From Girardia tigrina (lineage: Eukaryota): a stretch of 60,965 nt of DNA. This document shows, piece by piece, positions 1 through 60,965 of this stretch; positions within the stretch are counted from its first letter, which is position 1, and each line of letters starts with the position of its first letter. Below the pieces are notes generated by a model that made no database searches, had not been told where the DNA came from, and worked only from the letters and a program-made list of their open reading frames with translations. The stretch lies in contig MQRK01067526.1 in the NCBI GenBank assembly GCA_001938485.1, positions 1 through 60,965 of the forward strand, written 5' to 3'. Position numbers and translations under genes: made by a program.

Positions 1-112
1 TAAAATATCAATTTTCCATCTGGGTGGGAGAAACACATTTCCAAATACTAAACTCAACATACAAAATTCAACAAACCAATTTCAACATACCAAATTTAAA
101 ATATTCCTCACA
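1..112 (-). repeat. Copy 1 of unnamed TGTGAGGAAT-module dispersed family (runs off the window edge)
   Basis: Reverse complement is nearly identical to 9691-9801 (TGTGAGGAATATTTTAAATT...TGTGTTTCTCCCAC(A/C)CAGATGGAAAATTGATATTTTA). Confidence 0.85.
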
Positions 113-423
113 AGTACTATGATCTTCGATAATGTTGGATTCTAGATTAGAAATCACAATTTCACACAAAATGTTAATAATAAAAATTATACACATATTT
201 AAACAAATGTTTCGTTAATTATATAAATCATTTGGCCAAAAATGATTTATTAAATTTTCTTTAAATCATATTTCTATTTTTGTTAAAATTTATTAAACTT
301 TCAATATGTTAAATTTATCTCTGCAGTTTTCTGCTTTTGTTTAAAAATATTTAAATTATTTTCAATTTTATTTAGAAGAACCTTTTTATTTTCAAAATCA
401 TTTCGTAAAAAATATATAACTAA

Positions 424-825
424 TTTTTATTTGAAAACATGTTTCGCCACTTTTTTTACAGAACTAATTTTTAATTTCTTTCAAAATAATTATGAATTTT
501 ATCCCGTTCATTGTTTTTATTATTTATTTTAAAATTACTTTTCCTAAATATTTTCCTATTAAAATATATTGATTTTAATTAATTTAAACTTTTAATTTGT
601 TTTACATAATTATTTAATTTTTGTTTGTTTTTAAAAAATTCTTTAACTTTTTTTAGTTTTGTATTTAATTAGAAAGTTATTGTTTATATAGAAAGATGAC
701 CATTACATCACAGTGTGTTACGTCAAAAATGGTCATCTTTCTATATAAACAATAACTTTCTAATTAAATACCGAACTGAAGATGCCACAAAAGTGGCGAA
801 ACATGTTTTCCAATAAAAATTTTTT
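424..825. mobile_element. Penelope-like 3' end (pLTR) fold-back remnant with no coding sequence
   Basis: Perfect 44-bp inverted repeat 661-704/728-771. The sequence matches the 3' UTR of the GIY-YIG-bearing PLE at 56100-56205. A partial antisense hammerhead at about 433-454 is separated from the left arm by about 200 bp of AT-rich DNA. Confidence 0.8.
773..810 (+). ncRNA. Minimal type-I hammerhead ribozyme (PLE-associated)
   Basis: GAA-CTGAAGA-T-GCCAC-AAAA-GTGGC-GAAA-CATG-T-T-TTC: CUGANGA and GAAA cores, 5-bp stem II, palindromic stem III (ACATGT), GUU triplet, 3-bp stem I. Confidence 0.8.
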
Positions 826-1434
826 TTAGTTTTATATACTTTATGCATTTTTTATATTTTACGTAATTATATAATTTTTGTTAAAATTAAAAAATTTCTG
901 GTGTGTTAAAAAGTCGCAAAACAATTTGAAAATAAAAAAAACAATTTTTATTAAATACGTAAAATACGTAATTTAATAAATATTTTTCTTATTATAGTTT
1001 TACAGTATTTATATTTTTTTAAATTGAAAATCGTGTTCATTTAAAAATAAATTTTCATGGAAAAGATTCAATTATTTATTTGTAGAAAAAAATCCCTCAT
1101 TTGACATTGAGAAATTACAGAGTCTGTGAAATAATTAATGCTCTTCAATAAGAAAATATTATTTTGCTAAAAATTCACCGCAAAAGTCCGCCAATTTAAC
1201 TTACAAAATAACAAAACGAAATTGGAAAATTATTTCCAAAATAATTTTTTGTTTTCTTTTTGATTTTTACATGAAAATTTTGAAAGAAAATATTTTCTAA
1301 ATTTTGTGTTTTATCAATAATAATTCCACTTGTAGAGAAAATGATGTAAAATTTAAATCAGAGAAACATGAAAACAGGAATGAAAATTTAAGATTTAAAT
1401 ATAAAATAATACAATAAGACAAATACATGCTTTT

Positions 1435-1871
1435 AATTTTTACGAAAATATCAAATATATAATTGTCTTTCTTAACAACGTCAATATGAGTTTTGCAACA
1501 TTTATTATTATCACAAGCGCATTCACTATTTGACATATCTCTTGATCGATATTTTTCTGAGTTTAAACTAATTATTTTCAATAAATGAAGATCTGTTAAT
1601 AAAAATTATTAATTATAAAGAATTTAATTGGTTGAAATTAAATCTAAACATTTTTAAAAAAAAAGAACATATTAAATTAATATTTTAAAATTTTAATTTA
1701 CATTAAAAAATAAATAATACATTCCAAAATTATTTTAAATCTTTTTACTTTAAAATTAAATTAAATTATTTTTAATTAGTAGGAATCAAAGAAAATATCA
1801 ATCATCCATCTGTGCAGGAGAGGAACAATCCGAATCAACATACAACATGCACAATATCAACACACAATTCA
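1435..1871 (-). repeat. Copy 2 of TGTGAGGAAT-module family (5' boundary missing)
   Basis: Colinear with 25260-25630 (inverted), 3640-3920 and 31640-31950. ATG at 1536 gives MSNSECACDNNKCCKTHIDVVK. Confidence 0.8.
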
Positions 1872-2334
1872 CAGTCTTGCCAAAATACGATTTACATCCC
1901 AAATAGATTTTTTAACAGTGAACATTAAAATAATTAAAATTTACATGAAAAAAATTAACAATCAAAAGTGCTCAAATTTACAAGATTACACAACACCACC
2001 GAAATGCAAATTTTTCTGGCTTTCATATCCGGGCCATATCGTCTTTGGACAACAACCATCATATTTGACCCTAACGAGGACCGCCGTTTTATCAATGAAA
2101 TTCACAACTCCATTTTAGCCAAACCATTTGTATTTTGAATATTTTGATATTTTTTATGCTGTATAATACAATGCATTTTGTTTTAGATTAGTAACTCTCC
2201 TACACATGTAGCTGATTGATATGTTTTAATTAGTTGATCAAAAGTAATGCAATAAGATCAAAGTTTAAATGTAAAATAATTTAAAATTTTATTACTTAAA
2301 ATTTTATAATCTAAAATTTTGTAATTTTAATTAA

Positions 2335-2997
2335 CCGCCCTACCCATACGAACGTACGCGATACGGCCGCTATATTATCGCCCTAACGCAACAAACCGTA
2401 TCCCGTACGTTCAGGCACAAAAAAACTATATTCGAAGCCCACAAAACGTTCGTGATACGTTCGCTCGTGATTTTATCGTCTTTCCCCCTATAAATTAAAA
2501 TAAAAATGTAAAATGTTTGGTTTTATTTGTATTTTTTATTGTAATAAAATAAAAATGTTTATTTTTATGTATTTTTTAGTTAATAAAATAAAAATAAGTG
2601 CTAAAATATATGATTTTTATTATGAATAAAAAATCGCTTTGTAGCAGTGAGGTCTATATCCAGTATCCTCTCACCCCGAAAAGTCATAATTCACGAGCCT
2701 TTTGAACACCAACAATATTTTTTTATGAATTGAGATTATGTTGATAGATATATTACATTCAATACAATATATATTAGCTAAAATATTCAATAGATTATTA
2801 TTACAAGAATTATTCGGCGACATCTTATGTTGAGAACCTCTGACTTGCAAAGGATACAAAAAAGGTTCATAAATGAGTCTATTGAGTAAAAGTTTTTTCT
2901 GGTATATTGTAAACAAGTATTATTATTTCAAAATATAATGAAAAAAACCCGATGTTTTTTTACCTACTTTTTGAATAATAACCCAGACGTAGGGCGG
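2335..2997. mobile_element. piggyBac-like MITE / non-autonomous element
   Basis: TTAA|CCGCCCTAC ... GTAGGGCGG|TTAA: 9-bp TIR with TTAA target duplication on both sides. No transposase ORF. Confidence 0.7.
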
Positions 2998-3539
2998 TTA
3001 AAAATTTAATTTAATTTAAATTTATTGTAATAGTTTTTAAACAATTTAATTTTTTAAATTGTATTGACAACATCAACATGATTTTTCGAACATTTATTAA
3101 TGTGAGAAGTGGTTGCAACATCAATATCTGAATTCATTTTTTAAAACCAAAATTTATTAATATAACAACAATTCACATATATAAACAAATTTTTCTGTTA
3201 ATTTAATTATCTCACCACAAATTAATCTATTAAATTCTTTTCGATTCAATTTTTAAAATCTTGCAAATTTAATAAATACATTTCACATTAAAACTAAAAA
3301 TTTATTTTAAAATTTATTTAAAATTGTTTCATAACTTATATTAAAATATATAAATTGTTATGACTAAAAATATTTTTATTTGTAAATAAATATTTAATGA
3401 TTTTCTTATCATTTTTAATTATAAAATATTTAATAAGCATATTAACATTAAAATATTTTACCTTTTAAATTTAAAAAAAATAATAAATTATTCTGGCGAG
3501 ATAAAAATTTAATTTAACCCCTCATAATTAAAATCACAA

Positions 3540-3934
3540 ATCATGACAACAAATATTCAAACCACTCTCGCTATTCGACATTTTTCTTGATTAATATATT
3601 TCTGTCCTCCTAGTTCTTATGCAAACAAATGGAAAAAATATTATAATATTAACTAATTATCAAAATATTATTGGTTAAAATTAGATCTATATATTTTTCA
3701 AATTAAATTAAATTTTTATATAACATTTAAAAATTAAAGATTATATTTAAAAATTTAAAAATTACATTTGAAAAATATTTTAAATATTTTTACATTAAAA
3801 TTAAATTAAATTATTTTTAATTAGTAGGAATCAAAGAAAATATCAATCATCCATCTGTGTAGGAGAGGCACAATCCGAATCAACATACGACATGCAAAAT
3901 ATAAAACAACGAACAATTCAGAACATTCCTCACA
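3540..3934 (-). repeat. Copy 3 of TGTGAGGAAT-module family
   Basis: Starts TGTGAGGAATGTTCTG at 3934. ATG at 3581 gives MSNSESGLNICCHDL. Confidence 0.8.
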
Positions 3935-4109
3935 AATTGAATGTTTTTTTTGTTTTTTTATTTATTGTTTAGAAATATATATTTATATTATTCTTTTATT
4001 TTATATAAATACTTATATTATTCATCAAAGAAGGCACCTAAATTATTAACACATATTTGCTATTTGAGCGGAAGCTTGTTGAGGCCATTTTAATTAAAAT
4101 TTAGTGGAC

Positions 4110-4530
4110 GAGAATCTATAAATTTCTGGAAGTCCATTTTTATAGCATCTTCGGAATTGAATTTTTTTCTTATCAGAAAGTTGTTCATATTTAGGAAAAA
4201 ATAGTAGTCAGTTGGGGGTATGTCGAATATAGGGTATGATGCAAAACTTCCAACTAGAATTCTTGTAGTTTTGTCATTGTCGTAAGTGTAGTATATTGTT
4301 TTGCATTGTCGTGGAGATAGATGGGAGTCGAACTGTTCACCAAAGGCGACTGTATTTTTTGAGTTTCCATGTCGTAAATTCTAATTGGTTACTTTAGTTC
4401 ACACCTGTGGCAAACTACCAAACACTCACCATCAACTTCCTTTGATAAATGTTGTGCTTTGAACAGTGTTTTTGTAATTCATTCATGTCCACCAAGCTTC
4501 CAGAACGTATGATATTGTCATATTTGATTC
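4110..4530 (-). pseudogene. Degenerate mariner transposase fragment
   Basis: Minus-strand peptides QRKLMVSVW and PIYLHDNAKQYTTLTTMTKLQEF*LEVLHHTLYSTYPPTDY, with stops and frameshifts. Confidence 0.75.
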
Positions 4531-5429
4531 GCTTTCAAAATTTTCTAAATTTTCAAGTTTTTTTTGATTTTTTTCATTTAATTTTATTATATAAACATTT
4601 TACTGTTGATGGTTTTTGTATGTAAGATACAAAATTGTATTTATTTTCAGTCAGATATAAATTTATGTCGGAAGACCAGAAAAATAAATGGTTGACATAT
4701 TTTAGAAAGAGCTAGTCCCACAAAAATTACATAAAATTTATTTTTCCCATATACATTTTGAATACTACTTTGACAGGAAATAATGAAGAAATATCGAATA
4801 CTTTTTTTACGATATTTATCTTTGAAATTTCAAGGAAAACATTGTAAAAACTTAAATTAAAAATAAATGTCATTTCAACAACGATCAATCACTTTGGATC
4901 CTTCTTCATACATATTCGGATCAAATAGTTTATGATCTTTCAATTATCAACATTTTTGTCGGTTTCGTTTAAACTCGTTCTAATTATTTTATCATTATAT
5001 TCTTAAAATAATTATTCATAATTTTTATAATATATTTTTCTTTTTAAATAAAATAAATACAATTATCAGTGTGACGAATGAATTCCAGTAAAAAGAGCGA
5101 AATATATAAAAGCCACTAAATATTCTTATAAAAAATCAATTTATTATAATTATTATGATAAAAATATAAATCATAATTAAAATTTTCAAAAAACACGTCT
5201 GAAATTAATTTTTTTATTAAAAAAAACTAGAATATTGTAAAAATTTTCAAATATTAAAAAAAAGGTTGTTACAAAATGATTTTTGATTTTTTGTATTTAC
5301 CTCAATGTTATACGACTAGAGCATGAATGAAGTTATGAGTCATTCGAAAGCTTAATTTATACTCTTTTAGATATATTTGTCTAAAGCTTATTATAATGTT
5401 TCTTTTGTTAATAATTTCAATTTTAATTG

Positions 5430-6489
5430 CAGATGTAGAAACGTGATTTTCGCAAAATTTACTTATACGAGTTCAAGCTAGAGTGTAATGCAGCTCAAAC
5501 CGCTCGAAACATCAACGAGGTTTGAGACAAGGGAAGTGAAACCGAATATATGGTGTAGCACTGGTATTACATTTTTTGCTCTGACAATACCAGCCTGGAA
5601 AATGAGCCTCATAGTATCCGCTCATCGATCATTGACAACGACAAATTGAAGAAGCTGGTGGAAGCCGATCCTCGCAGGACTGTTTAAGCACTCGTAGAAG
5701 AGCTTCACGTTGATCCATTAACTTTCACTCGGCACTTGAAGCAAATAAGAAAGTCGAAAAAGCTCAATAAATGAGTGCTTCTTTTGAGGTGTCGTCCGTG
5801 CTTCTTCTGAACTACAAGAAAACCCGTTTTCTATCGGATTGTGACGTGTAATGAGAAGTGAATTCTCTTCGACAATTGGTGACTTTGCGCGCAAAAATAT
5901 GATCGCTATGAGGCTCCTCGCCACTTTCCGAAACCGAAACTCCACTAAAAGAAGGTTATGGTGACTATTTGGTGGTCTTCAACCAGTCTCATCCATCCCA
6001 GCTTTCTGAATACGGGTGAAACGATCACCGCAGAGAAGTACTGTAAACAAATTGACAAAATGCATCATGAGCTCCGATTCATGTAACCGAGATTGGTCAA
6101 TATGAAGGGAACAATTCTCCTCCACGACAACGCCCGGTCAAATATCGCAAAACCGACTCTACGAAAGCTAAACGAATTGGGCTGCGAAACTCTGCCTCAT
6201 TCATCCTACTCACCAGACCTCTCACCCACCGACTTCCATTTTTAAAGCAACTGGACGATTTGCTCCAGGAAAAATGCTTCAAAAACCAAGACGACGCTAA
6301 AGACGCCTTTAACGCTTTCATCGCACTAAGAACACAAGAGTTTTACTCTAGGGGCATCAATAAATGTGTTTATCGTTGATGTATTGACTTTGATGGTTTT
6401 TTTTTCGATTAATAAAGTTTATTCTGTGCTGAGTTACATTTGTTTAGAGTATAGGTTCAAAAACCTGCATTGCTTTTACAACAACCCAA
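5430..6489 (+). mobile_element. Degenerate mariner element
   Basis: KVMVTIWWS, GTILLHDNAR and LPHSSYSPDLSPTDFH motifs. 3' end ...ACAACAACCCAA|TA resembles a mariner TIR. Confidence 0.9.
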
Positions 6490-6699
6490 TATTTATATTC
6501 AATTGATATGAATATGCAACCAGCTTAATTTATCCTTGGGTCCTCGTTAAAAACTTTGAATATGTCTTTTGCTAAGTATCAGATTTAAACAAATAATGCG
6601 TCTTTTTATTTCACAACGTACCTAATTCAACGTATGAAATGTATTTTAAATCAAAGAAATTTAAAAATGAAATAAAAATTGGAAATTCTAAAATGTTTA

Positions 6700-7367
6700 A
6701 CAAACAACTCTGTATGAAATCAATATATTTTGTTTAAAAATTGTTAAAATGTTCTTAACACAAAGGTCAGAAATGTTTGAGAAGGACAAAATAGTTCAAG
6801 ATTTCACAGTGATCATACGCATTGAAACTTATATTAAAACCGCATTGTTAAATGTGATGAAAAGTGGATTTTGTAGGACAGCAGGAAGCATTTTGATCAG
6901 TGGTTAGCTAAAAATGAGCTCCATAACTCTTTCCAACGGCCAAAACCCACCAAAAACGTTATGCTTACAATATGGTTGTCGGCGGAAGGTGTCATAAACT
7001 TTTGTCTTTGAAAAATTATATCAATTACAACCGACATGGGTCAATAGGATGGGCCCAATCCTCTTGAATAACAACACCAGACTACACGTTTCACGAATCC
7101 CTACTCCTCTACCATACTCAGACATTTCGGCAACGGATGACAGTAGGATCTTAGCCAATTAAACAAAGCAGAAGGAGCACTCATCAACTTAATAGAATTC
7201 TCCCAACCGAAGGTTTGCAGTGATGAAATGAGTCACCTGTTGACTTGTTGGCAAAAATCTGCTGATTCAAATGGTGTTTGTTTCGGTTAAATTCAATAAC
7301 TATTTTGAAATTTATGACGTTTTGAAATTAACAACATAAAAGATGCCAAACTTCTGTACTAACCTAA
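6700..7367 (+). mobile_element. Degenerate, internally deleted mariner
   Basis: KCDEKWI, NVMLTIW and PILLNNNTR motifs. Ends ...ACTAACCTAA|TA. Confidence 0.75.
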
Positions 7368-8236
7368 TACTAATAACCTAATTTCACGACAATATATATT
7401 CATGAAAAAAAATTCACTAAATAAATATAATAAAAAATACTGATTTTATAAATTAAAAAAAAATAAACGACAAATCAATAAAATTTAAAAACATCATTAA
7501 TGTTTAATGAGACAAATGAATAAAAGTTTTTTGTTAATGCTTCTCATAAATTTTATATTAACTCAAATGAACATTAATATTATATTATTGATAATATATA
7601 AATAATTCAATTATTTCATGAAACAATATTCATCAAATATAAGTATTTTAATAAAATATTATCACACAAATATTTCAAATAAAATATTTTAATTAAGAAT
7701 GACTTTGAGGAATTATATTTAATATTATTTATTTATATTAATATTATTTCAAAATGGTTTCTATTAAACTGTTAAGAATAATTTAAAGTGAACATTTTAA
7801 ATTAATTTATTAATATAATTTTAATTTATAAATTAGGTTTTGAAAAATGTTCTCCTGCAAGATTATATTCGTTAATATAATTTTTAAATAAATAACTTGC
7901 AGTTAAAAATAAAAACATTTGTTTTTGTTCTTTCCGTGTTAAATAATCTTCTATCTTTCATAAAGGTTGTTTCATTTTGGATATTGTAAGCATAATTAAT
8001 GCTTACTTATTTAAATTAAATATATTAATTAAAAATTAGGAAATCAAAATTTTTTTTATATCCATTCTTTATGGAGGCAGAGAATTTTTTTTGTTATCCT
8101 TTGTAGAAGGCAAAATTACTATTACATTTATTAATATTATTAATATTTATTAATTTGTTAATACTTTTTTATCTTTACTTTTTTAGCGTAATATAAACTA
8201 CTTATAATTTATAAGTAGATCTTTTTCAATTAATAT

Positions 8237-8441
8237 TGTTCAGGCACTCCGATTAAACAGTTTTTCCCATTTCTGAGATCTTAAAAAGTTTTTTTTGATA
8301 AAATTTTCACATTTTATTGTCATCGAGAATGAGTAAGTGTGCAAAGTTTGAAGAAAATTGATTGAGTATAAAGCCTTCAAAAAGAGGTTTCTAAATTCAA
8401 TGAATACCTATATACCTAGAAAGTAAGTTAATAAAAAGAAT
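8237..8441 (+). repeat. Dispersed non-coding repeat (possibly Helentron/DINE-like)
   Basis: Inverted copy at about 9372-9509 and a third copy at about 15522-15700 plus 16320-16365. Shared ...AAAGTAAGTTAATAAAAAG end. The superfamily is a guess. Confidence 0.7.
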
Positions 8442-9199
8442 GAAAAAAGATTAATATTTATGCTGTTTAAGTTTAATGTTTTAAAGACAAAAATACAATT
8501 TAAAAAATTGTCTTATTGTTGATTACTCATTGAGTTCAAATAATTTAAATGAAAATTGAATCTCCCACAGATATAATTATTGATGTTTTTAAGACTGTAT
8601 CCACTTAAGATTTACAGGAAGATCTAAGATTTAAAATTCAAAATTTGAAATTAAAGTAATTAACCTTAAATCCGAAGTTGCAACGGTACTCTTTCATTAT
8701 TTTTTATATCAATTTTTGAATATATTAATAGTTTTTATTTTATTCCTAAAAAAATTTATGCCGTAATTTTTAACCTTTTACTTAAAACCTGGATTTTTAA
8801 ATCTGGGGAAATTAAAATTCAAGGAAAAGTTGAAAGGAACATATGGATATCGTCTTCTCTAATACGAAAAGCGATAAAATAACATTAATATTTATAGAAA
8901 AGAAAAAGCAAATATTTGTTCATATATTATATAAATAATAGAGTATACAATTTTGATTGTATGAGAATTATGGTTGATAAGAGGAAAAAAATAATAAATA
9001 ATAACAATAAATAATAATTCTTGAAAGTCTGAACTGAATATTAAACAGTCTCCAAATATTACTTTATAAAACAATAGCGGTAAATAATAATTTAATTCTT
9101 AATATTAATTGTTGAACTAATTTAATAGTTTTACAATATTTATATGCATTTAAATAATAAATTATAAATTCATTTTAATACACTTGATTTACAGATTTC

Positions 9200-9590
9200 T
9201 CAGGAGCGGAGTGAGAATTGGGTGAATTCCATGTCTGACCGCATTCATGCGGTAATTGTAGCCAAGGGTGGTCAAACTGGCTATTGATTCATAGCAATCT
9301 GTGTAAACACTTTCTAAGTATATCTAAATGTTTTGCTGGTCATTTAGTCAAATAAATATTAATTTTTTTCTTTCTTTTTATTAACTTACTTTCTAGGTAT
9401 ATAGGTATTCATTGAATTTTGAAACCTCTTTTTGAAGGCTTTATGCTCAATCAATTTTCTTCAAACTTTGTACACTTACTTATTTTTGATGTCAATAAAA
9501 TGTGAAAATGTTGTTGTTCATCTTATATTTCTTAAAATTCAGAAAAATTAACAAAATTTAAAATTGGTCTTAAACTTTTAACAAAAACTG
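9200..9590 (+). mobile_element. Tc1-family 3' remnant, interrupted by the 9372-9509 repeat
   Basis: VNSMSDRIHAVIVAKGGQTGY* is a typical Tc1 C-terminus. Ends GGTCTTAAACTTTTAACAAAAACTG|TA. Confidence 0.75.
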
Positions 9591-9690
9591 TATTATAATT
9601 ATATTTAAAACAATAAGAAATACAAAGTATGAATAATTCATTGTTAATTCATTGCTTATCGGCTTGTGTGGGTGCCGAATATTTCATACC

Positions 9691-10240
9691 TGTGAGGAAT
9701 ATTTTAAATTTGTATGTTGAAATTGGTTTGTTTAATTTTGTATGTTGAGTTTAGTATTTGGAAATGTGTTTCTCCCACACAGATGGAAAATTGATATTTT
9801 AGATGTTCACGATAAATAATTATTCGAGTATAATTTAGATTTTAAAGTACAACATAAGATATTTAAAAACATTAAAAATATTAAATCGTTTCAAATTTTC
9901 ATATTAAAATTTAAATAAAATAAATAGTTTTAACTAAGTTTTGAATTAATTAAATGTTCTTTCTTTCCGTAAAATAATTTTTAAATAAAATTAATATGTA
10001 AATAAAATTAATAATAAAACTACAAAATTTGAACTTTAAAAATAAAATCAGAAAATAATGAAAAATTTGTTCGAATAATTGTTTATTAAAAAACATTAAC
10101 AAAAAGTTATCAATTTAGAACGATGTCGAATTACGAGAGTTTTGCTGAGAATTGTCCAAAAGACAATTCTAATTGTGTTGAAAATAAAAGGTCGAAAACC
10201 CATGTTGGTGTTCTTAATAATACCGATGATGTGTTTTGAG
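9691..10240 (+). repeat. Copy 4 of TGTGAGGAAT-module family
   Basis: TGTGAGGAAT at 9691. TTTAG just before ATG 10123, which gives MSNYESFAENCPKDNSNCVENKRSKTHVGVLNN. Confidence 0.8.
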
Positions 10241-11534
10241 CCAGTGTAAGAGAGAGAAATAAGGAAAAACTCGCTCTGGTTGGCTGATCAAGCAGAGCGA
10301 GTACTGGATAGACAAAGAAATTCATTATTTTTGATTTTTTTGAATTATTGATGAATTTTAATTTTTTTGTTAATACTCGATTGATAGTTTTATAAAGTTG
10401 TATTTCTCGATTTGGTGAAGTTTCGTGAATTTCTTTTGGTGATTGAGTTTCTCAATTTTCGAATATTATTGTAAGAAATGAATCTTTCTTTAAATAATTT
10501 TTAAAAGAAAGAGACACTCGATATGTGAAATTTGATTTGAAAGCGATTCAATTTTTATTATGCTCGAATGTTGTTTTATGAGATGAACTTTCGTCGATTG
10601 ATGATTTTAAAAAGACATTTTCAATTTATGAATTATGATTTTTACCGGGCTCTAGCGGTTAAAATTGAAAAATGGTATTTTATTTCTTCTTTTGAGAGAA
10701 ATTCAATCAATTGTTATTTTTGTGATTTTGAAATGATTTTTGAATTAAAAATAAAGATTTATATTTCGTCAATGAATGAATTATGGATTTTAAATGTTAT
10801 TGAATATAAAGATATCTCATCACTCAACGACATTGGAATTGTATAATCAACGCAATTAACAAATAGATGATAGAAAGTTTAAATGAAATTTATTTAAAAA
10901 ATGGGGTCTGTACAATGAGACTGGGCGCTCAGATGATCCACTGAGAACCCAAGCTACCACCATCCGGTTCTCGAAGCAACGTAAGGATCAGTCGGAACAT
11001 TTAAGTTTGACGATATATTTAATCATAAACAAATATTTACAAAAAATGTGTGGAGAGGCAGCATTAAGATTGACCGAACTTTTTACAACTTGAGACATTT
11101 ATATATAATTAAATTAAATTAAATAATTAAATATAAAGTAATTAAAAAAATATTAATAAATAATTAAATCTAATAATTAAATCAACTATTAAAAAAGTAT
11201 AAAATAAATAAATTACTTAATTAAATAGCTTTTGTCACAGTCTAATTGCATTATTTTGTTTATTTTCCCTTATTGATTTTATTTCAAAATTGCAAATCGG
11301 TGAGTTGTAATCACCATATATTTGAAATCTTTAATAAGGGTTTGATTGATGTGTGTAAAAATAAAATGAAAATGTAAAAAAGTGTTCGATGTGTGTGCGA
11401 TATGTTTGCTTGTGAACATTTCTATGCAGATGAGTGTGAAAATGGGGAGATATGATTGGTGTGTGTGCCTTTTGTTTGTGTTTGTATGTAAATGTTTTTT
11501 TTGTAATTGTCACAATTTCACAAATGATTGTGTA

Positions 11535-12085
11535 TGTGAGGAATATTTGAATGTTTGATGTTTTGTGTTTGAATGTGTATGTTGATTTGGAAATGTGTCT
11601 CTCCTACCCATATGGAGGATTAATATTTGAATTCTTATTATCTAAAAATATTTAATGTTTAAATTTATTTTTAATTTCAAATAATTTTAAAATTTTAAAT
11701 CAGTTAATTAATTTTTATAATATTTAATAAATAAATCAAATTAATATTTTTTAAATAATTAATAATCATTTTAATTATTATCCAATAAGTTTTGAGTAAA
11801 TATTTTAATAAAATATTTATTTCCCGATTTGCTAAAAAATAATGAGAATTAATTCATTAATCAATTTCGTTTAGAATGCAAATGTACGAAAGTTTTGACA
11901 AAGACTGTTTTAAGGACAATCAAAATTGTTGTTTAAATAAAAATATAAAAAGTCAAATTGGTGTTCTTAATAGTGTAAAAAATGGAAATCAATTAAATAG
12001 AAAATTTAAAAAAGAAAAAGAATGTTTTTTTTCAAATTCGAAGTTAAAAATAAAACAGAATGAGTTTCAAAAGAATTTGAAATAA
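11535..12085 (+). repeat. Copy 5 of TGTGAGGAAT-module family
   Basis: TGTGAGGAAT at 11535. TTTAG then ATG 11876, giving MQMYESFDKDCFKDNQNCCLNKNIKSQIGVLNS, which aligns without gaps to the copy 4 peptide. Confidence 0.8.
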
Positions 12086-13292
12086 TGCGTGATAAAATTG
12101 TGCCTTTGTTATGCGGATCGTTTAATACAATTACAAATATACATTTAAGAATGTTCGACGATTCTGATGACTTGATTCCTGCGGAGAAACAAGTGAAATT
12201 AGAAGTCGATGTTTCTAATGATTCTTCTCATCATGACCTTCGTATCGAAACAAGACACAGTTTCTGCAACAATGTGCCTGGAACTTTAATCCAGAGATTT
12301 TTAATTTAATCATGAAAGGAGTTTTGAGATAAAAAAGAATTTATAAAGGAAAAAAAGAATGACTGTTCTTTTATTTTAAGAGTTGAATATTGCGAGACAT
12401 TTACAAATGATTATTGTTTGGAAATATACCGGAAAATAAATTATCAACAGAAATCATTTGCGCTCCTCAATGTTTGATTCGGTCCCCCCTAAAATACAAA
12501 GCCGATCGGAAATGAAATGAAATCCGCCGTGAACTATTAAATCACGACATTAGATAATAAAATTAACAATTAAAATTGAATTATTTATTTATTTTTTTTC
12601 GTGACTAAATAAATCCAATTTAAGCCAAATATCAAAACAATAATATTTATATATTTATGCTCATTATATTTACTTAATATTCAGATAAATATATAAATGT
12701 TAATAAATTGTCAATCGCTCGCGTCAGTGCGCTGTCAGAACAAATAAGACTTTTCTATCAAAGAGGATGTTTGATATTTTCGGCGGCTGAGTTTTGATTA
12801 TTACTTTATATATTTTTGATCATTTGAAACAAGAAACTCAATTTATATATTTATTATATTTTAATATAATGAGTATTTTCCATAAATATTATTAAATATA
12901 TTGATTTTAGAAAATATTTTTTGAATTTCTCAGAGAGAAAATTTTAACATTATCTTCACTTTAGGACGATATGGTTAAAGGGTTATCAATAAAATAATAG
13001 TTTATTTTGAAGTGTATGGACAATTTTGAAGAAGAGTTATACCAATAAACATATTTTAAATACGAAAAGCCTCAAAGTTATTTATTGTAATACTACAGTG
13101 TGTTACTATATATGCTCAATTTCAATTTTTGATATTCAATAAATGATTGAAAATAAAACTGCAAGATGGATTACGCTCAGTATTTCTAGTTCTAAAGATG
13201 ATGATTTGTATAAAAAATGTACAGGGCATCGTTTATGACTTAGAAAGTGATATAATAACAGTCTGCTGTCATATACAATAACAATTTAATTA

Positions 13293-14250
13293 CAGTAAAA
13301 TCTTGATTATAATGCGCACTTTATTTCCTGAAAATACCTTTGGAATTTCGGGTGCGCGTTATATACGAGTACTCAATATTTTAACGAAAATATACTCATA
13401 AAACTTTCGCAATTCAATTGAAACATAAAAGTATCTCAAAGAAATATAAGCTTGTTTGTAATAATTCATAGTTTTAAGTTTTAATGTCCATGTCCTCATT
13501 ACCGATTCCTCTGAAAATAAGCCCATGAGCGTATTTAAGTATATAAAAAAACACGATTTTCCGAAAGATATCCCAGGGATTATTTACGGAAATATCCGAT
13601 ACTATTCATGAAACGCAATTCACGCAAATCGTTAGAAACTATAGCATCCGAATTATGTTCTGGGTCGATGTCAATATAATGGATGCTATTCTTATTTTCA
13701 AGGTCGACGTCTTTCAAGATCATCGTCTTCAGTTCAATCCAGCGCATTAGAAATAGAACATTTCAAAAAACCGTTCTTTGCAATTCATACAACATGCAAT
13801 TCATCCCAAGTATCATCGATCCTATGGATAATTTGATGATGGAAGAAAATAAAAGAAATGTCATTACCACAACATCTTAAGATCAGGTATTGTACGTACC
13901 TGAGGAGTAGGCGCTCTCATGTTTCCATGTTTGGTGTGTGTTTGGCGCCTTCTACAAACCATGTATTCCACTTAGCTTTAAGAGCATCCTTCATTGGCTT
14001 GTTCACTGACAAATCCAATGGCTGCAATAGTTTCGTCATTCCTCCAGGGATTATAGCTATATCAGTATTTTCGGCACGCAGCTCATCTGCTATAAATGGC
14101 ATGCAATGACAGCGGAATGAATCTAATACCAGAAGTGATCGCCTTTTTAGGAATCCACCACTATGATTTGATCACACTGTCTTTATCCAATCTTTAAAAA
14201 TTTTTTCATTCATCAACCCATTCTGTTGTGCACGAACATAGACACCTGAT
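13293..14250 (-). mobile_element. pogo/Tigger-type transposon 3' remnant (DDE_1)
   Basis: LVLDSF and IIPGGMTKLLQPLDLSVNKPMKDALKAKWNTW motifs. TA|CAGTAAAATCTTGATTATAATGCGCAC terminus at 13293. Confidence 0.85.
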
Positions 14251-14581
14251 GACCATACATACGCCCCCGGCAGTCTTTTTTAATCATTATTTCAGTTTCG
14301 AAAACCAACAAAATAAAACCGAAGATCTATTTTATTATTCCATGCAACAATATACAAGCATAAGCCTGCTTTAAGCACTCTAATTTTTTCAAAGTAAACT
14401 TGTCGGTCATCCTCAACACCCATTAAAGAGCATCAAAGATATACACGACGTCGAAGGACAAGATAGCTATCAATCGTAGATTTCAAACCATCTTTTTCCT
14501 CAATTTCAACTACTAGCTTTTTAACTGCAACAACTTTAATATACGCTATTGGATCGTTATATAATCGTTATAATACGTTAT

Positions 14582-15116
14582 ATGATCGCGAGTCAAAGGG
14601 CTTTACGAAACCCCACGGCGAAATTAATGTAAAGGTTCATTTCGGTGAGCTGTGATGTGACCTTGTCCAGTTTTCTTGGAAGAGTGCAACATCAATCCGT
14701 CTGAAGGTGTTCGCATCTGGGCGGAGTTTGAGCGATCGTGTAAAGACCCGAAAGATGGTTAACTATGCTTGTTCAGGTTGAAGTCAGAGGAAACTCTGAT
14801 GGAGGACCACCGCGGTTCTGACGTGCAAATCGATCGTCGGACATGAGTCATGGGCGAAAGACTAATCGAACCATCTAATAGCTGGTTCCTTCCGAAGTTT
14901 CCCTCAGGATAGCTGGCGTTTATGATTCCGTAGTTGAACCTGGTAAAGCGAATGATTAGAAGTATTGGGGGCGAAATGCTCTCAAATTATTCTCAAACTT
15001 TAAATGGGTTCGAAGTGGGCCTCTTTTTAATATTTTTGTTGGAGGTGTACATCGAATACAAATGCCTAGTGGGCCATTTTTGGTAAGCCCAACTGGCGAT
15101 GTGGGATGAACCAAAC
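14582..15116 (+). rRNA. Isolated 28S (LSU) rRNA fragment, pseudogene
   Basis: Conserved eukaryotic LSU blocks GACCCGAAAGATGG, CTGACGTGCAAATCGATCGTC, GGCGAAAGACTAATCGAACCATCT, CCGAAGTTTCCCTCAGGATAGCTGG, GGTAAAGCGAATGATTAGA and GTGGGCCATTTTTGGTAAGC. No flanking rDNA, and some normally conserved positions differ. Confidence 0.95.
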
Positions 15117-15714
15117 ATTAGATCCTTGGGCAGTGTTTGCCTCTTAAAAACTTACACACAAAGAAGGAGAGAAAAAGTGCGTTAAAAGGTGGTCTTACCA
15201 ATAACAGGATGCATTTTAGTTCCAAAAAAATCTAGTAAATCAAAAAAAATTATATCCATTCTTTATGCAGACAAAACTCTACTTTGTCCACAAAATTTTA
15301 ATTAAAAAAATATTTTCAAAGAAAGCACTAAAAAATTCAAAAGTTCTGTTGACCAAGCAGAGTTCCGCCCGCATTAAGCATAGATATAAAAAATATTTTT
15401 TTGATTTACTGTTTAAACTTTAAATCGCTTTACTGAACTTTATTTATTTTTCAATGTATTTTTTTGTGAAATATAAACTTTTTATAATTTATAATTTATT
15501 TATAAACTTTTCATGCTAAAATTGTTCACGAACTCCCATGGGACCGTTTTTTACCAATTTTGAGACCATAAAAAGTTTTTTTTGATCAAATTTTCAAATT
15601 ATCAATAATTGTCATCGAGAATACGTAAGTGTACAATATTTGGAGAAAAATGATTGAGTAAAATGTCTTCAAAAATATGTTTCTAAATTCCATGGATATA
15701 TATATATATATATA

Positions 15715-16315
15715 CGAGGGGTGTCCAAAAAGTTCACGGACTGATAAGTAACAATAAATTCAAAAAGTTTATTCCAGTTAACAATATTGATCAATCCTCA
15801 TCAGAATCGCTATCGAACTTTTCAATATAATCACTATTCCGTTTCATTCACTTTTCCCATCTCTGTGTCAACTTCCTATTACCATTATCGAAGAAAATAC
15901 GCGGTCATAAATCATAAAATCATAAAAAATGCGTTCATCATCCTCCAGTGATTGAAGCCCTGTCTGGAATCGTTGCACCCACTTAAAGACAGCCGTTTTT
16001 CCCTTAGCGGCATCACCAAAGATGCGGTGAAAACGGTGCACAATATCTGCAGTTGGGGTCTTCCTTCCAGAGGAAATAGATGATTGCTTGTTGAGATTTC
16101 ACTGCATCTTCCATACTAACTACAAGAGAGAAAAATGACAAAATAATACATTCGTATGTCACACTCATGCCGACGGGCAGCTAATGAGAGTTCACCTCAA
16201 TTACAATTGGTTGGTTCCTCCCTCATGTCATCATACACACACCGCGCGTTACAGTCACGCACACACGGGACCACACCATATTCTCTCAGTCCGCGAACTT
16301 TTTGGATACCCCTCG
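15715..16315 (-). mobile_element. Internally deleted mariner (601 bp) with intact TIRs
   Basis: 30-bp TIRs CGAGGGGT(G/A)TCCAAAAAGTTC(A/G)CGGACTGA (28/30 match) with TA flanks. Carries N-terminal (QAIIYFLWKE, AVFKWVQRFQTG) and C-terminal (KLTQRWEK) remnants. Inserted in a (TA)n run inside another repeat. Confidence 0.9.
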
Positions 16316-16848
16316 TATATATATAAATATAAAGCAAGCTAATAGAATGAATGGAATAAAAAGAACGGAATTACAGTCATTTCCAAGACATGACATTATA
16401 TGAAACATTAAGAAGATGGGAAAATCACATTAGCTTTATAGAAATATTTAAGTACTTGTTATATTTAGTTTTAGTATACATTTAATTAATTGCATATGCA
16501 ATACTTAATTAACATTTTTAAATAATTTTTTTTTAGAAAAAAATAGAAAATATATTTATTAACAATTTTTTAGCGTGCCACCCTGTGGAACATGTATCAT
16601 AAGTTACTGACTACTGGACCTTGAAAACATAGCAAAGTAGAACAAGTATATATTAAATAATTAATTTAACTTATTCACTTTCGTAAAATATAAATATCGA
16701 TTAAAATAGACTATCAAAACACTCCTAAATGTAACAGTCTCAAATTAGTTTTTATCCAATACGCTCAGTAATCTAGTAACCCTTACAATTTATTAATATT
16801 TTTCGGTCAAACAAAACAGGCAATAATAATAAAAATATTCTCATTAAT

Positions 16849-17637
16849 TTAATCCGGCTTAAACTGACTAATAATATCATCCAACTGCAGTTGCAGTTGT
16901 TTCTGAATCATTTCATACCAGGCTATATTGTCATCGTAATGTTTCTGCAAGAGATTCTGTCGATTTTCTACGGATTTCTGAATCGCAACACATCGCTTTT
17001 TAGCAGCAATGACAGATTCTCGAAGCACCTTCACTTCTTTCGTTAATCTACCGATCTCCGTCTCGTGTTCGATCTTGGAGGGCTCCGTTAACTCGAACTT
17101 GTGAACACCGTATTTCATGAAGTTATTAGCGATACACTGGTACGAATTGATCGTCATATCCGATTCGTTTTTTACTCTCAATAACAAAAGTCCTCTTTCA
17201 GTGCATTGTATCGTCAGTTGACGAATCAGTTCATCGAAAAGATCCGAATATATTTGTCGTCTAATCGGACAAACAACTTGGTTTTTCGTTTTCCGTTGTC
17301 TTTCTAATGCTTCCACGCAATTTGTCAACAGAACCACATCTGCTCTCGTAGAAGGTATCGGCGACACGTATTGCGTATAGACAGTGTCGTTGAGTTCATA
17401 ACGAATCGGAGGAAGAATGACATTGATGAGAGCTGTCGTTTCTTTTAATGTGAGATAATTTTCGAAATCTTTAAACGTTGCAATAACTTTTCGTTGGGGA
17501 ATATTATCTGGCCGATCGATACAGCGGCCTTTCACTCTCGATTTATCGAGTTCGACAAATTTATTTTCGTCGTATAAAATAGGTTTTTCGTATTGGATTA
17601 ATATCTTTTCTGGATGAATGAGATGAAATTCATCCAT
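16849..17637 (-). CDS. DNALI1: Axonemal dynein light intermediate chain p28/DNALI1-like protein, intronless and divergent
   Basis: Uninterrupted ORF, first ATG at 17637, 262 aa. Motifs ILPP, VSPIPSTRADVV and VCPIRRQIYSDLFDELIRQLTIQCTERGLLLLRVKNE, followed by a coiled-coil tail. AATAAA at 16789-16794 (minus strand). Confidence 0.9.
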   Translation of the reverse strand: MDEFHLIHPEKILIQYEKPILYDENKFVELDKSRVKGRCIDRPDNIPQRKVIATFKDFENYLTLKETTALINVILPPIRYELNDTVYTQYVSPIPSTRADVVLLTNCVEALERQRKTKNQVVCPIRRQIYSDLFDELIRQLTIQCTERGLLLLRVKNESDMTINSYQCIANNFMKYGVHKFELTEPSKIEHETEIGRLTKEVKVLRESVIAAKKRCVAIQKSVENRQNLLQKHYDDNIAWYEMIQKQLQLQLDDIISQFKPD

Positions 17638-17706
17638 GACGAAATTCAATCAATAAATTAAATAAAACTCAATAATCATTATATTAAATTATAGTAATAA
17701 GAATAA

Positions 17707-17746
<40 letters not shown>

Positions 17747-18228
17747 AATATAGTATCTTTCCCATTTGTTTAGAGAATTGTCTCATTAATTAAAAGAATT
17801 TATATTAATTGAATCCACCTCACAAAAGTCTAGCCAATCACAGAGAGGAATAGTTAAAATAATTTAATTTAATGAAAGAATGTCCGATGATTGAAAGAAT
17901 TTAATATAGAAGCATATATAATACATGTACACACATACTTACTGCATGAAGACATAACTTTACACACTAACAAATTTACGAAATATGTAAGACTTCGTGT
18001 TGCAATGTTTAAAAGTAATTTCATTTAATAAAAGAATAATAAGTTTTACAAAAAGCTCCAATAAAAATTATTAGTTTTTGTTATTAATAAATGGATTATA
18101 CAGTATATATATATATATAATAGATAAGGACTTTTCTTCCATAAAAGAAGAAAACGTTATTAAATTTATATTAAACAATATATAATAAATAAATATTTTT
18201 ATTGTTCGACTAATGACCAATTTGAATT

Positions 18229-18670
18229 CTACCAATTTACAAAATACCTTATAAAAATTGAATCACTTTTATATATCCTTTTATTTTTCAGTAAATCATC
18301 CAAAGAAATAAATTTGGGATTTCCAAAACCAATGCTAATTGTTTGGATGCTAATAGTTTACTAAAAACATTCTGTTTGCGTATCTCTGTATAATAGTGGA
18401 ATATTTTATCACCATAAATATTTTCATAAAACTTATTGACTAAACCAAGTCTAATTTTCATTTTCATCGGCCAAGATAAATTATCATTGTGGTCTCCTTT
18501 CATTGTGACAGAAGATAGATAAATGGGTAGTTTTACCTAAACCAGATCCATTTGGATGAATCGTTAAAAACAATTCGTACCCATTTAAATGTGAATAGAA
18601 CGGCTTACAAATTGAATAAGTCTATCTTCCTTCCTGTAAGCTTTTATTAATTTATTACTGAAATTTCATT
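18229..18670 (-). pseudogene. TRAF-type MATH (TRAF-C) domain fragment with frameshifts
   Basis: Across frames: KPFYSHLNGYELFLTIHPNGSGLGKTTHLSIFC / TMKGDHNDNLSWPMKMKIRLGLVN / SIGFGNPKFISLDDLLKNKRIYKSDSIFIRYFVNW*. This matches the TRAF-C pattern PFY..GY....YPNG.G.G..THLS.F...MKG..D..L.WP and GFG.P.FI...YI.DD.IFI. Confidence 0.85.
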
Positions 18671-18782
18671 AAAAATAATAAACAATTATATCATTGATTA
18701 AAAGATTTCTTTTAATCAATGAGATAATTCTCTAATTAAATGAGACAGACAGTATACACCTTGTTGCGGAGACTGTGCCACA

Positions 18783-18990
18783 TAAGAATGAATGTCCTAC
18801 TATATCAAATATGTTTATTTTGAATTCCTTATTTCATTTTTGTCACTCCGTAATTGATACCTATTGTCGCTAAATATTTTTCAACAAATCGTTTATCACA
18901 GTATCTTCTAATGAGACAACTCCTTCCGACAGCCTGATTGCAAATAGTGATTATTTTGATTCTGAGAAGTTTCAAATTATCTTTTATCAT
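18783..18990 (-). pseudogene. DNAJC27: RJL/DNAJC27-type Rab-like GTPase N-terminal fragment
   Basis: RIKIITICNQAVGRSCLIRRYCDKRFVEKYLATIGINYGVTK, then after a frameshift near 18830 EFKINIFDIVGHSF. The RJL signature is KRYCEKRFVSKYLATIGIDYG...KVNIFDMAGHPFF. The P-loop is altered and the fragment stops after G3. Confidence 0.85.
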
Positions 18991-19415
18991 TGATTTTGTT
19001 TTTATTAATGAATTAAAACTATTTTTCATTATCAATTCGATTTTAAATTGTTATTTAAATTTAGTTTTAATAGCAACCGCGAATTTGAATTTTCCAATGA
19101 CGATAACGAATTACATTATTCAGACAAAATCGAACAAGATCTTTTTTTCTTTTTTTGATGACAAAACATTGTTCCTTATTTTTTGTGACATTGAAAAATT
19201 GTGATAAAATCATATGCATTTTCACATCCCACTACTGAAAGACCAATCAAATTTCATTTTCTCTTTTTACAAGCATGATTAAACATAGAAAACACATTCA
19301 TTGGTCTATTCAAATTATTAATCATACATACATGCACATACATTATTCATTTTAATAGGGCATTTTGTTATTTGCTAAGGTCCTTAAATATATAATATTT
19401 GTCTAAAAAGTGAAG

Positions 19416-20760
19416 TGATGTGAAGTCTCTCCAATGTATGTGACGGAACATCCATTACATGTATATTGGTATAATGAGATCCGAATACAATCCTAATGGC
19501 GTTTGAGATTTATTGGCAGTTTTTCAATATTCTTGTTTTATATTCATGTTTTCAATTTTCTGGGAACGGGATATTACTTTTAAACTTATTGCATTATCTA
19601 ACACTTTCAAAATAGAATTTATAAATATTTTAAACCCTTATGAATATGGTACAGTTAACACATAATCAATTCCCAAACTTTTATAATTAGTGTTGCAAAA
19701 TTGCTCTTGATCTTGAACATCTAAAATTTTGGTATTATTTTTTTTGTCAATTAATTTATCAATAGTTTCCTTTTTTAATTTCTCCACTATCGATTTTGAA
19801 TATCCATTATCATATAATGATTTGTTTAATTATTACATCCTTTGTTATGTTATTACATCCTTTATGTGTAGATGAAAGAGCCCATGAGCGAAAAATAAGA
19901 CCTTTAATCATATTTCAACGATATTTGGGTTCACAGAAACTGATCGGTGTTGTATACAACCCCTTGTCAGTTTTCTTTCTGTAAATCTCCGTCTAATAAC
20001 GTCCGTTTTTTCTCTCAATTAATAAATCAAGAAAGGACAATTTCTTATTTCGATAGTGGAGAAATTAACAAAGGAAACTATTGATAAATTAATTGACAAA
20101 AATTATAGTAAAATTTTAAATGTTCAAGATCAAGAGCAATCTGGCAACACTAATGAAAAAAGTTTGGGAATTGGTTATGTGTTAATTTTACCATATTCAT
20201 AGAGGTTTAAAATATTTATAAATTCCATTTTGAAAGTGTTAGATAATGCAATAAGTTTAAAAGTAATATCCCGTACCCAGAAAATTGAAAACATGTTCGC
20301 CAATAAATCTCAAACGCCATTAGGATTGTGTTCGGATCTCATTATACCAATATACATGTAATGGATGTACCGTCACATACATTGGAGAGACTTCACATCA
20401 TCTCTGTAAGAGAATCCAGGAACACAGTCGCAATGAAGATGGAAGTAACATTGCAGGACATAGTAGACATTGTAAAGGAGATATAACTTCACAACAATTT
20501 AAAATTCTGTGCACTCAATTTAAAAATTATTGGGATAGAGTGACACGTTATATATAAGATCTTTGGATCCTAAAATTAACGTTCAAACTGCACTCTCTAC
20601 AACTTTGTTGAGAGTTTTTAAATGATGTACTGATAACATATTGATTGCATAATCATTGACTGTACTTTATAAGTAAATTTCGTTTGAAAAATCATTTGTT
20701 CTGACGATGACGGTTAAACCGTCGAAATTAATAAACTTTGATTGGCTTAAGAACTTTTTA
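19416..20760 (+). mobile_element. 5'-truncated Penelope-like retroelement with an inverted 5' segment
   Basis: Plus strand 20050-20625: linker and GIY-YIG (LIIPIYM/YTCNGCTVTYIGETSHHLCKRIQEH). Minus strand 20049-19416: RT C-terminus (LSFLDLLIERK, IYRKKTDKGLY). Inverted arms 19416-19793/20050-20400. Confidence 0.9.
20698..20736 (+). ncRNA. Minimal type-I hammerhead ribozyme
   Basis: GTT-CTGACGA-T-GACGGT-TAA-ACCGTC-GAAA-TTAA-T-A-AAC: 6-bp stem II, palindromic stem III (ATTAAT), AUA triplet. Lies about 75 nt after the PLE stop. Confidence 0.8.
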
Positions 20761-22129
20761 TTTGATAATTTGCCAATTTTATTTGAATTTATTCACAATT
20801 AATAATAAAGTATAATAATTACGATTTAAAAATTAAAACAGAAACTTTCAAAGTCGAAAATTCTGCTCACCCGTCATATATGATGGATATTTTTCTAGTA
20901 TACAATAATATGTATTAATGTATATTTAAATTTAAATTTATTGTTGAAATGAAATTTTCAACAACTATTTCTATTATAATGATCGATATCGAATTAAATC
21001 TGTGATTATATAAATGGAATACACGCGATTAAAATGAAGCAAAAGCGTTCTGTTCATTAAAAACGTTTGTTCATTGTAATGTGTAAAATGAACTGGGCTG
21101 CTGTTGGAAATGCAATTTAGATTCCAAAATTTTTGATGTTTACGACGAAAAATACATCAAAAACAAGGACTACATAAACTAGTCCGGCAGCATCGACTCG
21201 GATTTAGATGCATTGAAACCGTATCTCATTAATCACTACAGAATCATGTCTGGATTTCCTCAGAGAATCCACTTTGACTCGCTAGTGAGACTGAAGTTTT
21301 GGGTTGTGGGTGTCCGATATTTGCGAGTCGCGTTTAGATTTCTTGAAATTACGAAAAATACCATTGAATTCGTTAAAGAAAAAGATCACGTTTTGATGTT
21401 TTTTTCAGAGAAACAGATCGCTGTTATTATTAAATTAAATTTAATAAATATTTGCATTTTGTGGTCTGATTTTGTTTTTTCTGCCTATAAATGATAAATG
21501 ACGATCGGGTGACGGCAAGTTGTGAGTCGGTCTGTTCTAAAAATGGTCTACAAAGAGATTCAAAAAGCCCATCAAAGTTAGTACTCTTAGAATTATTTGC
21601 GAGATTTTATTGAGTGCCTGGTGTACGAGATAATCTATTCCCTAATGAATGAATTCCTCAACAAATCACTAAAACATGCAGATAATTTTTAAGACTAGTA
21701 AGACTATTAAAAGTTCACTGATACGATGGAAAGGCTACAGGAAGTGCTCCAGGAAAAAGATGTTATCTCCTCAAATCAACATAGACTAATATGTATCGTT
21801 TTATTTCTTCTTTGGTAAACCTTTGTTTCCCTGAGGAAACGTTAAAATCGTTGTAAAAGATGAAAGTTAGTAGAAGCAAAATCAAGTAAATAAATTGTAT
21901 GGCTTTACAGATCGTTCATTAAATTTCCCTTTTACTTTCTCCCTTTTAATATCCTGATGGTAGACGATTTACTGTTGACGAGGGAAATTTAGTTTGGCAT
22001 TATTATAACAAATGATGCCCTGAAGATTTATTTTGTTTTGGTTCTGATATTAATAAAAGAAAATATGAACGACATTACGTTATTTAAGGGTACTCAACTT
22101 GATTTCAAAACTTTCCTATATGATTTATA

Positions 22130-22518
22130 CAGAGCCGTAGTGAGGGTGGTGCGAGCGGTGCGGCCGCACCGGGCGCATGGGCGCCAAAATCGCAAAATGA
22201 CCAATTTTAATTTTGTTTGTTTTTATTATATATTAAAGTTGAAAAGTTATAAAATCAAAATTTCATAATAATAATTATAGTAGTCTTTTTTGTTTAATGG
22301 CAAAGCATCCATGAATTTATCCGAATAAATTGATGTTTTCTTATAGCTAGGCGATGCAAGGCTTAAGCATCAATGCTGCGTCATAGAGCATGTGAATACG
22401 AACGTCCAAAGTCAATTTAATTCTTTTAAGGCATAATTTGTAATAGTGAATCTTTTTCGCGCTGGGGGCGCCAGATTTGAACTTTCACAGGGCGCAATTT
22501 TTCCTTTCTACGGCTCTG
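22130..22518. mobile_element. hAT-type MITE
   Basis: Perfect 11-bp TIR CAGAGCCGTAG/CTACGGCTCTG and exact 8-bp TSD GATTTATA (22122-22129, 22519-22526). GC-rich subterminal GGGCGC motifs. Confidence 0.9.
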
Positions 22519-23199
22519 GATTTATATGAGATCCTTGATTTACATTTTAAAATGTTTATTTGTTATTTTGTTATAATAAATAATTTTTTATCTGCTATTA
22601 ATGGAGAATTTATTTTTCTCCTTAATTGCTCTGTCAATTAACGTTTTCTTTCCGATTTTTTTCTTCAATTTCAATCAGATGTGGAGATGAATTGTTAAAT
22701 TAAATCTTTAATTTGTAATTTGATTCAAACTCGATTCTGTATTAAAGGAACAGTAATTATCCTAAAAAAATGTGGAACATTTCATCAAATTATTTTATCT
22801 TTTCAAAAATTTTTAATGACTTTTTTATAGCATTTGAAATATAATATATTTTAACTACATAATTATTGGCTTGAATACATTTATGAATAACACAAACCAA
22901 ATTGTCATTAAAACAGCTCATTGTGGAACTTTAAGGATTTTTATTACTCTTGATTTTTATATTTTAAGATTCTTACATTATGAACTGGAATTTCGGTTAT
23001 TCATTAAATTTATTATCAAAATATGATCAAATTATTTCAATTAAATACAATTTTAAATTATTTCAATAATTATCAATTTTCAATTATTTCACCAAACTAT
23101 TTTAAAACTATTTTGCTTTGACTGTTCCCTACTCTGAGGGTTTCAGAAAATTCCAAAACTATTTTATGAATCAAGATGAAAATAATTAATTAAATTTAA

Positions 23200-23570
23200 A
23201 AATTGTGTCTAGATTATGTAAGATAAAAAGTTTGTTGAGTAGCAAATCTTTCACACAAACTGGTTTATGTTCCAATTTAGTTTATCGGTATAAATGCAAT
23301 GAGTGTGAAGTCAAAAATATCTAAGAGACTTGTCGTCATCTCTGTAAAGTTATTCAGGAATATAATCGACGGAAAAGTGATAGTAATATTGCTTAACATT
23401 AAAAGAACGATTTGAATAGTATAGTTGATATAAGTTATTTTAAGATTTTGTGTTCACAATTTGATAATTGCAGGGAGATGACAATGTGTGAAGCATTGTT
23501 GATCAAATCCTTTGATCCTAAAATCAGTGTACAAACACCTCATTAGCTTTATTGAAAGAATTTTCATGAT
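23200..23570 (+). pseudogene. Degenerate Penelope GIY-YIG fragment
   Basis: GLCSNLVYRYKCNECE, ETCRHLCKVIQEY and MCEALLIKSFDPK. Confidence 0.8.
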
Positions 23571-23619
23571 TTATAAATTACACAATGATAAGAGAAACAT
23601 AGCATTTATATAAGGGTGA

Positions 23620-24780
23620 ATAAATTGTATATTATATGTATTTTATACATTATTTATTCTTAGGAACATTTTGATATATAATTCACATTGTAGAGCCTTT
23701 TCTACAAAAGTCTAATTCTTTTATAAATATGTTAAAATGTCAAAAAAAGCATGGAGAAAAAAGCAATTCGATTTTTTATGAAATTATAATTCGTCTTATA
23801 ACAGCGGAAACTTATATAAACATTTTTGGTAGCTACAGCCGAGATTCCACGACTGAAAGAACACGATTCCGATTGTATGCTAAATTCCACTCCGGCAATA
23901 CGCACCTTAAAGACGAATCGCGCTACGGAGTCCGTAGTACGGACGCCCAACAACCATTGATAAACGAGCTACAAGCTGTTTCATTAAAAGGGATTCGACC
24001 GAAACTCACGCAGAATGGCCGCTAAACTCCAAACTTCACATACAACTATTAATCGGAACCTTCAGAACCTCGCACGATTTCAACGAAATTTAAAAAAAAT
24101 CGCCGAATTAATGACTGTTCTTGGCTATTGCGCAAATTTACGCTGTGATAGATAAAAACAGATTTTGACATGTGATTATAAGTTTTTTGTCTACGATAAA
24201 TGAAGAGGATAACCCCGTCAACTGAGAAAAAGTACGCCTCGAAGTTATCCACATCAAAAAGGTGATGTGAACGTTTTGAGGACGGCAGCGGGGTCTATTC
24301 ACTCGTAAAAATTTTTGCATGCTAAAACCATCACTTTTGAAGTTTTACTGTACCCAATTAGACCGTGTTCACGCTGCTCCATCAAAACGGCTCGTGTTTG
24401 TTTTCAACAAAACAGCCTAAACCTCATATTTCACGCAGGATACTTCAAAAACTTGAAGGATTGGATTGGAATCTTCTGAAGCACCCAAAATATGGACCAG
24501 ACGATGCCCCATCTGATTATCATCTTTTTAGGTCGCTGGAAATTCTCCTCCGAAGACTCATCTTCATTGAAGATGAGCACATTGAAAGAAGCCCTTCAAA
24601 ACTTTTTACATGCGAACAACAGCGTTTTACGGCTGCAGAATTTTACCGTTGTAGCCTCATCGGAGAAAAATAATAAAAAATAAAGGTGATGCATTTATGA
24701 AAAGGATCGCTTGTTATTTTAAAAATTATGTTTTTAATAAAGTAGTAATTTGCTAACAAAATTTTCGCTCAAACTTGATA
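23620..24780 (+). mobile_element. Degenerate mariner element
   Basis: AKFHSGNTHLKDESRYG (HTH/linker) and LDWNLLKHPKYGPDDAPSDYHLFRSL. Confidence 0.85.
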
Positions 24781-25243
24781 GAAATATTAAATTTATATTA
24801 TGTAAAAACGAATGTTTATTTATTAAAATATACAGTTTGAATATTAATAAAAATTTTCATTTGCTATTTCAACAAAATAATTATTTTAATTTTATTCAAA
24901 AAAAATAATTTTAGTTTTATTAAACTAATTCCATTTTTATATCAAAAAATGATTTTATTCGTGTCACAATTTATAATTATTTTGATAAATTTTTTCAATG
25001 TATTTTGCACAGTAGATTTAAATTCCCGGGAAATTTAAAATAATATATCAGAAACAAAATAAGAAAATTAAAATTTTTGCCTCAGTTGTTATTTTCGTTT
25101 TTTCCGGTTCGCAAATTTTCTATTTTTCAAGCTGAATAATAACAGTCAAATATTTTACGATATATGTTTCACAAAAAAAGACCACTTTGTCTTGAAATCC
25201 ATTTATAAAACAAACCAGTTTCATCATTACGACATTTTCAGTG

Positions 25244-25630
25244 TGTGAGGAATGTTTTGAATTGTGTGTTGATATTGTGCATGTTGTATGTTCATTTGGA
25301 TTGCGCCTCTCCTACACAGATGGATGATTGGTATTTTCTTTGATTCTTCTAATTAAAAATAATTTAATTTAATTTTAAAGTAAAAAGATTTAAAATAATT
25401 TTGGAATGTATTATTTATTTTTTAATGTAATTTAAAATTTTAATATATTAATTTGATATGTTCTTTTTTTAAAAATGTTTAGATTTAATTTCAACCAATT
25501 AAATTCTTTATAATTAATAATTTTTATTAACAGATTTTCACTTATTAGAAAAAAATTAGTATGAACTCAGAAATATTGATTAAGAAAAATGCCAAATAGT
25601 TAATGCGCTTGTAATATTAATAAATGTTTG
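25244..25630 (+). repeat. Copy 6 of TGTGAGGAAT-module family
   Basis: TGTGAGGAAT at 25244. Long near-identity to inverted 1500-1871. ATG at 25589 gives MPNS*CACNINKC. Confidence 0.85.
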
Positions 25631-26539
25631 TTGTATCTCAGTAGAGGGTTTTCGTAAATCATAATCAGATTCTGATAATTTTGGTTCGAATGACTGTTCG
25701 GACGATGATTCCGCTTCACCCCTCAATTTTTGTAGCCAATTAAAACTTGTAAAGACTTCGTTTTCCTTGAAGCTTAAATGATATTCTTTGATATTCGATT
25801 GATTGATTGGGTGTTGAGAATCAATTGGATGTGAAATCGGATCGAATTGATTTATAGAAAAATCTTCACTGGTTAAGACTGCTGGTTGTATCGCGCCGCT
25901 ACTAGATCAAGTTAGATCGTCACTGATTTTAGTTTCATTATTAACTGGAATCACATCTATCACACGAATATAGTGTGGAGAACTGTTGGTGAGTTTCTTG
26001 GCACTGAATATCACAATTACATAATTTCTCCGTCGGCGAATCAAAGCGACAATTCGAAACAAGCTCTTCCACAATTTTGTCGCCAAATATTGTTCGATTG
26101 CCGACTTCAAATCGCACATTGTGCTCGCTTCCAATAGAAATTCGTTGATCGTTCTCCGACGCGGTTTATCGATTTGATTTGATTGAGATTTGATTCTGTT
26201 GTCAGGAATGATCGATGAAGACGCTTTGATTTCATTCGAGTTATTTCTCGATAATTTCCAATCGGATTTATCGAACTCGATTCAACGAGCGAATCATCAC
26301 TGACTAAGTCGACAATAAATTTACTTAATTTTGAATCGATTTTCTTGACCAAATGACCTTCTTTAATATCGAAATGTGCGATTACCATTGGAGAGTTTCT
26401 TTCGATCTTCTCGATTTGGTCGATTTCTTGATGGGCTCTACTCAAATTCAAAATGAATATCTGCACGCCCATATCGAATTTGTTGCTGAAATCTATGACC
26501 TTTTGAGCATGATTTTTTAAATTTAATTCAAAATTTGAA

Positions 26540-27000
26540 TCATCATCACTATTTATTGTTTTGGCCAATTCATAAAAAGTTGGTAAATCATTTATATTCA
26601 TTATGAAATCAGGATTCTCAAGTGATATAAGATCATTATCTAAAGGTACTCCATAAAATTTTAATTTAGAGAGATTTTTTAATTTTGATTAGAGACCTTT
26701 TCCATCTATGTATTTATTACGACAAGACAAACAGTCCGGTACAAATATCAAATGATATTCATCACAGAATTTCTTATTGATCACAGATTCGGCAATATCA
26801 ATCATTTTCATTGATGCTTTGATAAACATTATTATCGATTTATATTTATTCGTTTTCTTGCAGATCTGAATCCGTAATAGAGGCTAATGATTTAATTAAT
26901 TTCGCTTTGAAGACAATTTTTAATGATCCAATATTCGTAAACGGAAAATCAATTTTTTCGTTTTTATTTAAACTTATTGGAATAAAATACTAATAAGCGT
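26540..27000 (-). pseudogene. VPS33: Vps33-like (Sec1/Munc18 family) N-terminal fragment
   Basis: In frame with and upstream of ORF 26107-26601: IIMFIKASMKMIDIAESVINKKFCDEYHLIFVPDCLSCRNKYIDGKGL*SKLKNLSKLKFYGVPLDNDLISLENPDF...DLPTFYELAK. This resembles Vps33 IIFFVRP.L..MD.IA...FHILFVP...L...G....LIPFD.DLLSME. In-frame TAA at 26689-26691. Confidence 0.7.
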
Positions 27001-27950
27001 CAATTAAATCAATTTCAAGTTGAAGCCAAATTAAATTTATTTTCAAATTGCACAATTGCCAATTGAAAAAATTGTTAATTGAAAAATTTTAACAACAGTC
27101 ACGTACATAATTTATGCATTAAAACAAACCGTTTTCATTAATCAATCAATATCGACTTCTAAAACATTACATTAAATTGTTTTCAAATTTAATAAATAAT
27201 AAAAAAACCGATCTTGATACAATAATAATCAAGTCACAAAAAATATTCGTATCGATAAATAGTTCAGATCACACTGGAATACCATGATTTCAGTGACAGT
27301 TACCGGTAAGGTGATTGGGACGCTATGATCGTGATTCAGTAAATAAATCGATTATTAAATTAAATAATCTTTTTTTATGAATAAAATTACCCAGACGTTT
27401 TTAATATGGTGCAAAATATAACTATTTCTACACGATTGAGTATGCTTAGTATTTGAAATTTATTTGTTGTAAAGCAACTCTTAATTTCCCTCCATTATCA
27501 ATAATTCTTTTATCAATAATTTTCTATATATGGTTTATGAATATTTTTATTTTTTTGGATTTTTAGCTTATTATTTGAAAAATATAATTAACTTTTAATA
27601 AAATAGAATTTGTAAAATATTGGAATTGTATATAGGTGTAATCATTTCATTCAAAACCATTCATAATTTAATAATCATTAATAATAATAATTTAATAATC
27701 TCTATACAATTGTATTTACGCAATTGTCTTGTCCCCATATATATATATATATATATATATTTATATTAAAATAACAAGTTAAAAATCCGAAGAAATAAAA
27801 AGATTCATTAATCATTTATTGATAATTATTGAAGAAATTATTTCATTAAAATTTTTAATAAAATTATTTATTAAATTATTTGCCAATCTCCTCAGGTACT
27901 TTAGTTTGTCTCCCTCAATATTGTATTCATTGACTTCAATCTGTAACGGT

Positions 27951-28040
27951 TTATGGTTAGGGTTAGACTTAAAGTTAAGGTTAGGATTATGGTTAGGGTT
28001 AGAGCTAAGATTAAGGTTAGGGTTATGATTTAGAGTTAAG
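27951..28040 (+). repeat. Degenerate interstitial TTAGGG-like hexamer array
   Basis: 13 in-phase hexamers (TTATGG, TTAGGG, TTAGAC, TTAAAG, TTAAGG...), three of them perfect TTAGGG. Confidence 0.8.
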
Positions 28041-28384
28041 GATTATTTAATGATAAAAAATAATTCATTTTTTTAGTACGCAATTGTCTTTCTGCAATTG
28101 GCATGGAACCAAAAAGTACCATAAAGTATATATATAAACTAAAATTTAAAGTCAAAATACAAATGTAGTTATAAAAAATTTCGAGATTTTTAAAAATTTC
28201 TAGTTACAATGAAAATATCTCTGTAAAGAACGCAAACTAGATAATAAAATTTATTATATAAAATATTGATGGGGGTTTGCTAACCAATTAAACTTGGCAA
28301 TTTTCCCCTTTTATATTAAGGCAATATTATATAATATGCCCCAGGGTCAGTTGATGCAATTGAAATTGACCTTGCAATTAAACA

Positions 28385-28500
28385 TTCCGGTGATGTCATG
28401 ACATATGAAATCACCGGACTTTGAACTCTAGTGATGTCATGAGATTTGACATCATTGAAGTTCAATATTACTGAATGTGGTGAGGAATGACATCACTACA
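28385..28500. repeat. Cluster of short GTGATGTCAT/ATGACATCAC inverted repeats
   Basis: TCCGGTGAT...ATCACCGGA and GTGATGTCA...TGACATCA hairpins in tandem. Confidence 0.55.
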
Positions 28501-30059
28501 ATCTCATTTCTTTTATGTGTCAAATTAAAAGAATATGTTTCCAATTGTCCTAGAAACAATTTTACCACAGCAATAATCTTCAAGCAAGTTGAAATATTGG
28601 TGCAATTCTTTTCCAGTGTCAGTCCTTCATAATCAAGATAAATCTAAAAAAACAAGTATAAAAACTGTTATTTTTTATGATAGTAATTATAAAGTTAAAA
28701 TGAAAGAAAATTAGACATAAGGTTATCACGACGTAATATCTTTTTGTGGTTTATCTTGGTTTAGAGTTTCATTTATTTCATTTTCAGAAACTGGTTTTAC
28801 TAATTTTAAATAAATTATAAAATATTAATAATTAATTCATCCTAATAAGCCTCTGATTCGATTAAAATATTTCTATGACAACGTTTTTGATTTATAGAAT
28901 TTTAATTTAAATAAATGGATACAAGAGTTCTTTAAATTATTTTGTTTACAAAATGTTGTGTAACCCCCCAACATTTTATTTAAAAAAATAATTTTAATTA
29001 AAAAAATAATGAAAAGGCATAAAAAAATTTAATTCAATGCATATCTAATATACCATTTTAAATTTTTTCAATAAAAACACATTTTATGGACTTTTGTTTG
29101 GGTTCTTTTTAAATTTATCAATAATAACTACCTATAATATCTATTGATTAATTCAGTTTCATTATATGAATTAATTTTTGTCACTATTTTCCTCACAGAA
29201 CAGCTGCGCACAAACCTTATCGACAACGCCTCATTGCACGTTCTCTCCGTCATGGTCACTGACTGTGGAAGGATCAAGAGCGTGCTCCATAGCGTAGTCA
29301 ACGATATACAAACACTGATTCTGATCCTCTTTGAAAATGAAAGTGTCAGAGAATTATAAAACCTTCTCCGAAAATTTATTTTTGATCTCTTGCTCAAATT
29401 CAAATTCAATATGAATTCAAGACCAAAATTAATAATTGTCTAATTATTAATGTTAATGCGGTCTATACAAAATAGAGGAAAATCAGTTATCATCACTTAT
29501 ACCAGCACAACACTTGAGAATGTTTTCCGGATCAACACTTTAATATTACATTGAATAGATATAGATAACATTCGGGCTGATTTTGGATGTGATATTTTTA
29601 GAATTAAAGTTTTAAGATAAATTGATGGTCTAAGTTCTGTTAAGGATATTGGGCTTGGCTAAATATAACTGGTAGGAAAGATTAAACTGTGAGCCAGTAA
29701 ATATCTTGATTATGAATTGCGATTGATAATTGCTGTTGTTGAATTGCCCAACAAATTGTCCGACATTTTTATCACAAGAAATGTATAAAAATCCACTGTA
29801 GACAGTTTTATAATTCCATGGTATTAATTTATTATATATATATAGTTGCCTCATAAGTTTTGTCGCACACATATATCTATGTTAACTGCAGATATCCTTG
29901 CATCACATAAATAATTCTTATATATTTGCAATCCCTAATAAAATGTGAATTAGATAAAATATAATTTGCGATCTACTTATGTCCAATAATTTTTATTTTA
30001 TGTTCTAAATGAATTTTTGTTTTAATAAAATAATAGCATTTTCGTAAATTTCGCATATT

Positions 30060-30557
30060 TTCATCATCCTAATGGATTTTAATCGCTCTGATATTCGTAA
30101 ATTAATTTACTATTGCTGGAAAAAGGATTAACATTCTCACAGATAACTGACGAAATTAACACGGCTCTTGGAGTTGGAACACTGTCAAAGAGAACATGTG
30201 AAAGGTGAGTTTCCAATTTTAGTGAAAACAACTTTAACACAGACGATCAAGTCCGCGAAGGGCGCCCCTCTCTTGACATAGACAAGAAGATAATCTAGTT
30301 TCTGACTGAAGACAAGTGTGCAACAACGAGGAACATTGCAGAGGGAATTGATCAGGATAAAACCACGGTGTGCCAGAAAGAATTATGCCGGTGTCAACGA
30401 TATCAACGATGATCTTCTACATTGGTGTGACAAGAAACCGTGTGTTTTTTTTCCAAAATGGGATACGCAACCTCCCTGGATACTGACTAGATATTTTTTT
30501 GTATTTTTGTATTTTTTTAGTGTTTTTTTTGAGACAAAACTTATGAGACAACCCCTT
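30060..30557 (+). mobile_element. Internally deleted mariner remnant
   Basis: MDFNRSDIRKLIYYCWK and DDQVREGRPSLD. Ends AAACTTATGAGACAACCCCT. Confidence 0.75.
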
Positions 30558-31594
30558 ATATAATTGCTTGAAAAAACTTAAATGATCGCTTTAAAATTTC
30601 TTATTTTCAAAACTAATAAAAGAAAGATATTTAAAATTTTCGGAAGAAGCATGTCCATCCACATTGAAATAACCTTTTTTTACAAATTTCTTTAACGACT
30701 AAGCTTAGTAAAATACCAAAAGAGAGAATAAGACAATACTGAATTAGATAAGACAAAAATATTATTTATTTATATTATTTGAGAGAAAGGAAACCTTCTT
30801 TACAATTGTCATTCTTAGGATAAAATGACAAAAATTCAAAAGAAAGTAAGAAACATTTTTAAATATCACAAAAAATTAACGAAAATATTTTAAAATTTTA
30901 TTTGTCTTTTCTTTAATGCAAAATCTTTTTGTTCGAAGAATGAAATTCTAATTTATTTTATCAAAGATATTGAAAAGAAAATAACAAAATATACAAATAT
31001 TAGTAAAATTTGATCCAAAAACTTTTAACAGATTTCTGTCAATCGTGTCGAAAAAAAAACAATTAATCAAAATTTGACGGTTGAACTTTTTGAGAATGTT
31101 TCTTGAATTTGTTCCTCGACGATTCTCATCACAAAAATGACCAAAACCGTTTTAATTTTTGAAAAATTTGAATTTTCCTGACACTCATTTATGATTTATT
31201 ATCAATATATAAATATATAAATATAAGAATTATTGAATACCGAATTCCGTTGTGAAACTCAATTATAACTTATTGTCAATTATTTGGACAAAGATTTATG
31301 AATCATTTTATTAGTTTTATCATTTGTCTTGTTTGGGAAGATTCCTCATCAACTTAATTTATCAGTAATTTTAGCCCAACCGCCATAGTTTGTTGAAGAA
31401 TTATTGAAGAAAAACAAATTATATTATTTTTATATTATTTTATATTATATTTATTATATTGTTATAACTATCTGTTTCATTTTTTTAGATTTATGATTTA
31501 TCAAACAATTCATTAATAAATAATATAATAATATTATATTCATACAAACATATATTATTGTAAATAGAATGCATTATCAACTAGTGCTATCGAA

Positions 31595-31972
31595 AGTTTG
31601 CCAACAACACACACTATTTAACATAAATAAATTTTTCTTGATCAATATATTTCTGAATTCATACTAATTTTTTTAATAAATGAAAAAGTTTATTAATAAT
31701 TATTAATAATAAAGATTCTAATTGGTTAAAATTAAATCTAAACATTTTATAAAAAGTACCAATTAAATTAATATATTAAATTATAAATTACATTAAAAAT
31801 TTAATAATACATTCGAAAATTATTTTAAATCTTTTTACTTTAAAATTAAATTATTTTTATTAGTAGGAATCAAAGAAAATACCAATCATCCATCTTGGTA
31901 GGAGAGACACAATCCGAATCAACGTACAACATGCACAAAATAAAACAACAAACAATACAAACATTCCTCACA
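31595..31972 (-). repeat. Copy 7 of TGTGAGGAAT-module family
   Basis: TGTGAGGAATG at 31972. ATG at 31624 gives MLNSVCC. Confidence 0.8.
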
Positions 31973-32199
31973 TGTTTAATATTTGAGTTATATAAAAAAG
32001 ATAAATAAATAAATCCTTGATTGACAAAACTGTCATTGTAATTATCGAAAAAGTGTTTCTTGCAAAAATAATCCAAAGCAAATCACAAAAAAAATTCCTG
32101 CTCCTATCGAGTACATACAAATTGATGAAAAGCATTCTTTTCGGAAAGCCTTCTGTTTCCGTAAATTGGTGGAAACAAATCATCTTTGTCTTTCTTCGA

Positions 32200-35100
32200 T
32201 AACGGTGTATTCAGGGTTGCTCTGCTCTTTGATCGGACGCCGGACGATATAATTATCTAGGGATTACACAGCTGCAAGTGAAGTGTCTCAGTGTTCTGCA
32301 CCTCATCTATTGATTGAGTCGTGTCGATCGACTTAGACCGCTGTTCAGCAGCGTACCCCTGATCATTGGTCCTACTTAATAAGCCCGTCAGCACCTGTAT
32401 TTAATCATCGGAACTGAGAACCGTATGAGGATCGTTAGATGTCGAAGGAGCTTCTATGTTTCTTACCGCTCGACTACAAGATGTTTTAAGAATCTTTCGA
32501 TAATATGGAATCCTGTAATCAGTTGTAATTATTTAAAATAACCTCGTTTGGTGGATCAAATGCGTTCCAGACACTGTTCATCGCAGAGTAGATATCTGCT
32601 TCGTTTTTCTATGCAATTTGGCGCCAAATCATGAAGCGCCCCGGACCGAAGTTCACCGTGATGAGAAACTTTGCCACATTGATGTGTGCTACATCCACCG
32701 TAATTCTAGTTCATAATTTTTTCACTTCCAGCTCGCCCCACTCCCCTGGATTGGTGATGGGTCAATTGACGCGCACAGTTCACACTATTGTATCACAGCT
32801 TTTATCTGATCCTTTAATACTTTATCCGATCCCCAAAGTTTTCTCGCTGAGAATGCTGAACGTCTCACTCCGAAGTGATGTATTTTGTGGAGCTGTTTAG
32901 GACAGTGAACTAATTCCTGCTGAACCCCGAAAGACGATTCAGCAGTCACCGCTGGTTCTCTCGCCAGTGCTACCAGGTATTTGGTATTCGAGTCAGAAAA
33001 TGCGCTCTGTTTTCTTCCGATCGGACTAGCGTCACTATGACACACCTCTTCTCTTCTTCCACAATTTGTTGAACCAAGCCAACTCTTCGCCTAATCAAGA
33101 TTCCACTAAGTGCTTGAGATCTAATTAGCTCATGTACCTATATTACCGATGAGAGCCATTTACTGATTGTTGCCGAATCAGTTAAAAATTCCAGTTAAGC
33201 ACCCTGACAGCGGCGTCAAGTTCGGCTAGGATAATGTGATTTATATCGTCCTTCGGCCGCATCCAGAAAGCGTCTTCTACGATTACTCCGCCAATCTCGA
33301 CGCAAATTCCGATCGCAATGGAGCTTGCGTCGCACCACACACTCTCCTTTTCGCTATGGGACACTTCCATATCGCTACTGACGGGATCTTCTGTTTTGAC
33401 TCTGCGCGCCGAATGTGCAATTTGCGGGGCAACCATTGTATCCCGTTCGCCGTTGCTAGCTAGCTTTTTGATTATGCTGCACGCCGGTTAAAGCCACTCA
33501 CGGACCGGTTAATGACCCGCCCGGTGACTGTTTCATGCAAATATTTCACGGCGAGTGATATGATTTGGGACTGGAGAGAACGCCCACGTCGCGCCGCCAC
33601 TTTTAACCGACCATTTGCGCTATCTTTTACTGCTCATACTAGCACCCGGCTACCATTTATCGGCATTGGGTCTTTTGCTTCTAGATCAAAACTCTGCAGC
33701 ACCACCATTAACCGATCCACCAGCATATCGGCCATATTGACCGTGTTAACATCGTAATATGCGTCGGTGTTTTCCCGTACGATTGGATCCCATTCCAGGA
33801 CGTGCAATAATATTTTCTGCATGATTTTGGACAATGTTTAGGCTGAAACCGAGCCTGGTTAAGTACCAAGATTTTTTCTTGTGTTTTACCAACTCGTACG
33901 CCACAAAGATCAGTCGAACTTTATCTGAAGATGCGCTCTCCTTAAATCAACAATAACAAGATTTTGACCTATTGGACGCCATTTTTTCAATTTTCGGCGC
34001 AAACCAAACTTTCAGTAGTGTGACTAGAAACCAACTCATTGATGTTCTGATAGTCGAGTACCGCCGAATTTTTCCTTTTAACTTTTGTAGCACTGTCATT
34101 ATCGGCAGGGTCAGTTGGAGGTTGCTTTCACACTCTACCAACCATCCCCTGGACTTCTAGTCCTCAAATTCGGCGCTCACACCGTCTTCATGTGCTTTGG
34201 CCGATGCATATTCTGATACACTGCCGCGAACTGATAGTGCCATCCATCTTTCCATCGCCATGTTACTGACCAAGACGATCCGTTAAATACCATGGTCAAG
34301 TCTTGAATGAAAACCTCAGTTGGAACTGCTCCATTTACCGTACTAGTTTTAGAACACAGTCGATTATCTGTGTTGCTCGCCGGAACAGCTACGGCGGCCT
34401 AGCATGGTGCTCCCCGACTGTTCTTCGACTCGCTTCGTTCTAAATGAGATTTACTACTCGCATTTACTCCAAATCTGACATTTCCCCCCGTAACCACTAC
34501 ATTCACTCCACTCAGTGACTGTATTGCGCCCATTCCTAATATAATGTCTGTCAAAATCGGTTTTAAACACCGAACAAACAGAACCCAGTATTTCAACGGG
34601 TACCCCATTACTTCGAATTCAACCTAGGCTTCTTGATATACCCCTGCTTGGCAAAACACTGTCTGCAGTTTTTCAGATGCTTGCTGCACTTAATCCGGCT
34701 GCACGAGTCGCTGCTCCATCATTGTTACAGAGAATCCAGTGTCGATCAGTGCCCTTAAACACCGCAACCAAACTAAGACATCAATCAGGGGTAACATCAA
34801 CAGCTCACAGGTACCCTCCCACACAGAAGAAAGGGCCTGTTGATCTTTTCCCGATTTAAATTTTGACTGCGGGCATGCCACACAGAACTGATCCGGTATG
34901 CCTCATATGAAGCACGGTCTGGGTCTTGGAGTCGGTGATGAGCCTGTTTTCGCCTCGGACTTCGTTCTGCCACCTCGTTGCAGGTGACCCGCTGGTTGCA
35001 CTTGAAGCACCGCTTCCGATCAACATCACCATTGTCATTCGATGCCATGGCCGCCACCGTTCCAGTTACTGGCTCGACTGGATAACTTGTGCCCGTGTTG

Positions 35101-35623
35101 ATATAGAAGAGCGACAAAGCTATTGAGATCCTGTCACGCAGGGTAATCTCTCTCTTCCCAGTCTCCGACGCCAAGAATATCGATGTTTTGGCTAGAAACG
35201 CATGCTTGCAGGTATTGTTCCTGAGGCTCCCGCGCCACGTAGATTGCTGTTACGAGTCGTTGCAGGACTGCCATAAATTCCTCAAACACTTCCAGAGAGC
35301 TGGACCTATACATGCGACAGTGCGGCCTTCACTAATTCGAAGTTCTTTTGGTCTTCGATAGTTAGTTCTGCAAATAAATAAAAGGCTCTGCCGTCTAGAA
35401 GCATTGGTAGAGCTCCATCTTGCCACTTTACATACTGACGCTGCGGCTTCCAATTTTCAGCACCAAATCCCAAAGTCACCATGTCCGTCGAACATTCGTA
35501 CGGCGTCTGTGAATTTCGCACGCTTCATGCCGCGATTGCTTGTGGCAACTGAAATTAAAAAAAATTGAAAATTGAAGAAGCACTGCACGAAAAGCTTTAT
35601 TTAAAATAATTCTGAATCTTACA
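32200..35623 (-). mobile_element. Decayed Gypsy/Ty3-type LTR retrotransposon
   Basis: GC-richer block, in order: gag (LPMLLDGRAFYLFAELTIEDQKNFELVKAAL), Zn-knuckle remnant (KRCFKCNQ), aspartic protease (RALIDTGFSVT), RT remnants, then RNase H (VWCDASSIAIG...HIILAELDAAV). Possible short TGT...ACA LTR remnant with AATAAA at 35541-35623. The second LTR was not found. Confidence 0.85.
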
Positions 35624-38129
35624 AACACTGAATTTAAACAAATGAATTTCATTTCTTAATTAAATCCCCATTCTATCTCACAATTAACTAAAATTTTTGA
35701 GATCCAGAGTACCACAAACGGTTTATTGGATATGTGCATAAATGGATCTTCGAATTCATGATGAGGCATTTAGAAAAGATTTTCGCTAGTTCAGAGATAT
35801 TCAACTTGATATTTTCTTATTACAACAATATATAACAGTATATATTTATATATCTTATTGATACATATATGTATAATATACATAGATTGTATATATATCT
35901 TATTGATATATATATATATATATAACTAAATAGGTATATTTATACACACCTGTGTATTGATAGTGTTAATAATTTTTTATAACTGTTAAAAAGTTACATT
36001 CTTTATTTTGTAATGTGAAGACAAATAAATTAATCTTGACGGTTGTATAAACATAGAAACAAAAGTCAAACGAGAAAGGAAAATAATCATCATTGTTGAA
36101 CTATCATTGAGTCAAGAGTCATCAAAATTGTGTCAAAAATAGCCAAATAAACATAATGGTCTCAAACTCAATTTTTTCTTCAATTTTTTTCGAAATTTAT
36201 GTCAAATTTTGTCATTTATTTCAGATTTTCTTTCCAATCATTTACATTCTTATCTGATTTTATGATTTAAACCCAGTCTGGATAGATTGACCGAAGACAG
36301 TTTTGTCTCCCTACAACATTAAACACATACTTAACTAGAATATATATTTATTTATAGATATTTGACTTATATTTATATGAAATTGTAAATAAATGAAGGA
36401 TCTTTGAAAAGTTCGTGAAACCAAACATTAAATGGATTAAACATGGTCATACGCTAATCCGAAAAGTAACGATAATACGAGCACGATGAGCGTCATAGAT
36501 ATGAATCATTTATCATAACCACGAAAGAATTATAAGATTTCAAGACAGGGTTCCTTGATTTTACTCAAATAAAATTAATTTTGTTGGAGACTATGATATC
36601 AAACTGTTACTCTAATGAGACTAGACAGTAATTAAAACTATAAAAACAGAAGATTCAACGTGATATAATGTAAAATCCGTCTTACCATTGATACACGAAG
36701 CTTAAAGCCATTAGGCTGCAAGGTTGCTGTATTTCAAAATATCAAAAGGTGTAAGTGTCGAAAGAACCCGATGATTGCTTGAGTTTGCATCCACTATCAT
36801 TATCACGTCCGATCTACTTAAACCGTTTTACTTTTAAATCCTTTGCTGTCTTTTAAATTTGTTTGTTAGATTCGTGCTCAATTAAAGATTTCATAACACT
36901 AAAATTTTATTTTTGCAACAATGAACTTATTTTTAAAAACATTCTGAGCGACATTGTTTTCTTATTTTTCATAAATCAGTTATAAATAAAAATACTAAAT
37001 ATAAATATCGATAGAAATTTTATTTTACAAATTCGTGTTTAAAGTTTAAAATAATTTTATTACTTGGCACACTTTTTTGTTAAATTTTATTACGTCTTTC
37101 ATTTTCAATTGGTTATAATTTTTATTAACGTAAAAATTACTTTAAATGTTACTTATTGTAAAAATAGAATCAAGTATTCAACAATAAAGATTCTACTTTT
37201 ACTACAAATAAGTTATAAAAAAAGGGAAAAAAATTATGATAACGTCGCAATTATAACACTTAAAAAAAACAAATAAAAAATAACCTCATAGCATATAAAA
37301 CACTATTTATTGGCATAAACAGTCACAGATAAACATTCAGTAATAATAAGCTTCAGACGGTAATTAGTAATGTTAATTAATTATTTTATTTATTTATTGA
37401 TTTTTTTTTAGATATATAATTTTCTTTTGAGTTTTATTTTGAGACTAGGTTTATGATTTTAGCATGCTTTGTTTTCAAATACAATCAAACGTTTAATCTT
37501 CAATCAAAGTTTCTCAAGACATTTTATTTGATATTCTTCTATTTAATTTATCCAACATCTTTTTTCAAATAAAATTGAATTCACCGTTCGTTTTGTTTGC
37601 TAATAAAATATTGTTTTCAGTTGATTCTGTTTAATTTTCTTTTCTTGAAGAGGATGTGTTTGATTAATATGAAACTTGTTTACTGTCTTTTTTTTTAATT
37701 GATGCAACGTTTTGGAAGTACGAATTGTTGTCTCTGAGTCTTCTTAATAATGAGATATCACCGTTTTCCTCGTAAGTATTAAATTCTATAGCTTTATAAA
37801 AATCAAATCTATTACGACGATCATCAAATTCCTTTTTGATCTTTCGTACCAAATGGTTTATTTCGATTTACTCTAATTCTTCGATTTCTTCCAATGATAA
37901 GATTTTTTCAAACAAAACAACAGGCGAGCACCAACTCACACACTTCACCAAATACAAATGGTACCAAAAATACACAGAACATACACAGACAACTCAGGAA
38001 GGAAAGCTGGTGAGAGAAATTCACACTACACTTATTAAGAGAAGTTAGTTAAAATTTTCCATCGCCAAAATAATTCATTATTTTTTTAAAGTTACAAATT
38101 TTAAAAAATATAATAAATACAAAAAATAC

Positions 38130-38700
38130 TTCGAAATTCCATCAGACACAACTCCTGATTTTTTTAGTGAATCGATTGTGCTTCAAAACTACGTTGTTAA
38201 TTGACCCTTCTTAACCCAAAGTCTGTCCCAATTGTAGTAAACAAGATACACCCACTTTCTATCTGATGTGACATTCCTATTTCCAAAACGATCTTCAGAA
38301 TGATTATTGAGCATTTCATCTCTAATATCTTGTCTGTGGGAAGTTTGTGCGGAAGTTAGTACATGTGGATCTAGTTTTGGTTTTTCTTCAAAATATCTAA
38401 TTGGTGCAAGTGATTTATTATTGTTTGGTGTGACTTAACATACATTTATTTTGCCAGTTCACGACTGATAATTAAAGGTTCGACATGCAAAGCGGCTTGC
38501 AAATCTCTAGCGTTAACTGTTGCTAGTCGACCGGAAGAGGAATCTTCTTTTAGGCTCATGTTAACAGCTGTAAATTGTTTGAACCACCTTGCAGTTGTAG
38601 CATGATTGCCTTTTCCCTGACCTTCAGTATCTCTAGTCGATAAAATTCGCTTCCAGCAGTACCAGATTAAAACTTGAAGCTCCGTTTTTTCAATTTCCGT
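38130..38700 (-). pseudogene. Degenerate mariner transposase (5' half)
   Basis: LIWYCWKR, ARWFKQF, LKEDSSSGRL, HQTIINHLHQL, VTSDRKW. Confidence 0.8.
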
Positions 38701-38801
38701 TTTATATTTTGTTTTGTACCTACTAATAATTAACGTACAAAATGTAAAATCTATAAAAAATCTTTAACAAATATTAATTAATATTAATTAGAAATATAAT
38801 A

Positions 38802-40067
38802 TTTGGTTGTTCGGAAAGTCATTTCGTTTTATTGGTTTAAAGTAAAAAGACGAATAAATATTTTATTGAAATACATATTGACCATTGTGGTCCAATACCT
38901 TCTTCCATCTTCCTGGCGGTGACATGATTCCACATTCATAAAATATTTGTTCTTTGCTGCTAAAAAACTTTTCCAGGTGATTTTCAACATCTTCATTTGA
39001 TCCAAAAGTGTTACCATCTAAATAATTTTGTAGAGACCGGAACAAATGATAATCAGAAGGTGTGAGGTCTGGAGAATATGGTAGGTGAGGCATAATGTTC
39101 CATCCAAGCTGTAAAAGCTTTTGGCGAGTTACCAAAGTTGTATGAGGTCTGGCATTATCTTGGTGAAACACTACACCTTTTCTATTGATCAATTCTGGCC
39201 TTTTGTGTTTAAGGGATTCATTTAATTTGTCCAGCTGATGACAGTAGACGTCCGAATTGATCGTAGTTTTGTCCAGAAGAAGCTCATAAAATATGATTCC
39301 TTTGAAATCCCACCAAACAGATAGCATCATTTTTTTTTATTAATTTCAGCTTTCAAAGTGCTTTGAGCAGGTTGATCTTTTTTACTCCAAGATCTCTTGC
39401 ATTTTGCATTATTGTAGACTACCCATTTCTCATCTCCAGTGACGATGCGCTTCAAAAATGGATCATTTTCTTGGTGTTTGAGAAGCATATCGCAGATGTC
39501 TAAACGACAGCATAAATTTCGTTCGGTAAGATTATGAGAAATCCATGTGTCGAGTTTTGATGTAAAACCTAGACGCTTCAAATGATCATGGACGGTCGAA
39601 TTAGATAAATGTAATGTCTGGGCAATTTCGCGAGTTGTTATTCGCCGGTTTGAATCAATTAATACCTTTATTATGTCTTCGTCGACATCAATGAGCCTTC
39701 CGGAACGTGAAGAATCTTCAACATCAAAATTTCCGGTTCTAAATTTTTTAAACCAGTTTTGGCATTGGCGTTCTGTCAACACATCTCCTCCATACACTTC
39801 GCATAATTTTCTTCTTCCTTGTACAGCATTTTTACCTTTTCGGAAGTAAAAATGTAATGCCGTAAATGCTGATTCTTGCTTTCCATCTTTGATAGGTCAA
39901 AATCAAATATAAATGTTTTTAATTATTCCAAAATTTTCCAAATCTAACCTTGATTACCAACTGCTAAAATAAATAATATAGTCAATGATTATTAACGATT
40001 ATTAATATAAAAAAATACATTTAAAACAAGTATTAAAAAAAACGAAATGACTTTCCGAACAACCCAA
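38802..40067 (-). mobile_element. Near full-length mariner (1266 bp)
   Basis: About 30-bp TIRs TT(T/G)GGTTGTTCGGAAAGTCATTTCGTTTTT with TA flanks. Contains the transposase pseudogene listed next. Confidence 0.95.
38863..39886 (-). pseudogene. Mariner D,D34D transposase with two frameshifts
   Basis: ATG at 39886 (MESKNQHLRH). Motifs IVTGDEKW, WISHNL, HQDNARPH and YSPDLTPSDY. Frameshifts near 39855 and in a homopolymer at about 39330-39340. Confidence 0.92.
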
Positions 40068-41065
40068 TATTATGCCAAGGTATTAGTGAATTTGCAACAA
40101 AATGTATTTTTTCTATGGTGTATTAGAATTTTTTTGCCAACATAATAAATGATTAAATAACTTGTTCCCTTTTAAAAAAAACTTTCTTATATATGAACAT
40201 GGTTGAGTTCGATGTATTTTTTGTCTATCAGTTTGTGTATCAACTTTTGTATGTATCACTCGTTTCATTTCAATTTTAGAAAAATAATATAATAATTATT
40301 TTTCTTGATATTAAAATTTGTTCTAATTGAAGTATATATCAAAATTAAAATCGATATTCTCAAGATGTCGTGTTTCTCTTTTTTCAAAATACCTTTATTT
40401 TATTTTAGTAAAGCTTTTAATTTTTTATGATAATAATTTTTCAATGTTTATGAAAAAATTTAACAAAATTGATACTTTAATGAGTTAAATTCAATTTAAT
40501 TAAGATAATTTAACAACAGTAATGAGAAATTTTAATGACATGAAAAATAATGATTATTCTAATATTTAACAAAATATAAATGTCACAAATTACAAACAGA
40601 CGAAATGAAATTGTGGTCTTTCTTTACAGATCAATGAATTAAATATCAATTTAAAAGTTGATCCGATCAAGGAACAGTTGATCCAGAATAAAATCTTGCC
40701 CAAGGCAAAAAATACTTCAAAGCCAAATCGATTTCTCCAAAATTTCAGTTTTACTTTAAAAAATGTTTATTAAGAACACTAAATTTATTTCCAATATATT
40801 TATTGACATTACAAAACTTTCGAAGTTAGACATCGTTCTTGATTAATAAATTAAAATTCTTTTTCTAAATCTTTAATTATTCGAAGAAGTATAAATTACA
40901 ATTTTTTATTAAAGTAATTTAAAACTATTTTCAAAAAAATATTTTTTAATTCATTTTAAATATATAATTTATGATTAAATAGATCTTTACTTTATTATCC
41001 ACTATTAAAATATTTCAAATCACTTTCAAATAGATTTTAAATATTTTGACTAAAATATTAATGTG

Positions 41066-41418
41066 CTGTAAAATTTCCAATTATCCCCCTAGGGGATTAA
41101 TCATTTTTTTTTAAAAGTTTGAAGAACAAGAACAAGATTATTAGAAATTTTTAAAAATCAAAAACATTTTTTAGAAAATCAAATTTATTCATCAATTTTT
41201 GAATAGCTAGATTCCGAATAGTCCTCACCAACTTGGTGATTTATACTAGCACAATATTTTATTCTAAATTTGATACCAAATTGTGCATGCTCATTCCTTC
41301 ATCTAAGAACGATGAATAATTATCTTCAGCGTGGAGAATTGGAGAAGTGGGGGATTATTCTCGAGAAATAATTTGATCAGAAAAAATAGCTGTAGCGGGG
41401 ATTATTGGATGCTTAGAG
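41066..41418. mobile_element. Old MITE with degenerate TIRs (pogo/Tc1-like)
   Basis: CTGTAAAATTTCCAATTATCCCCC ... GGGGGATTATTGGATGCTTAGAG|TA, with an internal GGGGGATTATT repeat. Confidence 0.55.
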
Positions 41419-41570
41419 TATATTAATTGATCAAAATATATTAATTTAATTTTAAAGTTACTATTTACATTTTTAATTTTCCGAAACATCCGACTTTTTA
41501 AAACGTTTTCTAAATTTTAATATTCATATTTAAATATCTAACATTAACAAAACAAATGTAACTACAATAA

Positions 41571-41604
<34 letters not shown>

Positions 41605-42197
41605 TTTTACTTCAATATATTACTTCAATATATAATATTTTTACTTCAACGAAGTTCTCCTTTAGAAGGAAACTGAATTATTTTTTTCAAAGTATTATCT
41701 GCCTTGTTTCTTTTAATATTTCTTGTTTCATTATTTATTAATTTATGTTCGATTTGGCTCAACAATAATTAAAAAATCAATTAATATTTTATTATAATAT
41801 TATAAACGTTTCTTGTAACATAAATGTAATAAATTTAACTAATATTAGTATTATTTACTCTTTTTATAATATTAATATTTTTTATGTATTCAGTATTACA
41901 AACATTTAAATAAAATTTCCAGCAAACAAAATATAATATTAAACAAGTTCAAAATGTTTCATAAATTTTTTTAATTTTAAATAAAATAAAATTTAACTAA
42001 AATGTTGTCTCGTAAAGCTTTTTAACAATACTTGTCTGGAATATATAGTTTTGTCTATTATCATTTACGTGTTTCCAAAACTGAAGTGGGTTTATTGAAA
42101 ATGGAATTAATTAACAAACATAAATTTTTAAACATTTATACATTTATTAAAAACATATATATATTATTAAAACATATATATTATTACATATCTATTA

Positions 42198-42200
<3 letters not shown>

Positions 42201-42246
<46 letters not shown>
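42201..42246. repeat. (TA)n microsatellite (others at about 15696-15714, 17710-17740, 27737-27760, 35905-35923, 48944-48980, 60928-60965; (ATT)n at about 41572-41603)
   Basis: Direct inspection. Confidence 0.95.
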
Positions 42247-42250
<4 letters not shown>

Positions 42251-42479
42251 CCATATATATTATTGAAACACATATATATTAAAAACATACTAGGTTGTAC
42301 AGAAAGATTCTAGAATAGAGCAGTGTATGCAATTTGATTAAACTTATTACAAGATCATTCTACTATGTATTTTATTTGTCGTAAAATTTATTGATATACT
42401 TTTTACCCACTTTTTGACATAAATTTCCGTAATGGTAAATGTCTTCTTCTTTTTATTTTAGATATCCAATATATTAAAG

Positions 42480-42860
42480 TGACCAGGTGTTATTATGCTG
42501 TTCGTGAAAAAATGAAATAGGAGCTCAGGAGATCAGCACATAGCCGTATGATGTTTATGGGGAGTTAACACCTGTCTTTAGTACACTTAAATAAAGTCAG
42601 CTGAATTTCGCATTTGTTGAGAATACATAGAAAATGAAGAACCTAGTGACAGACAAGGAACAACCACTCATTAAAACATTACACAATAAAATAAATTGTA
42701 ATTCAAGATCAAAGATTATCTATAAGCTGAACTGTGAAGGAATTGAGTCTCTCCAAAACAATATTTGATTTTGTCTGATGTTCTGGACATGAAAGAACTT
42801 TTTACCTCCTGGATTTCAAATTTTCTGAAACTTGTTCAATGTACTGATCATTTCAAAGGT
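42480..42860 (+). pseudogene. Highly degenerate mariner N-terminal fragment
   Basis: GAQEIST...DVYGELT and ENEEPSDRQG resemble the mariner HTH and DxxRxGRP motifs. Confidence 0.45.
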
Positions 42861-43448
42861 TGTAAGGAGTTGTAAGTCCGATGTTTCGCCCGATCCCCGA
42901 GTTTCCCTGAGAACTGGACAGTGGTAGCAGTCGCGCTCTGTTTAAGACTTGGAAGCTCGGTTGCAGTGTGCTGGGCCAATTTATATTTAATTTAGTGAAG
43001 ATAATTATCATTTAAAAAAAGATTAAGTATTAAAAATATATAAATTTTCGAATCGTCAACTTTAATCAATCGCATTAAACTTCGCAAATCAATTTAGTCA
43101 CCACAAAAATTGTTTTACAAATCACTTGTGATAAAAAATCCAACAACCTTTTATCAATAATTCAAAATCATTAATACGCAATGTCGAATCTTATCGATCT
43201 CACTTTCACTATTTTTCGTCACCAAATCAGCAGACGAAACAGAAAAAAATTTTTGATTACAAAATTCAATAATCAAAAAAAACTATCAATATTCCCATCA
43301 AAAAATATTACAAACAAGTATATGAAAATTTAAAAATCGATCTTCAGCTGCATAAAAAGAGAACAATGTTTTTCAACTTTCCAAAGTAAAAAAAATGCCA
43401 AACCAATTGTGATTTTAAACAATCAATATAATTCAATTGTCAATTAAT

Positions 43449-43564
43449 CAGCCAATCAGATTTGGCTATTTTTCATTTTTCTCACCACACACTACTCACT
43501 GAGAGAAATTGCCCACGCAATGTTGGTAGCAAAATTACTGGTAAACAAAGAGTCACGTGACTCT
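43449..43564. promoter_or_regulatory. Promoter-like cluster: CCAAT box plus palindromic E-box (GTCACGTGAC)
   Basis: AGCCAATCAG at about 43450 and a perfect 16-bp palindrome AGAGTCACGTGACTCT at 43549-43564. No linked gene was identified. Confidence 0.35.
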
Positions 43565-44160
43565 AAATTGCAATGAATTGACTAAGTAGCAATCAACTGA
43601 TTTTATTTAAAAAAACTGAATTAAATTCAGTAAAAGCTGAATTTTTACAATTATGTCAATTTATGTACATACAAATTGTATAATAAAAAACAAATAAAAA
43701 TTATTACAGAAATTGTCATTCAATTGTAAAGAGAAAGATAATGATAATAAATAATTAAATAACAATAAATGTGATAATAATATTAATTGAATCCCAAATT
43801 CCCTACATGATACAAACCAAAACGATTCCTTGTTATATCCAACCCTGGAGAGGACACTTATTAAAGTGCCGAGTCTCGCTTTAATTAGACAAATCAAGTA
43901 ACAAACAATATTCGAAGGTCAAAAAAGGAAAATGATACGTACACTCAAAATTTAAAAGTGTTTATCAAGATTTTCCGAAATATAAAATTAAATGGAATAA
44001 AGAAAAGAGTAATATTTTTTTTAAAATCGAGTATTAAATTTTTAGGAGAAATTGAAAAATTTTAACTGAAAAAAATAATTGAAATCGCTTTTCTAAAAAC
44101 TGATTGTGTCTTTACTGTGTTAATATTTTTATATTAAAAATAAAGAAAAATTAATAATTA

Positions 44161-44713
44161 CCGTATTTTATCGAATTAGCGCACCGGTGCGTTTATTAAT
44201 TATAGCTACCTACACCAAGTGCATTTATTCAAAATGGTGCGTTTATTCGTTTCGAGTTTTAAATTTATTTTTATGCAAATTGTCGGTTAAGATTATTTTT
44301 TTTAAAAAAAATCAAATTAATTTCTTCAATTTGTTGAAACGAAAAAAGCAGAAAAAAGAGATTAGAATGATTAATATATATTTTTTCTTTTTATAAATAT
44401 TGTTTAATATTTAAACAATATTTACTACCCTCAAATAACGCAAGTTGTCTTTTATGGTTTTAAGAAATGTTTGTGAATCACAAGTCTTATGATATAGCAT
44501 TTTGTATTAATTATTATTTTAGTTACTTTTTTATTTAAAATTAATAAAGGTTGATCCCATTTTCGAATTAATAAAATTGGAATTTTCATTGTAAAACAAT
44601 GAGAATTATTACTATTTAAAGGGGTGTGTTTATTTAAGAGGTTGCATTTACTAAAACGAGGTCAGAAAGGGAGTGAGTTTAATCAAAAGGTGCGCTAATT
44701 CGATAAAATACGG
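44161..44713. mobile_element. pogo/Tc1-type MITE
   Basis: Perfect 25-bp TIR CCGTATTTTATCGAATTAGCGCACC, TA on both flanks, and internal GGTGCGTTTATT subterminal repeats. Confidence 0.92.
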
Positions 44714-46261
44714 TAATCAAAAAAAGCTTAAAAAATAGTTCAAAAAGATTATTGAAAAAAATGTCAATAAAAAGATTTGTTTATTGGCACTAATTAAATA
44801 TGAAAGTTTAAAATTAATTAAAATGACTGAGTTTTTTTTAATAAAATAAATAAATTAATTATAAAAACGATATTCTTAAATTTGATTATGATGGAAATTC
44901 GGAATTTCGTTTAACGTGATTTGAATATTTTTTATGAATATAATTTTTTAGCGAGAAATTAATGGAATTCGTTCATTGTATAGAAATTTCGTGTAAAAGG
45001 AATTCGAATCAAATATTTTTTTTGTAAAAATGGTTTACAAGAGAATTTAAATTTATGATGACTTTTAGACAAAAATGCAAAGTAAACTTACAAAACGAGT
45101 CGATGGTGAATTATAACCATAAAAACATTGAGTGAAGCTTTAAACCGATTATTATCAGTGAGAAAACTGGTAAATATTCAAACTTTAAAAGATATGTTTA
45201 TTAACCGTAAACAAATTATTAGAAATTCAAGTGATTTAATTCTAGAATGTTACAGTAATTTTAATAATCTGTTTGGTTGTAAAAAAGGAGGTATCAGACA
45301 CATCAAATCAATTGTTTTGTATTATATCCAATATCAGTTAAAAAGCTCCAAGAAGCATACACAAAAATCTCCAATGAACTTTCAAACTACAATAAAAAGT
45401 GGTGTAAAGCTCGAAACAAATTCAAAAAAACGCATTCAAAGACTCGACACTGTAAATAAAAAGCACTAAATATCTAAAGAACTTTCCCAACGATACCAAA
45501 GAGTCCATCAGCCCAATAATCCGAATATCAACACATTAAATCTGTTAAATAACATGGAAGAATTTGAGACAGAATGGTACATAAGAAATATCAATGTTGA
45601 AGTATTCTCACCGGTATAAATAAAGTAGACTTTCGTACCATTCTCAACGCCATTAATTCCTTAAAAAAAAGTGCATCGAATCCTTCTAAAGTGATTTAAG
45701 AAATCTCGAAAACGAAATCAGGAAGGCAGCATCGTCTACTGATATAATGGTAATCGTATCGATGTTCGAATCTGTTTATCATCATCAAATCATTAATGGA
45801 TTCTGTCAAATCCCGTCTCGAATTGAAGAAGACAAAAAACCAGGTTTGTACCGCAAACTGTCAACGGTAATTACGAAAAAAAGAAAACAACTCGGTAATA
45901 TCACAGACCCAAATCTGATGATCAACTTATTCATGTCAACAGCTATTGCTTCTACGAATGCCACTGAATCAGACAAATGAGTAATAGATACCGAAAGTCA
46001 CTTCCAATAATGTATTCGATTGATAAACAGACGAAAGGTATCAAAATGAAAGTGCGTCGAAAAAACCAAACATTGGAATTCCTATGGAAGATGTTACTGA
46101 AGAAGAAGACTATGTTCAAGGAAACCCAAAGAAATGGTCGATTTGTGTAATGACGATGATTCTTCATTGATATCATATCCAGTGGTATGCATGAACTTTA
46201 ACAATCACTTATTTGGTGCAAACAATTCTTAAAAATATTTTAAGCAAATATAAAACATTTA

Positions 46262-46852
46262 CAGGGTTTGCTCAAAAGTTTCTGCCGATGAATAAAGCTT
46301 TATAAAATTAGTTATATGCATTCATAGTTAATGAAATTTTTACCATGTACTCTTCAGTAGTTTTGTTAGTAATATATGTTAAAATTTTTACCATTTGAAC
46401 ACAAGTTTTATAATAAAATACTTAATTTGTATGAAATTAAAAATTGTTTAAATTTATTACGAATGTTTTTCGTTTTTCTAGTCAGAATTCGTACTGAAAA
46501 TGCAGTTTTCTCGAGAAGATATTAGAAAAATCATTTATTACAACTGAAAGAGATGACTGTCAACTGCTAATAATCATAAAGAAATCAACTGCATCCTTGG
46601 TGAAAGTACAATTGACCTCAGAACATGCTCCCATTGGGTAGCAAAATTCAATAACACGATATTCAACAATGGACAGACTCAAAACCGCAGCAATTCATCC
46701 AGGATGACATCAACAAGTTACAGGGAACTAGGCAACTATGCATTGAGCATGATGGTGAATATTTTGAAAACTTATGTGACGTTGATGATTAAATACTTTG
46801 TTGATATTCATTTGTTATTGAAATTTCGGTAGAAAATTTTGAGCCAAACCTG
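46262..46852 (+). mobile_element. Internally deleted mariner with TIRs
   Basis: Imperfect 27-bp TIRs CAGG(G/T)TT(T/G)GCTCAAAA(G/T)TTTCT(G/A)CCGA with TA flanks. Encodes MQFSREDIRKIIYYN*...RTCSHWVAKF. Confidence 0.85.
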
Positions 46853-48938
46853 TATAATCTGTCTTCTCACAGATATCAGCATTTGAATGTGTATGTTTTG
46901 ATTTGTGTTTGTATTGAATTTATATGAAATTGTAAATCTTTTCTATGCGATTACATTTTATTGAATAAAGTACATATCATGTCAACCAATTATTCCAAAC
47001 CAATTGTGATTTTAAACAATCAAAATATATATAAATATATAAATAGTGTTAAAAAAATTAAATAAATTAAAAAATGAAATAAATGAGAAAAAAAATTAAA
47101 TAAAATATTTTTTTGCCAAAACGGCATATGAAAAAATTATGTAAAATAATACCACATCATAATGGTTTGTTGTTTTTTTCGAGAATAATTTCTCGAACTT
47201 TAAAGGCCGTTTGTGATTGACCTATGCGGGATTTACAATAATTTGATTGATTGTGTGAGCTAAGTTTTGATTGAATTTGCTTTAATCGATTAATGAAAAA
47301 ATTTGTTTGTGATGAATTTTAAATATAAAAATTCGGACGTGATTAATAAAGTGTAAAAAAATCAACTTTTCACTTCAAATTGGAATGCCTATAATTTTCG
47401 AAGTGGTTTCTGAATTTTTGTTCGATGGACGTGATAATTAAGAGCATTGAAAAATTACAAACAAAAATTCAAAAGAACAGGAGCAAAACTGTAGAAGTCT
47501 CTAGAGACATTAAAACGAATTACGAGAAAGTGACAGAGTTTTGTCGATATGGATCTGAAAAGGAATATGTTCTACGGCATCGGAAGATTGAGTGAGATTT
47601 GGCAAAAAGCACCGATGCCGGTCGTCGGGGGATGTTGCGTGAGATCGAAGGCAAGGTCAGCCACTAAATCATGCATGAAAAGCTGTGGAGCGCGAATTCA
47701 TGAGGTTATTTATAATTGGGAGAACGGTTTCCGAGTTATCGTAGCGGCTCTGGGTCGTGTAAACGACATGATATTGAGCAGGAACCGGAAAACAGATTCG
47801 ATTTAAATGTTCGTTCTCATTACAGCTGATTAAATGTTAAGACAGAGTTAGAAAGTGCAAATTCAATGTTTGATTCAGATTGTCGGATGTAGCGTTTGGG
47901 TATGATTCTCTCCCCAATTATATCCCAACGAACCTCCAATCCCCCTCTTCGCCATTGCGCGACTGCCGCGCCAAGCTCGTTCGCGCATCAACAGTACACA
48001 CGTCAAATTGTGAAAGCCATTCAAGATATCGATTTTCTCTTAATCCTTCCTATTTTATTTTAAAAATTCTCTGTCAGATAACAGCAAAAACTCATACAGC
48101 AGTTTTGAAGTGGTTTTTTAATTTTTTGTGAATTTCAGCATCTAGCACAGTGAGAATAGAAGGTTTTTGTCATAAATCCGATACCACAACTGCATTCGCT
48201 TTGCTAATATTACTATTTTTCGTTTTCATTGATCACCCATGATCCACTCCGTGCATCTAAAGTAAAGCAGTGGATTAAGCTAGATGAAAAAATCTCCCAC
48301 TTTACCTCCTAAACAGAGATCTTCAAGAAAGCTTTTGCTGTAAAGTTTTGGTAAAGAAAGTGTGTGTTGTTAGTTTTCTATCTTTACAATAGAAGAAAGT
48401 TTATGGGAGAATAATATACTACAATGATTTATCAGCTACGTCAGATTATCCAAGACATGTCGACTTAGTTGTGAGGTGCCCTGCATCATGATGGAGCACT
48501 TGCCTATACCAGCAAACTTACTAAAGCAGCTATTCATGATATTTTATTTTTAAGTTTTTATTTGTTTAATTATCCTACTGTAGTTCAGATATGGATACGC
48601 TAATGGTTTTTGTGTTGTGTGCAGCTTTCGTCTATGCGAAGAATGAAAGCTGCATATAATGTTTTACTTATAGCCTTGTTTGCATATTTAAGCTTTTTAG
48701 CATAAATTTCATGGATAATTTTGATATAAACATATTGCTTTTTCGACAACAAAATGGTTCAACAGTTGTTTTTGCTAGTAGATAATTATATCAAATGGCA
48801 TTTGATTATCATAATGAAAAAAATTTAGCTATGTTTTTGTTTGATTCACCCTGGTGGAAATAAAATGGGCAAGAATCCGCAAATATCTCACAGTCAAGTA
48901 TGAAAACAATTCAGCTTTATCGGACATCTGTCAAAAGC

Positions 48939-48984
<46 letters not shown>

Positions 48985-50697
48985 CCAAATTTATAATACA
49001 GTTAAATTTAGAAAATTGTAAAATAAAACTCCTTAAAAAGAACTGTTTTTAATATTCTGAAATTTCAAAAAAAGCGTAAATTGAAAAATGCAACAATTTT
49101 TATTGAAATAAATTTTGTTTGATGACTCAGAAATTGATGAAGTTTGCGCTGCAAACAGCTTTTCTAACACATATAATAAGTGATATTTTCCAGTAAATTA
49201 AAATTAGATTTCGGTTAACTTGATTTCTATTTCCATTTAAAGTTCCTCTAAAAATAATTGTAGAAAATATATTAGTTATTTCAAACAAAATAATCCCAGA
49301 CAATTCATATGATAATTTGTTTTTCTGAAAGAAAATTTTTTTATCTTAATTGAATAAATGCAATTTAATTTACAGGATATACAATAAATATAAAATAGTT
49401 TATTTGATCTTGCAGGAAGAAAATGATATCAAATAATACAAAAAAATTATGAAAACAAACAGTAAATTTTTTTTATTTTTTCGGAGATATTTTTGTAAAA
49501 ATGAATAATAAAATGTATTTCCAAGAAATAGATAAATTAATAAATGAACATATTCATGAGCTATTCATAAGAAAAAATGCGAATCTTTCAAATAATCAAA
49601 AGCGCCATTTGAATATGGAAGATAAATAAATTTAATTAGATCAGATCGGACGTCATCGTCGATTACGACTACTCGACCCAATCTCATCAATCGACACTCA
49701 GAACGATCATCGTTTCAGTCGTATCAGCATGTCGTCGAGCGCCATCAACCCTGATCGGCAGATATACGGGTACATATCATTAAATTTGGATAAATGAACG
49801 TGGATCGGACGAGTTTTATATGAACAAACGCGGGATGAACGAACCGCAAACCGTTTTAAAAGCAAAACACCTTATCACAAGTCATTCAACACGAACTTAT
49901 ATAAACAGTAAGGAGTAAAAAAATAATATTAAAAAGTAATCATGGAAAAAAATAGGAATTTCTTTTTTTGTGATGATAGACAAAATCATTTTGTTTCTTA
50001 GAATTATTAATTTAGACATTAAAAATACAATAAATTTTAAATAATCAAATGATTTAAAATTCTTAATTAATTATTATCAATAAGTGATTAAGAAAAAAAA
50101 TGTATAAACAATACACAAAAAATTGAAAAATTACAAAAAAATAATTAAATTTTTATTATTAATTCGTAATTTTATAAAATTTATGAAAGACATAAAAATA
50201 AATATTAATAAATGTAAAAAAAGTAACTTAAATATTAATTGATATTTTTGAATTTTGTCAATTTTTAATTTAAATTTTTTTTAATATATAAATTTTTAAT
50301 ATTTTTAATATTTTGAAAATTAATATGATAAATATTTTATAGTAATTTAAGAACTATTTTATTATTTTTTTATTTATATTTAATTTTTTAAAATAATAAT
50401 TTTCTTTATTTTTTAATAATGTTTTATAGATCAAATTATTGATAATTTGTGGAATTAATTAACTTTAGTTTATATTTTCCATTGGTTTATATAATTAATT
50501 TTTCATTATTTCTGTTATAATAATTTTATTTTGAATTGATTTATTCGAATATTATATACAGATGTTTCAGAAGGATTTAAAAAAACATACAATTTTGTAT
50601 TAAAAAAATATTTTGTATATATATATAACATTAAGATTTAATGGCAATTTATTTGTAAAGAAAATGAAGAACAAACGCCATTTAAAAAGTTTTTTAT

Positions 50698-50740
50698 TTC
50701 TCAAAACATGTTTCGCCATTACGGCATCATCAGTTGTGAA
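50698..50740 (-). ncRNA. Minimal type-I hammerhead ribozyme
   Basis: TTCACAA-CTGATGA-T-GCC-GTAAT-GGC-GAAA-CATG-T-T-TTGAGAA: stem I with 6 of 7 pairs, palindromic stem III, GUU triplet. Confidence 0.85.
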
Positions 50741-50853
50741 GTAAATTTCAAATTACAAGTCATTTATATGGCACATTGACTATTACGCAATTAATCTTTT
50801 TTTTAATTAAAATTAAAAGATTTTAATATGATTGGATAATTCACTTTGAACAT

Positions 50854-51435
50854 TTAAGCATGGTTTAAATGCTTTATTAATAATGCCTCAGTGACTATCC
50901 TCTCATGATATGTATCAAAATGTTTCTTCAAAACCTTAAATTCAGTTTCATAGTTAACTTTATCTCTATTTCTGCATTTTTTAATGTGATCTAGAATCGA
51001 GCTATTCCTACTCAATTGGGTGTGTTCAGCTATTCTAATGCGGAGATGACGATTTGTTTCTCCAATGTACAAGGATTCACACTTGTGACATTTGAATTGA
51101 TATACTAGATTAGCTTGGACACCCGATGGAGTTTTTGATTTATTTGAGAAATATCTCGATAGTTTATGAGTTATGAAGATCACCCGCAAATTAAAACCCA
51201 AAGGAACCTTTTTCATTCGGCCTTTCCTCAAATCAGACGCGCCTTCAGAAAATGGTAATTTTAAATTTATTGTTTTTATTACATTACTACTGTCATTATT
51301 TATAATGTTTTCATTTTTATTATTAGATTTTTCACGAATTGAGTCAATTGTATTTTTTATCAAATTATTTAAATAATTTTTATTGTACCCATTATTTTCT
51401 AACCTGCTTTTAAGATCAACAATACCCTTATCCAC
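50854..51435 (-). CDS. Penelope linker plus GIY-YIG endonuclease (partial pol)
   Basis: LENNGY, NLVYQFKCHKCESLYIGETNRHLRIRIAEH, SSILDHIKKC and ERIVTEALLIK. Confidence 0.9.
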   Translation of the reverse strand: MDKGIVDLKSRLENNGYNKNYLNNLIKNTIDSIREKSNNKNENIINNDSSNVIKTINLKLPFSEGASDLRKGRMKKVPLGFNLRVIFITHKLSRYFSNKSKTPSGVQANLVYQFKCHKCESLYIGETNRHLRIRIAEHTQLSRNSSILDHIKKCRNRDKVNYETEFKVLKKHFDTYHERIVTEALLIKHLNHA

Positions 51436-51645
51436 ACCACAATACGTAGAAGATAAATTTCATATTCTGTGAATTAATCCTTTCACCATATTTTTATTGT
51501 ACTTGGGATCACAGAAACTCATAGGATTATTGTATAAACCCGTGTCAGTACTCTTTCGAAATAATTCAGTTTCATAGCCCTTTGATTTTCTTTCAATTAA
51601 TACATCCAAAAATGAAATCTTGTCCCCTGATTCGATTTCACTGGT

Positions 51646-51870
51646 TTGGAGAAAAAATTCAATTTTTTTGAAGGAAACATGCCTTTATTTTACACTAGGT
51701 ATGTTGATGATATCTTCTTGATTTTTGAAAATAAAAACCTTATAGATAATTTTTTACAATTTATGAATCAACTTCATCCAAATATGAGATTTACCAGTGA
51801 AATCAAATCAGGGGACAAGATTTCATTTTTGGATGTATTAATTGAAAGAAAATCGAAGGGCTATGAAACT
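51646..51870 (+). pseudogene. Penelope reverse transcriptase fragment (inverted segment)
   Basis: FYTRYVDDIFLIF, MNQLHPNMRFTSE, ISFLDVLI. Confidence 0.9.
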
Positions 51871-52679
51871 TTTAAAATGGCGTTTGTTATTCATTTTATA
51901 TATATAAAGTTTTAACGAAAATTGTTCATATAATTATATATAAATATATATATTAATAATTAAGTCTTTGTTTGAACGAATTAAGAGTTGCATTGTGGAT
52001 ACGAAAACAAAGATATCGATTTTCCGAATTATTATTGAAATTTGTTATTTGTTATTAAATTTTAACATTGAGATTTCATTCGAACTATGCCCGTTGTAGA
52101 ACTTCTCGGTGATAACAACGAAAGATATCCAGCGAAAAATAATGATTAGGTTTTTTCTGATGTGATGGAGCTTGCGTGCAATGCCGCAGGCCGAGAAAGT
52201 AAAACAGCCCTCTTTAGGGTCACAATTTGTGATTGGACACGGACATTTATATGGACAATAAAAAATATATATTGTTAGGTTCTTGATAATTCAAATCACG
52301 AATTGAAATATTTAAGACTTTTATTTAATAGCAAAAATAATATATATTTTTTAAATAAAATTCTGAAGAACACTTTTCATTTTTTCTCGCGCAAATCATC
52401 TAAACATTAAAGTAATAAATTTTAAATATAGATAATAATTTATTATTTATTTAATTTTAAAATATATTATTACTTCAATTTTTATTAAAATTCTTACCTC
52501 AAACCTCATTGAGTTTTTTTAATTTTTAATTATTTTTTCAAATTAAATACCTTTCTTTATATCAAACATTAATTTAGTCTTAGATTTTAAAATTTTATAT
52601 AATCCAACATCTAATTCTTTTTTATTTAAAAGTTTAAAAGCGAGTCTGTTAATTAATTGAAATTAGCTGGTTCGTTTTC

Positions 52680-52825
52680 TTGGAAGGAGAAAGACTAAGA
52701 GGAAGACCAAAGAGACAATTAACAGACAACTTAAAAAATGGAAAGGATTGAACATACAAAAAAAAGTCTATAAAAAGAGAGATATGTCGAAGGTTCACCA
52801 ACGGCCGAATGACTAAGGTCAAAAA
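52680..52825 (+). mobile_element. RTE-like non-LTR retrotransposon 3' end fragment
   Basis: LEGERLRGRPKRQLTDNLKKW resembles the GxRxRGRPxxxWxDxI C-terminal motif. Confidence 0.55.
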
Positions 52826-53369
52826 GAAATATTTGCTGTATAAATGAGAATATAATATTGTGATTTAGTTTGATGACGATGTTTGATCCGTCAAAATTAA
52901 TAACAATGTATTATCATGAACGTTTTTGTATTTTAATTTTCAATTAAAATTTACTACTTGCAATTGGAAAGATAATTTACACAAACAAATTTTATTGAGA
53001 AAACCAAAAACTAATTTGTATTTGGGGAAAAGTCATCAATTATCTATGTTCCATATGAATTTGAGTTTTGATTTAAATATTTGCTTACAAATAACTATGT
53101 TTAGAAGTTGTAATTTATTTGAATCATTTTTAAGTTAATGCTGCCAAAGTAATCATAATTCATAAATAGAATGTTTATTTCTTTAAAAAAACTTTTTTAT
53201 TTGTTCTTGTTAAAAGTACTATATTATTGTTAAAAAGCAACCAGGGATCATTTTAATCATTATTGTTTTCCTTAAACAAATGCGTCTCACCATTAAAACG
53301 TATTCAGTGTAATGAAAAAAATGAAAAAAGTAAAATCTATATAGTAGAAAAAAAATATTGCATCATACG

Positions 53370-54045
53370 TCAGCGCTTTGCAGATTACTGTACTGAGCAA
53401 TAGTCAATAATGAAGAGTCTTGAAAATGCTTTACTCACATTGAAGTTTAAAACTCTCCTTCCGTGCTGTAGCGACGTACTTTTAAAAGTAAAATCGTCTT
53501 AGAAAACACTCACTCCTTACAGCACGCTTCCAGAGAGGATTGTTTCTTTATACAACTTGAACTTTTCAGCCCATCGCATAAGCACCGCAGGTGAGACAGC
53601 CAACGCTCACATGATGATGGCAATGAATGGCAAGGAGATCTGCCTGTTTGATCATCGCAGTGCTGTTCTTGCAGATGAAAGAAAAATGAGAAAGAAAGCA
53701 AACCCTGGATATTTAATCAGAAAAAGACTTTGTTGTTATTTATTTTTTTTAAAAAGTAAAATGTGTTGAAGTGTTATGTAATATAACTCGTGTTGAACTG
53801 TTGATAAAATTTTATTGGTCGGGTCACTTGTGTATTTTTCTTTTTTCAAAATATATGTGTTATTATAGTACTGTAGCATGGTTTCTTTTAGAATAAATGT
53901 TTTTTTTGAATAAATGTTTTCTTTAACTATTTAGTTAAACAGTTTTTTCTGTGTTTGATAATGTACTTGACATTTCCATTGTGGTCCGCCGTTGTATTTC
54001 TGTTGTATCAAGTAGACCGCACAGCAAAAAGGTTTGACACCACTG
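53370..54045 (+). mobile_element. hAT (Charlie-like) terminal remnant
   Basis: Ends GTGGTCCGC...GTAGACCGC...AAAAAGGTTTGACACCACTG, followed by CTCTAG. The left boundary is uncertain. Confidence 0.5.
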
Positions 54046-54257
54046 CTCTAGTCCCATTTAGATATACATAACAAAAAACATCACAGTCAAGGAAAAGGTT
54101 GAATGATTACACAAAAGAACATCTTTCTATTATTTAACAGAATATATATCACTCATAGTCATATATATCCATGGTATTAATATGTTCACCATAATCATTT
54201 ATGACTTCAATAAATTGGATACTAATATTGGTCATAAGGTAGATAAACTAGATAGAT

Positions 54258-55542
54258 CAAGGGCTAGCCTAGGCTAGCCTAGAATAGCCTAGGCCCCCTA
54301 TAGCACATTATTCAACATTTTCCATTGAGAAAGAATACAGTAGTGTACTATTACTAGCCTGGACTAGCCTTGAAAGTGTAAACCATATTGACATGATTTT
54401 GTACCAAAAAGAGAGTTTATTTAGAGAATCAGCAATTCAAAATCCCGCCATGTTCTTTATTTGAAGAATCTTCAATTCAAAATTCAAATTCCCGCCTTGT
54501 GTCTATTTACTACAAGTGATACATTAAAACAAATTCATAAAAAGCTATGTAAATATTTTTTATATCAGTAGACGAGTATTATATACAATATATATTTTCT
54601 ATATGCAAAATCACTTGTAGTAAACTTTTATAGTAAACATCAACTGTTATCATGTAATTGGTTATACGATTTAGGTGTCGTTCATCCGGTCGCTAACCAA
54701 CGCATCAAACTTGATCAAGTCAACAGTATTACGAACGCGGTTACACGACAACCCGTCCCTATATAAATTTATTTTCGAGAAGACTGTTAATAATTTTGGA
54801 CCTGTGTACTTGAGTTAAATACCTTGAGGGCAAGCTGTTGGCAGAAAGAGTACTTATCAGACTGTCATTATAAACGTCAACGGCGAGTGAGATTAGAAAC
54901 TCCAACTTCCGCACGGTACTTTTGATTACCTTTCAGCCAATGGTGATGAGACTGAATATACCACTGCAATTCTCAATCTACATGTCGCACTGCTGCCTTT
55001 TGGAAGATTGAGTGATCTGTGATCTTTTGGTGATCCATGACAGCCTTCACTTTTACAGTTGCATCTGCATGGCGGCCATAAGACCAATAAACAGTGCAAT
55101 TGTGAGCAAACTTGCAAGCTACATTCAGAAACTTTTCACAAGCTCTACATTTCACATAATGTGTTTTACGCTTCCCTTAAGCAGATGCAAACATAAATAC
55201 TTCCAAGCAGTCTCTACTATTTTCTATTTACCATTTTACATTCAATTTACTGTGCTTGTACCATTCCATAGTATTGTGAGAAGTGCTGATAATGAATTCT
55301 TCTGTTGCGAAGGGGCCAATATGTGTAATAGTGGTTCAGCTTTCTGCTAGAACAGCGAAGTTTAAGTCTACTGTTGTTGCAAAAGCATCAGGTTATGATT
55401 AAAAAAAATAAAAAGGTAGTTTTAAAAATCGATTTAAAAAAATGGGGCCCTCAGTCTATCACTTTTGCCATGGACTGGGGGGCATTTTCGGTCACTGGGG
55501 GGGGTCAAATGCTCCCAAGTATATATGTTAAAAAAGGCCCTG
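54258..55542 (-). mobile_element. Decayed hAT-like element with a ZNF862-type zinc-finger remnant
   Basis: Right end reads CAGGGCCTTTTTTAACATATA on the minus strand. Minus-strand W...MKCRACEKF...YG...VKAVMDHQKITDH (CxxC...HxxxxxH). GGCTAGCCTA repeats at the left end. No TSD was confirmed. Confidence 0.5.
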
Positions 55543-56081
55543 ATCTCATAAGGCAGCAACCAGCGACTTGCAGAAAGAACCACAGAATGATATGAACATT
55601 CCACCTCATTTGATAGGAAAATGTTGGGATACATTACAAGATCATTGGACAGAAAAGAAATCAATGAATAAAAATTTTAAATAAATTTTGTGAAATAAAT
55701 TTTGATTAACAACATTCTTATTTTTTTAGTTTATTTAATTTTAACGCAATTTTATATTATTTTTGTATAAACCTATAATTATAAGGTTAATTAGCTTTTT
55801 ATAATTTTATAATTTAGTTTCAATTTAATTTATAGTTTATATAATGTTGCATAAAAAAATTTTAGTGATTACGAAATTTATTGCAACATACAAGACATTA
55901 ATTGCATTATTTATGAACTGGATTGAGAAACCCTATAATGTACACTAAATTTTGATTAAAAATGAACTTTGAGGGACCTAAGTTAGAGTATTTATTAGAT
56001 GGACTTCCTATAAACGTGTAAATTGTACACCCTTTACTTCGATTCCACAATTCATACCCTAATGATGGATAATTCAAATGA

Positions 56082-56500
56082 ACTTTTTAATTTTTATTGG
56101 AAAACATGTTTCGCCACTTTTGTGGTATCTTCATTTCTGTATTTAATTAGAAAGTTATTGTTTATATAAAGATAATCATTACGTCACAGTGTGTTATGTC
56201 AAAATACTCTAATATGATTGGACGAATCACTTTGCACATTTAGACTAGGTTTACAAAACTTTATCAAGAGTGCTTCAGTAATTGTCCTTTCATAATTGTG
56301 ATTAAAGTTACTAATCAAAAGCCGAAAATCATTATCAAATACCCTCCTTTGAGTTCCATGACATTTCACTATGTGGTCCAAAATTGAGCTTTTTCTACTT
56401 GATTGGGTATGTTCTGCAATTCTAGTACGGAGGTGACGATTTGTCTCTCCAATGAAGATGCCACAAAAGTGGCGAAACATGTTTTCCAATAAAAATTTAA
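56082..56500 (-). mobile_element. Short Penelope-like copy (GIY-YIG C-half plus pLTR) bracketed by inverted hammerhead-containing ends
   Basis: IGETNRHLRTRIAEH...ERTITEALLIK...NVQSDSSNHIRVF*. About 50-bp inverted repeat 56085-56135/56451-56500. Both hammerhead copies read ATGAAGA instead of CTGAAGA. Confidence 0.9.
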
Positions 56501-57475
56501 AATTAAAATGGTTTTATTTTTGTTTAATGACTAAATTACCATTTGATTTAAAGAAATTAAACTTTTAAACAGTATTTTATTTTCGAATTCAATATAATAT
56601 TAAAAAAACTTTGATCTGAATCCTGTGAAAATTAGAGCAATGACAATTTAATACATTTTATTTTTAAATTATTCTAATTTTATTGTAATTTAATTATTTT
56701 TAATTTTAATTTAGTATTTACTTTTCTATTTTTTATTCAAAAAACAATCGAAAAATGAAAATCTTTTTCGACATAATCCTATACACCTGCCAGTTTTATT
56801 ACTTTTAATGAATAAAAATAAATAAATAATCAAAGAATTTCGGCACCACAGTGAAATTAAAATGAGAAGATATTCCTAATAAAAACGATTTTCGTTTTTA
56901 ATTTTATTAATTTTTTTAAATTTTTTTAAAAAATAGTTCTAAAATTTTAATTACAACTGCTGAAACCTAATTGATAAAAATTCAATTTTATAATTCCAAA
57001 ATAAATATCATTAAATGTAATGACAATTTTCAAACAAATTCTTTCATTCATTAAAAATAAATAATTAAATTTTCCAAACATTTTTTTAAATAAAAAAAAA
57101 TATAATGAATTATTTTTCAATTTTTTTAAATTAATTTTTGTTACTATAAAAATTTAAATATTTCTAGACAGTGAAATAAAAACAATTTAAAATAATAATA
57201 AAATATTACTAAATATTTTAATTATAATTTTTGTCTCGATTGATTGCCAGCTGAAATGTTGATACCGCAAAGTCAGTGAAAATCGTTTTATTTACCAACA
57301 CAATTAAAACAAACAACATGTGTCCATTATATATATTAAATTTTATTTGCCATAAAATTTTATTTATCTTAATTATATTAAAATACTAATAAGTTGACAT
57401 TTTAATTAATTTATAAGGTTTAATAAGGAAGGTTTAATAATAAAAGAGAATAACGCCATTTTAATTTTTTATTCT

Positions 57476-57516
57476 TTGAAAACATGTCTCACCTTTATGG
57501 CATCATCAGTTTTCAA
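57476..57516 (-). ncRNA. Hammerhead ribozyme variant (GAGA instead of GAAA; probably inactive)
   Basis: TTGAAAA-CTGATGA-T-GCC-ATAAA-GGT-GAGA-CATG-T-T-TTCAA. Confidence 0.65.
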
Positions 57517-57599
57517 TTGTAATCAACTGCTATTGCATATATAGTTAGAAGACCATGACGTCATTCATGTCTTACGTTAACATATTTTAATATGATTGG

Positions 57600-58052
57600 T
57601 ATACCATCTCTTTCAATGGTATTGAGCCTAAGGCTCTTTAGAGGGTCCACCCAAACTAAAGTCCTTAAGGGCCCCCGATAGGCCTCCTACGGGGTCAGTG
57701 TCCTTCTGCCTGCGAGCGACCGGTTTTCCAGTTGCAAAAGACCAGCCATGGAATTTGGTGCCATGGCCATACATACCTTTGGCGGTTACGNNNNNNNNNT
57801 AACATCCTCTGAATGGGCACTGGAAATGTCCTTTTGCTTTTGCATAATTGGCTGGCAATCGGTATTGTCGGTGCGGCGATTCTTCACGAGTGTATGTAGT
57901 GTTGTCTTCTGTCTGGATCATCGGCGTGCCCATAGTTGCTTCCGGTAACTGGGGGTTGGATTGAATTGTTGTCGGCTCTTCCTCTCTCACGATGACCAAA
58001 TTATCTTCTTGCTGGGCGTTTGGTTGTTCTGACTCTTCTCTGTGATTCTGTG
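57600..58052 (-). mobile_element. 453-bp GC-rich insertion encoding a 5'-truncated ORF with a C2H2 zinc finger
   Basis: 8-bp direct repeat ATGATTGG at 57592-57599 and 58053-58060. Removing the insert restores the PLE C-terminus SESSNHIKIC*. The frame is open from the insert edge to TAG at 57628 and contains CPFRGC-x12-HGTKFH. Confidence 0.8.
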
Positions 58053-59064
58053 ATGATTGGATGATTCACTTTACACGTTTAAATTAACTTTCAAAAACTT
58101 AATTAACAGTGCTTCAGTAATTATCCTTTCATATTACTACAATATAATACTTATAATCAAAGTCACTGATTAAAACCCGAAAATTACTTTCATGTTCTTC
58201 CTTAAATTTCCATAGCACTTCAACATGTTTCAACATTCTATTTAATTGAGTATGTTTAGTAATTCTAGTGTGGAGGTAACGATGTCAAGGTTTCACACTT
58301 TTGCCATTTATATTGGTAAACTAGATCAGGTTTCATACAAAATGGTGTTTAGCTTTATAAGAAAAATAGTTGGAGATGTAATTAGTTGGAAATAAAATTT
58401 TAATTTTAACTTCTACTAAAGCACGTTTCTCTAGAACACGTTAGATGTTAAACTCCATTTTCTATGGATTCATCCCTCGATCACATTCCTGTTACACTGG
58501 GGTCTAAAAAAACTATAAGGTTTTCTATATAAACAAATATCCGTTGGTTTTCTGTAGACCACGGTATGTAAAATATTTTTTTTTCTTTTCTATCAAAACA
58601 TCTAAGAACAACATTTTATTTTCAATTTCAAACGTGAAATTAATGTTTGGATGTAAATTATTTAAGAAATGTAGAAAACCAATAATGTCATCCTTATTTT
58701 TAAAAAACAAAAAAGTGTCATCTACCTATCGAGTATAGAAGATTGGTAATTCAGCAGAATAATTACTAATTTTTTATCCAAATTTGGATAGAAAATAAAA
58801 GCCATTAACAGTGTCATGTGTGAAACAGCTACTCCATCAATTTGCATAAACCAATTATCATTAAATAAGAAAGGAACATTTTTGTTTTATATTTAAGTAA
58901 GTATTTTAATGCTTTAGTGCTCATTGACTTTGATTTATCATCAACCAAGTAATTCAAAGATTTACACAAAGTTAAATTATTTCAACTTATCATTTGATTC
59001 TAATTGAATAGTGGTGCAATGATTTACACTGTAAAAAGAAACCATAATTTAGATATTGATGCAA

Positions 59065-59320
59065 CAAATTGGAGAGACATGTCGTCATCTCTGTAAACGA
59101 ATCCAAGAACATAATCAAAAAGATGGTGAGAGTTAAATTGCTCAACACAGAAAAAAATGTTTAGATAATGTAGTATATTTAAATTTGTGAAATATTGTGT
59201 TCACAATTTGATAATTACCGGAAGATAGTGATGTATGAACCACTGATGATTAATGATCTTGATGCAAAAATCAACGCGCAAACACCATCGTATATTTTTT
59301 TGAAAATATTCTGAGGTTTT
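59065..59320 (+). pseudogene. Degenerate Penelope GIY-YIG fragment (same subfamily as the 20380 and 23320 pieces)
   Basis: IGETCRHLCKRIQEHN and MYEPLMI...KINAQT. Confidence 0.8.
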
Positions 59321-60923
59321 AGTGATTACGAAATGATTACGTTAACAGTTCATCGATATATAAACATCAGTTTATCAGTATTTATAAAAATATATTGTAG
59401 TGGTCTATTTATTATTTATTTATATATTATAAATATAAATAAAATATAAAAGTATATATTTAAATTTTAATTGATATTTTGTTTGTTAATTTACCAAAAG
59501 GATTTATGTAATTTATTCAAAAATTGTTGTTATGTAATTTATCGCTTGAAATACTGAAACATGAATAATGGGTTGGAAATTGATAATAGAAAAATTTATG
59601 TTGTTTAGGAACATTCCACAATCAAGAACTCTATCAGATTTGTTCAAATAGCTTTATCTCTCTTCCCTGTTAATAATCAGATCTCAATCTTATCTTCAAT
59701 TTTCTATCAAACGGATCAATTATCCTCCACATAAACTACGATAATCAAAATCCATTTCCAAAGTAACAATGATTAATAAGTTTCTTCCTAAAGACCTTTC
59801 TTGTTTATAGTGATCCTTATTCATATTTGTCTTTTTCATCCGTCCCTTATTTGTTGTTTTTTTCGTTAATATAGTTTATTTATATCTATTTGATTTAATA
59901 ATATTGCTGGGAGCCTTGTTGAGTTCATAAAATTTTTGAATTTACAATCTTATCAAATTAATAATTAAACAATTACATTCCGTAATAGATATAGATATTG
60001 TTACAGATATGTTAAAATAAGATTTTCAGAAAAAAATGTAAAAATTAATTTATGTAAGAAATAAAATTAATTTTACGGTAGGTTTATTAAAAGATTTATG
60101 CAAAGATTTATTATAAAGTAAAAACGTTAATTTCAATTTTGATGAAAATATTTAATTGAAATAAAATAAAAAGTAATATAAAGTTTAATATTTTATTTAC
60201 GAAATGAAAATAAACTAAACTATTTTTGTAACTTATTTTACACGACTAAATCGAAGTAAATTAAAAATGTAATTATAATTTTAATTTAGAAATTGTAATT
60301 GGAATCAAAATATAATTGTAAAACAATTAAATCGACTTAAATGAAAATGCGATTTTAATTTTATTTTGGAAAACGTAATTATTAATGGAAATATAATTTT
60401 ATTTTATGTAAAAAGGGGTAATTTAAAAGTTGTTAAATTAAACGAAATTGCGATTTTAAATTCTATTTTCAAAATATTATTTTATTAAATCCAAAGTAAT
60501 TTTTAAAACTATTATGAAAACGAAATAAAAAATGCTATTGTATAGAATTGGGAAATTTAATTGAGAAGCAGGTAAATTTAAATGTACAATAAAATTGAAA
60601 TTTAATAAAAGACGCAATAAAATCTTTGTGACAAAATTTTAATTCATTTTATAATTTTTTATTAAAAAAAGTATAGAATTTTAATTCGTAAAAAATACAA
60701 TAACCATATTTATATTTATATCCATTCTTATTTATAATGGTTTGTGTAAAAAAAGTGTAAAAGTTCGTCGAAAATATTTGTTTAAAAAACTCAAATTGAG
60801 GTAAAAATAAAGTTTTTTGTTCATGACAACGTGTTTTGATCAAGAACCCAATAAATATTATTTTTATATTTACAACAAAGAAAGTGAGTTCATTGCAACA
60901 TTATTTTTCAGTTAGCTAAATTT

Positions 60924-60965
<42 letters not shown>

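Follow-up and report, generated by a model that had tools for sequence, protein, structure and literature searches.

The repeats shared by seven copies in the Girardia tigrina contig MQRK01067526.1 (60,965 nt, the whole stretch of DNA analysed and called the window here) are very probably solo LTRs of one LTR-retrotransposon lineage with several subfamilies, most likely Ty3/Gypsy. The class is ordinary, with a modest twist in that the Gag start is predicted to lie inside the LTR. Solo LTRs are defined by a TG start, a TSD of 4-6 bp and an origin by LTR-LTR recombination (bioRxiv 10.1101/137141; PMC7175516). The copies resemble solo LTRs of Ty3/Gypsy (Metaviridae) in the TG start, the TSD, the sharp limits of similarity at both ends and a Gag with CCHC knuckles and a predicted capsid fold. 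They differ in ending with TA or GA instead of CA, and in that the LTR holds the Gag start and its first 22-32 codons. At the level of class, they correspond to the terminus of an already known type of transposable element, an outcome that an earlier note on this DNA had set against its own proposals.

Copies and their boundaries

The sharp start TGTGAGGAAT has exactly six matches in the window (112-, 3934-, 9691+, 11535+, 25244+ and 31972-), reproducing the six coordinates given in the earlier note, against a chance expectation of 0.097 from base composition. The DNA upstream of the six sites is unrelated between copies, and the ~100-nt module described as common to the copies was found in 7/7. 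The seventh copy, formerly regarded as clipped, is complete: it starts with TGTGA at 1873-, carries a 12-nt deletion just inside its 5' end and has its own TSD (Table 1). Both of the subfamilies proposed previously are visible, one formed by 112- and 9691+ and the other by 1873-, 25244+ and 31972- (89-95% identical), but 11535+ and 3934- are further variants outside the two groups.

Table 1. LTR copies, LTR fragments and LTR-encoded Gag starts in the window.
Feature	Position	Strand	Details
Complete solo LTR	9691..10219	+	529 nt, TG...TA, TSD ATACC
Complete solo LTR	11535..11972	+	438 nt, TG...TA, TSD GTGTA
Complete solo LTR (formerly called clipped)	1470..1873	-	404 nt, TG...GA, TSD AAGAC
Complete solo LTR, long variant	3062..3934	-	873 nt, TG...TA, TSD CAATT
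LTR 5' part, cut by window edge	1..112	-	96.6% identical to 9691+
LTR without last ~27 nt	25244..25628	+	ATG at 25589, stop at codon 5
LTR, 3' end lost or replaced	31612..31972	-	ATG at 31624
Old internal LTR fragment	2172..2332	+	~69% identity; 3 mismatches in the module core; neither end preserved
Further LTR, 3' fragment	40768..40885	-	ATG at 40833, then deletions, then family end GTGTTCTTAATA; start coordinate approximate
LTR-encoded Gag start	10123..10219	+	ATG + 32 codons + 1 nt; 25/32 identical to P0002 N-terminus, 0/18 past LTR end
LTR-encoded Gag start	11876..11972	+	32 codons + 1 nt; 30/32 identical to P0001 N-terminus, 1/18 past LTR end
LTR-encoded Gag start	1470..1536	-	22 codons + 1 nt; 19/22 identical to P0006 N-terminus, 0/28 beyond

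The 3' boundary and the TSDs, both missed at first reading, could be defined. Perfect 5-bp TSDs, all different, surround 4/4 copies in which the 3' end is present, with a joint chance of about 1.9e-12, and the 3' ends set by these TSDs agree with an independent marker, the point where Gag similarity stops. The 5' terminus is TG in 7/7 copies. At the 3' terminus, the four complete LTRs end with TA (3/4) or GA (1/4) and never with the canonical CA (0/4), and the terminal 10-mers form imperfect inverted repeats matching at 4-6 of 10 positions. A search for canonical TG...CA ends with a TSD gave only chance 4-mer matches because the real 3' ends are TA or GA. Recognising the repeats as solo LTRs removes a false lead, as LTR finders that accept only TG...CA would miss TG...TA repeats. 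A more permissive 3'-end pattern search returned mostly noise, from which only the match at 40768- was retained. No matching TSD was found for 25244+, and no family 3' end with a matching TSD for 31972-. The fragments 2172-2332+ and 40768- had been overlooked previously, the latter falling beyond the range 1..31972 covered by the earlier note.

Ginger-type DNA transposons have TGT ends, and the TGT start of the copies, their presence on both strands and the inward orientation of 25244+ and 31972- would suit facing terminal inverted repeats of such an element. However, no inward-facing pair has a common TSD, and a separate TSD surrounds every complete copy as one unit of ~0.4-0.9 kb, making this reading extremely improbable.

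No Gag body, Pol, primer-binding site (PBS) or PPT of the solo-LTR family was found in the window, and tblastn of 10 Gags against it gave meaningful E-values only at LTR tails. TGG directly follows the LTR at 0/5 ends, and a PPT precedes 0/7 LTR starts (7-11 purines in the preceding 18 nt). The lack of PPT, TGG and Gag body around the copies is expected for solo LTRs. A Pfam search of 139 stop-to-stop ORFs (all but four of those with at least 55 aa in positions 1-36000, and one more of 49 aa) revealed nothing in or adjoining the copies, and an Rfam search detected LSU rRNA only, with no tRNA found. A decayed retroelement at ~32100-35540(-), just upstream of 31972-, was considered as the parent and rejected because it has neither a common LTR nor Gag similarity.

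Predicted Gag start within the LTR

The shared ATG, located 353, 432, 341, 345 and 348 nt from the boundary, and the peptide starts are as claimed in the earlier note, and both the ATG and the peptide similarity are real. The ATG-led frame spans the last 67-97 nt of the LTR, and the distance from ATG to LTR end is 3n+1 in 4/4 complete LTRs (22, 25, 32 and 32 codons). Precisely where the LTR ends, identity to intact Gags drops to 0-1 residue (Table 1). The long variant 3062..3934(-) contains two ATG-led segments, at 3581 and 3137; from the latter, 25 codons and 1 nt lead to the LTR end, with 9/12 identical residues in comparison with P0006 residues 11-22. The motif K(T/S)(H/Q)(V/I)(G/D)V is present in the three copies for which it had been reported, but a fourth, 3934-, also has a variant of it, KNHVDV, behind ATG 3137. 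By sequence comparison, the shared ATG is thus the predicted opening of Gag within the LTR 3' end. The ORFs, considered decayed at first, correspond to the first 22-32 Gag codons cut at the LTR end after loss of the internal region, and they look decayed because the frames run on into the host flank.

The common ATG, the related Cys-containing peptides and the AG just before the ATG had led to two further proposals, the 5' part of an expanded lineage-specific host gene family and an LTR-like or non-autonomous element with a spliced leader. A host gene family or a spliced leader is now very unlikely, since the unit lies within the TSDs, the peptides correspond to Gag N-termini and Gag similarity ends at the TSD. 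The module, formerly read as an intron, has no conserved splice donor: its GT represents bases 2-3 of the element, and its supposed exon is unrelated host flank. The AG acceptor is a single homologous position in the copies and so provides no independent evidence. Folding of the module, suggested as a check for RNA structure, was not above shuffles in 5/5 modules (z +0.6 to +2.0), and there was no Rfam match there. Hence, only the LTR-like element with a TG start is retained from these proposals.

Intact Gag relatives

A profile of four window peptides matched one protein, P0001, among 194 candidates, and P0001 is a Gag with two CCHC knuckles. P0001-P0006 are stand-alone proteins of 357-397 aa, each carrying, ahead of MAT, an extension of 22-49 aa whose last residue is N. 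The CCHC knuckle PF00098 was found in 6/6 of them, above the curated cut-off in three. They have no direct Pfam capsid match, and Atlas clusters of Retrotrans_gag/Ty3_capsid type were matched at 0.92-0.94; the first Atlas matches of Gag are zf-CCHC, Retrotrans_gag and Ty3_capsid clusters (0.95-0.92). The PDB sequence search with the Gag profile found nucleocapsid knuckles only (best E 0.0026).

As a whole, the Gag structure model is weak (mean pLDDT 49.7; 34-41 for residues 1-40), and Foldseek returned no match to it at E<=0.001; its top 10 matches, the best with E 0.017, are all retrotransposon or Arc/PNMA capsids. In VIA-align, the model matched the PEG10 capsid CTD (Z 10.2, rmsd about 2.6, 85 residues) and the Ty1' CTD (Z 9.9), and the top match was a Copia capsid. 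The model thus points to a capsid fold in Gag, and Gypsy and Copia are not separated by the modelled structure, as Copia and Ty1 would also fit. A distant Gag match (E 9e-7) is the full polyprotein P0124, with the order PR-RT-RH-IN, and no Gag-Pol fusion of 696-2000 aa was seen among 4510 candidates.

The predicted LTR/internal junction

The LTR/internal junction in intact Gags reads N-M-A-T, which, as judged from sequence, would be the LTR terminus and PBS read in frame. This predicted junction and the PBS were deduced from the protein sequences, no full-length element having been observed; M-A-T back-translates to TGGCNAC. An N-M-[ASV]-x junction with an upstream in-frame ATG occurs in 37/51 Gag-sized relatives (31/45 outside the solo-LTR family itself), all gene predictions that share descent, against a chance expectation of 0.14-0.23. 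The N-M-A-T signature would locate LTR ends from protein alone.

It may be that the upstream in-LTR ATG is not used; the M of M-A-T is a second start candidate. If Gag of the same solo-LTR family started at the junction ATG, the upstream ATG would be incidental or minor. In favour of such a start, no amino-acid constraint is seen in the leader (9691+ and 11535+ differ at 14 codons non-synonymously and at 2 synonymously), which is modelled with low confidence as unstructured; MAT is the predicted start of 6/51 relatives, and the starts recorded in the database are predictions in any case. However, all four complete LTRs keep the upstream frame open and in phase, their indels being multiples of three, and the extension is far more frequent in the relatives than the 14-23% expected. 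A start at M-A-T is therefore considered unlikely.

Comparison with known elements

The GAG of yeast Ty1 begins inside the 5' LTR, Ty1 Gag is not known to have a CCHC knuckle, and the Ty1 primer is tRNAiMet. According to PMC4974528, the Ty1 PBS lies within the GAG ORF. In contrast to Ty1, the solo-LTR family has two CCHC knuckles and a junction that back-translates to TGGCNAC; it probably belongs to a different superfamily, and the likeness would therefore represent parallel evolution. This is a modest twist: PBS and integrase end would be read in frame as Gag codons, resembling Ty1 although the lineage appears to be Gypsy.

A Gag with paired knuckles and a predicted Arg-type PBS, back-translated from M-A-T, would suit the Mag lineage. 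In Culex, the TSDs of Mag elements are mostly 5 bp long, as against 4 bp in Osvaldo, Mdg1 and Mdg3; the Mag PBS is for Ser, Leu or, in one case, Arg, and the elements carry either one ORF or two (PMC3286476, Table 1). The 5-bp TSD is found here also, though this trait is not unique to Mag, and Culex Mag LTRs are shorter (119-304 nt) than those of the window (404-873 nt). The non-canonical LTR motifs reported for plant genomes include both TG..TA and TG..GA; 89% of the classified cases there, all from plants, are Copia (10.1101/137141). Here the element is from an animal and probably Gypsy, and the terminus change is silent in the overlapping Gag codon.

Burro elements occur in flatworm genomes rich in AT and are LTR elements of Gypsy-like type, with a Gag of 2-3 knuckles and with BIR and MATH motifs (PMC6431247). 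The window is likewise AT-rich and flatworm-like, its Gag relatives have multiple knuckles, and the ORF at 10541-10843+ appeared BIR-like by eye, as would be expected for LTR remnants of this giant planarian retroelement. A BIR domain was not borne out by searches of Pfam and PDB, and the ORF lies outside the TSD. Burro has two LTRs that together amount to ~5 kb and a Gag that is N-terminal in one polyprotein ORF of ~4,900 aa, as opposed to LTRs of 0.4-0.9 kb and a stand-alone Gag here, for which no longer fused form was found. A Burro origin is thus highly improbable, and the solo-LTR family is not assigned to Burro.

Proposed origin and implications

In line with the usual life cycle of LTR elements, the copies would have integrated independently of one another, with the TSD created by integrase, and the internal region would then have been lost by LTR-LTR recombination. 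The sharp TGTGAGGAAT edge would be the U3 integrase attachment end, and the conserved module the start of U3, probably a promoter/enhancer. In an intact element, transcription would start upstream of the ATG, and Gag would be translated from inside the LTR across the terminus (AA-Y-A) and the PBS (TG-GCN-ACN), giving the conserved N-M-A-T; with TA in place of CA, the Asn codon would stay unchanged. As for the extension, it probably forms a disordered leader, of which the frame is conserved and the sequence is not.

The literature search returned nothing on a Gypsy gag starting in the LTR, which is weak evidence as Repbase, Dfam and GyDB are outside its scope. We tentatively suggest, as a possibility, that a widespread undescribed Gypsy lineage starts Gag in U5, with integrase end, tRNA primer site and N-M-A-T codons in one stretch, and that each solo LTR brings a promoter, a start codon and a 22-32-codon leader into host DNA, seeding lineage-specific orphan proteins. 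The finding would carry greater weight if solo LTRs of this kind did found translated host ORFs. Gene predictors can call LTR leaders small Cys-rich orphan genes. The LTR-led frames stay open into host DNA for 79, 69 and 38 codons, and P0062 (82 aa) and P0018 (126 aa) begin with the leader and then lose Gag similarity; these two might be read-through orphan products, or merely decayed copies.

Copies of the repeat in the window

The window has a GC content of 28.5%, comparable with the AT content of >70% given for Schmidtea in PMC11410931, and contains abundant transposon debris (mariner, pogo-type DDE and GIY-YIG). The seven copies of the repeat, named by 5' start and strand, are 112-, 1873-, 3934-, 9691+, 11535+, 25244+ and 31972-. 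Six exact TGTGAGGAAT sites were found where the earlier note had placed them (0.097 expected), the core of the conserved ~100-nt module was common to all seven copies as it had described, and its values for the ATG offsets and peptide starts were reproduced. The module core is also present at 2196+ with three mismatches; another three-mismatch match, at 34815+, was discarded as chance. When the window was compared with itself, stretches of homology between copies reached ~375 nt. Six copies, aligned pairwise across their first ~340 nt, were identical in 73-95% of aligned columns, a figure inflated by AT content. Together the seven copies span 3,102 nt, or 5.1% of the window. The 5-mers preceding the seven starts all have a purine in the middle (7/7) and A/T in second place (7/7), a post hoc observation that is not significant after multiple testing.

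LTR boundaries and target-site duplications

When a profile of four window peptides was compared with longer proteins, only one of 194 candidates matched, namely P0001, a protein of 370 aa. Its first 32 residues are nearly those of the 11535+ peptide, and beyond residue 32 the protein is a Gag carrying a pair of CCHC knuckles. Locating the end of the P0001 similarity in the window gave the missing 3' boundary of the copies. Four copies proved to be flanked by perfect 5-bp direct repeats, with a joint chance of 1.9e-12 given the base composition, so that both the 3' boundary and the target-site duplication (TSD), which the earlier note had left to be defined, were found in these four.

Copies of the LTR flanked by a perfect 5-bp direct repeat
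Feature	Positions	Strand	TSD
LTR copy	1470-1873	-	AAGAC
LTR copy	3062-3934	-	CAATT
LTR copy	9691-10219	+	ATACC
LTR copy	11535-11972	+	GTGTA

The 3' ends of these LTRs are AATA in three and AAGA in one, and a search that required CA ends missed all four. A usable 3' end was absent in the other three copies, one of which leaves the window while two are truncated without a detectable TSD. The 873-nt LTR variant is longer by ~470 nt and has two segments that each open with an ATG (3137-3581, -); the additional sequence may be an insertion, a partial duplication or an intron.

As the TSDs differ and both orientations occur, the copies are independent insertions and not a tandem array. No purine tract was found upstream of the seven LTR starts, TGG did not directly follow any of five LTR 3' ends, and ten Gags searched against the window matched LTR tails only. 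The repeats are real, and between the LTR-like element and the gene family raised in the earlier note, their class is very probably the ordinary one of solo LTRs. Each would have arisen by integration and subsequent LTR-LTR recombination, in line with the established LTR biology outlined in bioRxiv 10.1101/137141 and PMC7175516. The simple reading of their crowding in 32 kb would be a TE-rich, low-selection region.

The shared ATG as the probable start of Gag

The ATG common to the LTR copies is probably the start of Gag. Further protein searches identified P0002-P0005, 59-75% identical to P0001, and, among 50%-representatives, 355 related proteins at E<=0.001. The LTR subfamilies each have a separate Gag partner, and identity ends with the LTR: 11535+ and P0001 share 30/32 residues up to the LTR end and 1/18 past it, 9691+ and P0002 share 25/32 and 0/18, and 1873- and P0006 share 19/22 and 0/28. 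The 25244+ copy matches P0006 at 10/22 residues as far as its break. In all four complete LTRs, the distance from the ATG to the end is 3n+1 (67, 76, 97 and 97 nt), measured in 3934- from the second of its two ATGs.

The six own-family Gags (P0001-P0006) all continue with N-M-A-T after the LTR-encoded residues, and the terminal A of the LTR would therefore open the M codon, followed by TG-GCN-ACN. Back-read in this way from protein, the TG-GCN-ACN would include the TGG with which a tRNA primer-binding site (PBS) begins; the sequence of this PBS and its tRNA are putative. A TA terminus would be tolerated, because AAT and AAC are both Asn codons. Gag would be translated from the ATG within the LTR, with the module as a candidate promoter and a predicted division into U3 and U5.

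The junction was also assessed in 51 Gag relatives of 300-420 aa, drawn from P0001-P0068 after 17 were dropped. In 37/51, N-M-[ASV]-[TSFPA] comes after an extension of 5-49 residues that opens with an in-frame ATG; six start at MA[TS] and eight show neither pattern. N precedes an internal MA[TS] in 33/35 cases, and the chance of an ATG before a stop is 0.14-0.23. Excluding the six own-family proteins left junction and extension in 31/45. As these are predicted proteins sharing descent, the 37/51 count is support and not a p-value. The leaders of 9691+ and 11535+ differ by 14 non-synonymous and two synonymous codons (9/10/13 changes over the codon positions), and the AlphaFold model of P0002 shows no structure in the leader; both observations argue against a function of the leader's sequence. 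The frame of the leader, not its sequence, appears to be conserved.

Classification and precedent

Atlas feature matches of Gag were to zf-CCHC, Retrotrans_gag and Ty3_capsid clusters (0.95-0.92). For P0002, AlphaFold gave a model of low overall confidence (mean pLDDT 49.7), with values of 60-80 across residues 50-200. Foldseek with this model gave no match at E<=0.001; the top ten below that standard were all dArc, Copia, Arc, PNMA2 or Ty3 capsids. VIA-align gave Z 11.7 (rmsd 12) against a Copia capsid and Z 10.2 (rmsd 2.6, 85 residues) against the PEG10 CTD. A distant match (E 9e-7) was to a polyprotein ordered PR-RT-RH-IN, and a search for a longer fused form of Gag found none. Given the paired knuckles, the stand-alone Gag, the Atlas labels and the polyprotein match, the element is probably Gypsy rather than Copia. 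A TSD of 5 bp agrees with the Mag lineage as listed in Table 1 of PMC3286476, which makes Mag a candidate clade. A G-N-E motif lies near the C-terminus of Gag and may be the site of a -1 frameshift, a guess based on known slippery sites.

In yeast Ty1, the PBS similarly lies within the GAG ORF, according to PMC4974528. No account of a Gypsy gag beginning inside the LTR turned up in a search of published papers; the family may well already be catalogued in repeat databases. The Gag-in-LTR arrangement and the TG...TA ends are a neat twist, but one with precedent.

Other elements in the window

A GC-rich (43%) decayed retroelement at ~32100-35540 (-) is unrelated to the LTR family; it has remnants that by eye resemble protease, RT, RNase H and integrase, and no Pfam match. 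Three overlapping open frames (193, 124 and 108 aa; 25580-26688, -), also lacking a Pfam match, adjoin the 25244+ LTR at its broken 3' end. Hammerhead-like motifs (CTGANGA-stem-GAAA) occur at 776+, 20701+ and 50733-, the three of nine pattern matches convincing by eye, and score under the Rfam gathering threshold; inverted repeats at 652-821, 19416-20400, 51568-51870 and 56069-56517 were listed with them. With GIY-YIG remnants next to them, these motifs were read as Penelope-like elements.

An intact intronless ORF amid TE debris (16849-17649, -) encodes a divergent axonemal dynein light chain (PF10211, E 1e-44), possibly a retrogene or testis paralogue. Broken TRAF-MATH and Ras-family fragments are adjacent at 18291-18536 (-) and 18832-19050 (-), an isolated piece of eukaryotic LSU rRNA (RF02543) lies at 14577-15171 (+), and a degenerate TTAGGG-like tandem repeat is internal at 27951-28030. 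The TRAF-MATH debris and TTAGGG-like repeats, together with features of 28S, suit a triclad flatworm, which is the probable kind of host. A MITE-like element at 8300-9512, with 149-nt inverted repeats (94%) around 915 nt and a relative at 15459-15706, stops ~180 nt short of the 9691+ LTR. Mariner/Tc1 and pogo-type DDE transposase remnants are located at 38863-39896 (-), 23675-24673 (+), 5900-6400 and 13920-14171 (-).

Follow-up and report, generated by a model that had tools for sequence, protein, structure and literature searches.

Hammerhead ribozymes of an already described metazoan class at the ends of broken Penelope/Poseidon-type elements in Girardia tigrina, with a likely start codon inside the ribozyme

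Judged from their sequence, the motifs found in a 60,965-nt stretch of Girardia tigrina DNA (the window) are real small hammerhead motifs lying at the ends of broken Penelope/Poseidon-type elements (PLEs). This kind of motif, with its extra base, its palindrome and its unusual cut sites, is already published, and the only fresh angle is a likely start codon inside the ribozyme, an overlap itself already published for one anole element. With them, a class known from 40 metazoans gains a further host.

All six stretches named in the original prediction were present at their places and strands, with the extra U, the palindromes, the GUU or AUA triplets and the predicted cuts after 807 and 20733 as described there. 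A descriptor for type-I hammerheads (no more than one core mismatch, stem II of at least 3 bp, a 6-nt Watson–Crick palindrome, H17 and stem I of at least 2 bp) matched the window four times, with C3 at 776+, 20701+, 50733− and 57509−, against one match in total in 25 block-wise dinucleotide shuffles at the same setting, while perfect-core matches numbered three against none in the shuffles. Chance matches in AT-rich DNA could be suspected at 28% GC, and two extra candidates (52870 and 25241) may be of that kind; for the main copies this explanation is refuted by the shuffle counts and by the fixed place after EN stop codons, and its probability is negligible. The first candidate (candidate F, 52870–52902, +) was found by descriptor but missed by a profile search at E 20, and the second (25209–25244, −; E 0.18) sits on the margin of an unrelated repeat, the motif being absent from that repeat's other copies; both are weak, decayed and unproven. 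An Rfam search of the window gave no hammerhead match up to E 5; an Rfam match does not define such short variants, which in PMC4209133 were found by descriptor.

The core (CUGANGA ... GAAA ... UH) is perfect in copies A, B and C, which are thus intact as predicted, and broken in D (C3A) and E (A14G; Table 1). The extra U between positions 9 and 10.1 is present in all copies, the 10.1–11.1 pair is G–C in A, B and C, G–U in E and A–C in D, and the helix III palindrome is ACATGT or ATTAAT, the 6-nt variant. The motifs are 35–40 nt long. For the mutated loci the original prediction needed amendment, as the 56.1-kb copy carries G10.1→A beside the expected C3→A, and the 57.5-kb copy has, beside the expected GAAA→GAGA, two extra A that displace its stem I. 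The inverted copy at 56452–56486 is not the point mutant it was taken for; it lacks the 5′ strand of stem I, having been truncated at its inversion junction with the GIY-YIG ORF. A 3′ half hammerhead beside copy A was absent from the earlier description.

Table 1 Hammerheads, PLE remnants and associated elements in the window.
Feature	Position	Strand	Details
Inverted, interrupted pLTR copy, locus A	422..760	−	UTR part 652–760 (hairpin with 728–780) and 3′ half hammerhead 422–454
TATA-like box of A	742..749	+	−34/−32 from C3 of A
Hammerhead A, intact	773..810	+	stem I GAA/TTC; core CTGAAGA 776–782; extra U 783; stem II 5 bp; GAAA 798–801; palindrome ACATGT; predicted cut after 807
Inverted 5′-truncated PLE ORF fragment (RT thumb to EN), locus B	19412..20058	−	
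PLE ORF 3′ fragment (linker, GIY-YIG), locus B	20026..20622	+	stops and frameshifts
Hammerhead B, intact	20698..20736	+	stem I GTT/AAC; 6-bp stem II; ATTAAT; AUA triplet; predicted cut after 20733
PLE EN 3′ end and UTR stopping at TATA-like box	23106..23612	+	without hammerhead
Hammerhead C, intact	50702..50736	−	stem I CAA/TTG; 4-bp stem II; ACATGT; GUU; predicted cut after 50705
PLE ORF 3′ part (RT C-terminus, GIY-YIG with CCHH), locus C	50812..51735	−	57% identical to P0001
Inverted RT fragment (YVDD) and 30-nt post-ribozyme tail	51637..51897	+	head-to-head partner of locus C
Hammerhead D, mutated	56100..56137	−	C3→A and G10.1→A; subfamily of A, 93% over 94 nt
GIY-YIG C-terminus, locus D	56202..56456	−	90% identical to P0002
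Inverted, 5′-truncated hammerhead (56452–56486) and long tail, locus D	56452..56568	+	
Hammerhead E, decayed	57476..57516	−	A14→G (GAGA); closing pair G–U; two extra A displace stem I
Decayed PLE RT-EN fragment, locus E	58044..59045	−	split from its UTR by 450-nt insert (57600–58045)
PLE EN 3′ end of another subfamily, UTR to TATA-like box	59062..59370	+	without hammerhead

The link to PLEs that had been proposed holds by position, by core conservation above that of the flanks and by covariation. RT/GIY-YIG remnants, matched in the DNA by relatives with RT (PF00078) plus GIY-YIG at the C-terminus, lie directly 5′ of the hammerheads at B, C, D and E, and the anatomy follows one order: EN stop codon, about 85–95 nt of UTR with a TATA-like box 31–35 nt before C3, hammerhead and tail. 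The exception to the predicted 3′-end location is locus A, where no PLE ORF remnant was found upstream or nearby; this locus is an inverted pLTR structure standing alone, placed in a PLE pLTR by 93% identity to that of locus D. By its motifs the element group would belong to the Penelope/Poseidon clade of EN+ PLEs. RT precedes a C-terminal GIY-YIG in a single ORF in the locus C and E fragments and the relatives P0001 and P0002, and the CCHH motif of the EN (CxxC between GIY and YIG, and two His), absent from the Hydra clade, occurs in the locus C ORF and in relatives. The CX2-5CxxC linker finger, a feature of Neptune/Nematis, was not found in locus C or alignment A1, and all relatives covering the region have DKG rather than DKT or DKA, the region itself not being preserved in the window.

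At least three PLE subfamilies had been anticipated, and the copies fall into four lineages (A/D, B, C and E), with C, D and E only 67–73% alike in their EN DNA. Head-to-head inversions, an arrangement known for PLEs, occur at A, B, C and D, while no locus within the window has a same-strand tandem pair. The copies are likely inert relics: each lacks a partner on its own strand, and three carry mutations or truncations. It was in the active element families that selection acted, rather than demonstrably in these decayed copies. Host-co-opted ribozymes or independent non-autonomous retrozymes would agree with the missing ORF remnant at A and with the origin of animal retrozymes from PLE pLTRs (bioRxiv 10.64898/2026.07.22.740005), but the window holds no same-strand tandem arrays, and hence no non-LTR retrozyme arrangement of same-strand units each with a hammerhead and no ORF, A is 93% identical to the locus D pLTR and three copies are decayed, making this reading highly improbable.

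Between the four lineages, 10–11 of the 11 core positions are identical, against 0.39–0.73 in the flanks and 0.47 at random. The predicted covariation of the stems was recovered in part: both sides changed in six of nine pairs, a level reached in none of 500 shuffles and not by the lower slid controls, in an alignment with four of nine rows picked by a pattern that fixes stems II and III and with a shuffle control that ignores relatedness. The compensatory changes come mostly from the 20.7-kb copy (B), whereas ACATGT copies vary only slightly and GCC/GGC is nearly invariant; helices I, II and III, with an open end in helix I, are therefore backed by covariation mainly through copy B.

The implied novelty of the variant core and the non-GUC triplets did not survive comparison with the literature, both being already in PMC4209133. 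Cervera & de la Pena 2014 give as hallmarks the extra nucleotide, a palindrome in helix III, families that covary and pairs on opposite strands. Their consensus for metazoan PLE hammerheads, CUGANGAH, leaves a nucleotide unpaired between 9 and 10.1, and GUU ranks with the most frequent triplets there; by our own count of their alignment, the extra base occurs in 54 of 56 motifs and is U in 12, with GUU in 15 and AUA in two (PMC4209133). The window copies resemble these hammerheads in being type I, in the 3-bp stem I, the unpaired 9/10.1 nucleotide, G10.1–C11.1, palindromic positions 15.2–16.2 and both GUU and AUA, as well as in occurring as several families in one genome, as truncated single copies and as opposite-strand pairs 100–700 bp apart; U together with GUU or AUA is also seen in the rows of C. 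briggsae and S. mediterranea (PMC4209133). In contrast, the window copies have a short stem II (3–6 bp) and, like the Drosophila, Adineta and Oikopleura rows, a 6-nt palindrome rather than the 4-nt one of the minimal type, and so belong to the 'small palindromic helix III' variant and not the strict minimal form (PMC4209133). Among the closest systems is also the Penelope of Adineta vaga (Pen2a_Av; Arkhipova et al. 2013), whose ribozyme is not discussed in the available part of PMC3846280. An extra base after A9 is likewise tolerated in the CChMVd viroid hammerhead (A10; De la Pena & Flores 2001, as cited in PMC1636495), where it is kept for a second, non-catalytic role, although viroid hammerheads are monomeric, have stable helices and belong to a circular RNA pathogen.

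Taken as a whole, the motifs are very probably pLTR hammerheads of Penelope/Poseidon-type PLEs, left single by 5′-truncated or inverted insertions, which in the active element would likely cleave slowly as dimers, probably with protein help, and overlap the ORF start. Dimers would pair through the stem III palindrome. In ViennaRNA predictions, the monomer hammerhead fold costs 8.3–8.7 kcal/mol more than stem II alone and the symmetric dimer lies 0.2–4.4 kcal/mol above two free monomers; the lowest-energy dimer differs from the hammerhead, though the dimer is favoured over the monomer hammerhead fold. The S. mansoni motif shows low cleavage, as dimer or trimer only (PMC4209133), and that of Poseidon of Anolis carolinensis (PAc) requires the element protein to cleave (PMC11167929).

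The motif might instead be a conserved RNA fold that binds the element protein or dimerises transcripts while cleaving little or not at all in vivo, and several observations agree with this: the triplets are sub-optimal (AUA is slower than GUC; PMC1636495), the palindrome of A and C extends to 10 nt (AAACAUGUUU) in a rival duplex that would bury A13, A14 and U17, and PAc ribozyme mutants left in vitro insertion unchanged, with zero reads ending at the cut site (PMC11167929). Furthermore, if the junction A of the inverted D copy came from template (4-nt versus 2-nt microhomology), an RNA carrying C3→A was retrotransposed, although this case is ambiguous. However, lineages with flanks near random similarity agree in keeping all 11 catalytic core positions, which mere binding would not require, and in vitro PAc does cleave, with rescue depending on the core (PMC11167929), so that a non-cleaving fold appears unlikely. 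Naiad PLEs thrive without hammerheads.

In a tandem copy, the pLTR would provide the next ORF with its promoter, 5′ UTR and first codons, with transcription starting at about stem I. The TATA-like box lies at −31 to −35 from C3 (background 3.3% per site), equal in spacing to that of A at 50768−, 56168− and 57543−, and B has TATAAG at −33; among hammerheads of other Poseidon-like loci only one of 17 has TATAWA within −37 to −29, so the spacing is not common to them. The ORF would open with an AUG in the ribozyme, at A9-U-G10.1 in A/D and perhaps B, and in loop II in C. In A this AUG (782–784) lies 26 nt 5′ of the predicted cut; in B it opens 31 codons from 20707; and in the inverted D copy it opens 36 codons from 56458 that resemble an ORF N-terminus. 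In C the A9-U-G AUG meets a stop at codon 3, and the loop-II AUG (50719) opens 39 codons.

The sequence 3′ of each ribozyme is likely the ORF N-terminus, entered from an AUG within the ribozyme, and for two or more of the four lineages the start codon likely lies inside the motif, where self-cleavage would remove it. Post-ribozyme tail frames resemble the N-termini of full-length relatives, with C ranking 2 and inverted D 166 of 121,824 stretches, while in B and E the test did not favour the AUG frame (ranks 1482 versus 607 and 2919 versus 1385); the 0.6% background of a bZIP-like motif is post hoc, its pattern having been drawn up with sequences in view. By relaxed back-translation, with rules set after close sequences had been seen, the whole hammerhead could be encoded from the first or second Met in two of the seven closest Met-starting ORFs (control 1/112) but in only two of 58 distant full-length ORFs, so the overlap is not general; under strict rules first-Met fits were 2/65 versus 8/768 internally.

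Such an overlap, not discussed in the portions of PMC4209133 available, is known from PAc (Frangieh et al. 2024), where the ORF starts at stem II and the cut falls 26 bp past the start codon, its exact position as we read the wording (PMC11167929). The window differs in its other lineages, where the AUG is in loop II or none is in frame there, and in the TATA-like box at fixed spacing. The PAc description fits the possibility that the extra U is kept as the U of a start codon (A9-U-G10.1) and not for RNA structure, as do P0018 and P0021, the N-terminus-like frame in A/D, the 31 codons in B and one MAG-contaminant copy (L026, 1828) that opens 34 codons. Against this, C and E keep the U though the AUG stops at codon 3, the AUG closes after 1–16 codons in 10 of 11 U-bearing hammerhead types (L016–L046; our own grouping), the few distant ORFs that fit are the two noted above, and the published extra base is mostly not U; as a general rule the idea is refuted, and in any form it seems distinctly unlikely.

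Related motifs were also sought elsewhere. The 46 pattern matches in viral contigs included no relatives, and a metagenome scan yielded 15 loci, 14 from one assembly, with flanks almost without PLE ORF and, being chosen by pattern, not independent evidence for stems II and III. Part of 50500–51900 occurs in 20 of 24 listed sequencing runs (shares 0.32–0.67; two recorded as RNA), which says nothing on expression, habitat or cut sites.

In the active element, a cut 14–26 nt past the AUG would take off the cap together with the start codon, so that the uncut RNA would be both mRNA and template, and cutting would do no more than regulate or process. For viral type-I hammerheads, cleavage is described as promoting initiation (PMC13725137). 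In this Penelope lineage one compact switch could even combine the promoter, the ribozyme and the start codon: RNA synthesis would begin at stem I under the TATA box, the AUG would lie within the hammerhead, made by the extra U in some families and shifted to loop II in others, and cleavage set off by dimers or protein would behead the mRNA, so that the element's own RT-endonuclease would be under negative feedback sensitive to copy number, a speculative scheme that we consider unlikely. Should the AUG keep its place 5′ of the cut while shifting within the ribozyme, this would argue for translation control over element excision.

Every hammerhead stretch named in the original prediction was found in the window at its predicted position. 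Four of them, A, B, C and E (C3 in hammerhead numbering at 776+, 20701+, 50733- and 57509-), matched a type-I hammerhead descriptor allowing at most one core mismatch, while 25 dinucleotide-shuffled windows gave one match in total. Motif D, the 56.1-kb copy and of the same lineage as A, fails the descriptor because it carries both the C3->A change already noted and a G10.1->A change that had been overlooked. A partial copy at 422-454(-), comprising the 3' half, had also been overlooked. The inverted copy at 56452 starts at the inversion junction with the GIY-YIG endonuclease (EN) ORF and is missing the 5' strand of stem I; its apparent A3 can be read either as belonging to the ORF, with 2-nt microhomology, or as copied from a template already mutated from C3 to A, with 4-nt microhomology. 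Rfam returned zero hammerhead matches in the window. Two further candidates were seen: a decayed B-like motif at 52870-52902(+) with two core mismatches, an extra C, ATTAAT, AUA and TATAAA at -31, which lacks an upstream Penelope-like element (PLE) ORF and was not recovered by profile search, and a hammerhead-like motif at 25209-25244(-) that adjoins the end of an unrelated repeat and has G8->A, an extra U, a stem II of 4 bp, an imperfect palindrome and GUU (E 0.18).

Comparative sequence evidence indicates that the hammerhead is a real structure on which selection has acted at the family level. Among lineages A, B, C and E, 10-11 of the 11 catalytic positions are identical, while the flanks are 49-63% (57 nt upstream) and 39-73% (30 nt downstream) alike, random pairs being 47% alike. 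In an alignment of nine motifs, five from the window and four from metagenome loci selected by pattern, pairing holds in 92.6% of cells and both-sided changes occur in 6/9 pairs, mostly contributed by B and by stem I of C. Pairing and covariation exceeded 500/500 shuffles, which ignore relatedness, and all slid controls.

The observation is correct, but of a published class. Cervera & de la Pena 2014 list a nucleotide separating position 9 from position 10.1, G10.1-C11.1, a palindrome in the 15.2-16.2 region, covarying families and pairs on opposite strands as recurring features, with no cleavage as monomers and weak cleavage as dimers (PMC4209133). By our own count of their Fig. S3 motifs, 54 of 56 carry the extra base (U in 12), with GUU in 15 and AUA in 2. 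Hammerheads were also present in 16 of 31 PLE loci that are eukaryotic contamination of prokaryote genome bins (24 rows; extra base U in 18, A in 4, G in 2). What had been proposed as a variant core is therefore the class consensus, since the extra base occurs in nearly all of these published motifs and in 24/24 fetched rows. Animal-type Penelope ORFs are encoded at the 31 loci, many of which also have hammerheads, some with U3-A8 cores; at one (L023:4401-4437) two opposite-strand hammerheads overlap within a near-palindrome.

For the ORF at 50854-51459, the public relatives are reverse transcriptase proteins with a C-terminal GIY-YIG domain, and these map eight PLE fragments in the window. 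Hammerheads B, C and D lie ~80-100 nt past the end of the EN region, as does E once a 450-nt insert is skipped, while A lacks an ORF remnant yet matches D at 93% identity over 94 nt. The insert (57600-58045(-)) splits element E, contains an N run, is flanked by the 8-nt direct repeat CCAATCAT and holds a 145-aa open frame whose zinc-finger pattern is C2H2-like and which lacks a Pfam match. Loci A, B, C and D have head-to-head inverted parts, a typical PLE insertion form (PMC8557442, PMC3846280). The CCHH motif is present, the linker zinc finger is absent and relatives carry DKG, motifs that would assign the elements to the Penelope/Poseidon type as defined in PMC8557442. The EN of D shares 90% identity with a public ORF that is unbroken and has seven members in its cluster, so close kin are recent. 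No same-strand hammerhead pair occurs at any locus in the window, and the two opposite-strand copies at D would pair into a hairpin with 67-nt arms and not into a dimer; the copies in the window are likely relics.

Coordinates of PLE fragments, upstream boxes and dispersed repeats
Feature	Position	Strand	Basis
PLE fragment	19412-20058	-	match to relatives
PLE fragment	20026-20622	+	match to relatives
PLE fragment	23106-23543	+	match to relatives
PLE fragment	50812-51735	-	match to relatives
PLE fragment	51637-51882	+	match to relatives
PLE fragment	56202-56492	-	match to relatives
PLE fragment	58044-59045	-	match to relatives
PLE fragment	59062-59311	+	match to relatives
TATA-like box	742-749	+	fixed spacing before hammerhead A
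TATAAG	20668	+	fixed spacing before hammerhead B
TATA-like box	50768	-	fixed spacing before hammerhead C
TATA-like box	56168	-	fixed spacing before hammerhead D
TATA-like box	57543	-	fixed spacing before hammerhead E
Repeat copies ending TTCCTCACA	2-112, 1497-1871, 3571-3941, 9691-9852, 11532-11736, 25244-25628, 31631-31972		

In A, D, C and E a TATA-like box (background 3.3% per site) begins 31-35 nt before C3; B has TATAAG at -33, and two further EN ends stop at such a box. All five motifs also have an octamer at -52 to -58 from C3, a post hoc pattern that we take to be CRE/C-EBP-like, of bZIP type. Box and octamer together likely form an upstream Pol II promoter within the pseudo-LTR (pLTR); their fixed spacing was not common to the more distant Poseidon-like loci examined. 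A pLTR TATA box is published for A. vaga (PMC3846280); D. virilis Penelope is described as TATA-less (PMC2377424).

The DNA 3' of the ribozyme likely encodes the ORF N-terminus. When tail frames were scored against the N-termini of six close full-length relatives and 121,824 window stretches were ranked, the tail of C ranked 2 and that of inverted D 166; B and E gave no clear signal in this scoring, and the tails of A and D were too short for it. The N-terminus-like frame is entered via an AUG within the ribozyme, formed by A9-U-G10.1 in A/D (36 codons) and lying in loop II in C (39 codons). The A9-U-G AUG opens 31 codons in B and halts at codon 3 in C and E. First residues could encode the ribozyme 3' half in 4/8 close full-length ORFs (control 14/150), and an AUG at A9-U-G10.1 fits 2/7 close ORFs (control 1/112) and only 2/58 distant ones. 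Among U-bearing types from the contaminant loci (our grouping), the A9-U-G AUG closes within 16 codons in 10/11, and in those the ORF-like frame begins at a loop AUG or just 3' of the cut. Both in-frame AUGs of A/D lie 5' of the cut, and the AUG-to-cut distance is 26 nt in A and B, matching the anole element, whose ORF starts at stem II, with the cut falling 26 bp beyond its start codon (PMC11167929). Cleavage in that element requires its protein (Frangieh et al. 2024), and its ribozyme mutants insert normally while cut-site read ends are absent (PMC11167929). A literature search combining Penelope-like, hammerhead, start codon and pLTR matched only PMC11167929 and PMC8557442, and none of the text covered, which took in part of the supplements, says that the extra base makes up the AUG.

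By the energy model, folding the monomer as a hammerhead costs 8.3-8.7 kcal/mol relative to stem II alone, and forming the symmetric dimer 0.2-4.4 relative to two free monomers. Low activity is predicted because the best duplex is an inactive one and the palindrome grows to 10 nt through the GUU triplet in A and C; in established work cleavage is dimer-dependent, weak and possibly protein-assisted. The direct observations made here are of anatomy, conservation and PLE context. Tandem pLTRs act as promoters (PMC6765202), and in an active tandem RNA would start near stem I, with translation beginning inside or just 3' of the ribozyme. For families A/D, B and C, predicted cleavage would remove the cap and AUG. 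This might act as a brake or a processing step, or it might help initiation at an AUG further on, as is reported for viral type-I hammerheads (PMC13725137).

The window is AT-rich eukaryotic DNA (GC 28%). The sole clear host gene seen in it is an unbroken 266-codon axonemal dynein light chain frame (PF10211) at 16849-17649(-), which is intronless and possibly a retrocopy. An isolated 600-nt 28S rRNA fragment, diverged from the Rfam consensus, lies at 14577-15171(+), and mariner transposase remnants occur at 38863-39896(-), 24362-24673(+) and 38446-38763(-). A 193-codon open frame without Pfam match (26107-26688(-)) has overlapping neighbours (25580-26281), and an unclassified dispersed repeat of ~370 nt ending in TTCCTCACA is present in at least seven copies that are 68-92% alike.

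Follow-up and report, generated by a model that had tools for sequence, protein, structure and literature searches.

The 453-bp segment at 57600-58052 of Girardia tigrina contig MQRK01067526.1 is very probably the 5′-truncated 3′ end of a high-copy LINE encoding an AP endonuclease (APE), a reverse transcriptase (RT) and three C2H2 zinc fingers. The element is likely of the RTE type, and ordinary target-primed reverse transcription likely placed it at a non-specific site within a dead Penelope-like element (PLE). The window analysed here is the whole 60,965-nt stretch of this contig. The locus itself is ordinary, a truncated LINE copy nested in older repeats like very many others, and the unusual traits of the element are only two: the three zinc fingers at the end of its protein and a predicted folded tail common to distant families.

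The segment lies between two exact copies of ATGATTGG, a duplication that is not extendable to 9 nt, and has a GC content of 0.49 versus ~0.28 across the window. A single ATGATTGG is found in two PLE paralogs within the window (at 56214 and 50828), to which both flanks align continuously, and exactly 461 bp are skipped by three contigs of sequencing run X1, which represent the empty site. Because the paralogs carry one ATGATTGG and the X1 contigs skip exactly this length, the 8-bp target-site duplication (TSD) is real, and the empty sites hold one copy. The host flanks join into the decayed GIY-YIG end of a PLE on the minus strand, whose paralogs match PF01541 weakly (E 0.006-0.03). The insert has the orientation of its host, sits 4-5 codons ahead of the PLE stop, carries neither TIR nor poly(A), and has a minus-strand frame open from the segment edge. 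The exact duplication, the open frame, the shared orientation in the last host codons and the lack of TIR and poly(A) had been noted in a sequence-only reading of the window and were seen again.

Contigs from four of the 24 listed sequencing runs (X1, X3, X11 and X15) were aligned to the window. Loose ends lie on either side, before 57604 as well as behind 58049, and delimit an element-derived part of 446 bp (57604-58049), while 57600-57603 and 58050-58052 are absent from other copies. The loose end behind 58049 is present in all four runs, where contigs continue into the LINE body with sequence that reads, by eye against the longer protein P0001, as the end of finger 2, in agreement with the 5′ truncation proposed earlier. 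The features are collected in Table 1.

Table 1. Features of the insert and its host, in window coordinates
Feature	Position	Strand	Basis
Host: final PLE codons and 3′ flank	57440..57599	-	Paralog alignment
TSD copy, element's 3′ side (ATGATTGG)	57592..57599		Paralogs; empty-site joints skipping 461 bp
Filler, 4 nt, in place of the family's last ~10 nt	57600..57603	-	Loose ends before 57604, 65 X1 contigs
Terminal stem-loop (5 bp, one G-U; predicted)	57604..57620	-	Fold prediction; loose ends before 57604 and 57615
Majority-form 3′ UTR (61 of ~70 nt present), 2-3 hairpins predicted	57604..57664	-	tblastn, fold; variants 57629-57630 in a predicted loop
3′ tail common to at least four families, overlapping the last ORF codons (PVGGLSGG)	57604..57696	-	X11 records 9-13, X15 records 16-20
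C-terminal ~127 codons of APE-RT ORF (P0001 residues 1042-1168): end of finger 2, low-complexity linker, finger 3, basic tail	57665..58049	-	119/127 identical, tblastn
Third C2H2 finger, C-x4-C-x12-H-x4-H, then conserved WS..TG.P motif	57746..57821	-	Sequence pattern
9-N gap, length correct	57791..57799		P0001 alignment and bridging contigs
Filler, 3 nt, at the 5′ truncation point	58050..58052	-	Loose end behind 58049, four runs
TSD copy, element's 5′ side	58053..58060		Exact repeat
Host: GIY-YIG coding end of the decayed PLE, upstream of the insert	58053..58340	-	Stops; identity to two paralogs 77% and 64%

A search for longer proteins returned three matches among 117 candidates, the best being P0001 (1,169 aa). 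The insert is identical to the last 128 positions of this protein at 119 of 127 residues (94%) and carries the low-complexity linker and third finger of a P0001-type protein. P0001 contains Exo_endo_phos_2 (89-233), RVT_1 (517-761) and C2H2 matches, with its three fingers at 974, 1023 and 1119, and its best PDB match is L1 ORF2p. No RNase H match was found in P0001-P0003 nor in 30 relatives. A Pfam search with the insert alone gave nothing, and Rfam gave nothing credible over 50000-60965 (three weak matches). An AP endonuclease N-terminal to the RT and a 5′-truncated copy with a TSD are the characters of an APE-type non-LTR element. The sequence-only reading had advised a search for longer 5′ versions with upstream domains, and P0001, with its endonuclease and RT, is such a version. 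It proposed a target-primed retroelement of which the segment would be the 3′ end, and this is borne out by the 94% match to a LINE ORF end and the true TSD. It was also right to sense an atypical C-terminus and 3′ end, which proved to be three fingers and a predicted folded tail without visible repeat, but the clade that it did not recognise is that of an APE and RT LINE nesting among RTE-type RTs.

The N gap inside the insert had been taken to be of the right length from its C-x4-C-x12-H spacing, and this is so: P0001 has four residues there and aligns without gap, and contigs of three runs (X11 record 14, X15 record 21, X3 record 28) bridge it with 0 gaps. The insert copy is young: only one difference in 378 nt separates it from the collapsed family contig. 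It is scarcely conceivable that the insert derives instead from a retroposed host zinc-finger RNA or a DNA transposon, or that the assembly is misjoined at the N gap. Poly(A) is indeed absent, the N gap does fall within the insert, and an 8-bp TSD, a length typically seen in hAT and P elements too, would suit a DNA transposon. However, the 94% match to a LINE ORF rules out both a host exon and the retroposed non-polyadenylated RNA suggested previously, the same match and the lack of TIRs dispose of a DNA transposon, and crossing of the gap in three runs without indel contradicts a misjoin.

At its 3′ end this copy is clipped, as other copies extend ~10 nt further, with 65 X1 contigs running ~10 nt past 57604 before variable flank is reached. 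A 7-bp hairpin next to the TSD had been described, and the copy with its 4-nt filler does show it, but the outer three pairs derive from the filler because other copies run ~10 nt further. The family stem has 5 bp, including one G-U pair, and is kept across three loop variants. The outer pairs may be due to chance, or possibly to a short false start primed at the 5′ arm of the hairpin, where CCA could pair with target TGG. The tail following the stop, previously put at 27 nt, also had to be redrawn. The relatives have one extra C at 57671, and the last codons are shifted in the window copy. Among the 18 relatives with this C-terminus in P0001-P0021, the end is of the GGLS(G/R)GP type in 15 and the longer one of the window in three. 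The usual family stop (57667-57665) lies 12 codons earlier than that of the window frame, and as 15 of 18 proteins stop there the 3′ UTR is ~70 nt long.

The family 3′ end is known only from the 30-nt consensuses of the loose ends listed, besides which there are 351 more. A 3′ simple-sequence repeat is frequent in RTE elements, though not universal; neither a 3′ microsatellite nor poly(A) was seen in this copy or in the listed consensuses of 30 nt each. One 93-nt contig, present in two runs (X11 record 9, X15 record 16), has a different terminal loop beyond 57615 and in both runs is longer than usual at the 3′ end by 26 nt of constant sequence, the visible start of which resembles the start of the tail. 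This extension may mark a subfamily with a longer end, a duplication of the tail, or target DNA that is shared.

A plausible course of insertion would start with the endonuclease nicking the plus strand after ATGATTGG. The RT would then have added 4 nt of filler, engaged the RNA ~10 nt before the usual end, copied 446 nt and stopped, and a second nick 8 nt away would have generated the TSD. The conserved, predicted-folded 3′ tail would most likely be the cis signal recognised by the protein, as in a stringent-type LINE.

This tail is shared between families. Over 57633-57696, contigs of X11 and X15 differ from the window by 5-6 substitutions and 2-3 gaps; beyond this stretch they diverge, their diverging parts encoding, by eye, the C-termini of P0175 and P0284, both of which have 52% protein identity to P0001. 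P0003 (81% to P0001) joins the shared tail at 57711. The four families (P0001, P0003, P0175 and P0284) share a ~90% identical tail over the last codons, an identity possibly inflated in the last 47 nt by merging in the contig graph. Compared with shuffled sequences, the fold of the 101-nt tail reaches a z of -2.86 (1 of 200 shuffles as good) and that of the last 37 nt -3.84, while the result for the 69-nt UTR by itself is marginal (z -1.75, equalled by 11 of 200 shuffles), with two folds in competition. The conserved 3′ stem-loop of stringent LINEs has its counterpart here in a predicted stem that is kept while the loop varies, within a tail found in four families. By analogy with the stringent L2 elements ZfL2-1 and ZfL2-2, the conserved 3′ stem-loop of which is likely an RNA handle for the ORF2 protein (PMC4176376), the tail is likely a handle for its own protein. 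In ZfL2-1 and ZfL2-2 each family has its own loop, to which the EN-RT linker binds (PMC4176376), whereas here the predicted loop varies within one host and most of the tail is common to distant families. A more far-reaching reading is conceivable, albeit rather unlikely: in this RTE lineage, families at 52% protein identity would keep a near-invariant, repeat-less and predicted-folded tail over their last codons, which the added C2H2 fingers would read in place of the EN-RT linker, and would cross-mobilise or swap tails, with priming that needs neither poly(A) nor microsatellite.

Judging by its sequence, the family very likely belongs to RTE. P0001 served as the query in collecting homologues, a choice biased towards finger-bearing matches, and the set was reduced for redundancy to 255 RT sequences; the trees contain no labelled RTE, Vingi or RTEX references, RTE labels being assigned partly by eye against the PMC2887409 supplement. 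In FastTree, P0001 falls among RTE-type sequences, at a node of 229 of the 255 tips (0.97) that has no labelled reference. The motif layout of P0001 agrees by eye with the RTE proteins published in PMC2887409. A single ORF and the lack of RNase H are in keeping with RTE, the ORF count coming from the relative L001 and not from 5′ DNA of the window family itself. L001 (26% identity) has one ORF 50 nt after an HDV-like ribozyme match at 93-171 (drz-agam-1, 26.7 bits versus a gathering threshold of 37, E 0.0026). Such ribozymes are common in the 5′ UTR of RTE elements and not exclusive to them. A 5′ HDV-like ribozyme is described for L1Tc (PMC6765202).

The other candidate for placement, which leaves the LINE biology unchanged and makes the lineage a separate clade beside RTE or a Vingi/Ingi-like one, is improbable. 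Within the RTE-type node P0001 belongs to a 43-tip clade supported at 0.99, in which 36 of 42 proteins carry at least two post-RT fingers, while among the proteins outside it only 5 of 191 do. Of the five clade proteins with zero fingers, four are cut short. This distinctness speaks for a clade of its own, as does an RT identity of only ~30-37% to named neighbours. Vingi and Ingi elements have a single ORF with APE, RT and C-terminal CCHH fingers, and the multi-finger C-terminus, three in P0001, resembles that of Vingi. The group nevertheless nests inside the RTE-like sequences, with the Rex3-type P0033 (identified by eye) branching further out; here RT groups with RTE-type sequences, in a tree without Vingi reference, and no RNase H match is present. 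In an IQ-TREE analysis of a 51-sequence subset, the multi-finger group joins single-finger moth relatives (SH-aLRT 99.6), but support for the group as a whole drops to 61 and P0073 leaves it. Other members of the finger-bearing RTE branch (P0050, P0130) also have 2-3 fingers. Vingi and Ingi are named in PMC5753468 and PMC13708176.

Compared with RTE LINEs (BovB, Rex3 and lepidopteran BmRTE), as presented in PMC2887409 and PMC13295347, the element has the same single APE and RT ORF of ~1,150 aa, the same RT and post-RT motif layout, dispersed insertion, many 3′-only copies, a short 3′ UTR and an 8-bp TSD within the 6-12 bp given for RTE (PMC2887409). It differs in its three C-terminal C2H2 fingers, in having no visible 3′ microsatellite and in a tail that overlaps the last codons and is common to families at 52% protein identity. 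The Tn-TA target signature described for a subset of RTE (PMC13295347) is likewise absent at this one site, where the TSD starts with C in the element sense and no T stretch lies 10 nt upstream. In the description of RTE-2_OV from Octopus vulgaris (PMC9115989), which calls a C2H2 finger relatively rare in RTE, the element is likewise an RTE with C2H2, in an ORF of 1,109 aa, but has one finger and UTRs of ~600 nt versus three fingers and a 3′ UTR of ~70 nt here. The sources seen for 36 of the 42 clade proteins are metagenomes, Logan contigs, bacterial bins and unnamed NCBI records, none coming from a named eukaryote annotation. The multi-finger RTE branch is poorly sampled and seen only in unannotated assemblies. 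No description of such a lineage was found in the accessible literature, a scope that leaves Repbase, Dfam and most subscription papers outside.

In X1, summed contig depth is 1e5-6e5 over the body and ~2e6 over the tail, while the junction contigs have depths of 79.5 and 41.8, as for a single locus. Contig depth is not a copy number, but a difference as large as three to four orders of magnitude is consistent with copies in the thousands. It had been raised that the element might target PLEs, and that other copies should be looked for in PLE GIY-YIG ends. Targeting of these gene ends would be in line with the shared orientation a few codons before the host stop and with the ATGATTGG site being kept in 3 of 3 aligned PLE copies, yet it is very unlikely. 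Junctions at single-locus depth, against at least 1e5 for the body, are not what is expected of a site-specific element with most copies in one target. The loose flanks agree at 0.56 and 0.60 over 30 columns, 10-19 of which are element; under an assumed element/flank split, this implies a flank agreement of ~0.34-0.39 per column versus 0.40 for random window sequence. The flanks of other copies are therefore no more alike than random AT-rich DNA, and with a TSD of 8 bp they point to no sequence-specific target. The site is moreover empty in three X1 contigs and two window paralogs, and with six more PLE remnants in 61 kb a chance landing is unremarkable. A weak preference for PLEs may exist.

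Near-identical sequence also occurs under other organism labels: 16 of the 24 listed runs, covering four other labels and metagenomes, hold 0.26-0.30 of the words, about the share of the insert, and three of these 16 were aligned to the window. Two of them, X11 and X15 (labels C and D), contain the body with one difference, which would suit horizontal transfer as in BovB. This explanation has a low probability, as X11 and X15 reach a depth of only 9-12 with only the high-copy parts assembled and show the same sister families, X11 also holds a piece of the host PLE, no unique 3′ flank is seen among those listed, and in X3 (label B) 29 of 30 bins are covered, the PLE flank among them. Traces of DNA or RNA from the same host, or from a related one, fit these runs better than horizontal transfer.

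Searches for further family DNA gave few loci. The C-terminal alignment yielded 0 confirmed of 169 stretches in metagenome contigs and 0 of 45 in genome contigs, a 20-nt tail motif had 0 matches in both sets, the clade alignment gave 0 of 18 in viral contigs, and the protein atlas returned only generic C2H2 clusters. L001 is the only clear clade member among 57 genome-contig loci, to none of which the window tail matches significantly; the L001 contig has only 18 nt beyond the stop. A 10-bp hairpin is predicted across the L001 stop codon (3690-3714). The L001 contig was placed in a bacterial genome bin and is likely eukaryotic contamination. Another 56 contigs in bacterial genomes or bins match the non-LTR RT query (L002-L057), many of them short and likely of the same origin.

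RTE elements are used as RNA-delivered gene writers (PMC13708176), and how an RTE protein picks its RNA and primes has been little tested. An abundant and young family with intact ORFs, a ~70-nt 3′ UTR and sister families bearing the same tail offers a comparison for the tail-reading domain and for the need of a 3′ repeat. Members of the family also appear as eukaryotic contamination in bacterial genome bins.

Several other features were observed in the window. Penelope-like GIY-YIG remnants lie at 19412-20545, 23118-23516, 50857-51459, 56259-56471 and 59068-59160, with inverted arms nearby at 56069-56135/56451-56517 and 19416-19793/20050-20400. An unclassified ~370-bp repeat occurs in five copies that are 70-92% alike (1497-1871, 3568-3946, 11535-11856, 25237-25628 and 31612-31984) and has an internal 28-nt palindrome, with no TIR found. 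On the minus strand, a decayed GC-rich segment (0.42-0.47; 32400-35600) looks by eye like a Gypsy-type LTR element, with a relevant Pfam match in 0 of 7 fragments, and a pair of overlapping ORFs (124 and 193 aa; 25907-26688) has no Pfam match. The same strand carries a mariner transposase split over two frames (38863-39896; HTH_48, Transposase_1) and an uninterrupted, divergent ORF for axonemal dynein light chain p28 (16849-17649; PF10211, E 1e-44), the nearest match of which is at 60% and the best named matches at ~34%.
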